Positions 1-64,000 of a DNA stretch of 64,000 bases are shown here, one piece after another. The notes below the pieces were generated by a model. It made no database searches. It worked only from the letters and a program-made list of their open reading frames with translations, and was not told the origin of the DNA. This stretch comes from Camelus dromedarius (taxonomy: Eukaryota), in contig NC_087436.1 in NCBI RefSeq assembly GCF_036321535.1, forward strand, positions 69,442,001 to 69,506,000. Direction: 5' to 3'. The position numbers and the translations under genes were made by a program. Positions within the stretch are counted from its first letter, which is position 1; each line of letters starts with the position of its first letter.

Positions 1-59
1 ATTTGTAGACTATTAAAAAACTAAACAATGAAGTGTTGAGGAAATCATATACAATGGGA

Positions 60-250
60 GACATAAAATTTTCAAGAAAATGTTCACCAAAGTCAGGGTG
101 GTGGGCTCTACTGGAAGAAGGGTGTTTCTAAGATACTGGCAACAGTCTATTTCTCAACTTGGTTATAGGGCATACAGAAGTTTATTTTATTATTTCTTTC
201 AACTGTATACTTACATTTTATTTGCTTCTTTTTGTTATATTTTCTAAAAT
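60..250 (+). mobile_element. Old L1 (L1ME-like) 3' end fragment
   Basis: Degenerate L1M 3'UTR motifs (ggcaacagtctatttctcaacttggtt...tttattttattatt...ctgtatac). Confidence 0.45.
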
Positions 251-1464
251 CTGAAAGGACATGCATAATATTTTAAAATATATATAAAATATTTTTATGT
301 AGGAATAAATTAGTTTAAAATTCCTAAGTCAACTGATGGGCTTAAAAAGACGTCTGTAATGCATATTATAGGGGAAAAAAAGGCTTTAAATTCCCTAAAA
401 TGCCAGGACAGTTGTAGGTCAATAGGATTAACAGCCCAAAAGAAAATGGAATACCTGCTGGTCAACCAAGAAAAGATCTGAGGATAAAAGCTAAATGGTT
501 CAAAACATTTAGGAGGCATTGCGGCAGAGATTTAGGTACAGTAAATTTAGGGCAATTTTTTTTTGTAATACCAGAGCTGGAACAATCCAAGTATACCTTT
601 CAGCACTAGACCGAAGTCCAACGATTTTTTATATCCATTCAATTGAATATTATTAGGTCAATATAAGGAATAATGTAGATCTTAAAATGTTGTGTGGAAA
701 GATATCAAATCTACATTAAGTGATAAAAAAGAAGTAAAGATAAATATTTAGTCATTGTTACTACTGGTAAAAAAGAAAAACTATATATACTTATGTTTAA
801 TATTACATAGACAATATTTTGATGTAAAGAAAAGAAAAAGGAATAGTCTTACATAAGAGAAATGTGAAGCCAATTATCATTCACTATATATACTTTTGTT
901 CCATTTGAATTTTTTAGCCATTTGTATTAGTTGTTTTTATTATGACATCAAGAATGAAATTATACTCATAATGCATTCAGAATTGCCCGTTAAAGAACAT
1001 GAGAGAGTACAGGAATGAAACTCAATGAAAGTATTTACAGTAAAAGAAAAACCTGTTAAATGTAAGAGTTAAAAATTTGCCATAGACCCTGAGACTACAT
1101 TTGTTTCATAATATGTATACATGCAGAATTTTTTACCTTTCCTCTAATTATGCATAATATGACAAATGTCCTAGAAAGTTATTGATTGGAGTTAGGGAAG
1201 CGTCTCTAATTATCAGAGTATATTTCTAATTCTGTATCTTGCATTTATTTCTGAGCGTAGAACTGAGGCCAAGGTCCTGGTCTTTTTAACCTAAAATCCA
1301 TAGAGTAAGACACTGCCTACACTCAGAAAGTTCTTACTGGTTGTTAAATTATGTATTGTGAAACCAGTGCAGTGTAAATTTAAAACCACGTGTAAAGCTA
1401 AGGATTTTTAAAGTGGGTTTTTTGAACATTAGTTCTGTGAAACAATGTATATATTGAAAATCAG

Positions 1465-1774
1465 TGTTATGGACTGACCTGTGTTCCTCTAACATTAATT
1501 GATTAAAGTCTGACTGGATTTGAAGATAGTCCTTTAAAGAGGTAATTAAAGTTAAATGAAGTCATAAGAATGGGCCCTAATCCAGTACAACAGATCTTAC
1601 AAGAAGAGGAAGAGACACTAGGAATGTACAAGCCAGAGAGATCAACTTCCAGGGAAACTAGCCTTGACAACACCTTGGTTTTGGACTTTCAGCTTCCAGG
1701 ACAATAAGAAAATTAATTTCTAGTGTTTATGCCCCCTGGTCTGTTAGCTGTAGCAGCCCTGGCAAACTAACGTA
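1465..1774 (+). mobile_element. MaLR LTR (MLT1-like)
   Basis: tgttatggactga...aagttaaatgaagtcataagaatgggccctaatcca...ttggactttcagcttccagga...gcagccctggcaaactaa. Confidence 0.8.
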
Positions 1775-2755
1775 TTAAGGATGGTAACTGAGTTAATATT
1801 TCCAATGAACACCCAATATGATCTTTTGTTTGCTAGTTCATCTTCATGACTCTCAAAAAATACTTGGAGTAAAAGCCCACTTCAGTTGATGGAATCAGAT
1901 AAGAGCCGGATATGTGAAAAGTGCAAAGCAAAACCATTCTTTATTAGAAACGGCAAGCAACTAAAAATAGAATATACATAACTAGTGAAGCAAAAAATAA
2001 ACTCTTTTTTAACACCTCAAGCTGGAAATGATTTTAAGTTTTCTATCTGATTTTTTTAGATTTTTGTATAATACTCCCACAAGAAGTCTAAAGCATCCTA
2101 AGAAACTTTTCAGGAAGAACAGCTATGATGAAGCAGTTTACGTCCAACTTAATGACGTTTCATCCCAGATTCATGAGCAAGATAGGAATAGAAGGTCCAA
2201 CAGAAGAATGGTATCAATTTTGAATCTGATTATCCATGATTCTCAAAATTTGTAAAGCAATATTCAGACTAAATCATATACCAGCTTTGTTGTCCCATTG
2301 TTAATATAGCTCAAGTTTCAGTTTATTACTGGAATCAGGCAAAAGGATTATCTTTGTCTTTCAACATATGTTACCATCTTTCGACCAGTAAGAAATCAAA
2401 CATCCTCCACTATAAAAACTCAGCGTACTAGACTTTTTTGTGATATCTTATATCCAACAAAAAAATCCATCTTCCACCGGATTGACATGTATTGGTGTAT
2501 TTTATATTTCATTTTGTTTTGCTAACAATCTCTTAAGCGCTGAAGTACCCTCCAAAAGAGATGACAGTAGAGAAAGAGTAACCATGGCAACCCTTCCCAA
2601 TTCGTTACTGAATAACAGTTCATGGCTATCACTCGTAGACTTTTATGTGGAAGTGCAAGTTTTAAAAATATGTTCCTTTCATTGTCCTAGACTTTTCTTC
2701 GACCTCCTTAGCTGCTGCTCTTAAGTACTTTAGAGTGAAAAGTAGAGTCTCTTAC

Positions 2756-3479
2756 CCAATGCTTCACTGTAAAACTGGTCCCAAAACCGAATGTCATGAT
2801 GCTGGAGCCAGAAGTCAAAGACAATGGAAAGCATTACATTTTTTATCCTTTCTGGAAAAGTCATTCTGTCTGTTAGTCCTGCCATGGCAACGGGCACATA
2901 GGAGGGTGGAGCCGGGAGTTTCCCACAGTATTTCTCCATCGTGCTACCCATGAAGAGCCTTAGCGTGTACATGAAAGGGACCTCTAGCAACTCAGCAATC
3001 AGCTCCCCACAGGGTATCATAGGGTCGATAATCATAACGTTGTAGTTGCTTTCCCGGAGCTTCTTCATGAGTGACTGATTGTAGACTACGCTCTCACACA
3101 GAAGTTTATAATCTCCAGTAACTTGAAAAAGAAAATCCTGCAGTTTTTTGGCTGACTGCCAGGCTGACAATGATGGCATGATGTTAACAGATAAGTCTAA
3201 AAAGGCATTTAGTGTATTTATAGCGGTCTCTGTGTCCTGGGACATGGGGATCACCTCGAAGTTCAGCTTGGAAGGCTTTTTGGAGTCAATGATGAAATTT
3301 TGTGGAGGCACCAACACAGTCACTTCGTGGCCTCTTTCTGTGAGTTCCTCCAGAGTAACCTTTAGATTGAGCCAATGACTCATGTCACAGGGCCACACCA
3401 GGACCTTCCCGCAGAATCCACAGCCAGCAAAGCAGAGCTGCAGCAGTAGAATTGCTGAAACCCATTTCTCAGACACCAT
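2756..3479 (-). CDS. UGT2A3: UGT2A3-like first coding exon (signal peptide plus aglycone-binding N-terminal half of a UDP-glucuronosyltransferase)
   Basis: Open frame MVSEKWVSAILLLQLCFAGCGFCGKVLVWPCDMSHWLNLK...FYSEALG. The KVLVWPCDMSHWLN motif is typical of UGT2A3, and the catalytic His (SHW) and Asp (IIDP) are present. 724 nt from ATG 3479 to the phase-1 donor TTGG|GTAAGA at 2756/2755. Orthology to human UGT2A3 rests on similarity only. Confidence 0.9.
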
Positions 3480-3557
3480 GACAGCAATCCCCTCACACAC
3501 TACTCTGCAGAGGTTGACTATGTGCTGGGCACAGAAGCAAAGTGGTACTTCAGATAT

Positions 3558-3599
3558 CTATCAAGTTAAAAATTAACTTCTAGAGTTAGGCAATGACCC
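3558..3599 (-). promoter_or_regulatory. Proximal promoter of the UGT2A3-like exon with HNF1, GATA, C/EBP and nuclear-receptor half-site motifs
   Basis: On the minus strand: GTTAATTTTTAAC (3565-3577, near-consensus HNF1), TGATAG (3558-3563), ATTGCCTAAC (3585-3594, C/EBP-like) and GGGTCA (3594-3599), about 80-120 nt upstream of the ATG. A proximal HNF1 site is typical of liver/gut UGT2 promoters. Confidence 0.6.
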
Positions 3600-6500
3600 T
3601 TACACGCAGAGATGTTTGCCAGTGTTTTTAACTGGGCATAGCAATATACAATATTCGATATTTGTTCAGGAGGAGGTATAAAATATTTATGTATCTTGGA
3701 GGACATAATTGTAACTTTATTTTAGTTTGTTATTGCACCATTATAGTTTGTTTTAAATATGTTAAAGTATAAAACATATTTTTCATTGACAATTTTAAAA
3801 TATGATAGAAGAACCCATTTAAGTAAGTCTAGTAAATGATAATAGGTTTAATAATACTGGACTTAATGATTAGTAATTTGGGGAAACAAAAATGTAGGTC
3901 CTATAATAAGGTTGGTCACATGTTAGTATGTGGATAAGACACACACGTCACATCATAATAGGGGGACTTTATTCAATATTATACAAAGGTAGAGCATTTC
4001 AGGGCCTCAGAAGACGGTGTCACTCCAATGTAAAGAAAATCAGACAAAGCTTCAGAATGGAGGGGACATTTCAGCTAAGTCCAGAAGTAAAGTTTACAAA
4101 AGATGGATTCTGAAGGTGAATGGACAAAAAGGAGAAAAAAATCAGTGATACATAAGTTATGGTCACTTAAGTATACAGTTATTAGTCCAGTGTGTATGGA
4201 GCAGAGGCTAACACAGAGCAGGGCAGAAAAGGAAAATATTGGTTAAAATAGGACACTTTGGAGAGTTTTGAATCTTATACTCTGGGTTCAGTTTTAATCT
4301 TCATGAAAAGGTGTCCATTCAAATTTTTAATTCAGGTTCAGGAAATGATTATTATGTCCTTTAATAAAACTATTTTGGCAACTAAATAGGATTTGAGTTG
4401 CAGAGAAAAAAGAATATGTAAGTGTTAAAAATTAAATATTAGGAAAGCAAGATCTGATGAGAGCCGCTGGGAGAATATAATATTGGTTTGTGACTGGAGG
4501 GCCCAGAAGGAGAGCCTTATGACTGATGAGAAGTGAGAGGTGACCAGTAGCTAACAAGGAAGTGCTCGGCTTATACTTTGAGCAACCAGAGTGTGACAAT
4601 GACTCTAGCAAAATCATGAAACACTAAGGGAGAAGTAGCTATGGGAAGATTTTACGACCAGCAGTATGTACATTAATGACTACGTGTGCCTGTGAATCTC
4701 AAAGGAGGGGTAAAATTTAGAAGTAGAGGTTTTGTGTCCAATCATCCATCCATCTTTCAATCCAATTACAATTATTCTCCAAATCACTTGCTATGTCATA
4801 CCTTCAACAAGCTGTTTAGCACTTAGTATAGGCCAGATTCTATATTATACACAGGGCATAAAGAGACTTGTAAGATACAGTTCCAATCCAAAGGGATTTC
4901 ACAGATTATTACAGAAAATAAACCAGTTAAAAAATACTTATTCCACAAGTATAAGGAAGATGGATCTTAAGAAGGAGAGATGAACTGAAGAGGGGCAAAG
5001 CCCATGAAGGAGGTTGCGTGGTAGAGGAAGGGAATGATGAAATTATGAGTTAGCTAAGTCTTTAAGAGTCTTGCAGGTTGAAAATTATCACTTAGAAGTA
5101 AAAGAGAAAATTAACATATATGTGTTCTACGAAGTGTAACATAGTTATATCAAGGGGTTTATTCAGTTACAAAATTATATTCATTTCAATAATTTGAAAG
5201 AGCCGTATTGAAATTTCAAATCCGTTAAGAGTTTTTCTGTTTTGCTAAAATGAAAACCTAGAGTAGATTTGCTTAAAAGATGACAAGATAAATCCAGGAT
5301 CAAAGATTGAGAGTGGTACTGTGTTGCATAATTAAGCTTTGCATAAGTTCTTACAGTAATTGGTAAAAAGCAGAGTCCAAAAGAGAGTCAGAAAATAGGA
5401 AGATAGGGCAGGAACATGAACCCACTAGAAGAAAACTGAGATAACGTTATAATCTTAGAGGGTGAAAGTTCTTTTATACAGGGTAAATAATCTTGAAGTG
5501 ATTAAAAAAAAGACTGATAAATTTATTCACTATGCCAAAGTTCATGAAATACCGTAAACAGTTTAAACAAAGCTAAAGAGCGAGCAAAGATATATAATAC
5601 AGCTCAGAAATTGATTTCGCAATGTATGTGTTATTAGAGAGCTATTTCTAGCTATTTCGTTATGAGAAAACTAAGAGTTCAGGTTATGAGGAAAGATTTA
5701 TTTGCATAAACTTAAAAGTATGGCATATTTTCACTTATGTCAAACTGAAACATTTAAAATTTTGGATAAAATATAAAATTAGGTCATTTTTTGATTTGGC
5801 AAGAAAGTGAAAAATCAGCAGAATCCCTAGACAAAGTCAAAGCAGGGATTCTGATGTTCAAGCTTGCCGTTTCTTTGGGAAATACACAGTAAAGTGGCAG
5901 GAGAGGGGAGAAGGAAAGTCTCAAGGCTTGTCTAAGACCCTACACCCACATAACATTCACATAATGCTAGATTTCCAAGATCTGGCCTCACTTCTACAAA
6001 TGAGTTCCCTTACAGAGAAGTTTATAGCAAGGAAAACTTCTTGGCTTTGTGTGGATAAAAAAAATCTTCCCTTAGAATTCTTAATAAAGTCAACCTTCAA
6101 ATTTTCTAATTTGATTTTCAGTTCAAATTAGAAAAGCTCTTTGAAGAAACTTTGACCCCAGCTTCAAAGGCTTCCCACAGGTAAAATTCCAGGGTAAATA
6201 TTTTGCAAAGAAACAAGACCTCATGACTGAGAAACAGCGAAAGCAACAGAAATCAGAAATATTAACATAATGATTAGAAATATTATTACTGTTTGAGACA
6301 AAAAGTACAGTTATCTTGTACAATATTTTTAAGGGTATGAAAGAGAAGTCTGAAAATATGAGCAAGGAACAAGGGATTAAAAAGAATAATTGTGAAAATC
6401 TGTTAAAAAAGACAAAGAGAATTACTGGAAATTAAGAATTCAATACATGAAACTCAAAATTCGAGGGCTAGATTGAAGAGTAGATTAAGCACAACTGTAG

Positions 6501-7280
6501 AAATAAACAGTGACGCAAAAGAGAAATCTGAAGATGTTATTTAGAATTACATTCTGAATAAAAAGAAAAAAAACATGGAATAGGAAATATGATAGAATGA
6601 TGAAGAGACATGGAGAATAGACTAAGATGTCTGATTCTAGCTACTGGTTTTGCCTACTTGATGCCTTTTCTCCAAGTCCTTTTTCACTCTTTAAAGCTTG
6701 TGCCTTTTTCATGTAACCCAAACTGCCCAACTAAGCTCTTCATTTATGTTCTTTTAACAAAATTTTCCAATTATCTTAAATCTTTAAATAAATAATAATT
6801 TTAGACATAAAAAGTTGCAAATAAGTATAAAGATTTTTGTATACCCTGCAGTAGTTATTACTATGAGTTTGCCTAATGGTGATTTTCTATTTCCATTACT
6901 CCTTCTGTAAATATTGTTTTTTACTGTAAAAGATTGCAAAAATATGTGCAAACATGTAATTAATGTATTTCACATAGTCTCATAGTATCTCCTGTCAGGA
7001 TACTTGTTAATTACAAAGGGTAAAATCAGGAGAATCTTGGCAGACACCATCTTAACTCAGTGATTAAAACATGGTCACTAGTAATACCTTTCTATCTATA
7101 ATAGGTACCTCTGATACACCACACGGTGAGGGACACAAGATCGCCTCTGCAGTATTCTTATCCACGAAGCCTAATCTCACCTTAATCACCAGAGAACACC
7201 AGGAAAAAAAAAAAAAAGGGATATTCTAAAAAGTAACTAGCCAGTACTCTTCATGAATAAAAAACAGAAAGACTATGAAG

Positions 7281-9920
7281 TATTCTTTGGATAAATACCA
7301 GAAGTGGAATGGCTCAATCATGCAGTAATTCTATTCTTAATTTTTTGATGAATCACCATACTGTCCTTGGTGGCTGCACCAATTTACGTTCCTGCTAACA
7401 GTTGATGAGGATTCCCTTTTCTCTACATCCTCACCAGCACTTGTTATTTCTTCCCTCTTTGATAACAGCCATTCTAACAGGTGTGGGGTGATATCTCGTG
7501 GTTTTGATTTGCATTTGATAGTTAGTAATGTTGAGCATCTTTTCATGTGCCTGTTGGCCATCTGTATGTCTATTCAGCTTCTCTACCCATTTTTTAATTT
7601 GGCTGCTTTTTTGTTGTTACTGAGTTACATGAGTTCTTTATATACATTTTGGATATTAACTCTTTATCAGATATATGATTTGCAAATATCTTTTCCCATT
7701 ATGTAAGTTGTCTTTTCATTTTGTTGGCATTTGCCTTTGCTATACAGAAGCTTTTTAGTTTAATGTAGTCCCACTTGTCTTATTTTTGCTTTTGTTTCCC
7801 TTGCCCGAGGAGACATATCCAGAAAAATATTTTTAATACCTATGCCAAAAAAGTATGTCTATGTTTCCTTCTAGGAGTTTTATAGTATGTTTTACATATA
7901 AGTCTTTAATCCATTTTGAATTGACTTTTGTGTATGATGTGAGATAGTGTTTTAGTTTTATTTTTTTGCATGTAGTTGTCCAGTATTTTAACACTCTTCA
8001 TTGAAGAGAGTATCCTTTCTCCATTGAATGTTCTTTGCTCCTTTGTCAGTAATTAATTGTCTATATGTGTGTGGGTTTATTTCTGGCCTCTCACTTCTGT
8101 TCCATTGATTTATGTATCTGTTTTTCAGCCAATTCCATGCTGTTTTGATTATTTCAGTTTTGTGATATAATTCAAAATCAGGGTACGTGGTACTTCCAGC
8201 TTACTGAATTCTTCAGTGCCAGAATTTCTGTTTGGTTCTTTTTAGAGTTTAAATCTCCCATGTAAAGTATTCTTTCTGTTAATTAATTTAATAATTTAAT
8301 TCCTGAGCTCACTGAATTGCCTTGCCGAATTTTCTTGTAGCTTGTTGAGGTTTTTAACTGCAGCTGTCAGATCTGTGACTTTAAGTTTGGTTTCTGGAGA
8401 ATAGTCATTTTCTTAGTGGTACAATGTTACTGTGGCTCTTCATGATGCTTGATGAGTTGTTCCTCTGCTGGCACATTTGAAATAGCAAACACCTTTTTTC
8501 TTTAAGCAATTTTTTTTAACTTGATTCTAATGATTTGGCTGGTTAGAAATTAAAGGTCTTTCTACTGTTTTCCAGTAGATGACACTATAGCACAAGTTTT
8601 TGGTTTCTCTTACTCTACTATATTTGAGTAGGCATTTTCCACCCTCCACTAACTGTCAGAGCTGTTGCCTGGTGCCCTCCTTGCACTGCTTGTGCCTCTT
8701 GGGTTGCTGGAGCCTTGCTGCTGCTGGTGTCACTGGCTTCTCTGCCTGAGGTTCCAGGATGATGGGCACTTCTGCTGCTGTGTCTGGGGTCTCCTATGTC
8801 AGAGGGGCTTGGTTTGCACAGAGAGAGGGGGAAGATGGGGTGAAGTGGGGGTTACAGGTGCCTCTGCTATGCCTGGGGTTGCTGGGTTCACAGGCACTGC
8901 CACTGAAAGCAGGGGCCGGGGCTGGAGTTGTGGGTTCCTCCATGGCTGGAGGGACAGAGCCACAGGCCCAGCTCCTACTGCCACCCAGTTAGCTGGGGCT
9001 GCAAGTGCCTTGCTGCCAGGAGGCAGGAGTCAGTCCTGTGCACTGGCTTCCCTGCTGCTACCATGTTCTCTGCAGCTGAGTTGCTGGGATCACAGGCATC
9101 ACCTCCACTCTTCCCTTGGTTACACCTCCTCTATGGAGTCCAGTCCGCTCACTTTTAGATGTACAGATGGTACATCTAGGAAGGGCATTAGCTGCAGAAT
9201 CACTGAATAGAAAACTAGACCAGTGGTGGATGCTTGATGGATCACAAACTGAACATGAGTGACAACAAGATGATGTTACTTTTACAGTTAAAAAACAATT
9301 ATAGAATGCATTAAGAAACCCGCCAAAAAAAAAGCCAAAGTTCAAAGAAAACAAAAATACTTACTCAAAAAGATACATACTGATGTTCACAGCAGCATTA
9401 TTTACAATAGCTAAGTTATGGAAGTGACTTAAGTGTCCATCAGCAGATGAATGGATAAAAAAGATGTGGTGTACGTATACAATGAAATATTACTCAAGCA
9501 TAAAAGAGAATGAAAGTCTGCCACTTGCAAGAACGTGAATGGACCTAGAAGATATTATGCTTCAAGAAATGTCAGACAGAGAAAGGCAAATAAATACTCT
9601 AATTTATTACTTATATGTGGAATTTAAAAAAATAAAATGAATGTATCTTCAACAAAACAGGAATAGACTTACAGAGAACAAACTAGTGACTACCAGTGGG
9701 GAGGGGGAAGTGGGTAAGATACGGTTAGAGGATTAAGAGATATAACCTACTATGTATAAAATAAATAAGCAATAAGGATACATTGTACAGCACAGGGAAA
9801 TAAAACCATTATTTTATAACTTTAAATGGGATATCATCTATAAATATTTCGAATCACTGTGTCATAAACCTGAAGCTAATATAATATTATTAATCAACTA
9901 TATTTCAGTAAGAAAAAGAA
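7281..9920 (+). mobile_element. L1 with 5' inversion (antisense ORF2 and 5' parts ~7281-9200, sense 3' end ~9340-9920)
   Basis: Antisense ORF2 C-terminal sequence (MANRHMKRCST ORF). The sense segment resumes at the same L1 position (ccaaagaa) and ends in an A-rich tail. Confidence 0.75.
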
Positions 9921-10499
9921 AAATGGATGTAAATAAAAGGAATGAAAACTGAGTGGTGAGGTTATTCAGTCTGATAAGTATCTGAAAAGGTCTGGAGAGC
10001 AGCTATGTTAGGTAGGGATCCTAGAGGTTGATTGATGTGTTGGTTACAAAGGTGTATACACTTGATAACACAAATCACATTGTGTATGTACCTTTTTAAG
10101 AATCTGAAAACATATATATGTATGTAAAATAAGCAAGTACAAATAGTAAAAGTATAAATAGGTAATGAAAAAATGCATGCAAGCTAAAGGTAAAATTTTG
10201 AGTGTACTTCTTCAGGCAACTTTTATTATATCTAATCTGATTGTTGTTATAAATGTATATATAATTTACTAATGTGTAAATTGCATATTATTGAAACATT
10301 CTACTAGCTCCCTTAGGGGATCAAGGGTGTGTCAGATTATATATCTGACAATACCTGGCAGATTGTCTTACATCACTGAATGTATTGAATTGTATTAAGT
10401 TAAATTGAAATGAGCTGAAGCAGAAGCAGAAAGGTACAGAATAAAGGGCACTGAGGTAGCATTTTTAAGAAAATGTAAATTAGCCCTTAGTAAAAAATA

Positions 10500-11200
10500 A
10501 TAATGAGATAGCACTGCACATCAATAGCATGGTTACAATAAAAAAAAGAACAAAAAGAAAATACTAACTGGTGATGAGAATGGAGAACAGCTGGAAATGG
10601 CTGATGAGATTATTGACTGGCACAAGCCCTTGGAAAACTAGAATTTAGCAGCATCTTCTAAAGCTAAACATATACATGCCCTGCAACTTAGCAATTCCAC
10701 TCTCATGTATACACCCCCTAGTATGGCACACATATATTCACCAAAAGACGTGTACATGAATGTTCATAGCAGTGTTTATCATAAATAGCCAAAACCAAGA
10801 TAGTCTGCATGTCCACCAACAGTAGAATGGATAAGTAAAATGTATATTAATACATTAGACTCCGTATAGCTATGAGAATGAACACACTATACCTGCATGC
10901 AACAACTTGAACAAATATAAACATCATGACATTAAGCAGAAGGTGCAAAATACAGAAGAGCCATAATGCGTGGTTCATTTACACAGTTTAAATCAGGCAA
11001 TTTAATCTGTGGTGTCAGAAGTCAAGAAAGTCGATCCATCAGACAGGAGTTGTAGGGACTGGTATGAAGAACAGTAAGGAGTTATGAGTGTAATAATGTT
11101 TTGCTTTTTGGTCTGGGTACTGGTTTGCATGGATGGGTTTATATCGCAAAACTGCAATGAGCTGTACAATTTATGATTTACGTTTAATCTCAAGAGAAAG
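10500..11200 (+). mobile_element. Old L1M 3' fragment
   Basis: gcaattccactc...gaatgttcatagcag...atgtccaccaacagtagaatggata motifs. Confidence 0.65.
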
Positions 11201-12796
11201 GTTATACAGAATTTTAGAAATCTCACAGCACTGACCGCAGGAAAGTGATATGTAAGGAGGAATTAAAAGCTTACATGAAGACAGATTAACGGAGAGATCC
11301 AAGTTTTCTGGGAAAAGGATGAGAGGTTGGCAATTGGGATTAGAATGGGAGTGGGATACAGAAAAAGAAGCAAATAAACAAAATACTAGATCCAGAAAGG
11401 TAGCCAGGATCAAATGTAAAAATGTTGAGTAGTGCAGCTCAGTTCCAGGAAATTCGGGGGAAGTTAGGGAAAGGTTTAGTTCTAAGGAATCCATCTACAA
11501 TTTAGCAGTCGGGAAAGAGGGACCAACATGGAGCCCATGTGGTACTGACAGGTAAGAGTAGGCTACACTTGCACATAAATTAGTACTGGGCTTTCCTTTT
11601 CTCATCTGCAGTGTGCTGGGAAAGATGGAGACAAACCAGGAAACCAAAAGACACAGGCAAAATGAGGCCATCCAGTTTCCTTACCGAATTAACTATTTTC
11701 ACTGCAACTTTCAAGCCCTTGGTCTTCCTGTAGCTGCAGCAAAGGGTGGTCCCAAATCCTGCCCACATGAGAACTATCCTTTTGCTGTATGTACAGCAGA
11801 TCTCCCTGAGGTTGGGGGAGAGATCCAGCTCAGGGCAATTTGAAGATATCACAGGACAATCAGCCAGGGAAAGATGAATAGAGTCACTCCTGGATATGAG
11901 TAACAATGACTGGCATATACCCAGACACGCTTGTTCCGTTAGGAGTTAGATGCATATTTAAAATGGAATTGATCATCATTTTTATCTGCTTCATCCATAA
12001 ACGATTTTCTCATTGATAAATACAACAGGATTTTTAAACAGTGCAATTAGATATTTCCTTGTTACTTACTTCTGTTTCCTTGAAAACAGATCTGTGTTAT
12101 TTTTTTCTTTACCACAGTTAAATGTTATTTTTCTAATTTATTTTTCTCACAGAAATGAAGAATAGCTATTGAAAAGGGAACACAGAGATATTTGACATGT
12201 TATGAAATCTCTTTTGTTCAAAGATAATATCGAATACAAGGTATCTGCCCTGTTTCAGTATCAGTTTACGGTTAACAGGTGTTGCTAATACTTTAAGAAT
12301 GTAATTGCAAACAAAAAACAGATTGGATTTTACCAGTTCTTCTTGAAAATGTACTTCAATTTGAAATAGAATATTCAAGGTAGTTATTTGTTGTCTAACT
12401 ATGTTTAGTAACATGAGGAGTGTAAAGGTTTTAAGTAAATAAGATATTTAATCTCTTAATAAGTGGGATTTCTGAAACTAGATTATTATTCTGTGAAAAT
12501 GAGAAATCAGGAATATTCTGTTTCACAAAGCCTTTTTCACACATTATATAATTTGTCATGGCTTCCTTTGAGAGAGGAGATTTAGTATATCCCAGAGGTC
12601 ATTTGTTTTCTATAGATATTTACTGACTACTCTATGTACCAGAGCCCTGTGGTAGTATAATTAGGGCATTGTCACTGCAGAGTTCTCATGTAGTTTGGTG
12701 TAAATGACAGTCAACATAAGTATAATCCTTCTCAGTTGCTACAGAATAGCCATACATATACTGTCATATGATCATCCTAGAGAATATAGTGAAATA

Positions 12797-13095
12797 CAAA
12801 ACAGAAACAGACTCACAGACATAATAAACAATCTATGGTTAAGGGGAAAGGGGGTGGGAAGGGATAAATTTGGGAGTTTGAGATTTGCAAAGGTTAACCA
12901 CTATATATAAAAAATAGATTAAAAAAAATTATTCTGTACAGCACAGGGAACCATATCCAATATCTTGTAATAACTTTTAATGAAAAAGAATATGAAAACA
13001 AATATATGTATATATATATATGCATGACTGGGTCACTATGCTGTACACCAGAAATTGACACATTGTAACTGACTATACTTCAATTAAAAAATAGT
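12797..13095 (+). mobile_element. 5'-truncated young L1 3' end with TSD, inserted in a MIR
   Basis: acagaaacagactcacagacata...ctgtacaccagaaattgacacattgtaactgactatacttcaattaaaaaa. TSD AATAYAGTGAAATA at 12783-12796 and 13096-13109. Confidence 0.85.
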
Positions 13096-13759
13096 AATAC
13101 AGTGAAATAATTACCCCATTTTAAAGAGAAGGATGTACTGTGACTCGGAGTTTAAGTTATCTGCCTGAGATCACAGAATTAGCAAGTGGAACTTGAATGC
13201 AGAATCTCTTGTGCTTTGTGAGAACTTTCACTATTTTACTTTTTGCAGCTCCCTATTTAAGAAATATAGACTGCTATGTCATTCAAACCCGCAGTCGTTA
13301 GTGTGTGATACATATATGCTCAGTGATGATTATTATAGCACATATTTCAGATGTCTTGGGGAGTAATCATGTGAATAACATCTACATTTAAAGCTAAGTA
13401 TGTTTTTGAGGCCTATGTAATTTGAAATCCAGGAAAAAATACAGTTACGTTACATGATAAAAAATACAAAACCACTGAATTTTGCCTTCAAAATTCTACC
13501 ATATTTTCAAAGATATGTGCAGATTTTAATTAGCTTCTGTATGTTTCATTTATACGTGTGGTATGTTTAGTATCTTCCCTCTAAATCAGTTCTACAAAGA
13601 TGTTTAAAAGTTTAAGTGATGGAACACTGGTTAAAGAGTATTCCAAAATCAAAAAAAAAAAGAAAAAAAAATTAGCGATCTTACTTGTGGAAGGTTAGAT
13701 TAAGGTCGAGTTGCAATAAATCTTTATTGTAAATCCTTACATAAATCCTGCTTCTATGG

Positions 13760-14130
13760 CTTAACACAGGTCTTTGCACTTGTTCTTATCTACACCTGAA
13801 ATGCTTTTCCTCCAGGGATCCTGTTGGTTCTCACCCTCACTGCCCTCAGGTCTTTGTCTGAATGTCATCCTTTCATTTGGAAACTTCCCTTGCCACTCTA
13901 TTTAAAGGTGTAACCCTACACTCAGAACTATCTGGTCTTATTTTACCATATAGCATATATCACATGCTTAACACTCTCCCCCTATTATATATTTTATATA
14001 TTTATTTTATTCATTTGTCTCCTTTTTACTAGAATGTAAGCTCCATGAGGGTAGATAGAGATTTTGATGGATTTGGCTAATGCTTGCATTCCCAGTGCCT
14101 AAAAAAGAGGGAGGTATTGGGTTCGTATTT
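13760..14130 (+). mobile_element. L2 3' fragment
   Basis: ggtctttgcacttgttc...actagaatgtaagctccatgagggtag...cccagtgcct. Confidence 0.75.
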
Positions 14131-14149
14131 GGTAACTTTCCTACACAAG

Positions 14150-14250
14150 ATGGGAGGAAAATAAGTGAAGGAAGAGAGGGAGGGAGGAAGGAAGGAAAAG
14201 AAACAGAGAGAGGGAGGGAAGGAGGGTTGGAGGAAGGCAGAAAGGTGAGC
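14150..14250. repeat. Purine-rich (GGAA/GGGA) low-complexity tract
   Basis: Seen directly. Confidence 0.8.
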
Positions 14251-15040
14251 AAAAGAACTGTCATACTACCTTTGTAAGAAAGTAACACTGGCAGCATCAA
14301 CTACTAACTCCTGTTGTGAATTAACATCTCTGCTACTACGAATAGATCTAGAGAAAAAATATATTCAGGAGAGAAGAAAATAGAAAAATTAACTAAGGAC
14401 TACTTACGAAAGTGAGAAAGAGAAGCAGTATCAACAACCAACCAGAACTGGCCTTGACAGCTTGCTTTATTTTGTTTGCTCCTCATAAGGAGTCTGCGAG
14501 GCAAGGAAACTTGAGGCTTGCCCACGGTCCCTGAGCAATTAAGTTGGAGGCAGTGCTGGCCCAGGCACCTAAGGGAGCCTAAGGATAGAGAGAGAGACTG
14601 AGAAGCAGAGGAGGGTATACATTCAAGTTTCCAATGCCCAATCTTAAAGCTTCTTCAGACAAAGAAAGAATGAAGAACAAAGAAGGGAAAGTAAACCAGA
14701 TATCACTTTAAAATATTTACCAAGATATTTTTTTCTCAGTGTCATAATTTATCCTAGTAAAGGTGCTTTCATTTATATTTGTATATTGATTGCCACATTG
14801 AAAAGCTATTACCTAAATAGGCAAGATTATTTGCTTTGAGACAAGAGCATATGTATTAACACCACCAGTCTATTTTTTAAAGAATGTGTCCAAAGATAAT
14901 TTTCAAGGACGTTTACAGAGATACAGGTATATTTACTTCAACTTGGCATATGCTCTGGTATGGGGGCATTTTGCTGTACTAACAATTAGAATAAATAAGG
15001 TATCTGGAATCATTAGTGAGAGACTATTTTCGAGACTTAC

Positions 15041-15770
15041 CTAGAACTTTGCTGTAGTATGAATTCCATTCTCCCCAGTAGGATTGAAATATATAGTCTT
15101 GCAGAGGATAAGATATGGTATTTTTAACCCTTTCACTGAAGGTCATCTGGTCAGTGAGCTCGGAAAGGGCTGCCGGTACGTAGGAGGCTGGTGCTGGGAT
15201 TTTCCCACAGTGTCTCTCCACTGTTGAGGCTGGAGAGAACCTCAACGTGTACATAAATGGAATTCCTAATTTCAGAGCAACCAGGTCTCCACAGATTGTT
15301 ACCGGGTCAGCCAGCAACACATCAAAACCACCTTTCTGAAGTCTTGCCATTAACTCGGGGTTGTTTAATACTCCATCACAGATTTGGATATTAATTCGAA
15401 AAAAAGTCTCTAGGAGTTTTCCTAGTTCTTTGTAGAAAGCCCAGAGTGTGAGAGGAGTTGGTCTGTGACGTATCCACAGCATTATCATATGTTCAATTAA
15501 GGAATCGATATTGCTCTTCTTGTAGGAAACAGGTATCACCTCAAAATTCACAGGAGAATCAGGACTGGAGTTGATGAATATGGTAGCTGATGAAGCCAGT
15601 ACAGTCACATTGTGATTTCTTTGATTCAACTCTTCTAAAATGATCTTAATATTTAACCAATGGCTACCATCTGTTGGCCAAATTAGCACGTTCCCAGTTA
15701 GAACAATTTGAGTCAGCATCAAATTAAAAATCAGCAGATGGAAAAACTTCTTAGGCATGGTGATGTCCAT
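15041..15770 (-). CDS. UGT2A2: UGT2A2 variable N-terminal coding exon
   Basis: Open frame (MDIT)MPKKFFHLLIFNLMLTQIVLTGNVLIWPTDGSHWLNIKIILEEL...WGEWNSYYSKVLG closely resembles UGT2A2. Phase-1 donor CTAG|GTAAGT at 15041/15040. Second in-frame ATG at 15758 (718 nt to the donor). Confidence 0.95.
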
Positions 15771-16149
15771 TATGGAAACCCTCCTACTGCAGATCTTTTA
15801 AAATGAAAAGAAACTTTAGAAGTGTATTTAGGTAGATAATTTTTATTTTATTATAAAATAATATTTAATGTGACAGCTACACTCATTCATAGGTCCATTG
15901 GTCTAGAGTTTGAAAGGAAAACAATATAGTTCAAATTCCTAAATGCACTAATATAATTATTTCAGCAAAAGAAATGAAATCTGGCCCTATTTTAAAGAAA
16001 AAGTGCAGGCAGGTTATAAGCCTGATATCTGTGTTCTCTGTGATGCTATGACTTACAAAATGTGTATATCCCAAAATTTTGTTAAATGAAAAATAACAGT
16101 TCTTACTGTCAAAGCTGCTTTGTCAAAATTTGTGGTACTTTCCAGTTGG

Positions 16150-16360
16150 TTGCCTTTATTACAAGGCATTTTTACATACATTGTCTAATTCAGTCCTTTT
16201 CACAATCTTGTGTGGTGAAAGTGATTCACTCCATTTCACGGACAGTGAAACTAATGTTGAATTGCGCACCCAGAAACATATTTGACAAGTAGAACAACTG
16301 GGACTATAATTCTAACCTTATTCCACTCACGGCCAGCTTTTTACAATGCTATGCCTCATC
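16150..16360 (-). mobile_element. MIR
   Basis: ttttacatacattgtctaattcagtccttttcacaatcttgtgtggt...ccatttcacggacagtgaaacta core. Confidence 0.6.
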
Positions 16361-18516
16361 TTTGTAGGTTTTAGGAACTCTGGCTATGCACAATGACCAG
16401 CATTATTATCTTTCCCCATGGCTCATATTTATGAAAAAAAATTTTTAAAGTGTCACTTGGAAGAGTTTGCTCAAATACTTCAGGATGTTTTAGATTAATT
16501 GGGGTATAGCGTAAATTACTACATATTTGATAGAGAGCCCTTTCCTTCTGTGATAAAGCAGATCGATCATTGTCTCCTTGTTACAGGGAAATTTTCAGTT
16601 TCTTTCCCTATGACACCTTTATATACAAATCAAGGAAGTAGGGACCAGCACCCCGGGAACCACATGATTTTTCACTCAGAGTTATTTAATAGCTTAAATT
16701 AGGTGGACACCAGAGTTCAAAAGAGCCAGATTCAAAAACTGTCCTTTTACAAGCTTCATGATGGTGAATTATCTATATCTTCTTAGCCTTAGTTTTCTCA
16801 TGTATAAATGAGAACTAGTGCTAATTTGTTACCTTACCTTGGGGATTAGCAATAATATCTGCAAAGCTGCTTTGCAAACTGCTTAGCTCAGATCAAGAGT
16901 TTAGTAATGTTAGCAGTTAAATTACTTTGCCTCAAGTTTGATCAGTAAATCAGCAGGCTAGCTACAGAATGAGTAGCTAGACATAGATATAATGGTATCT
17001 ATTAGTTGAAGTTCTTAGTGAAGGTCAGTCCAAACGAGGGCAACTGTATAATGATGATATTTTAACAGTTAAAATTATTAGAGGCTGCCATTAAAAAGAG
17101 AAAATAAGAACAAATAAAGAGATTAAAAGGATAGAAGCCAGGAACTGAGAATGGAAATTAAGTAGCAGTTTTTCTCTTCTTACTCTGTTGCTCTTGAATT
17201 GTGCAATTTCAGGCCCTTGAGTAACAAAAGAACCCGGAAGGCAGAGAAAGGGAAAGAGGGGAGAAAGAAGTGATGCTTTTAGAATGATTGTATTTGTATC
17301 CTTCCAAGAGCTAGCCTCAATTTGGTACAGAGGCAGTACCTTTAAAATTAATTAGGTTTTGAAACAAAGCAGTAAACGGACAGTAGGAATCATCTTGACG
17401 GCCATTAAAACAGGCCTAGTGAAGAAATATCTTCGTAAAGAAAACTGTTGTCATCATGACCTCCTTATTAAAAGGTGACAAAACACAACATAAAAGGGAT
17501 AACCAAAGTTTATCTATAAAATACTGGGATCTGTCTAATTATTGAAGTCCTTTTAAAAATAATATAATGATTTAAAAGAAATTACCCACTAGCAATATCT
17601 ATGTTAGCACTTAAAACTTGTCAATATATATTCCAGAATCAAATGCATGTAGGCAGCCCTAAATTACCCTGAATTAAAAAAAAAAAATCATTCAAGAGTT
17701 CAAGGAATCAACTTTCCACTGTTAAGTGATCTCTTCAGGAAAACAACATAATTATCTAATTTAGTAAAGAACAATAGGAGATAATAGAACTAATGAATAG
17801 CTGATGTACATGTCTTTTTGTTTTCAAATTATTCTTGGATGTTAAGGTGTTTAATCCCATTGACATCAGTGTAGATGTCCTTTAGATTTATTCTTTGGTT
17901 TCCTGAAATGTTTCATAATTGCAAATTCAAAAATTATAAAGAGATAGAAAATAAATATTTGGAGACATATGTAGGTATAAACTTAGATTTAAATTTCTAT
18001 CAGTGAAAAAATAATAGCTCCTGCCAAATAAGCCCAATTTCAGGACAAAATGAAGTTCACTAATTTAAAAGGATCACATATTTGTTTGCTTTATGAATTC
18101 ACTAACAGCTATTTTGAATAAGTTTTGCGTAACAGAATTCTGATATTGTTTTCATTCTGGAGACAGTACAAGTCCAGCTTATCCAACTCCATCATTTTGT
18201 ATGTGAGAAAAAAAGATCAAGAGAGGTTTAAATAATCTGAAAGTCACAATACTAGTAATTCATAAGTATTCTTTCTTCTATATTCCACTTTTTAAATCGA
18301 ATACTTGAGATACATTTTATAGTAGTAAAAATTAGAAAACATGACATTTCCTATTGTGAACATTTGATAATGGCATCTTAAACATAACCAAAGAGGTCAG
18401 AAAATAATTTTAAAAACGCATGCCTGTGAAACATCAATATATAAGTACCATGAGTGAAAAATAGATCAGCCATAGAAAATGTGCACGAATTTGAATATTG
18501 TTCTTGTATTTTGAAT

Positions 18517-19056
18517 TGTGAGGGAGGGACAAAACTTTCCCTCTAACTTTTCTAGGTTTTTCCAACTTGTCTAAGAATTAAACTGACATGAGACAGACGA
18601 ACAGGAGAAAAACTAAATTTAATGATGTACGGGGTTCCATAAGACTATGAGGCCCAAGGACAGGTTGGGCAGTTGAGGCTTATATGCCATCTGAGAGAAG
18701 GAGAAGTGAGTAGGGTTGGGGACTTCGAAGGGGAGGAAGGCAATTCGCACAGAGGTGGAGAAACAGTATTTGGTAAACAAGTGTTTTCGGTGCCACACAG
18801 AGACAATGGGACCAGGAGTGGACGTTGGCCTCCAGGCCCTGTTGAGTTTCCATTGACAGTAGCCCATGTTCTTTGTAGGTATCTGTGGTGAGAGGGCTCT
18901 TCCTGGACCAGGGCTTTTATCTAAAATATTTTAGGCAGTTAAGGGAGGGGTAAAAAGAAAGACTTCCAGAACCTTTTGATTCTAAAAAAACAATCAGCCC
19001 CAAATAATCCTCAAGCCAAAGACACAGTTTGAGGTGGCAAGTTTTGTCCCCCTACA
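18517..19056 (-). mobile_element. Solo LTR, ERV1 class
   Basis: TG...CA termini with a 4-bp TSD, GAAT (18513-18516 and 19057-19060). Confidence 0.75.
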
Positions 19057-19679
19057 GAATCAAGTGATCCTTTCTGTTCTCTGTTTATTTTAAAAGAGAG
19101 GGCTCCAAATAGTAATAAAATGGATATAAAGTTCTCAGAATAAAATTTAATAAATTTTTGTATTTAACGCCTGCTAGAGAATGTTTAGTCATCTGTATAA
19201 AATTAAATTAGTATTAAAGTTTCTTAAAATACGCATAATGCTATTAGTTTAAATTGAAAAATCCTCAAAACAATATTTTTGTACAGGAGTTTTTCTTATT
19301 ATACTTTTCCTCTGAAGACACGTCCTGCCTTGAAGGTTTACTCTTCCCGTGCGCTCCGTGAATAATGCGCTGAACGGCTGGGACGGAATTGTGCTGATTC
19401 ATTTCTTATTGTCTCTCAGGTCTGGACGTGGTTCCAGTGGCGCAAAAGCCTGGAAATCAATCTTCATATTGTTTTAGGAACCTGAGTAATCAAGTCGTTA
19501 GTAACCTTATAGTTTTAGCCTTACATTAATGCTTACATTTCATTTGAGTTCTTTGATTGGCATTTATTTAATTCCTTTGAAATTTTAAATTTAGGTGCGC
19601 TCTCTTCTTTTTCTCTTTGTTTTACTCTATATAAACTGAGTATCTTCCAAAGCTTTCTTTTTCGCCCCAGGACTGCCAT

Positions 19680-19850
19680 CAAATGCTTCACCATTTCCTT
19701 AATTGTAACCTCAGGCAAGTTACTAGCCTCCTGATTACAAAGTGGGGAAGAATGACGATGTGTATTTCCTGTAGTTGTGAGGACAGTGTGAAACAATGCA
19801 TGTAAATTCTTCCCAACGGCATTTGTGCTCAATGAATGTTAGCTATACAT
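19680..19850 (+). mobile_element. MIR
   Basis: gtaacctcaggcaagttactagcctc...gttgtgaggacagtgtgaaacaatgcatgtaaa...gtgctcaatgaatgttagcta. Confidence 0.7.
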
Positions 19851-22695
19851 GCTATTGTGGGGAGAGAATCTGACTTTAAAAATGACCAGTTTAAACAGAT
19901 TTCATCACCTAGTTCCACCTCCTCTCTTCCACCCCTCACACAATGGCTCCCCGGGGGCACCTGAGCTTTGGTGCGGATGTGCCGAAACAGGGACAAGTCC
20001 CTCCACGAGCGTCAGTCATGCTCAGTCTCCGGACATATCACAAGCGATCTATTACTAACAATGTATTCAGTACCAAAGTTTACAAGTGATTTAAGAAATA
20101 GACAAATATAAAATTCAAGCTTATATGCATAAAGATTGAGCTTCATTCCCTTCCACTGAGAGGGAACAAAGAACCAGTGAAAGCTCTCCCTGGATATTGT
20201 GCAGGTCACCCTGCAAATTCCGTCTCGGATGTCATGCCCATGGCTGTTGTCCGGCTCACGGGTAATTGTGGAAAAGGGAATGCTACCGGTGGTGATTTGG
20301 AAAATCCTAACCAACCAAGATTAACTTAAATTAAAAAATAGAAACAGAAAGGAAGGAATGAGAGAGGGAAGCAAAGAAAAAGCTAGGAAGAGAAGAGAAA
20401 AAAAAAAAAAAAAAAGAAAGAAAGAAAGGAAAAGAAAGATCCAAACAAAAATGTATTGCCCTTCAAAGGAAAGACTCCAATACATTTTTTATCTTCTTTC
20501 AAATGAACAGTGAAAATCAAGCACTAATGGAGAGATAGATATACACTCAAATTTGTTTCATTTCTAACACGTTATTTTACATTAATTACTTGTGCTCAGC
20601 GAGTACCTAGTTCATGTAAAGAGCTGAATATTATGGTCATTTTTTTTTTCTTTTTTGGAGGTCTGCTGTTTTTCCTACTGAATTTAACATATTTTCAAGA
20701 TATGTTGTTATAGATGGCATTAGTTTTTAGAAATTAATTTATTAATTTAGAAGTTGTTCACCTAATTATTTGTATATAATAATACATTAGATATTTACAT
20801 AAATCTAATATATAAAGCTTACTCACAACAAAACCCATTTGTTTTTATAATGGCCACAGGATAAAACTGTCTGGTAGCAATAGATAATATTTATGGTTTA
20901 TAAATATTTTTATTGGCATTAAAATGCTACATCATTATTTTCTTAAATGTTTCCTCAATTTTGATGGTATTTTTGTTAATATAAACATAAAAATTGAATT
21001 TGCCTGGTTCAAATTTAAACAAATATTATTTGAATTCTGCAGAAGCCTTTTCTTATTTTCAGTTGAAGTGAGGCTCTTAGGACCAGAAAGCTATGCTCAG
21101 GCAAATCGCCCCAGGCAACAGTCACCTGGAGTCTTACGCCTTAAGGAAGAGGAAACTACCTAGTGATAACATGGCCCAATTAAACACCATTTGGCAAATT
21201 AAAATAGGTGAGAAATAGAACAACAGATTTCAAAAACTAAGTACATTGAAAGGAAGAAGAAAAGTACCAAAGAAAGTTTAAACTAAAAATATTCTGAATA
21301 ACTAATGGATTCACATCTGAAATTTTAAAAGGAGAGAAAAACTGGTCTACATACTAGTTTTCTCTTCACAAGTTCATTGCAAGGATTAAGAGATATATTA
21401 TATGTGAAGCACTTATGGTGTCCAGTGCAAAAGAGATCAACAAATATTACCTGCTATTACTTAATGATATTCGTGAGTTCAAACCAAATACCCATGACCT
21501 GAAATAAAAGAAGTAATTTCCACATCATAATATCCAATTCCTAGAAATTAGCAGAGATTAAGGACTCACTCTGTGGTTCTTATAGCATTCCTTGAAGAAA
21601 AATAATCTCCCAGAAAATTGTCCTCTATTTATTTACTCAGGTGTGACAATTTGAGACCTGAGGCGATATTGATTTGTTGCAATGACTTTGATTAGAGCGT
21701 TCAAGCTAAAGTGAAATGTAAATTCAAATTACAAGTTGGAAATAAGTTCTTTTTACAAGTCAGGTCCATTCATCACCCTCATTTATCATTTCATTTGTGC
21801 AAAGTCTTGCACAAAAATAAATTACTCTGAGTTGTCAGTATTTCTACTTCTTACCTGATCTTTTGAATATGTGTGCTCATATCCCTGGGCATCAATAATA
21901 TTGTGTTTTAGTAAAACAAACTTAAATAGTCATTCTAAGTCAGAAGATTGTAATTTGATTAGAAACGTGATATTATCAGAATCAGAGTGTAAGAATGTTT
22001 TTAGAAATCTTCATTACATTCCCATGAACAAATTGTTAGGAAAGATTATTCTCATGTGTTAAGACTAGGAAAATAGTGTGGTTTTATTACCAGCATTAAC
22101 TTACAAGTAAAATAGAATGAAATGTGATTCTGAGACTGCCAGCATGGGGAAGGTTTACCTAAGGGTAATTTCACCAATTTAATAAAGAGCATTGTAATCC
22201 TGACAATTATTATTCCAAGGTTGAGAACAAGTAGTTGATAAAAATATAAGTGATGAGATAAAAATGTGGACATATATTGTGACCAAGGAAGTCTCCATAC
22301 ACATTCCTCTAGTTTATTAACTTGGATGCTGCGTGTATTCAGATGTCACTTAGTTAACAACGTGCATGAGGAGACTAAAGAGTTTTTGAAGATCTTGACA
22401 GCTTCATTGCTTCATAAAGTTGCCATTTCTTTATCTTCTTTATTTTTAAGGTCCAGCTTTAGTCCTCCAATGTTGACTGTTCACTTTTATCTTCATAGGG
22501 TAGTTTATAATCATCATAGTAGCTATGCATATTCTCTCTTAATGTCAGAACAGCTGGGCCTTTGTTTACATTCCAGGCGATAAATATCTATTTTTGAATT
22601 AGGGGGAAACTATTGAACATATCCAGAGGAGATGATGCACCAACTGTAACTTACATCCCTCTTAACACTCCTCTTTAATAAATCCACTCATAGTG

Positions 22696-23637
22696 TCAAT
22701 TGATTTGTAACAAAGGAGCCAAGTAGAAAGTAGAAAAAAGACAGTCTCTTCAATAAATGGTGTTGGGAAAACTGGACACCCACATGGGAAAGAAGGAAAC
22801 TGAACCACTATCTTATACTTTATAGAAAAATTAACTCAGATTGGATTAAAGACTTTTATTCTCACTGAAGTGAAACTACAAAACTCCTAGAAGAAAATAC
22901 AGGCAGTAAGTTCCTTGACACAGATCTTGGCAGTGATTTTTTGGATTTGACACCCAAAAGCAAAGGCAACAAAAGCAAAAATAAACAAGTGGGACTACAT
23001 CAAATTAAAAAGCCTCTGCACAACAAAGGAAACCATCAACAAAATAAAAAGACAGCCTACCAAAAGGGAAAAAAGTATTTACAAATCATATATCTGATAA
23101 GGGGCTAATATCCAAAATATATATAAAAATTTATCCAACCTAGTAGAAAAAAAAAAAAAAGGCTAAAAATGGGCAGAGGATCTGAATTGACATTTTTCCA
23201 AAGAAAACATACAAATGGCCAACAGATACATGAAAAGATGCTCAACAACACTAACCATCAAGGAAATGCAAATCAAAAACACAATATCAACTCACACAAG
23301 TTAGGATGGCTGTTATAAAAAAAACTAAAAGATAAATGTTGGTGAGGCTATGGAGAAAAGGGAATCCTCACACACTGTTGTTGGGAATATAAATTGGTAC
23401 AGCCACTAAGGAAAACAATATGGAGGCTACTGAAAAAATAAAAAATAGAACTACCATATGATCCAGAAATTCCAATTCTGAATATTTATCCAAAGAAAAT
23501 GAAAACCAACTTGGAAAGATATCTATACCCCCATGTTCATTGCAGCATTATTTACAATAGTCACATACGGTAGTACATTTTCTTTATTTATCCAACGATG
23601 GACGCTTAGATTGTTTCCATGGCTTGTGCGTGCGCAC

Positions 23638-23686
<49 letters not shown>

Positions 23687-24205
23687 GAAATATTATTTAA
23701 TGATAACAAAGGAGGAAATCCTATCATTTGGAACAACATGGTTGGAGCTTGAGGACATGCCAAGTAAAATAAGTCAGACAGAAAGACAAATACTATACGA
23801 TCTCACTTATAAGTGGAACCTTAAAACAAAACAAAACAAAACCTTAACTCGTATATACAAAGAACAGACTGATGGTTGCCAGAGGTGAGGGGTAGAGAAT
23901 CCGTGAAATGTGTGAAGGTGGTCAAAACGTGCAAACTTGCAGTTATTAAATAAATAAGTCCTGGGGATCTAATGTACAGCATGGTGACTGTAGTTACTGA
24001 TAAACTGTATTGCATTTTTGAAGGTTGCTAAAAGGGCAGAGCTTTAAATTCTTATTAAAGAAAAGTAAATTGGAACTATGTGTGGTGACAGATGCTACCC
24101 AGACTTATTGTGGTCATCATGTAGCAGTATATACAAATACCAAGTCATTGTATTGTACACCCAAAACTAATCAATGTTATTTGTCAGTTATATCACAAAA
24201 ATAAA
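22696..24205 (+). mobile_element. L1 (L1MA-like) ORF2 end and 3'UTR
   Basis: acagtctcttcaataaatggtgttgggaaaactgg...aacaagtgggactacatcaaattaaaaagc...3'UTR. Contains an internal micro-inversion and (CA)n. Confidence 0.9.
23642..23684. repeat. (CA)n microsatellite
   Basis: Seen directly. Confidence 0.95.
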
Positions 24206-24559
24206 CCATTTTAATCTCTTCCTCATCCCCCCTTTAACACTCCTCACCAGTTATCAGCTTTTATTAATTTTATCTGATAAACTCTAATTGAATGGTTATT
24301 AGCTCCTAGACACTGTCTTAAAATCCTTTTATATGTTAACTAATTTAGTTCTTTCAGTAGTCCTATTAGAGATGGGATAAATAAATGCAGGTGCAAAGAA
24401 ACTTAATTACACCTCCATGGTCACACACTCATAACTGGGAACCAGTTATCAACAGCCCGCTCTCCTAGTTGTTACTTTGTGGTCTCATCTCATTATTTTT
24501 CTCTGTTTATAAGCTACTTCACTAGTATGTGCTCCTATCACATCTTTCCAGGCGTGATA

Positions 24560-25150
24560 CAGTAGCCTACAGTCTAACAACCCTCCACTCTAGGTCCACA
24601 TCTGTCCAGGTATTTTAAATAAAAGGTGATCCAGTCATAATACATCCCTTTCAACATTCCCCAGTTCCTTATTAGATAAAAACCAAGATGCTTAGCATGA
24701 CATGCAAGAGACTTTGTGAATACTTATTGAATAAATTCATTCTTGCAATTTTGACATCTCTAGCATTCTTTCCCGTGCCTCCCGACTTTATACTTTGACC
24801 TTCCTAAATACTGAGACTGCTATTTTAAGACTCCACAACATGGAACATACTGTTTTCCTCCCCACACTTAGTTTGTAGGAAAATTCATATTCACTGTTTA
24901 AAAATTTCCTTGTGTATCACCTTAACTCTTTTAAGTTTTTCGGAATACCACTCTCTCATCTCACGTGCCTGTTTCCTTTATACTACCTCTGTTCTTTATA
25001 CATATTTCCATTACCCACATTAGTCATACTGTAAATATTCCTTTTCATGTCTGACTTCTCTGCTTGACTGCAAATTTCTTGAAGCCAGGAGCTTTATCTT
25101 AGTCTTTGTTGTAACTTCCCTGTTGAAGGGAGTGCCTAGTAAATAGTAGG
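24560..25150 (+). mobile_element. L2 remnant
   Basis: cttgactgcaaatttcttgaagccaggagc...gtgcctagtaaatagtagg L2 3' motif. Confidence 0.55.
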
Positions 25151-25561
25151 ACATCTATGTGCAATAATCATATCCATAAACATATATGGCTTTAAACACA
25201 CACAGATGTCTATAATAATAGGCTTGCAGAAAGCTGAATCTCTTCCAGCTTTCCCCACAGCCCACGCACTGAAGTTTCCAGGCAATTTCTATTTTCAATG
25301 TAATATCTAAATGGGAATTTAGTCCTATTTTTAAGTTTAGGTATTTGTCACCATATGTTTGTTATCCATAAAAGAATTTAGGTGGTATCTTCAAGTCCAT
25401 AAAATTAGAAAACAACACACTGTATTTCCAAAGGATAGTGTCTTTTATCATCTTTCCTGCTATCAAATGATATTAATCAACATGTAGGATTGAAGAATAA
25501 TAGCCATAGGGAAGTAAAGAAGTGTTTGTTCAAATTCAAATAATAAAAAAATGTAACATAC

Positions 25562-26279
25562 CCAAAGCTTTACTGTAGTAGGAATCCCATGATTTCCAAA
25601 GAGTATTAAACATGTAGTCCTGTAGATGGTAGGAAATGAAATTTCTTATTCTGTCACTGAAAGACATCTGGTCAGTGAGTTCTGATAAAATAGCAGGAAC
25701 ATAGGAAGGTGGGTATGGTACCTTCCCACAGTGTTTTTCCACTGTTGAGGCTGGAGAAAACCTCAAAGAGTATATGAATGGAATTCCCAGTTTTAAAGCT
25801 ATTATATCACCACAAGGAAATACTGGATCTGATACCAAGACCTCAAATTTGCTCTTCTTCATCTTTTCCATTAGCTTTTGGTTTTTGAGAACACCGTCAC
25901 AGATTTCTCTAGACACCATGTGGAAGTCTTTGATGACTGTGGCCATCTTCTGATAGAATCTCCAGATGGTTAACGGAGATGGTCTATTTTCCATCCATGT
26001 CAAAACAAAGTCCTTGATCACTCCTTCTATTCTTTCTTTGCCAAAGGGCACATTATATATTTCAAATATCAGAGATGGGTGAGAGGTCGGTGTGATGAAA
26101 AGTGCACCAGAAGCAACTAGGACAGTCACATTATGCTCTTTCCTAATCAGCTCATCTATAATTATCTTAACATTTAGCCAATGACTACCTTCCATTGGCC
26201 AAATCAGGACATTCCCACCAAGAGTGGTTCCTAGAAGACTTATCTGAAGAGACAACAGTAGAATGTTCTTGTTCAACAT
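25562..26279 (-). CDS. UGT2A1: UGT2A1 (olfactory UGT) variable N-terminal coding exon
   Basis: Open frame MLNKNILLLSLQISLLGTTLGGNVLIWPMEGSHWLNVKIIIDEL...WKSWDSYYSKALG. 718 nt; phase-1 donor TTGG|GTATGT at 25562/25561. An upstream acceptor (CTAAT, pyrimidine tract, AAGCAG) lies at ~26329-26362. Confidence 0.95.
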
Positions 26280-28378
26280 GATGTGGCTTGACGTAGAAGA
26301 TTAGATTAGATGACAAAAATGAATTTCTCTGCTTTTTAAGCAAAAAAGAAAAACAAATTAGTTCTCAGTTTTGATTAAAATGACTGATACTCTTAAAAGC
26401 CTTCTCTCTACCAAATGATATTGGTCACGGTAGCTCCATGATGATAATTTTGTGATAATTACAGATTTAGGGGTAAAGTGTCTGACCTCTCAACCTTTGC
26501 TTTAGTTTTGGTTGTTATTCTTGCTCTCTGATCTTTTTCTTGAACTTGATCCTTCAACCCTTTCATTGCATCTTATAATTGTTAAGTTATTACTATTTAA
26601 CTGCTTAAAGCCACTGTTTAGCTCAAATCTACACTCAGGCCTGGGTACCAAAACCTCAGATAGGGCCAGAAATTACACAGAAATATAGAGATGCTAATGC
26701 TATAGGTTTTCCAATATTTAATATATTTTACAAAGGTCATTAACAACAATTAATTTTTATAGTTCCTAGTTATTAATAGATTCGATTATTGCAAAGAGAA
26801 CACTTACAAAAATACAAAGTACAAACAAATATAAGTGTAATGTTTGTTGCTACTTTAATAATATGTTTAAGAAATATTTTATGTTAATGAATCACTGAGG
26901 AAAAAAATAACAAGTAAATAAACAAACTGTGTACAATTAATATATCCAAGAGATGATGGGTAATGTTACTAGTGAATAAGAGCTATCTGAAAGGAATTGC
27001 TTCTATCAAAAGTGCTGCTCAAAAGCTAGCCAGGCTATGTGAATAACAACTGCTCTACATCTGGACTCAGCTTTTTAAAATTGCAAGTATTTAAGTCCTC
27101 ACTCTTTGTCAAACATCTTGCAAAGTGTTTTATATATGTTAATATCATTTATTTCTCACTTAAAAAAGAAAGATCCAACGAGGTAAGTCCTATAATTATT
27201 CCCACATCAAAGAAGGAACAATTGCTCAGAGGAATTGAGTAACTTGCCAAGTTCTTACAGCAAAATAAAGAAGGAACTGGTGTTAGCAGCCTTAAGGCTC
27301 TTTGCCTCCCAGTGTCTGTTGTATTAACCACTAGGATAGTTATCCCATCAGAGTGTATCATGTCCTCGTGTCAGCACCAAGTCACCTACCTATATGAACC
27401 ACAGACTGCCCCAAACATGCTGACACAGTATAAACTGCACAATATAAATTTGTGTGACCGGCACCGAAAAATGTAGGAGCAAGTCATCCCAGTAAAATAA
27501 TCTCTATGAAAACTGCATACGTATGCATGTGTCTGTGAATAAGCAGAGATGATTCTTTTTGCTTTAATAAGTCTATTGAAATTAGAAATCCTATTTGTTT
27601 TTATTGATGTCCCTTTTGAGATCTTAATTACTAAAGATAATCTGTGTGAGGCATTAACTACTTCTTTAAAACAGTTACTTTCACAAAATACCACTCGAAG
27701 CTTAGCAGAGTAATCATACCGTTCATGGGGTAGATTTCAATTCAAGGCTCTGAGCAATAGGATTCTATGGTATGCACAAACTTTCTGCCTGGTTCTGTCA
27801 ACCTGGTCCAAAATTACCTGCCAGGAGACTTATTAAAATAGTTGATCCACTAGGATAAACAATTTGTCACAGGGTACTGCTATTTCACTTGCTTTATTTA
27901 CTAGCAGGGAGTCAGATCCAGTTTTAGACAAGTAAAATGTAGTCATTTATTCAGATTATATGTGTTTATTGGGTACCTACTAGACACTGAATTCCCTACA
28001 AGGCAAAAGATGAATCAAAGAGATACTTCTCCTATCTATTTTACAATCTATCAGGGGATAAGAAAATTTCATACATAACCAGCACAAAAATCAGCATAGT
28101 ATATTAAATTCAGCTGGACATTATGAAAAGAATTTAGTTGTTAGAATTAATTAGGCCAAAAAATCTTGGCCTAACATTATGCTTCTTAAGATTTATGAGA
28201 CTCAGTTTTTCATCTGGAAAATGAAAATTAAAAACAATTTAGGATTTTTTTGTGACTATAAAATAATATAACAAAATAAATAATAAAATATTTATTAATA
28301 CATAATGAATAACTACATAATAAATACTATACAGTACATAATTATATGTACAATATATAAGATAAATGAATATTTAAA

Positions 28379-28940
28379 TGTGGGTTCTGACCAGCAGAAG
28401 TCCCAATGAGATGGAATGAATTACTTGAGACTCTGTGGAAAGTCAAGAGGTCAAGAGGGAGTCCAGGACTGACTCCAGGAGCTTCTCAAGTGCTCCCACA
28501 TTTATTGTGTACAATCAAAGGAAAACTCACTAACAGCTGTGTGATGGAATGCAGGAATTTAGGGAAAGACAGGATGGGATAGAGATTGTAGAAACCACAA
28601 TGAGTACAAAGGCTTAGTTTATCTTTAAGGAAGTCACAGGGAGACGGTAACAAGATACGTTCTTTCGATATGTTAATTACGAAGCAGACCACCAGACCAG
28701 CCAGTTCCTTGTCTTGCGGATAATAGACCATCTAAACAGCAGGCACGCCCAGCGTGGGTCTGGGTCGTTGCTTTGCAAAGAGCTGAGTGCTAGCTAAAAC
28801 CTCAACTATGCAAGAAAGGCATTGTCTCTGCTTTTTACCGCAAGCAGACCGGAGTGTGGACGCATAGGCGCCTGCTAGCAAAGCAGTTACTAAGTACATT
28901 TGTTCTTCTTAAAGCTGACAGGCCACTGGGGTCTGTTACA
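28379..28940 (-). mobile_element. LTR-like element, CpG-retaining
   Basis: Minus strand starts TGTAACAGACCCC. Internal AATAAA on the minus strand (tttatt ~28501). GC and CpG content are above the flanks. No clean TSD. Confidence 0.5.
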
Positions 28941-30431
28941 ATTTATTAACCCAATCATGGGCTCCTACATTAATTAAATAAAATAATATTGATTAAGCAA
29001 CAAGCATAGTGCCTGGAGTAAAGGACATGCTTAAAATCTATCATCTTTCTCTCCTTCCTTCTCCTTATCTTAATTAGAGAAAGTGCTAAGTGACTTCAGA
29101 TGAAATAACACAGGCAAAATAAACGTTCAGAGCTTTATGAAGCAGAGGTTGTTTTCAGTTTTTTGGGGTTGGGGCAGGGGTAAGAATAGGAAAGTCTTCA
29201 TCAGAGACATAGTGTATGACACTCATTTTGGAGTTTGAGGTATCTGGATGCTAGTGACAAGTAACATGAACGGAGAAAACCAATGTCATGTCATAAACTT
29301 TTTGATTTAAAAAAAAATCTTAGTAATGTGACAACTATTAAGAAATTTGTTAAACTATTGAGGTTAATTTTTAGATTTGTTTGTGTTTAAAAATTTAATA
29401 GAAAACTGAAAGAAAAAATTATATTGACCAAAGAGATTTAAAGAGGTTGTCAAAAAAGTTTTTTCCAATTGTCAAAAAAGTTTTTTCCAAAAATGAGGGT
29501 CTGAAACTGTGACTTTAATTATTCTGACCTTAAGATGACTGAAAAGCTAAAAGTTACTTTGCAGAAAGTTTTTGAGAGACTACAGCTAAAAATATGATTT
29601 TTATATGTATATATAGATATATATATGCAAAACCAGTTGCATTCAATGAAAAAGCTAACATATTCGAAAAGAAGCTAGAATATATAAATATTTTTATCAT
29701 AGATAATGATAATAAAAAAGTACTTTACCTAATTGCACAAAAAGGAGCAAACATAGTATTTACATTACCAAAATTGGTTATTGTTTTTACAACAGGATTT
29801 TCTTCAGAGAAACTTTAAATTTTCTTTTTTAATAAATAAATTTGACTTTACATAAAACTTATTTGGATATGTAGTATATGTGTGTGTGTATTTATTTATT
29901 TATTTAAAATAAATTGATATAAAAAATCTAGTGCAGAGTATTAAGAAAATAAAATACCCACCAAAGGATGGCATCTCCATTTTTATATGTGCTCTATGTT
30001 AAAGACCATAGTGGTCACTTGTGAAAATTAATTTTGCCTTCACCATACATCAGTATAAATCTTATTTGTTACTATATATGTCAGAACTGAGCCTTTCAAG
30101 AGGCCAATGGGCTCACATTTAGATAAAACTTTCAATTTACTTTTCTATAAAATAATTCCTTCAATATTTATAAAATTATTGTGAAGTGTAACACTGGGGC
30201 GGGGAGTGGTGGTAGAAAACCAAGGTATTTAAAAATAAAAATCAAGGTATTAAGAAAAAAAAAAAAGGCTGAAAACTATTTCAAAGGATAGTGAAACAAC
30301 CCAAAGTTAATCCACAACCTTCACAACCTTGTACTGATTGATACTTCTTTTAGAAGAAAATATAAAGTAATCCAAATGTATAGTACACATTGCTTATGTA
30401 TTTCTTATCAGGAGATTGTAAAATTTCTTAC

Positions 30432-30490
30432 CTGCAGTTTCCAGCCAGACCTTTAATAGTGCTTATTTGCCATTAGGAAGAAGTTGAACT
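30432..30490 (-). other. Candidate non-coding 5' leader exon of UGT2A1 (5' end approximate)
   Basis: Strong donor CTGCAG|GTAAGA at 30432/30431, with TATA-like CATAAATA at 30514-30521 in non-repetitive sequence. It lies ~4.1 kb upstream of the acceptor in front of the UGT2A1 coding exon. Confidence 0.55.
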
Positions 30491-32328
30491 TAGGCAGATA
30501 CTAGTTGAGTAAGTATTTATGATGAGAAATATGATCTTAATTGGAGAAAAGTTTATACAGATCATTTCACTCTTTTCATTCCCCACCCATTACGTCAAAA
30601 GCAGATTAACACTTTTGTTAAAAGTGTACCCTTCTGTTAATTCCCTGGAAACTATTTGATGTGAGTATTGCCTTTGCTGTCATGGTCTCTGCTGCTCCCC
30701 CTACCCCCATACCAACCAAGTATGTCTGGATGTATCTGAAATAATTACTGGTAATGATTAATAATCTTGGGTTAGTATTAAGAAGTAAGTAAGTTAGTAT
30801 CTCTCAAACTTAGGCAACATAAAATCATTACTATCTTTATTAATTATAAAAAGAAAATTTTAAAAATTTGAAGTGTCTTTTTTTTTTTTTTTTTTTTGCC
30901 GAGTCCTATAATGGTGATAGTAGTTTCTGTTAATTCAAATGTAAGAACTACGGCAGAACTGAATTGCTTTGTATAATGAAGAAACATCTTTGGAAAATTG
31001 TGGTGGTTTTATTGCATTTATATGTTTAATAAAGATATTAATTCAGATCATTAAAGAAGTATTTTAAAGCTGCACATTTTCATTATCTAACATTCTTGGG
31101 AATGAAAATTACAATAACATTTCTTTGTGCAATCATTTTGAAGGGGAAAATAATAACTTTTGTCTTTTTTTCATAGTGTCCCAAAAGTCATATTTGGTAA
31201 TTAAGTACTGGAACAGAACATGACAATTTATTGTTGTAATTGATACACAGATGTGGTGATAAATTCCATACTGATTATAAAAAGGGATTAGTCCCACAGA
31301 GATTCATTTGGCGTGATGACAATGGAGAGGAAACAAGAACATTGGAGGCACCAAGCAGCTCTTCAAGTTTAATTCTCTTAGACTGCCTCCTTGTGACTAT
31401 CGATAGTCTTTCTCAATTCACGAGCTCAGGTTCAAGCTAGATAAAAGAGAAACAGTTCATGTTTTATAGAAACTTTCTCCATCTTTGAATTGCTAATATA
31501 ATTTACCTATCAGCTAGAGTAAGTCTAAGCAAATATTTCAAGGCAAGCCTACAAGTAAAAATGTCTTCTGAATTCTTGTACATCTAGTAATATATTTTTC
31601 ACCTTCACACCTGGATGGCAGCATCAGTGATAACTGGCTTCTTTGATCCCCACAATTTTCACAAACTATCTATTAGATCATATTCTACTGTCTTTTTCTA
31701 ATTCTTGTGACAAAAGGCAACAATGGAACCAACAACTTTTTTTCTGCCCAAAGCCAATGTGTGTGCAGTGGTTAGTGTGTGTGTGTATGTATTTATGTTT
31801 GATTTACATTATTCTTATGAATTATTTTGTCATAATTTGTGTAGGTAATGTTGATGGAAATAATCAATGAACAATCCAAAATAGAAATAGAGAAGAGTTT
31901 CATTTGAGTCAAACTGAGAACTATAGCCCAAGAGACACAGATGCAAGAGGCACTTGAATTGTGTTCCACCTGTCTACAAAATGGGGAAGGTTTATAAAGG
32001 CAAGAACTGCAAAATTACATAAGTTGTTGTCAAGAATTATAACTGAAGTTGGCAAGAAGGGTACTTGTTAGGCAAGATTTGGTTGGTGTCTGAAATGGTT
32101 GCATTTAAAAGGGAGACCTTGAGACTAGAGGGCTGAAGTTGGCAGCTGCTAGCAGATATTGTTTTGAGGAAGAATTGTGATGTCCTTGAGTCTGATAATG
32201 TTTATAAAATTCATGTTCTCAGTGATGCAGGAATGTGTCTGAAACCATTTCTACAATGGCCAGTCAGTTCTACTTCAAATGCCTGAACCATACTTACAAC
32301 ATTTTGATTTTTAAAATGCATTCTTTTT

Positions 32329-34174
32329 TTTTTTAACATTTTTTATTGATTTATAATCATTTTACAATGTTGTGTCAAATTCCAGTGTTCAGCACAATTT
32401 TTCAGTCATACATGGACATATACACACTCATTGTCACATTTTTTTCTCTGTGAGCTACCATAAAATTTTGGGTATATTTCCCTGTGCTATACAGTATAAT
32501 CTTGTTTATCTATTCTACAATTTTGAAATCCCAGTCTATCCCTTCCCACCCTCCACCCCCCTGGTAACCACAAGTCTGTATTCTCTGTCTGTGAGTCTAT
32601 TTCTGTCCTGTATTTATGCTTTGTTCTTATTTGTTTGTTTGTTTTGTTTTTGTTTTTTAGATTCCACATAAGAGCGATCTCATATGGTATTTTTCTTTCT
32701 CTTTCTGGCTTACTTCACTTAGAATGACATTCTCCAGGACCATCCATGTTGCTGCAAAAAGCATTATGTTGTTGGTTTTTATGGCTGAGTAATATTCCAT
32801 TGTATAAATATACCACTTCTTCTTTATCCAGTCACCTGTTGATGGACATTTAGGCTGTTTCCATGTTTTGGCTATTGTAAATAGTGCTGCTATGAACATT
32901 GGGGTGCAGGTGTCATCCTGAAGTAGGGTTCCTTCTGGATACAAGACAGGAGTGGGATTCCTGGGTCATATGGTAAGTCTATTCCTAGTCTTTTGAGGAA
33001 TCTCCACACTGTTTTCCATAGTGGCTGCACAAAACTACATTCCCACCAGCAGTGTAGGAGGGTTCCCCTTTCTCCACAGCCTCTCCAGCATTTGTCATTT
33101 GTGGATTTTTGAATGACGGCCATTCTGACTGGTGTGAGGTGATACCTCATTGTAGTTTTGATTTGCATTTCTCTGATAATTAGTATATTGAGCATTTTTT
33201 CATGTGCCTTTTGATCATTTGTATGTCTTCCTTGGAGAATTGCTTGTTTAGGTCTTCTGCCCATTTTTGGATTGGGTTGTTTATTTTTTTCTTATTGAGT
33301 CGTATGAGCTGCTTATATATTCTGGAGATCAAGCCTTTGTCAGTTTCATTTGCAAAAATTTTCTCCCATTCCGTAGGTTGTCTTCTTGTTTTACTTCTGG
33401 TTTCCTTTGCTGTGCAGAAGCTTGTAAGTTTCATTAGGTCCCATTTGTTTATTCTTGCTTTTATTTCTTCTAGGAGAAAATTTTTTAAATGTATGTCAGA
33501 TAATGTTTTGCCTATGTTTTCCTCTAGGAGGTTTATTGTGTCTTGTCTTATGTTTAAGTCTTTGACCCATTTTGAGTTGATTTTTGTGTATGGTGTAAGG
33601 GAGTGTTCTAGCTTCATTGTTTAACATGCTGCTGTCCAGTTTTCCCCACACCATTTGCTGAAGAGACTGTCTTTATTCCATTGTATATACTTGCCTCCTT
33701 TGTCGAAGATGAGTTGACCAAAAGTTTGTGGGTTCATTTCTGGGCTCTCTATTCTGTTCCATTGGTCTATATGTCTGTTTTTGTACCACCCAAAGTAATA
33801 AAATATCTGGGAATAAATCTAACCAAGGAGGTGAAAGAATTATACACAGAAAACTATAAACCTTTGATGAAGGAAATTAAAGAAGACTTTAAAAAATGGA
33901 AAGATATCCCATGCTCTTGGATTGGAAGAATCAATATTGTTAAAATGGTCACACTGCCCAAGGCAATCTACAGATTTAATGCAATCCCTATCAAATTACC
34001 CAGGACATATTTCACAGAACTAGAACAAATCATAATAAAATTTATATGGGACCATCAAAGACCTAGAATTGCCAAAGCATTACTGAAGAGAAAGAAAGAG
34101 GCCGGAGGAATAACTCTCCCAGACTTCAGACAATACTATAGAGCTACAGTCATCAAGACAGCATGGTATTGGTA
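32329..34174 (-). mobile_element. Young L1 with twin-priming 5' inversion (camelid-type 3'UTR)
   Basis: Poly(T) then antisense 3'UTR/ORF2 to 33788, then sense ORF2 33789-34174 ([12 protein letters not shown]...TAWYWY). 17-bp TSD TAAAATGCATTCTTTTT at 32312-32328 and 34175-34191. Confidence 0.95.
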
Positions 34175-34247
34175 TAAAATGCATTCTTTTTAATGTTTAA
34201 AGCAGATGTACAATGTATGCTTAATGAGGCACAAACAGGCTGGTTTT

Positions 34248-34968
34248 TCTTGAAGTATAAGTGTTTCACAATATTATATGTTACAGGTGTCCAATATAGT
34301 GATTCATAATTTTTAAAAGTTATACTCCATTTGTAGTTATTATAAAATGTTGGCTATATTCCCCATGTTGTAGAATATATCCCTGTAGCCTATTTTATAC
34401 CTAACAGTTTGTACCTCTTACTCCCCTACCCCTCTATTGCCCTTCTCCCTTTCCCTCTCCCTGCTGGTAACCACTAGTTTCTTCTGTGTATCTGTGAGTC
34501 TTCTTCTTTTTTTTTTTTTTTATTATATTCACTATTTTGTTGTATTTTTTAGATTTCATATGTAAGTGGTATCATACAGTATTTTGCCTTTCTCTATGTG
34601 ACTTATTTCATTTAGCATAATGGCCTCCCAAGTCCATCCATCTTGCTGGAACACATTTCATTCTTTTTTTTATGGTTGAGTAGAATTGTTGAGAATTATC
34701 CATACTGTTTTCCACAGTGGCTGCATCATTAGATTCCCAACAGTGTAAGAGGGTTCCCTTTTCTTCATATCCTCGTCAGTGTTTGTTATTTGTGTTCTTT
34801 TGGATGATAACCATTCTGACAGATGTAAGGTGATATCTCATTGTGGTTTTGATTTGCATTCCTCTGATGATTATTGATACTGAACATCTTTTCATTTGCC
34901 TGTTGACCATCTGCACTTCCTCTTTGGAAAATGTCTATTAGATTCTTCTGCCCATTTTTTAATCAGGT
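34248..34968 (-). mobile_element. 5'-truncated L1, internally deleted
   Basis: Antisense L1 3'UTR and ORF2 end. Degenerate TSD acaaacaggctggtttt / acaaaaacaggttgtttt. Confidence 0.85.
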
Positions 34969-35169
34969 TACAAAAACAGGTTGTTTTGTTTAGCCTAAAG
35001 TTCAAGTTAAATCATATATAAGCCATAATGACTTCTCCCCAAATTCACACGGCATAAAAAGATGACACTTTTTAAAAATTACCCTTTAATCAGATTATGG
35101 TTAAACATTTGATCAGTTTCTGTACTCAGATAGCCTACATTCTACATTTAAATTCTGGCTCTGTCATTA

Positions 35170-35195
35170 AATCTATATAGATAGATGTATATTTC

Positions 35196-35243
<48 letters not shown>

Positions 35244-35604
35244 TAGAACAATTTATTTTAAGGACTAGCTCATGCAAATGTGGTAGCCTGGTAGGTACAT
35301 AATATTTTGAGTAGGACAGCAGGCTGGAGACCCGGATAGAATTGCAGTTCAAGTCCAAAAGCAGTCTGCTGGCAGAATTCTGTCTTACTTAGGCAAGGTC
35401 AGTCTTTGTTCTATTAAGGCTTTCAACTAATTGGATGAGGCTCATGCATATTATGGAGGGTTATCTGCTTTACTCAAAGTCCACAAATTTAAATGTTGAT
35501 CTCATCCAAAATACACAACATGTTTACAGAAACATCTGGAATTTTTGATCAAATATGTGGCCACTGTGGCCTAGTTAAGTTGACACATAAAATTAACTAT
35601 CACA
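35170..35604 (-). mobile_element. ERVL LTR (MLT2-like) with (GA)n
   Basis: atttattttaaggactagctcatg...aggctggagaccc...aagttgacacataaaattaactatcaca. Confidence 0.85.
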
Positions 35605-36952
35605 AAGAGAATCTCAAAGTCTTTAACAGAATGAGGGATATCTAATGAAATCAGCAGAACTGCTTAGCCCAGCACAAACTACTAACCCACAAAACTGATA
35701 GAAAACAAAATGATTGTTATTTACTAAATTTTGGAGTAAAGTTTTTCACAGCAATACATGTGATACTCATGGGAAAAAATAACTCAGATAAGAAAATATT
35801 TGATATGAATTTTACATTACTAAGACCTAACCAAAACAAAAAAGCATTTTCTAAAAATCAAGTTTATTAAAGAAAAAATTGACTTAAAAAGGATATACAT
35901 ATATTGAATGACTTCACCACTGATGGAAGAAATTTTCACATATTAAAGTATGGGGAAGTCATTCTGGCTTATATATGATTTAACTTGAACTTTAGGCTAA
36001 ACAAAACAACCCGTTTGTAACTTGATTTAAAAAATGGGCAGAAGAATCAAATAGACCTTTTTCCAAAGAGGAAATGCAGTCTTTAAATTTGTATTTCTTC
36101 AGTGATGGGATTAAATTTACCCTAAAGTAAAGTATGCTCTGAATGATTTAATTAACTTAATAGCAAGCTTCTAATGCATCAAGTTGAAAAATTATCACTA
36201 CCAGAATAAAAAAGCCGTTTACCTAAAGGAATACAGAAAAATCCAGCACTTGACAGGAAAAGTTGTGAGATATTTAATAAACCACAAATATGTGACTTTT
36301 AACATGATATACGACATCTCTTTCAATAGACAAACTCACAATAATGATACAGATTATAGAACTAGTTGACAAGGACTTTATAACAGCTATTATAAATAGC
36401 TTACCATCAAAGAGATGGTGGTAAGCATAAGTATGTGAGGAGAGAAATAAGAGATCTAAAAAGAGATCCACATCAAACTTCCCGAGATGAAGATTACAAT
36501 ACCTAGAACTAAAAATGCATTGTATGGATTTAACAGAAGATAAGGCACAGTATGGAAAAAGGAATGAATGAACTTGAAGACATATATTGATTTTTTATAT
36601 CTATTTATTTATGTTATATATTTGTAAATACAAGAAGGTGGTTAACATACACAGGTACATCTAAATGATTTTTATTTTTATCCTGTCAACAAATCCTAAT
36701 AATTTAGACTCATCATACCTAGTCAGTGTTATCAGCTACCATCCTCATGGGGGCAGCATATCTTAAGGCCAGATAAACTACATGGGAAGAAGCCATGCCT
36801 GAGATCTGCTTTAACCTAAGATTAACTTTCACATCTGTCAAGTGATACACATTTGTCTGTTATGGTTTTGAAAGTGTTTTTACAAATAGCTTGTTGTTAA
36901 ATCCTCACAAAAGTTCTGTGACCTTCATTTTATAAAGAAATGAAGGTCAGAG

Positions 36953-37607
36953 TGTTGCTGATCCAGGTCTGTCCACCCCTTGCACAGCAAGCTAAATGCT
37001 GAGACCCGGAGGTTTGCGGCAGAGAAGGGGTTTATACGTAGATAGCCAATCCAGAAGGTGGGTGAACAAGTCTCAAATAAGTCTCCCCAAAGTCAAGGAA
37101 CTGAGGATTTTTATGGGCTAGAGAAGCAGGGTGGTTGGAGGTGAAAGGGAAGGTGACTGGAGGCAGGGAAAGGTGAGGTAATCGCTGCTCTGCACAGACT
37201 TAGATCTGAGTTACAAGCATCCTCTTGGGACTCGTGTTCAGAATACCAGGGCATTAACATTATCTGAAGGTGGAAGTCCTGGCCCTTTGAAATCAAAAGG
37301 TCATCCATCAGACACTGACCCAGGTCAGTTTAATGGTCAGTGGTGTCATGTGGTTTGAACTGAGCAAGACTATGTTCCAGAAAAACACCTTAAGGGGCAG
37401 TTACTATAGTAACTCATACGTCAGAGGTGTTAACTACAGGGAGCGCTAAAGGAATCTTGTGATATATTATCTAAGGTATGTGAAACTCGCAGGGTATGCA
37501 ATTTTTAAGAACAAAGCAAACTTGGTCAATGAAGGCAAGTTACAACACATTATTTATTAAGCAAGTTATAGTTTAAGAGATCTAACTGATGACTACCTTC
37601 GGTTTCA
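36953..37607 (-). mobile_element. Solo LTR, ERV1 class, inserted in a MIR
   Basis: TG...CA termini, near-TSD AGAG/AAAG, and the MIR core is interrupted. Confidence 0.7.
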
Positions 37608-39640
37608 AAAGAAGTTGAAAATTTCCTGACAGCTGGAAGCCGGAATGACATCTCACTTGCAATAATTACATGTTTCTGATTTCACTACATTTTGGCTACA
37701 AAATAATACTGATAAAATTATGGTTGAAACTTCTGTATATTTTTCTCAACTTCACTGTCATTAATTAGAGATGTCACCTATACAGAAAGCAGTTTTCAGG
37801 GGAAAATGAAATTTAGAAAACATTATTTAAAAAAAAATTCTTGCTGAAGAAATGCCAAGGCATCGTTAGTCTTTTTTTCCCTCTAGCTGTTTCTTATGCA
37901 CAAGAAAGTCTGAAAACCGCTAGGCTAGGTAATCACACACGTTGCAAATAATTAGAAAAAGAAATAACACTTTATAGAATTTAATGAATAAAGAATTGAT
38001 GCCTTATTCCTAAAATTCAGAAAACCTACTTTATAATAAGAAACATAGCAACCATAAATTGTCCACTCTTAACTTGGAGAACAAGTATTGATTGGAATGC
38101 GAGCTAATACACATGCAATTTATGTTTCTCCAATTTATAACCTGCTATGAGAAACTGTTAGAAATGAATTCTCTGATCTCTATTTTTTCTTTCATCTCGA
38201 AAAATTGTGTCTTCCTATTTATGGAAGGGCAAGAAAAGAAGTTAAAGAAAGAGAATACTGAGATACAGGAAAAGAATATAATAAATATTTTGCCTGAATA
38301 TAAAATCATATTTGTTTAAGCACAGCACACAGTTTTATTTCATGCAACTCTAATGATTAATATCAAAATTATTTAACTATGCTTATAGAAAAATATTGAA
38401 AATGAGTAGTAAAATTTTTCAAACTGAATTGCTTATAAAAATACATAACTATTGTGAAAGAACAAATAAAATTTTAAAAGAAATTAGTTTTTTAAAAATT
38501 TCCTTTAATCAGCTTGGAAAGGCTTGCTTTTTTCTCGTAACTTTGGCAAGTCAGTTCCTTATTTTTTCCAAGATGGTGGTATAAACATGACTTTATATAT
38601 GGATTGAAATATAAGATGTCCTTGATACATTTTGGAATAACTAGAAGTTTAGCCACCAAGCTCTGTTGTATGGCTATTTTCCAGTTAACAGTAAAGTTCT
38701 TGTCAGTGACTTTATGATCACTGGTTACTGGTCATGAGAGAATGTACAGGAAATGATCTAGAGAAAAATACATCTACTTTGCTTTCAAGGCCAGGAGTTA
38801 AGTCCTTACTATAGTTGCCTATGTATCCTGAAGTGATAAATCTCCAGCTGCAGTTCCCAAAAACACAATAGTGTGGCAAAAACATGAGAACAGAAAATTC
38901 TCACTGTGTTTGATTCATCAGGACTAAGGCCAATTTATTTTTTCCTCTCTTTTTTTTTTTTTTTTTGCATTCTTTTTACAATTTGGACTTCTGTAATTTA
39001 AAAGAAATAACAAAGCTTATAGGAACTAAAGGCTAATATTATGTTAAATTTGTAAAAATAGAGATTAGTGTAGTACTCTGGGAATTTGTGTTTTGATGAC
39101 TAGTAAAATTGTTGTGAATAGTATGTCATTATTTTTGTTTTTTTGTTCATGAATATGTATGTATAATTGTGATTGTTGAATCATCTTAACATTTTAAGTA
39201 GCCCTCACAGAAACTTTATTTTTTCTATTTATTTGAATTATTTGTGGGGAAAACAAGTTGCTATTATTTTTTAAAGTCTAAGATATATTAAAATCTACAG
39301 AGATGTCAGAATTAATGCAATTTATTGCATTAACTTGTTTTCTTCCTCCACCGTGCAAATTGTTATTTTTGTTTCCATTTCTATTTCTTTCTAACTAATC
39401 TTGAAAATTTTCCTTTGCATTGAGAATCTTTTCTTTTTGTGATTGTGGCAAGGAATGTAGAGTAACCATTTTCATCCTGTCTTTGTGTTAAGATTCATAT
39501 AGTCCTCACACACCAAAACCATGGGGTTATGTGCTCAGTGTTATTGAACCTGATTTTATAAACAGGAATATTAATAAAACTTAATAGCAGAATGTTTAGA
39601 ACTGTAAGGGGACTTTGAAATAATCTAGTTGATTGCCCTT

Positions 39641-40464
39641 TGTGGTATAATTTAAAAATACATATTTGGACTTTTTTTGGTTCCTGGCACAGAGCTCCTA
39701 AAACCCTTGGAATTCCCGGAGTGGCAAGAATGTCTTGTCATTCTTAATGAGATCCTTTTGACCATACCTGAGTTTATGCTTATGAAGTGACTCTTGGGGG
39801 GCACCTGGATAGCTTCATTGTGGGACTGGTTGGCAGAAGAAAAACCAGCCACTAGATTAGAGAGTTAGAATTTTTCAGTCTCACCCCCAACCTCCCGGGA
39901 GGGGAGAGAAACTAGAGATTGGGTTCAGTCACCAATGACTAATGATTAAACTAACCATGTCTGTGTAATAGAACTTTGATTAAGAACTCTGAAGCAACAG
40001 GGTTAAGGAAACTTCCCGGATTGGTGAACACATTGACTTAATGGGAAGAGGATGCCCAGAGAGGGCACAGAAGTTCTGCACACTCCTACCCCCTCAATTC
40101 CTTGTCCTATGAGCCTCTTCCATTTGGTTGTTCCTGAGTTGTAGACTTTAGAATAAAACTGCAGTTCTAAATATAGGGTTTTCCTGAGTTTTGTAAGTCA
40201 TTCCAGCAAATTTTTGAATCCAAGGTGTGCATTGTGGGAACCCCCCTGAATTTATAGTTGCCTGGGCTGAAGTACAAGTAGCCTGGGGGCCCCATCTGTG
40301 GCTAGCAACTGAGTGGGGGCCGTCTTATGGGACTGAGCCCTTAACCTATGAGGTCTGAGCCAACTCTGTGCTTCCCCTGTGAGCTTAATTAGTGTTAGGA
40401 GTGAATTGAATTGTAGAGCCTTCAGCTGATATTATAGAATTATTTGTTGTTGGAACATCAAACA
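39641..40464 (+). mobile_element. MER21-like ERVL solo LTR
   Basis: tgtggtata...ggttcctggcacagagctcctaaaacccttggaattcc...CA. 5-bp TSD CCCTT at 39636-39640 and 40465-40469. Confidence 0.8.
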
Positions 40465-41614
40465 CCCTTTTTCTAGTTTCCTCAATACTGATGGAAAGTT
40501 TAAAACTAAGACATGGTAAGTGATACACCTAAAATCGTGCTGCAGACGACAGAGGAAAGCAGCAAAACTGGCAGGAGACTCGGGGCTTCCTGACTGTAAG
40601 TGCAACGGTCCCTGCTCTGCAGCACGCTGGCCTTCCACTCCTTCCACTTTAATTTCTGCTTTACCTGGTAGCTACCATCTCAGCTAAACGGAGGAGTCTG
40701 TGGCTTACACTTTTCCATGCTTTATCCCCCTTAATAAACTATTCCATGTCCCAGTGAGATGATAAAAAGGTAAGTGGCCCATGAGTCACTTCGGCTCCTG
40801 AGAATTTTTACTTCCCACTTTCCCCCCACTCTCAACGCTGGGGTTTTATTGGAAAACTGGGTATTCCTGGTCCCAGGTTATAATTAAATTATTCCTTAAG
40901 AATGTATGATTAAGAAATTTATATTTAGTTTTAATAATTTTAGGAATTCCAGTTCCTAAAAATTGGTCTTTTTCTTTTGTCTTTTAATTTTTATTAGCTT
41001 TTGCATTCAGATTTACAACTATTGCACAAACATGGTCATGACAACCAGTTGTTTAATGAAAATAATTCAGTTATTTCAGAGTTATTTAGTGATAAATTTG
41101 AAAACTTTTCCTTCCCTTCTTCTCAGACTTTTAATACTCTCCCATCCCCTGCCTAATGTTAATCATTTGTTGTGCATTTTTCCTATTTCTATGCTCCTAC
41201 ACATATATACCAACATACACTCTAATATGAATATGTGTATGGGCATGTATACGTGCGTGTATATGTATATTACATGGATACATATAGCATATCTATTATT
41301 TATTGATACTGTTGTCTATGATATGTTTTTGGTAAAATGATATCACATTATGCATGTTAATCTTGAGAAGGAAAATACTAGCTTTGACAGTTGTCAGCTG
41401 GCGACTGGCCTAGCATTATCACCTTGGCCATGTTTTCTATTTAGTATAAAAGATTTCACAGAACACTGATATCAGCTGAAATCACTCTGTGACTGGATAA
41501 GTGAGCCAAAACAAGATCACTCTGTAATTATGTCTAAGCCCAGACAAAAAACAAGAACACAGTGGAACTGCAAAAATAATTAAATATCCCTCTCTCTGCT
41601 AATGTGAGTGATTG

Positions 41615-42032
41615 ATTTTTTTTTGTATATAGATACTTTTATTGAAGTATAGTCAGTTTACAATGTTGTGTCAATTTCTGGTGTACAGCATAATGCTTCA
41701 GTCATATATGAGCATGCATATATTCATTTTCATATTCTTTTCTACTATAAGTTACTACAAGATATTGAATATAGTTCCCTGTGCTATACAGTATGAACTT
41801 GTTGTTTATCTAGCTTATATATATATATTAGTTAGTATTTACAAATCGAACACCCAGTTTATCCCTTCCCACCCCCTTCCCCCACTGGTAACCATAAGAT
41901 TGTTTTCTATGTCTGTGAGTCTGTTTCTGTCTTGTAAACAAGTTTGTCTTTTTTTTTTTTTAGACTCCACATATGAGTGATATCATATGGTATTTTTTTT
42001 TCTCTTTCTGGCCTACTTCACTTAGAATGAAG
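41615..42032 (-). mobile_element. Young L1 3' end inserted into an older LTR-like element (~41363-42215)
   Basis: Poly(T), ttttattgaagtatagtcagtttacaatgttgtg...cttacttcacttagaatga. Confidence 0.85.
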
Positions 42033-43517
42033 ATCTCCAGAACACATTGTCTAATTTTACCTGTTCCATAGTTCTCAACCAGCCTAAACAAAGCACTTTT
42101 CCTAGAAATAATTAACTTCACAAAATATTGTACAAAACAAAATATCTTATATGTCTTAATTGCTGTGAACAATAACTGTATGGAATGTGTACTCAGTGTT
42201 CCCACTTGGAGTAACAAGAGTAGTGAGTGCCCTGCTGATGACTGGACATCCTGTAACTTTTATTCAGACAAATAATGATACACATAGGCGGAAGTATATT
42301 AACATTTTCATCTCTACTGACTCATGTGGCAGTAAAATAAGTTAACATGTCAATGTAAAGAGAGAAGAGGAAGGAGAGTCATTTTATAAGTTACTATTTT
42401 TTATTTTTACCAAATAAAAAACAAGCTTAGACTGGCCCACTTCTAACATCTACTTGGTCAGGACACGAGGTACAAATGGAAGCCTTGGCTCACAGCCCAA
42501 CCTAGCTCCATTTGCCTCCCCAAAGGGCTTCATATAAATGTATCTGGACAAACTAAGCCACAAGTTCAAGCTCTGTTCACAGCCCTTGTTCCAAACAAAA
42601 AACCACCTCTTGACCATCCTTCATGCCTTGGGGTAAACATGCCTCCAGCGGAGATTTGCCCTGAGGAGGAAGGACCTGGAAAGAAATCTTCATAGATCTG
42701 GGAGTGAGCAAGGGCTCTGGGAGCAGGGGATTCGAGGATTTGGGACCCCGAAACATGATCAAGAAGGAGGGACAGACTCCCTGGATCCACAGACTCTTTG
42801 CCCCATGCAGACAGGTGCAGCCGGAGAAGGGCCAGATTTTGACTCTCTAAAGCTTATGAGCAAGTAATAGCCAGGAATACATTTCTTCCAACTAAAGTAA
42901 GACTAACCATCAGATTAAAAATTCTGGAGGACTAAGCTGAAGAGCAGGTGAAAGGTAAGGAACAGTAGCACCATGAAAGCCCAGTCTGGCAGAGAATGGG
43001 GACAGTGAGGCTGAGCAGTGACGGATGCTTTTCACTTTGTGACATGCTCTAGCTGTTTGCTGTTTTTTCTTAATTAGGTCACAAGAGGTTGACCTTCTTG
43101 CTCCTATTTCTACACAGGCACCTAATGCTTTTAATCAGGACTTCGTTCGTCTTTTACTGACAGCAGGAATCAGCTGTCTTACAGAGCCTCTGCTTGTGCT
43201 TTTGAGAGTCAAAGGTGAGGGCCGTATAAAGGTATTCTTACTATGAAGGCTAGTATGCGTGCTAGCCATCTCTCACCTGCAAACGTTCTTCTCTTATGAC
43301 AGTTCACAGTGTAGTTTTGTGTGATTTCAATACTAGAAAGAAAACATAGGGGAGTAATTACTATCCCTTCCCACTGTGCTTTTATTTAGAATCAATAGAG
43401 AAAAAATAGCAACAATTAACACATAATGATATATTTTATTCCAGTGAATAAAATAAAAGTCAATGAAGATTTCAACTGCAATATGAAATTGTGTTTAATT
43501 ATTATTAACATTATTTT

Positions 43518-43740
43518 GGTGGTTTAAAAACAACATGGCTATAAATTTTTTAACATTCTTCTTAATATAAGGAGGTCTTTGCCACCTCCCCTTGAGTATG
43601 GGTAGGCTTGTGATGGCTTTAATTAAAAGAATACGTCAGAAATGACACCGACTTTCTGATGCTAGATCATAACATAATATGTAACAACCACCTTGTTTGT
43701 TGGTACACTTTCTCTTGGAGCCCTGAGTTTCCTAGAATAA
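43518..43740 (+). mobile_element. MaLR LTR fragment (MLT1-like)
   Basis: cctccccttgagtatgggtaggcttgtgatggctttaa...ctcttggagccctgag. Confidence 0.55.
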
Positions 43741-45137
43741 GTCTTTCAACTCCCTGCAAATCATCTCCTTAAACATCTGCATTATCTCCTTCCTCTGGAG
43801 ACATTTTTGCTTTTTTCCCAGCAGGCATCTGTATTTACAGAAGAATAGTATTTGGCAATTTTTAACACTCCTCTCAACAGAAGTGAGTTGGTGATTGAGG
43901 AGAATTATACTTAGACAAGATGTGTTTATTTCCATTGTAAGGAAGAAGAACAATGAAGTGAGTTTTCTGTGATTACATAGCTACTTAGGCAGAATTAGAA
44001 ATCAGTTTCCAGCTCTGAATGCCTCTGCTCAATTCATGCTGCCCATTTTTGTCACTTAGACTTTCTAACTTGACTGTGTACTCAAGAGTTCTTTTTAATT
44101 TCACAAGATAGAAGGTCCTAATAGTATTTTATCTCAAGCTGTTACACTCTAGTTAAAATTCCAAAGCTTAGCTCTTTAAAAAGGTATTTTTAAAAAATTG
44201 AATAAGCCTTTTTAAAGCAAAGAAACAAACTGATTGTCCAACTTATTGCCTGTAAGAGTTACATGCATTTTTTCTAAATTCAAAATTATCAGGAGATATG
44301 GTAAAGTTATTGGGATTATTTTTAACATGTGTAGTGAGATGGAAGGGTCAAGAGTACACTAACATTGTGGGGAAAAGGAAATTTGAGAGGGAAAGAGGAG
44401 AGAATAAACTCTTTTTTCATTTTAGAATTTTTACAAAGAACCCTTATTGAACTGTATTATGATTTTGTAAATCATTTTGCATGGTGTTTGAAAATCAGGA
44501 CAAAGCGAGAAAATATGCATGAACTCAGTTTGAAAAGCATTCATACCTCTTTAGTGACATTGTACTTAGCAAGATTATTTTCTCTTCAAACAAAAATCTA
44601 ATATGTCTTATTGGTTTTCAGGATCCAAGAGTTGTTTTGTCTACAATAAGCCATGAAACATAAAATTAGGCTCATGTTTATTTCTTTGAGTTTCACGTAC
44701 TCTTTGCAGGAGCCACATGAGAGTGTGAAAGTTGGCTTGGATAGTGTTGTTTTTTGGCAACCATATCACATAGCATCTCATTATCACTCATGTCAGAATG
44801 TTCTCACTATCTGGAAATTTCACTGGCCAAATGCCTTGAACTAAAGACACCTGTAATAGCTAAACAGGGCAGATCAACACAATTACAAAACAAAGTGTTG
44901 TCTAAGGCAGTTCATAACTGCTTCCCAGTTCTAGGCATGCCTGTGTTTTGATCTGTTAAGGATTTTGGAATTCTTCTTATATATTACATTTAAAAACTGA
45001 AAATATAATTCTGTCCATAAAAATCCAGTAAGAATTTATTGATGCAGGACACAATACCAAAACTTCAATAATATATTGTTTTCAAATGTGATCCTTCCTT
45101 CATGGTACAGACTAATAGCTTGGGAATATACTGGCTC

Positions 45138-45150
45138 GTGTGTGTGTGTA

Positions 45151-45181
<31 letters not shown>
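45138..45181. repeat. (TG)n microsatellite, interrupted
   Basis: Seen directly. Confidence 0.9.
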
Positions 45182-45369
45182 TGTGAGTGTATGTCTCCCA
45201 TCCTGCCTTGCTTGTTTTCAGACATACTGTCTCATGTTTGCTTTTAGATGGCATTATGTTACTTTCAGAGTTAAATGTGTTTTTGCCAGTCTAGTGTTTA
45301 GAGATCAGTACAGATTTGTTCTCTGAAATAAAATTTCCTCTGAAAATGAGTTCACTAATGTGAAGAATA

Positions 45370-45610
45370 TCTAACATTTATTGAGCCCTACTATGTATGA
45401 ATCGTAGTTCTAAGAGCTTGACGCCAGTTTACTAATTTCACCCTCAGTATAATTCCATGAGTAAGAAGTATAGTTATGCTCATTTTTACAGAAGAGGAAA
45501 CTGAGGCAGAGAGATGCAGTGACCTGACAAATATCACCCTACCAGTAAATGGCATGGCCATGATTTGAGCACAGGCACTCTAGCTCCAAAACTTGCTATC
45601 TTAACAATTC
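45370..45610 (-). mobile_element. MIR
   Basis: aacatttattgagccctactatgt...catttttacagaagaggaaactgaggcagagagatg core. Confidence 0.85.
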
Positions 45611-48600
45611 TAATGGATGGTCTCAATGATAATACTACTAGCATAGCAATGACTATTTCTACATGCTTTTGATGTACTGCGCATGATGTTCCATGTCCAG
45701 TGTGTGAGATTTTGCATATGTTATATCATTACCATTTTATTTCATTCACCAAAGAACATTATGAAATCTTTTTTAGCAATGGTGAAACAAAATTAGACAT
45801 GCTAACTAATTTGCCATATCATGTTAACTAGTAACTGGGAGCATCCAGATGCTCTGAGGGTTTGGGTTTTTTTTTTTGTATCTAAAGACTAAACTCATTT
45901 TACTTTTGTGCCTTGCTGTTTTGCAATATTATTTGTTTATATCTGTGTGTTGGTGGGGGGAAGGGGTGTGTGTTAGATGGTAACAGGGAAGACTTTGGAT
46001 GGTTTAACAAAATAATTGATTTCAGCTTCAAATAAAAGATCAAACCTGGCACCAAATTGTGCAAACAGAAAATATTGCTTTGAGGGAAGTCATGTATCTT
46101 AGAAATGAATCTAGATGAAGCTTTTTTGGACAAGCAAAAAACTAAAACGCTTTTTGGAGATTAGGTAAGTCAAATAAATGCATAAGTCAGCAAGAGGCAG
46201 TAGGCAGTCTTATGTTGAACTGGAGACTATGTATCCTGGCTAAAGATATTCAAATTCTTTAAAAAGTAAAGATCAAACAAAGAAACCGCCCAGCACCAGT
46301 AACAGCAGTGAAAATTCTGCTGGCCTAACAAGATACTTCAAAAGTCAATTCTGGTTTACCACTAATTGCAGACAATAATCAATATCTCATTTTCAAAAGT
46401 AAATGATTGCATCAGGGATTCAAACACAAGTAGACACTCAACTTCATACATTTTGTACATAAAATCCTCAACGTAGGAAAAGGAAAACCAATTTGTTTAA
46501 AATAACTTTCTATTTTCTATGAACTAAGAAAGGCTTGCCACTTTTGCATGTCACTGAAATCTGACAGTCATTTTTATTTAAGTAAAAAAATAGCACAATG
46601 AAACCTAGGTATAGATTATGCCCATTTTAGGTCACAATCACATAGAGGTAAAAGCAGAGTCATACACACAGTATGAAACCATATTTTTCTGTTTTCACTT
46701 CACGTACTCTGCACAAGCTTCAGTTGCCCTAAAATTTCTCCAGAATTGTTTCTGGAAATGGTCAGGGGTTGTCTCAGGTGATGTCCCAGCTCCTGTGGTG
46801 GTCCCTGATTTCCTCTCTCCAGTCCCAGCTCAGGGAGGCATATCTCCTCTGCTGCCAGTGTCCATGTGGTAACTTTTAGATTCTTCTCAAAGCCATGATT
46901 CCTGAAGTTATCAAATCTTGCCAGTTTCCATGTTCATTATGCTGAGGGGTGAAAGCACGAAGAGTTTTCTCAGCTTTACCTGCCCTTGTATTGTGAAACT
47001 CAATGACAGGGACAGAGGGAAATCTGAATGACAGTTCCCAGGGCAGCACTGGGAATGACCTCACCCCATGAGAAGCTGCCCTTTGTGTGTGAACCACACT
47101 TGGTGCTTTGACTATCTTCCCCTCCTGAGTAAGCTGTGTGGATCCACACTTGGAGAGTTGTATTTAAATCCTTCCTGCCACTACAGATATATCTAGACAA
47201 CCTACAGATCTGTCTGCCTATAAACCATCTCTTGGAGGTCACTTACTGTAAAAAATTTCTTTGTGAGTATTTGGGAATGTCATCTTTTTAAAAAAAAATC
47301 CTTTTCAATAAAGAAGTAATCTGTTCACTCATTTGTCACCCTTATCAATGTAAAATTTGAAAACATATTTATCCTAAGGTTAACAAAACAAGACAAAACC
47401 AAAAAAAAATATTGTCTCACATTCTAGAATGAACAAAATATGTTAATAATATCCATTTCTCCAATTTATATTGTGTAGTGCCTTACAGTTTACATGAGTG
47501 TATTCAAAACCCTTTAGTTAATACTGAGTTGGTGACTTTACTGTGCTAGAAACTGAGAAAAAACAAAATTAGTTCCAGGTAATTCCCAACTAGGATCTGT
47601 CTATATGCCCATACAAGGGGGGTTTACACCTGGAGGAACAGAACGAAATATTTTTTGTGGCCAGAATTACAGTCAGGAGGTAGAAAAGTGCAGGTAGACA
47701 GAGACTGCACAGTTATTTCCCCTACATTTACCAATTTGATATAGGACTTAAGTTATAAGACTTAACTCACCAGGGTTAGAGTTTGTAAAGTAGAAGGAAG
47801 AGACTTGAGTTAATTAGCAGAGTTCCTTTCACAGAAAGGGAACACAGTCAGGAAGAAACCTTTCCCATGAATATTCTTTCAATATTTGTTCTCTTTATTC
47901 ATTGGATTTGACTATTCAACTGTGATCAATACGGGATAAGGTCATTGCCCTTAAGGAATGGGATCAATAGTTTAATCAGGACTGTCTTGGTACCAACTTG
48001 GCAAGGCCATTCCTCCAATATCAGTCTATCCTTCTGGGACTGCAGGTGGGTAGTTAGGTTTTGCCCATAAAAACTGGTGAAATAATTCAAAACAACACAT
48101 TAATGAAGACAACTCAAAGGTCATTCTACAATGTACTCCCTATTCTATTTCTCAGCCAAATTATGTCCTGTCATGAGGATTAAAATAGATTATCAGAGAT
48201 TCTGCAGTGAATTTAGATAATATAATTAGGATAAAATGCAAAAATTATAATAAGTAAATGCCAATATCATAAAGATGTTGTAAATTTGACTATGTTCCTA
48301 CTTCCTTTATCAAATTCCTAAGGTAAGTCAAAAGTTAAACAGTAAATCCCATTTCAACTTTAAGTCCAAAGAAACCAAATACCAAAATAATACTTTTCTG
48401 CTTTTGTGAAACAAATGTCCATAATGCAAACTACTTCTCTCCTTTTCAAATTCTACTCAGTCATAGCCAGATGGGTTCCTAGCAATTTGTGGAGACAAGA
48501 GTTCTCTCAGCAGTTGCAGCCTAAATTTTTCCTCATTAGAACAGGCTTGGTTCTTCAGGGTCTCAGAAAATCTTAGGCAACTTTCTAATGTGCACTACAT

Positions 48601-48851
48601 TAAAAGGTGCAAAGAGTTAGGAAGATACAAAAAATACTACAACCCTATCACCACTTCCAGTACATTTAGAAAAGAAACTACTCCCTAAAGCAATTATTCC
48701 AGGCAAACTTGAGCTTATAAAACTCAATATTTGATATTTGACAAGATTATAGCAGCAACTCAATGGTATTTGAGGAAAGGAATAATTATTCCTAGTTTTA
48801 ACTTTTCCAGGGTGCCATTTAGTTTATAAGGATTCATATGTCCAGATACTA

Positions 48852-49348
48852 TGTGAATCTTCAGGGTTCCCTAGAGAAACAAAACTAATAATATAAATAC
48901 TATATATGTATATGTGTATATATATATATATGCATGCACACATATATACAAACATACATATATATGGAGGGGTATAAGTGACTGTGAGTGGGTGTAAAGA
49001 GATTTATTTTGAGAAATTTACTCCTATGATTTTGGGGGCTGACAAGTCCAAAATCCAAAGGCAGGCTGGCAGACTGGAAATCAGGCAAGAGTTGTTGCAG
49101 TCCTGAGTTTGTCTGCTGGCAGGCTATACTGGGCAAGGTTTTTATGTTACAGCCTTGAGGCAGAATTCCTTCTCAGAAAAACCTAGTTTTTTGTTCTTAG
49201 AAAGATAATCTCCTTTACTTAAAGCTAACTGATTAGAAATGCTAATCACACTTACAAAATATTTTCACAGCACCATCTAAGCTATTATTTGACCAAACAA
49301 CTGGGCACTATAGCTTAGCCAAGCTGACACATAAAATTAACCATCAGA
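48852..49348 (-). mobile_element. ERVL LTR (MLT2-like)
   Basis: cagggttccctagagaaacaaaac...ggcaggctggcagactggaaatcagg...aagctgacacataaaattaaccatca. Confidence 0.85.
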
Positions 49349-51684
49349 CTATGACCTGTGAACTTAAAATCAGCTGTGGACAAATTCCCAGGAAGATGTT
49401 CATTTTGATTCTATATTGGAGAGATCAGTACACGAGGGAATCCATCTAAGCAAGCTGTGGTTAAATAAATCAATAGCCGATTTGAGGTTATGTCATGGGA
49501 GATGGGTATCCCTTGAGTGTGTGTTCAGCATCAGACAGGTCCAAAGTTAGACTTTATACCACTCCCTCCGTGGCCCTGAGCACAGAGTAAAATTTGGGTT
49601 TATGGTTATACTGCTGTCTAGATTCAGCTAAAATCTCTTTTCTGTAACACACAGGGAACTCAACTGCTTTGCAGCTTAGATGCAGCCAAAATTGTCCTGC
49701 CAACCAATCACTAGAGTCTTAAGGATTCTTTCGCTTACAGGGAGCATTTGCTTCAGCAGCCCTAGGTGTAGAAAAGCAAGTCCTACTGCAGGGCATTAGA
49801 GATCCTGTCTTTAGGGTGCGGTCACGTATCCATGCCTGTAATTAAATCTTTGACTCTATCAAGACAAAGCAGGAAGTCCTGTTAGCATCTGCAGACTCTA
49901 TCTTGCAGACCTCCATGAATTCCCTGACACCACTAATTTGGCTGCCTTTTGCCTTGCATCCTCTCTTGGCTCTTTCCAAGGCCATTCTGATTGACTATAC
50001 CACCTCTGTCCAAGGCCCCTTTAAAAAAGGAGCACTCACCTAAGTTTAAATCATACATAAGCTAAAGTTATCTCCAAGACCACTATACCATATAGTTGAT
50101 AGAAAGCCTCTCACCAAGGCTGCAGCTGTCAAGACTGGCTCCATGAAATCTTTAATAGAGCACCAAGGGCAAAAATCTCTCCCTTTATATTAAAGTTTAA
50201 GGAACAGAAGAACCAAATGCCCTCCCCACACCAACAGATTCTCTTCATCTATGTTTTATATAAAAATTTTTACTTATTTTTCAACATTCTCAGACCAAGC
50301 TCAAGCAGGTCTTTTAGGGACCCACTAACACAAATTTTCCTGGCCCAGTTTCTGTACAATATTAAGAAATAAAACAAATGGGTAAAGGTAGAGCCAAAAT
50401 ATTACCATTATTATTGTTAGGGGCCAAGCTGGAAAACATGACTTCAGGTCTCAGCCAAAGAGAGTTACTAACCCCCAGAGTTAGAATTAATCCCTTAAGA
50501 AGGAGTAAAGTCTTACTCCCAGAAGAGAGTGGCAACAAGCAGAATATGCCAGTCATTCTCTCAAATTTTTCATGAGCAGAGTGAGTAAAGGCATAATTAT
50601 AATTTGAAATTCAAACAACCAAGCTTCCTTCACTATGAAGGAATCTCAGAAGCATGCCACTACTGCTGGGCACTGTTCATCTGTTCACATCCTCTGCTCC
50701 CCTGGCAGTCAATTTTTATTATTGTGAAATTTTGGTCCGACCTAAAGAGGGCAAAGCCCAACCTGAGAAAATGTTTTCAGTGCTTCGCTAAAAAACATCA
50801 GAAGCGCTATTCTACTGGGAATCATGCAATTGGAAGCAGTTCTATGTTAAGACAGGTCTTGGTTCCTAGAACTGCTAAATCCTTGAAAGGATGCTCTTTG
50901 TAAACTATAATTTATTCCTAACTTCACAGTTAAAGGAAAGTGGATTTATGAAGAAAAGTAGCTGAAGAAAAGTGGGTGGTTGCTGAGCTCTATTTTTAAG
51001 GTAAAAATAAAGGATCAAACAGGTCTTCTGAACCCATCTAGCAAAAAGGCTCAGATAGGCTACATTATAAACTATAAGAACTATATGACGTTCCTCAAAT
51101 TGTTAGTTTTCATTGATATTCTTGTATGCCCATTATATTCATTATCAATAAGAAGCACACAAATTTAGTCTAAAATATCAATTTGAGAAGTTGCAAGTAA
51201 TAAAAACAATTAAGTAAGAAAACTTTGGATACAGTCTGTAGCCAGTTATTGGAGACAAATGACAAATATATGACAGATGGTGACAACTTTAAAAATTTAT
51301 TAGCTTTTTGAAGAATAATTATTTTCTTTGAAGTTGATATTTCTATATGTCTTAAAATGTTCCTATAACTCTGATTATGAGCTATTGTTATAAGAGAAAG
51401 AAATAGAAAGGAAACAGAGTCATGGATTTACTATAGGTGAGGTAGGTAGAGGTTTGTTTATTAAATAAAATCATGTTTTCTCCTCCTTTCAATACGCAGT
51501 CTAAATTTTCTTTAGAAGTCATGTTTTCACTGTGGAAGTGTTAGTTAAGAAAGCAACTTAAGACCTCAAACGCTCTCAATATAATCTCTGACTTATTAGT
51601 TAAAAAATAATTATTTCCATACGTCTTTGGCAGATTAAAGCAAAGATAAATTGTCAGACAGGTGAACATGTAAATCTGACTTTA

Positions 51685-51975
51685 TATATTTTAGCTGAAA
51701 TATATTTGACGTATAACATTTGCACATTTAAGATGTACATGTCAATTTGATATATTTACATGTTGCGTGGCGAGGCCGGAAAGGCGGCCGCCCCCTCACC
51801 TGTCACGCACCGCACGTTTGTGGGGAGCCTGGTGATATATTTACATGTTGTGAGCTATTTGCCATTGTAGTGGTTTCTAGCACCTCCATCACATAGCTGA
51901 TATTTCTTGGTGGTGGTGGGAATAGTTAAGATCGCATCTCTTAGCAAGTTTGAGGATTATAACACAGCATTGTGT
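51685..51975 (-). mobile_element. Old L1 (L1MA-like) 3' end hosting the 28S insertion
   Basis: Antisense L1 3'UTR pattern (...tatatttgacgtataacatt...aagatcgcatctcttagcaagtttgagg...). Confidence 0.6.
51766..51832 (+). pseudogene. Tailless retrocopy of a 3'-region fragment of 28S rRNA
   Basis: GGCCGGAAAGGCGGCCGCCCCCTCACCTGTCACGCACCGCACGTTTGTGGGGAGCCTGG matches the mammalian 28S 3' region as I recall it, with mostly CpG-type changes. Exact 18-bp direct repeat TGATATATTTACATGTTG at 51748-51765 and 51833-51850. Confidence 0.9.
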
Positions 51976-52360
51976 ATTTATTTCCATAATAATTTAGAGC
52001 TGGAGATTGATTCATCTGAACTTCTGTAGACTTTCATTTTCAACCTTGGCTGCTTACATTCTATCTGAATAAAATATTTTATAACTAACAAAATAGATAA
52101 ACCTGTGAGTTGGTGGATATACTTAGAGCAAGGTATACTCCCATTATATTGTTAAACTTTATCATTACTTGCCAGTCTATAAGCCAGCTATGGTTCTTTA
52201 AAGCTGAAAAGATGTTTTAGAAAAGCTTAGTTTTCTCAGAATCATTTGATAATGTGTGGTGTGATGGACAGTCAGAGATAAATGCTCTCAAACACTCCAC
52301 AGAGCTACTCCTGCCAACATTAAGTACTGGATGTGTCTATTGGTAAAGGTAACAACAAAG

Positions 52361-52576
52361 TATACACATCAGGGTTCTCTAAAGAAACAGAATCAATGTG
52401 TGGTAGATGGAGAAAGAGACAGGGAGAGAGAAAGATGGAGAAGGAGAATGAGAGATGATGGATGGTAGACAGGGAGAGAGAAAGATGGAGAAGGAGAAGG
52501 AGAGATGATGGATGGTAGACAAGGAGAGAGAGAGAGGTAGATGGGAGATTTAGATGGAGAGAGAGAAAGGGAAAGA

Positions 52577-52616
<40 letters not shown>

Positions 52617-53028
52617 AGGAACTGACCTGAGATTTTGGATGCTGAGAAATCCTACAATCTGCCATCTGCAAGCTGGTGGCCCAATTCAGTCCCAGTCCAA
52701 AGGCTTGAAAACCAGGAGAGACAATGGCGCAAGTCCCAGTCTGAGGCCAAAGGCCTGAGAAACAGGAGCGCTGATGTCTGAAGGCAGGAGAAGCTGAAGC
52801 AAAGAGCAAATTTGTCCTTCCTCTGCCTTTTTGCTCTGTTCAGGCCCTCAGTGTTTTGGTGGATGCCTCACCCAACTGCACTGGTGAAGGTGATCTTTAC
52901 TCATTCTCTCAGTCTAAATGCTAATCTCTTCCAAAAACATCCTCACAGACATACCCAGAAACAATGTTTTACCAGCTAGTTGGGCCTCCTTTAGCTCAGT
53001 CACGTTAACACATAAAATTAACCTTACA
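52361..53028 (-). mobile_element. ERVL LTR (MLT2B-like) with expanded purine repeat
   Basis: cagggttctctaaagaaacagaatcaat...ctgccatctgcaagctgg...cctcacagacatacccagaaacaatg...cacataaaattaacc. Confidence 0.85.
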
Positions 53029-53445
53029 CAAAGGAACTGGTAAATATAATAGCTTGAGCAAGAAAGGAGCTCATTTCTTCCTTACCTAACCACTCAGAGC
53101 AAGACTTCTGCATCTGAAATTATACTACCTGATATTTTTCTACAGATTATTGAGACTCACTGTATTCCTTTCTATCAGCCTGTGTATCAACTTCAATATC
53201 TTTAGACTTGAATGCAACTTTACTGTTTCTTTCTTCTGTAGTGTCTAATCAACCCTTATTTCTATTTAGCATATATTTTAAAAATTTTATGAATTTTTCA
53301 GATCTAGGATTTTTACTTGGTTCTTCTTTGGTTTGAAACCTTTCCTAAAATTTCACATCTTTTCACCCACTATACTCTTCATTCTCTATAAATTCTTTAG
53401 TTTTTTAAAAAAATCATTATTTGTAAGCCCCTTGTCAGATAATTA

Positions 53446-53618
53446 GGGCTAGGACTACACTGGTGCAAGTGAAGTGCCTAGTGCATAATATTTAAGGAGG
53501 TACTCATTCTTAAGTTTGTGAAAATTCTGATCCTGCACTTGCACAACCCTGAGAATGATTGCCTCCTGAAAGTTAGTTCTTTAAGCACATCATTTGCTGT
53601 GCCCTAATCATGGCCTTG
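53446..53618. mobile_element. MER53-like palindromic hAT DNA element
   Basis: agggctaggacta...tttaaggaggtactcattct...cttgcacaaccctgagaatgattgcctcctgaaa...ccctaatcatggccttg, with internal inverted symmetry. Confidence 0.75.
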
Positions 53619-54759
53619 CTGTTGATTCTAAGAGCTGAATCATCTGTGAGACTGTATATGGATGGATTTTCCTCTAGATCATCGATCACCTTATCATATA
53701 TCTTCAATGACTAATACTTTTTAACTGATTCTGGAAATTGAAGATAATACAATTTTGAGACTCTGCATTCTGTCATTTCTTCTACAAAGGTTTGAGTTTT
53801 GAAATAGTTGCCTATAGTTCCCTCTTGATTCTATGGATGTTTGATATGGGTTTTTTAATAGGTCTATTTCAGGTTTTTTAAAAAAAATTTATGCCATAGC
53901 CCCCAGTCTTGGGAACTTTTCCTTATGACTAAGGAAATTTATTTTCGACATTCTATTTTTTGTTTCCCATTGGGTTTCTTGGAGTCTTGCCAGAGTGAGG
54001 TTTACTTCTTTCAAAGACTGATTGATTGATTATAAAGAAAATGTCAGTAAATATCAAAAGAATGAAACTTGATAGAATATATCCTCTGATTACTGGGGAA
54101 TTAAGTTATAAATCTAGTAAAACTTTTCAATGGACATTAACATATGTATTTGAACTAAATGTTAATAAAGCATGGCACTTCAGAAGTTGTAGGGTACAGA
54201 TAAAGAAGTTTTCAAGTGAATTACATTTGAAAACATATATTGGAAAATTGAAAACTGAAAATTAATGATGAGAGCTTCCAACTTAAGAATCACTTGATCT
54301 GGGGAGGAGAGCAGTTTGGAGTCCTCCAAACAATGGCTCTGAAAATGGCTTTGAGTTCCTTGAAAAGGACGGAAAATGAAGCCTAAATAAGAAAGGATGA
54401 AAGACTGAGAAACAGATGTGAGTACTCAATTGACTACTTTTATTCAGTATGTATTAGATGTCCAAAACTGCACCATAAGAAAAATATATAAAGTTTATAA
54501 AGAAAGAATTAAAATCTTTTATCATACATAGATGACATGATAGAATATGTAAAAACTTGACTGAATCTACAGAGAAATTATTAAAATTAATTAATGAATT
54601 CAGTAAGTTCTCTGCATATAAAGTTAAAACCAAAATTCAATTGCATTTCTATACACCAGCAACAAAAATAACATATAATTTTAAAAATATATATTTTAAA
54701 AGACATTATGATAGATAAAAGATAGAGGAATAAATCTAACAGAAGTAGTGTAAGATTTT

Positions 54760-55636
54760 CTTAATATAATCTTCTTACATATTTTTATCTTTATTTTTTA
54801 ATTGAAGTATAGTTGAGTGATATTATGTTAGTTTCAGATGTACAACATAGTAATTCAATATTTTATAGATTATACCTCATATGAAGTTATTATAAAATTT
54901 TACTATATTCCCTATTCTGTATATTACATCCTTGTAACACTTATTTTGTACCTAGTAGTTTGTACCTCTTAATTCCCTCCTCCTATTTTGCCTCCCCTTC
55001 CCTTTCCTCTCTGGTAACCACTAGTTTGTTCTCTATATCTCTGAATCTGTTTCGTTATATTTGTTTATTTGTTTTGTTTCTTAGACTTCACATGTAAGTG
55101 AAAACATATGGAATTTGCCTTTGTCTGACTTATTTCACTAAGCATAATACCCTCCAGGTCTATCTATGTGGGCACAAGTAGCAAAATTTCATTCTTTTTT
55201 ATGGCTGAATAATATTCAATTGTGTACATACTATACTTTCTTTATCCATTCATCTGTTGATGAACACTTAGGTTGCTTCCATATCCTGGCTACTGTACAT
55301 AACACAACTATGAACACTGAGGTGCACATACCTTTTCAATTTAGTATTTTTATTTTCTTCAGATAAATACCCAGGAGTGAAAAATGCTGGACAGTACAGT
55401 AGTTATATTTTTAGTGTTTTGAGGAAACTTCATACTGTTTTCCACAGTGGCTGTACGAATTTACATTCCTACCAGCAGTGCATGATGGTTTGCTTTTCTC
55501 TACGACTATCTAAAATAAAGAATTCATGCAACTCAATATAAAAAAAAAACCTCAATTAAAAAATTGGAAGAGGACCTGAATAGGCATTTTTCTAAAGAAA
55601 ACATACAGATGGCCAACAGGCACGTGAAAAAAAAAT
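54760..55636 (-). mobile_element. L1 with 5' inversion nested in an older sense L1M (~54000-56960)
   Basis: Antisense 3' part to ~55503, then a sense ORF2 piece to ~55633. TSD GT(A/T)GTGTAAGATTTT at 54745-54759 and 55637-55651. Confidence 0.8.
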
Positions 55637-56048
55637 GTTGTGTAAGATTTTTACACTGAAAAATTTTTTAAAATCTTACTAATATAACAAAGAAATCCTA
55701 GATAAAAGGATGTGTGTTTTACACTTGTCACTTCTCCACAAATTGATCAATACATTGGATGTAATTCCAATATTGATCATAGCAGTTTTTTAAAATAGAA
55801 ATTGACAAGCTAAAATGTATATGGAAATGCCAGGGGCCAATAATTGACAAGGCAATCTTGAAGAAAATGAAAATGAAGGCATTATATTACCAGATATTCT
55901 TTTAGATTATTGAGCTATATATTAATTAAATGAAGAATAAAAAATAAGCCTACAAAATAAAATAGAGTCCAGAAACTGACCCACATATATATGAGCCACT
56001 GATTTATAACAAACCTGGCTTCCAGCAAGAAAGGAATGGTATTTTCAG

Positions 56049-56135
56049 TACAGTCATCCCTTTGTATTCAGGGAGGGGATTTGTTCCAAGACCCATAGTG
56101 GGTAGGAGAATCTGTGGATGCTCAAGTCCCATAGT
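56049..56135 (+). mobile_element. MER2/Tigger-like fragment
   Basis: TA-cagtcatccctttgtattc...ggggatttgttccaagaccc...aatctgtggatgctcaagtccc. Confidence 0.7.
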
Positions 56136-58579
56136 CATCCCTCTGAATCCAGCTGATATTAAGCAAATAATTCTTATATAAGATATAAATATTTAGTATA
56201 AAGGAAAAAATGATAAACCGGCCTGTAATAAGACTAAGAACATGAAAAGACACCAAAGCTCAAGTCATAGAATCAGGGAAGATATTTGAAAGACATATAA
56301 TAAAACAGGATTTACAAACAGAATATATGTACACCTATATGCATATCTATACATAGTGTAAACACACACCCCCACATACAAACAAAGACACACATATCTT
56401 TCAAAAGTTAGAAGATTCTTTGGTGGTATCTTAAACATGTGCATATCGTATTATCTAGCAATTTAATCCTTATGCTGAACCCAAGGAAAATGTACTGAAA
56501 ATATGTATATAAAAAAATGAGAACAAGAATGTTCATAGCAGAAGTATTTGTAAAAACCAAACTGGAAACTCTTCAAATGTCCATCAAGAGCAAATAAGTA
56601 TTGATATATGTTCACAATGGAATACTATATAGAGATGAACATGGAAAGAAAAAATGCAACAACATGCAACATGGGTAAATCTTCCAACTATAATGTTGAG
56701 TGAAAAAAGTCAGAAAGCTATGGAGTCTAACTGTACAATTCCATTAATATAAATGTCAAAAAAGGCAAATTGAATCTATGGTTTTGAAAATCAGAATTGT
56801 GGTTTTCATTGTGGAAAATTTTGACTGGAAGCGGGTACAGGGGATGGGACGCTTTCATATGTCAGTATTATTCTGTTTCTTGAGATATGAATCTGGTTAT
56901 CCAGATATGTTTGCGTGGGAAGATTTATCTGGATACCTAAGATTTGTATACTTCTCTGTGTGTGTTGTGCTTCCAAAAAAGGAAACCTGTGCTGATGATG
57001 GAGCACTCAGATACTGGGGTGGAATTTTCGCACCACTCAAATACTGTGCCTTGACCAGTAGGCTGCTATTGAAAGATTTTACTTTATATCCATTTCTTAT
57101 GTATTTCTGCCTTTTTCTGGTTTACTTTCGTTGGCTTCTTTGTGTGTTTTGGCCTCTTTGCAGAGGCCCAGTGTGCTTCAAGCTAAGGCCCCAAAATATG
57201 TCAATAAGAAAAATTCAGGCAAAACAGTGGGAGAGTGTAGTTTTCACACATTTTAATCTATTTAGAAATTTAGCTCTTACACAATAGAAGGAATAATTGC
57301 CCAGGAAATAAGCAAAAGTGTTCTCAATGAAACTGAATCTACACCAATTGTTTAAGCTAAAGAACAGTTCACACACCGAGCAAACTGTACTCAGAAAAGT
57401 TACTCATTTCTTTTATTTTGAAACACAGTGCATATTTGGCTAAAGTCCCAGTGTTGAAATGTATAATTCAATGAACTTCCTTCTTCCTTTCAAATTATAT
57501 TAAATGACTGAGTTTAAGTTTTTTTGCTTAATTTTTGCATTTTCAAATATGAATCCAATTCCAATCAGTACAAAAAGAGTGTTTTCTGTCTTATCTATCA
57601 ATCTGTCTATCTGTCTACCTATCTATCTATTGAAATTATCGACCTGGCACTTACCTGAAAAACAAGGATAGTTCATCTTTATCACTTGGAAATAGTCATA
57701 AATAATACAGCCATTAAATCACCTTCGGTGTTTTTAAAAAATGCGTAGTCTAGGGCCTTGTCCAAGCTATCTTATCAAAATCTCCAGAGAGAACCCAAAG
57801 AACCTTATTTTCTTTACAAATGCTTCCAATAAGCTCAGGAATTTTGGTACTCCTGCTATTAAGACTGAAAGAAGGGAGGAGATATAGAAGGTCCAAGTTG
57901 AGGGGAAATATTTTGTTCTTTCTGCCCTTTTTTCTCTCATATTCAAAGTTGCACAGAAAGGGTCTCCATAAGATTTATGACAGCTTGTTCTCTCCTCCCT
58001 GAATAGAAGAGAACAGAACAGAACAGAGCACAGCCAAGCCCCACCTTATGAACAGGCTGCATTACAAAAACTATTAGTCATTTATTTGGCCTCTATGCAT
58101 TTTACCCAAGACATTCCTTTCTAATCATATCACTTGAAATGTACATTAACCTAGATGAGCTTCAGTTAAGTTATTTCCATCTTTATTTAAACAATAAATA
58201 AGTACCAGTTACAACATAGCTTATAGAACAAAAACATTCACAAATGCAATTGTCACAGGTTTGCAGGCAGTGTCCCAGCAACACTAGGGCTCTGAGACCG
58301 GACAGAGCTTGGAACCTTCACAGTGTCAGCTTGGGCATCATTATCTGATTATATTCATGATAATATTTTGAGAAGTAATCGAATATGTCATAGAGTGATT
58401 AAGAATGATATTTTGGAGTCAAGGCAGGCTTAGCTTTAAATTTTAGTTCCAAGTTTCAGTTTCTTCACCTTAAAATTGATGTAATAATACTTCTACAAGA
58501 TTGTATGATATTTAATAAATGATCAATAAAAATAGTAGTGAAATATAAATTATAATAATAATTATGATCCCTGTCACAT

Positions 58580-59850
58580 GGATCAATGTTGGAGACATCG
58601 GTGTGAACTCATGTTTTACTTAATACAGATATAGATAGCTACCTATAGAAATATTTATACATATATGTCTATACACAGGTTAGTATACACACATGTAACT
58701 CCTTGTTCTGTCAGTCAAGAGGGCTTAGAAGCAATGCCAACACAGTAGCAATGAACACGCCTGGCACTCAGATCTTGATTTTTCTAATACCATTCTCCAA
58801 AAAGGGAACCAGAGCCCCTTGGAGAAATGGCTGAGTCTACAACTGGGACACAGACTATGTAAGATGGGTCTGGAGTATTCTGCACTGCCAGAAAATAATA
58901 AAAATGCTCAAAACAAACACGCAAACAAATCTACAATAAAGCTGGTATGCCAAAGGAATTCAGAAGCCAACTTAAAGAGCTCCCAACAGACAAATTGGAA
59001 AAATTTGAGGAAGAAAATAAAGTATAACTGATTTATAACCAAAAGTATAAAATAAATACCTATGAGTCCTCACTGATTTAAATAAATGATTAAATACATA
59101 AATAAGTGGTAGAGAATTTAAAAGTCTCTCAAGCAGAATATTTCTAAATTCTATAGATACTTCTTATGTCAGGAGATGAAGCATTACTTCACGCTTCTTA
59201 AATGTGAGCTGCAGGATGTGATTTTCTTCCCAAGTATACAATATGGAAAGGGAGAATAAAACACAGAGCAGAACTTTGCAATGGAAACCTGATAAACACT
59301 GTTTGAACCAGATGAACATCAACACTGGCAAGTCATATAGTTAGTATATATTCTTGATGTGATGTGGTGAGAATGATACTTTAACTCTGTGTGTGATCTT
59401 TTCCACCAGAACATATTTGTTCAGTATAATCATGAGAAAAACACCACATAAATGCCAACTGAGAGGCATTCTACAAGACAGCTAGCCAGTACTCTTCGAA
59501 AGAGTCAAGGTCATCAAAAACAGGGAAAGTGTAAGAAACTTTTCACATCTAAAAGGAATCTAAGAAGATATGATAATTAAGTGTAATGTGGTGCCCTGGA
59601 TAGGGTCTTGACAGAAGAAATAACATTAGAGAATAACCAAGTCAATCGAAATAATGTTTAGACTTTAGTTAGTAGTAATCCAGCAATATTTCTTTATTTA
59701 TTGTGACAAGTATGCCATATTAATGTTTATTAATTATAGAGGAAACTGGGTGTGAGATTTCCAGGTATGAGGTTCTCTGTAGTATCTTTGCAATAATTTT
59801 GTAAATCTAAAACTGTTCTAAACAAAAAGATTAAAAAAAAAAAAAAAGCA
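58580..59850 (+). mobile_element. L1MC-like 3' end
   Basis: aactgagaggcattctacaa...ccagtactcttc...gtcaaggtcatcaaaaacagggaaag...tttgtaaatctaaaactgttctaaac followed by poly(A). Confidence 0.8.
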
Positions 59851-59945
59851 CAACTGTTGTATTTGAAACCAGAGAGGGGAGGCATAATGCCCATCACTCT
59901 ATTGTTACATCCCCAGTCCCTTGAACTGTAAACAATATACATCAA

Positions 59946-59951
59946 TTTATT
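59946..59951 (-). terminator. Candidate SULT1B1 polyadenylation signal AATAAA
   Basis: First canonical AATAAA I found downstream of the stop (~780 nt). No transcript evidence. Confidence 0.3.
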
Positions 59952-60726
59952 TTCCCAATTTTTCTTTTATCAGGTTAAATAATTTACCTTTAAGTGAAAA
60001 TGTAGCAGCAATAATTAAAAATTGTATGATAAGTCTCATTAAATCATTTCAGCATTCTTCTTAGAATTAAGACAAAGCACAATTCTATTTACTGGGTAGA
60101 AAATCCTTTTGAACATCAAGTGGATTTCAGTTCTTTGCTCAAAAATTACATAATCAGAAGTTAGAAATTTGGACACACAGAAATTAGGTATAGAAACAAT
60201 ATTTCCGAAATCTGAACCACATTATCTGGAACATGAACCATATTATTCAAATAGAGCCTCTGCAAGATGAGTGACTCAAGGAACAACTTGAAATCCAGAA
60301 GACAGAAGTGGAATAGAGTGTCCTGGGTCAAGTTTTTAGGAAAGGAAAATTGGAGCAGAACTGGGAAATACAGTGTCAGTGTGAAAGCAGCATTTCTTGA
60401 GCCATATTTATAAGGCATAGAACTTAATTCTAAACCATAATATACGGAGATTGAGTAGGAAACTTTCTCTTGTCAGTACTAGTCTAGGAAAAGGCAGGAA
60501 TGACCTACAAAAAAGTAAAGATTAGTCCTAACATTAGGGAATTTGGAAGTTCAGAGTGAATGAGGAGCAAAACTGGGACCTGATTAACCATGCTGAAATA
60601 TCAAAGTTTTAAAAGCATATTTTTTCTTCTTTATAAAACCACTGGATTGCCCAAGTCAAGCCATCACTGCCCCTGTTTCAGCAAGCTGCAGGTCAGTTCT
60701 TTCTTCAGATTTTCGGTATAGGCTCT

Positions 60727-60846
<120 letters not shown>

Positions 60847-63562
60847 TTACAAATAAAAAAAATACGAATGAATAAAATATTTCCATTGTGAAGGAAGAGT
60901 TAATGTATACCAATAGTTTCCTGAAAGAAATTCTTTTAGTGTTTCTAATTGTCCTGGGTCATGGAGTTACCACCGGTCACTGAATCAATGGTCAGGGAAT
61001 ATTTTATTTCATGAGTTCCTTTTGGACACGGTACAAAGAACTGGTCAGCAGCACAATCAAATCATGAAACACAAAGCTGAAAAATTTATTTCCCAGAAAT
61101 AGTAAATGAGGGTGTTGTGATATCTGGATGGTGCTTGTGTTCTCTGAATTCACTGGACTCATATCTTATTTTAATTTTAGAGGATGAGAATAGCATTAAA
61201 GTCAGACATAAAATGTCCTTGAACCATTTTTGCAGAAGTGAAACTATTGGGATATAAACTCACATTTAATCTTTTATACTTGGATGCTTAAAAATAATTA
61301 TTTGAAAAATAAATAATTTTTATGGTTAATACCATAAAAATATGTTTTGAGGAAAACATTAATTTTGCCATTATATGTAACATTAAATATAATCGTATTG
61401 AATCACAAGCCTTATTAACCCATGTTGGCTTGATGAAGATTTTAAATCCTTTTAATGAAAAATATCCCCAAGAGAAGGTTGTTTGCTTGGTTATTATACT
61501 TTGCTCTATTTTCTCCAGATGGCACGTCCTCTTTGGAGTGGACGTGAGGGTAGTGCATATTTGGGATAATACACCTGTAAATATATGATGGAAAACAGAA
61601 AGTGCAGATTTAAACAATAAAGAGCCATCTACAAAGTATTCTAATGATCTATTTTGAATATGAATATTAGATACATAAACACATTCCCTTCTCAATAGTG
61701 TGGGAAGTGAAAAATGAATTTTGGCAAAATCCCAGGGTTTTCTATTTTGCTGCAACATCAGCATAAACTGTGGACATCATTTATTCTCTCCCTGTCACCT
61801 TTACCATTGTGTGGCTAAATTAAGACATTGATTTATCCAGCATGGCATCCTTCAAGAGTGAGTGTGCTGTGCCGGTCCCTTTGTTCATGCTTCATCTTTG
61901 AGCTTTTTCAACATCTATGATATACATGCCTCTTGTATTATGAGCTTCTTGAAGCAAATGTATGTGTCACTTATGTTCTAGGGAATACGAGCTGCCCGTA
62001 GGTATTCATGAGCAGCTTTTCTTAGATGTTAATTAATGAATAAAGGGTATTCTTTAAGTGTTCAGTGAATGCATGAATGAGTAAATGGATAGATGAATCT
62101 TGAACTATTTAGACTAAAATGACTTTATTAGTCTATTATTTTGGGTCAGAAAAAATGTACTGGATGCTTGTATTTTCTTTTTACCATTATCTTCCCCCAT
62201 AACTTATGCTACAGGTGTTGTTACTTTCTCCATTTTGTCAGTGATGTTATCAAAACTTAGGCAGATGTATTTATTAAAGTCATAGATGCAGGAAATGGCA
62301 TAGCCTGGATAAATTCCATATCAATCTAACCACAAAGGATGTGTTCTTTACTGTACAGGCGATGTACAGACTGTTTCTCTTACTCACTCTTCCTTGAAGT
62401 TGGAGAAACCATGGAATCCAGACACTGAGCTTGCCTCATCTACCTCTATACTTTAATGAGACATCATGAGATTATATCTGTTTTCACAGGACTGGGGATA
62501 AAACTCTCCTTGAAGTCACATTCCACAATCTGGCATAATCAGAATTTGCCTTTTTAATAAAGAGGGTTTTTTTTTCTCAGATTCTTCCACCAGGAAAATG
62601 TGTATGTATGTTCGTGTGTGTGTGTGTGTGTATCACTCTTCTTTGTTTGAATTTTTAATGCATCATTTATAATGAAAAACTCGTCTTGCCCTCTTACACT
62701 AGAGTTCGTTTTGAAAAGTAGTGTTTCTGAAAATTAAAAAAAATAATTTGAAAACAATAGGACTATTTCAAGGTACAGAGAAAAACGCGTTAGAAAAATC
62801 TATAATCATATAATTCTTTCAAGAGTGAGGGTTTTGCTCCACACGTTCATATGCACAATGTAGTCCTAGGGTTATGTTTACTTCCCAGCACACCAACAGA
62901 AATTGTATCTCTTTCTCTCCAATTCAAGAAAGAATATTGAAGCAGCGGGTGACATTACTAGGTGGATAACAGCTTAAATTTAAGTTAATAATTTGTTAAA
63001 TTTATTATTGTTATTGTTAATAACACATTTTGACACAAACTGTATACAATAAATCACAATATACAGTATTTGCTTCAGTGAAAGTAAAGCTCTATTTTAA
63101 CAGAGGATGCTGTATTTCTCTATTGTCATCTTTCTAAGTTAAATTTAGATTCCATGTTTCTTATAATTCAGATGTTATTCTTAGGGAGCAAAAACTTCAC
63201 ATAGGGTAAAAAATGTCCTTTGTCTTGGTGAATCCTTAACAAAGTGACCACGGCTTTCTAAATGATATGAGGTCTTTAAAGAAGTTGATACTGTGTTGAG
63301 TAACATTAGGTTATTAGTGGAAAGAAGAAGGAAGCCTAGGCCAATTTGAACTGCAATTAAGACTTAGGAATAAAAAATTTAGAACGACTCACATCAGAAT
63401 TGACAAAACAGTGCCTTTTAGCAGAGTAGTAAATAGGAAGAGAAATATGTATCACGTACACAAGGTGCTCTGGTAACAAGTTTACAGGCATTATTTCCTT
63501 TAATAATTTCTAATTTAACTCAGTAACTTTTTGTGAGAGGTATTATTAGAGTCTTTATTTTA

Positions 63563-63865
<303 letters not shown>

Positions 63866-64000
63866 CTATCAGTGAGTAAAGAGACATAATCAAATAAATG
63901 GTGAACAATCAATCATTAACATAATGTGAAAAAATTAATCATAAAAATGAAAAAATCAATCATTTATACTTAGTAAAAGTAGAATAGAAATATTTTATTT

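Follow-up and report, generated by a model that had tools for sequence, protein, structure and literature searches.

The closest described systems to the camel UGT2A locus are the UGT2A1-UGT2A2 loci of human, mouse and rat, for which passages in two papers describe variable first exons that are joined to five constant exons (PMC1885805, PMC6209164). The camel locus has this design, with orthologous 2A1 and 2A2 exons in like order and sulfotransferase exons upstream. It differs in having an extra variable exon, of 2A3 type, after 2A2 and before exon 2, and in that no stand-alone UGT2A3 gene was found in camel. A design of variable first exons and constant exons is also described for UGT1A and for avian, marsupial and platypus UGT2 cassettes, in passages that do not mention a 2A3-type exon inside a cassette (bioRxiv 10.1101/2021.08.20.457063, PMC6209164). 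Unlike UGT1A, which has five exons, the camel locus has the six-exon structure of UGT2, and its variable exons are only three. Human UGT2A3 (NP_079019.3) and the other stand-alone 2A3 genes (primates, rabbit, colugo, tree shrew, bats, rhinoceros) belong to the same N-terminal domain family as the extra camel exon, which is 63% identical to the human sequence. They have their own exons 2-6, as judged from same-species comparison for rhinoceros, rabbit, lemurs and marmoset, and from the literature for human.

The three-first-exon layout is a known kind of locus and is in public databases already. RefSeq XP_010980673.2 (dromedary UGT2A3 isoform X3/X1) has exactly the sequence of the predicted 2A3 splice product; the layout is therefore already annotated, as a preliminary description of this DNA had suspected. 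RefSeq models named 'UGT2A3 isoform X1-X4' in cattle, deer, dog, cats, pangolin, sengi, colugo and rabbit share their constant region alike and show no structural difference from the camel locus. These models are automated, and they carry the human gene name though their exon groups apart from human UGT2A3.

Three first exons and one set of constant exons

The window, by which we mean the whole 64,000-nt stretch of dromedary DNA analysed, contains three intact, in-phase first exons of 2A1, 2A2 and 2A3 type (Table 1). All three have an open frame, end with the first G of a Gly codon and are followed by a GT donor, and each matches positions 1-212/213 of the Pfam UDPGT family (PF00201) at E about 1e-54 to 1e-55, which excludes chance. 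The preliminary description of three same-strand exons thus holds in all but a detail, the ATG of the third exon being at 3479 and not at 3480. His35 and Asp152 of the 2A3-type exon sit at the positions of the catalytic pair. The 2A1 exon encodes a signal peptide and the N-terminal acceptor-binding domain. Human UGT2A1 isoform 5 (P0205) has two N-domains, to the first of which the 2A1 exon is 92% identical; the 2A2 exon is 92% identical to the second. The 2A3-type exon is 100% identical to Bactrian camel P0002 across 241 aa, and a PDB sequence search with it gave no match. The internal AG of the 2A2 exon is the junction of 693-738 aa models with two N-domains, including human UGT2A1 isoform 5; most of these 2A1+2A2 models show the junction ..SKAL/DGSHW. 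Sensitive blastn detected no additional first exon, in decayed form, within the cassette or close to it.

Table 1. Features of the camel UGT2A locus. Unprefixed positions are those of the window, whose position 1 is G000:C1:69442001; all three first exons and the constant set are on the minus strand.
Feature	Position	Strand	Remarks
UGT2A1 variable first exon	26279-25562	-	718 nt; phase-1 donor GTATGT; His33, Asp151
UGT2A2 variable first exon	15770-15041	-	730 nt from first ATG; phase-1 donor GTAAGT; His37, Asp155
Internal AG acceptor within 2A2 exon	AG 15672-15671, re-entry at 15670	-	630 nt left, frame kept; from context and frame
HNF1-like palindrome, candidate liver/gut promoter element	3565..3577		98 nt upstream of 2A3-type ATG; 1 mismatch
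UGT2A3-type variable first exon, in-cassette lineage	3479-2756	-	724 nt; phase-1 donor GTAAGA; His35, Asp152
Common intron, in-window part	1..2755	-	intron 10,095 nt from third donor to exon 2
Constant exon 2	G000:C1:69434660-69434512	-	149 nt; AG acceptor, GT donor; left of window
Constant exon 3	G000:C1:69432025-69431894	-	132 nt; AG acceptor, GT donor; left of window
Constant exon 4	G000:C1:69430371-69430284	-	88 nt; AG acceptor, GT donor; left of window
Constant exon 5	G000:C1:69429830-69429611	-	220 nt; AG acceptor, GT donor; left of window
Constant exon 6	from G000:C1:69425540	-	AG acceptor; left of window

The sole UGT2A exon 2-6 set found lies 7-17 kb to the left of the window, across the common intron from the third donor. 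Searched with the constant exons by tblastn and word-7 blastn, the window and the 50 kb on its right side showed no credible match to exons 2-6, and stray matches reached E values of 0.09 at best; the reported lack of constant exons between the first exons and in 1-2755 is upheld. No second 2A-type constant set was detected genome-wide or in the 414 kb examined, where two gaps of 200 nt each fall outside the 2A locus. The cluster holds seven exon-6 copies for ten first exons, and the remaining six constant sets each stand behind a 2C/2E-like or 2B-like first exon. In a genome-wide search with human UGT2A3, just one first exon was of 2A3 type (62%, against 44% for the second-best match), and the rest of the camel genome showed no stand-alone UGT2A3. 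With six stand-alone-type proteins, tblastn revealed no new remnant in G000:C1:69396400-69556000, a search that a decayed copy could escape. The camel 2A3-type exon thus lacks six private exons, and its constant set is the sole one available to 2A1 and 2A2.

Joining each first exon to exons 2-6 in silico yields predicted products of 528, 532 and 530 aa with no internal stop, and the predicted 2A3 product matches PF00201 positions 1-498/499. We estimate a probability of about 0.88 that camel UGT2A is a complex locus in which three variable first exons, the third of them an in-cassette 2A3-type exon with the history proposed below, use one set of exons 2-6. The single set, together with the lack of a stand-alone UGT2A3 in the genome, supports sharing as the simplest reading, which the preliminary description had proposed.

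Cassette exons and stand-alone UGT2A3 genes

A shared constant region is widespread. When 2A3-type and 2A1/2A2 models of the same species are compared, 27/35 pairs have 0-1 constant-region differences, identities that come mostly from automated gene models and show layout, not splicing; the remaining 8/35 differ by 4 to 48 residues. The sharing species are laurasiatherians, sengi, colugo and rabbit, and a guinea-pig cassette model (constant region 289/289) adds one further case. A curated cattle RefSeq protein, NP_001092414.1 (also AAI46248.1), presumably of cDNA origin from its accession type, combines a 2A3-type first exon with a constant region that is identical to that of the cattle 2A1 model at 288/289 residues. 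Intact counterparts of the third exon, at 68-79% identity, are present in ruminants, hippo, equids, carnivores, pangolin and bats. Two other candidates were rejected: a guinea-pig cDNA named UGT2A3 is not the cassette isoform, as it differs from the cassette model at 21/289 constant and 32/200 N-terminal residues, and the pig does not have a hybrid constant region, as all five exons of the pig model in RefSeq are closer to those of the camel 2A set. An odd pig row, P0041, looks like a mixed model.

The sharing in 27/35 pairs points to an ancestral placental cassette, and the three-exon cassette is likely to be the ancestral placental state, a possibility raised in the preliminary description. 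Counting against this reading, the state conserved in mammals is, according to passages of Li and Wu 2007, one of two variable exons; the species in their supplement legends include dog (PMC1885805).

Separate trees for exon 1 and for exons 2-6 bear on the relation to human UGT2A3. In the first-exon trees, which have 241 columns only, human UGT2A3 falls in a separate stand-alone clade with genes of primates, rabbit, colugo, bats and rhino (100/99; 100 SH-like, with 15/52 ingroup rows; 99 under a mixture model). This clade excludes the camel exon and mouse Ugt2a3, and rows with a shared constant region are absent from it (0/15). A tree constrained to keep all laurasiatherian rows in one group is rejected (p-AU 0.0007). 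A FastTree root within rodents was flagged for long branches and was not used. The camel third exon is of 2A3 type, as previously described, with respect to family, but stands apart from human UGT2A3 in these trees. The constant-region tree is poorly resolved (6/37 branches starred, bootstrap unsettled): the camel constant region is outside the stand-alone clade, which xenarthran stand-alone genes and one pig model join, unlike in the first-exon tree. Because this tree is weak and differs from the first-exon tree, the date and number of duplications are uncertain.

The third exon could instead be the true orthologue of human UGT2A3, in the same cassette, with the gene having moved out in primates and the clade being an artefact of convergence or gene conversion. 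The exon is the best genome match to human UGT2A3, whose exon 1 it resembles at the 63% noted above, databases give both one name, and the trees have few columns. However, both 2A3 types occur in rabbit, colugo, tree shrew and several bats, the stand-alone clade repeats the species split (laurasiatherian 100/94, euarchontogliran 96/89), and independent stand-alone origins in each superorder are rejected by a tree test. We consider this explanation unlikely, although it is the strongest of the alternatives.

Relative to human UGT2A3, the third exon of camel is likely to be a sister copy and not its direct counterpart. A stand-alone gene may have arisen before the split of Laurasiatheria and Euarchontoglires, by duplication of the third exon together with the constant exons. 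This copy would survive in humans as UGT2A3, camels would retain the cassette exon alone, and both would persist in rabbit, colugo, tree shrew and several bats. Since human UGT2A3 belongs to a separate clade, the name 'UGT2A3' covers paralogues, and the human bile-acid/gut profile is not simply transferable. We lean towards a broader reading, in which 'UGT2A3' is not one gene: the ancestral placental UGT2A locus would have had three variable exons, the third of which escaped to form stand-alone genes several times (once ahead of the boreoeutherian split, as the source of human UGT2A3, and again in muroid rodents, in guinea pig and perhaps in xenarthrans), the 'UGT2A3' of human, of mouse and of dog, cattle and camel would be paralogues, humans would have lost the cassette exon, and the hepatic and intestinal 2A of most livestock and carnivores would still come from the cassette under the label 'UGT2A1'. 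A human pseudogene, UGT2A3P7, is named in PMC13673223 and PMC10932237. In the literature searched, the non-orthology of 'UGT2A3' genes was not found spelled out.

Proposed working of the locus

Three enzymes are likely made from this one gene, whose three first exons precede one set of end exons. The first exons probably have separate promoters, and each would be spliced to the common exon 2. The resulting UDP-glucuronosyltransferases would differ in their acceptor-binding domains and have an identical UDP-sugar-binding, membrane-anchored C-terminal half. It is very improbable that the constant exons are instead those of a stand-alone UGT2A3, with 2A1 and 2A2 spliced to another set or orphaned: the constant set does lie closest to the third exon, but no other 2A-type set was found in the 414 kb or genome-wide, the 2A1 and 2A2 exons are intact and retain their 92% identity to human, and the constant region shares 90% identity with that of human 2A1/2A2 and lies outside the stand-alone clade of the constant-region tree. 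Least credible is a silent or decaying third exon, left over in the 2A1/2A2 intron, against which stand its open frame, canonical donor, His35 and Asp152, its intact counterparts in other mammals, the cattle cDNA-type record, and RNA-Seq runs that contain most third-exon words.

For the three-exon locus, expression of 2A1 and 2A2 may be nasal, and that of the third exon may be HNF1-driven in liver and gut. One of six motifs scanned, HNF1, has its sole match in the window before the third exon, with one mismatch to the consensus. Because 0.55 matches are expected by chance window-wide, the site is suggestive by position only; at least one match occurs in 45/100 shuffles, so it is not above chance window-wide. 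Runs of small word shares apart, six RNA-Seq runs of unstated kind contain 1.00 of the words of window 2700-3600, and three that come from a single study, with liver or mammal as a guessed label of their kind, contain 0.73. Human UGT2A3 has bile-acid glucuronidation activity, and for the camel third exon both this activity and the liver/gut label would be extrapolations from a paralogue. Passages on the human gene give a pattern of intestine, liver and kidney (bioRxiv 10.1101/2021.08.20.457063, PMC10659769), and passages on cattle liver report 'UGT2A1' expression with the first exon unspecified (PMC8949217, PMC3465249). Counting against our reading, a UGT2A1 liver eQTL is also reported in human, in a passage of PMC13673223.

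Finally, we note that the layout is ordinary, and that the picture in reviews, of two shared-exon UGT2A genes and a separate UGT2A3, fits human and mouse but appears not to fit most placentals sampled. If our reading is true, gene-level 'UGT2A1' counts in cattle, camel and dog liver likely represent the 2A3-type isoform and not the olfactory enzyme, variants in exons 2-6 would affect three enzymes together, and drug-metabolism comparisons should not take the 'UGT2A3' of dog, of mouse and of human for orthologues. The locus would then be a clean example of how cassette exons become stand-alone genes, the route proposed for UGT2B.

Three first exons and one set of constant exons

The three variable first exons claimed in the preliminary description (see table) are real, and each aligns to the first 212-213 positions of Pfam UDPGT. 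Their pairwise protein identities (126/239 for the first and second, 86/238 for the first and third, 93/240 for the second and third) argue that they are old paralogues. The first and second camel exons each show 92% identity to one of the two N-domains in human UGT2A1 isoform 5, and the third exon matches camelid proteins labelled UGT2A3, one of which (protein row P0002) is 100% identical over 241 aa. His33/37/35 and Asp151/155/152, the positions of the UGT catalytic pair, are kept in the first, second and third exons, respectively. An in-frame acceptor inside the 2A2 exon serves as the junction in isoform models of 693-738 aa that carry two N-domains; such models exist for many mammals, human UGT2A1 isoform 5 among them. 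An AG is absent from the equivalent place in the third exon.

Features of the camel UGT2A region and of neighbouring or related loci (G000:C1 and G000:C4 are genome contigs; L-numbers are loci)
Feature	Position	Length	Strand	Remarks
First exon (UGT2A1)	window 26279-25562	718 nt	minus	open frame, G/GT end, phase 1
Second exon (UGT2A2)	window 15770-15041	730 nt	minus	open frame, G/GT end, phase 1
Third exon (2A3-type)	window 3479-2756	724 nt	minus	open frame, G/GT end, phase 1
Internal acceptor of 2A2 exon	window 15670			in frame
2A-type exons 2-6	G000:C1:69434660-69425262			10,095 nt past third donor
Overlapping ORFs	window 32890-34193			
Sulfotransferase last exons	window 60831 and 63697, on to G000:C1:69511855 (L029)		minus	
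Second sulfotransferase gene (L033/L032)	G000:C1 near 69546017		minus	in-frame TGA just before KTHLP motif
UGT2 exon-2 fragment (L004)	G000:C1:69408287-69408436		plus	isolated, inverted, with stop codon
UGT2C/2E-like genes (L005-L017)	G000:C1:69275000-69396400			four six-exon genes in tandem, ~34 kb spacing
2B-like first exon (L018)	G000:C1:69268168-69268881			stop codons
Assembly gap near L018	G000:C1:69256056	200 nt		
Second UGT cluster	G000:C4:92701055-92723769			five first-exon matches, near-identical scores, ~5.5 kb spacing

The preliminary description had proposed that the three exons share one constant region. In the 414 kb examined (the window, which spans G000:C1:69442001-69506000, with 300 kb to its left and 50 kb to its right) there is a single 2A-type set of exons 2-6; it lies left of the window, and none is present in the window, including between the first exons, or in the 50 kb to its right. 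A whole-genome search with human UGT2A3, in which 76 candidates were scored in a first look, found one 2A3-type first exon, and 10 first exons vs 7 exon-6 copies in the cluster. The other first exons belong to four 2C/2E-like and two 2B-like genes, each with its own constant set, and to one broken 2B-like copy, subfamily labels that we assume from sequence likeness. With one 2A-type set, no other 2A3-type exon and remaining genes that own their sets, neither layout that the preliminary description had named as a refutation, constant exons between the first exons or two sets downstream, is present in the sequence examined. The three-way reading is right in substance. When the first, second and third exons are each attached in silico to exons 2-6, the reading frames stay open and encode 528, 532 and 530 aa, and RefSeq XP_010980673.2 (dromedary 'UGT2A3 isoform X3/X1') is identical to the third of these products. 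The layout is therefore already modelled in the dromedary, as had been suspected, and the locus is of a known kind.

The end of exon 3 (G000:C1:69431894 region) encodes Thr335 and exon 6 encodes Ile504 in this dromedary genome, where models from Bactrian camel, wild camel and alpaca have Lys and Thr; Lys at 335 is also present in the other mammalian proteins compared. Both residues lie in constant exons and would affect all three isoforms.

Neighbouring and related loci

Three of the four UGT2C/2E-like tandem genes are nearly identical across aligned exons, which points to a recent expansion. The exon-2 fragment sits in the interval that separates the 2A constant exons from the next gene and carries an HPLLPN motif like the 2B-like genes; the 2B-like first exon with stop codons lacks a constant set of its own ahead of the gene that follows. 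The five first-exon matches on the second contig, a cluster that we take to be UGT1A-type, are likely a recent tandem amplification. From sulfotransferase motifs we take the last exons at the right of the window to be those of a cytosolic sulfotransferase, which from synteny in the papers cited here should be SULT1B1. The second sulfotransferase gene, assumed to be possibly SULT1D1-like, has other exons whose motif contexts look intact, and is possibly a pseudogene or null allele. The overlapping ORFs read, we presume, like LINE-1 ORF2 fragments.

Probable promoter choice and expression

UGT1A and human UGT2A1/2A2 are established models for first exons that have their own promoters and are spliced to exon 2. 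By analogy, each camel first exon would be preceded by its own promoter and spliced to exon 2, and promoter choice would set which acceptor-binding domain the enzyme carries; both splicing and tissue pattern in the camel are inferred. Our source for the human variable/constant mode is PMC1885805. A near-perfect HNF1-like palindrome lies 98 nt upstream of the third exon, with none before the first or second, and since 0.55 matches are expected by chance in the window (1 observed), this candidate site is a hint of function. Among 24 RNA-Seq rows listed, three runs from a single study, two with liver labels, contain 0.73 of the words sampled between window positions 2700 and 3600, a share close to that of the third exon in this interval. 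Expression of 'UGT2A1' in cattle liver is described in PMC8949217 and PMC3465249, and the curated cattle protein of that name has a 2A3-type first exon. For human UGT2A1 and 2A2, PMC10659769 gives expression of less than 5 TPM in liver, intestine and kidney.

Ancestry of the cassette and of UGT2A3 genes

Hand-labelled mammalian proteins (85 2A3-type and 44 2A1/2A2-type, from the top matches of homologue searches and a cluster look-up) gave 35 same-species pairs, mostly automated gene models that speak to layout and not to splicing. Constant regions show 0-1 differences in 27 pairs (alpaca, ruminants, hippo, donkey, carnivores, pangolin, sengi, colugo and rabbit), four in one pair (a second red-fox model) and 21-48 in the remaining seven (rhinoceros, tamandua, guinea-pig cDNA, a second rabbit gene, two lemurs and marmoset). 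In models from guinea pig and two Myotis species a 2A1 exon is joined to one of 2A3 type, and the latter thus lies inside the complex. Because sharing is seen in Laurasiatheria, Euarchontoglires and Afrotheria, the three-exon cassette is likely to be the ancestral placental state, as the preliminary description had suggested.

Li and Wu 2007 (PMC1885805) give two variable and five constant exons as the conserved mammalian state. A preprint on mammalian UGT1/UGT2 evolution (10.1101/2021.08.20.457063) describes eutherian UGT2A genes as variable-plus-constant with some stand-alone genes that originated in eutherians, and at most four UGT2A in most species; a carnivore paper treats exons as common to 2A1/2 and lists 2A3 apart (PMC9658400). 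In the papers cited here and the listings searched, all outside subscription journals, we found no text that says outright that three first exons share one constant region or that 2A3 has two lineages.

First-exon trees were built with FastTree (52 ingroup rows), IQ-TREE LG+G4 (34 rows) and a mixture model (24 rows), using rows hand-chosen to cover orders and omitting near-duplicates. All contain a clade of stand-alone genes from human, tarsier, lemur, tree shrew (b), colugo (b), rabbit (b), rhinoceros and bat (b), with support of 100, 100/99 and 99, respectively. All 15 rows whose constant region is shared lie outside it, and four of the six with a private one lie inside. The camel third exon falls outside this clade, which holds human UGT2A3, a separation that is independent of the root in trees that have no reliable one. 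Constraining all laurasiatherian rows together was rejected (p-AU 0.00068), as was a grouping of the mouse and rat rows with euarchontogliran stand-alone genes (p-AU 8.5e-05, for a group defined after the first tree was seen). Mouse and rat cluster with the exons of other rodents (93/89 in the 34-row tree), and in guinea pig the cDNA and the cassette exon are sisters (100/100). Both groupings suggest that the third exon escaped separately, and later, in these rodents. The constant-region tree has weak resolution, and there the stand-alone clade also takes in the stand-alone genes of xenarthrans and a doubtful pig model (95/88), so the duplication may date further back, or conversion may have obscured it. 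We put the probability that the cassette exon, human UGT2A3 and mouse Ugt2a3 are paralogues of one another at about 0.65, and it is this likely paralogy that deserves follow-up.
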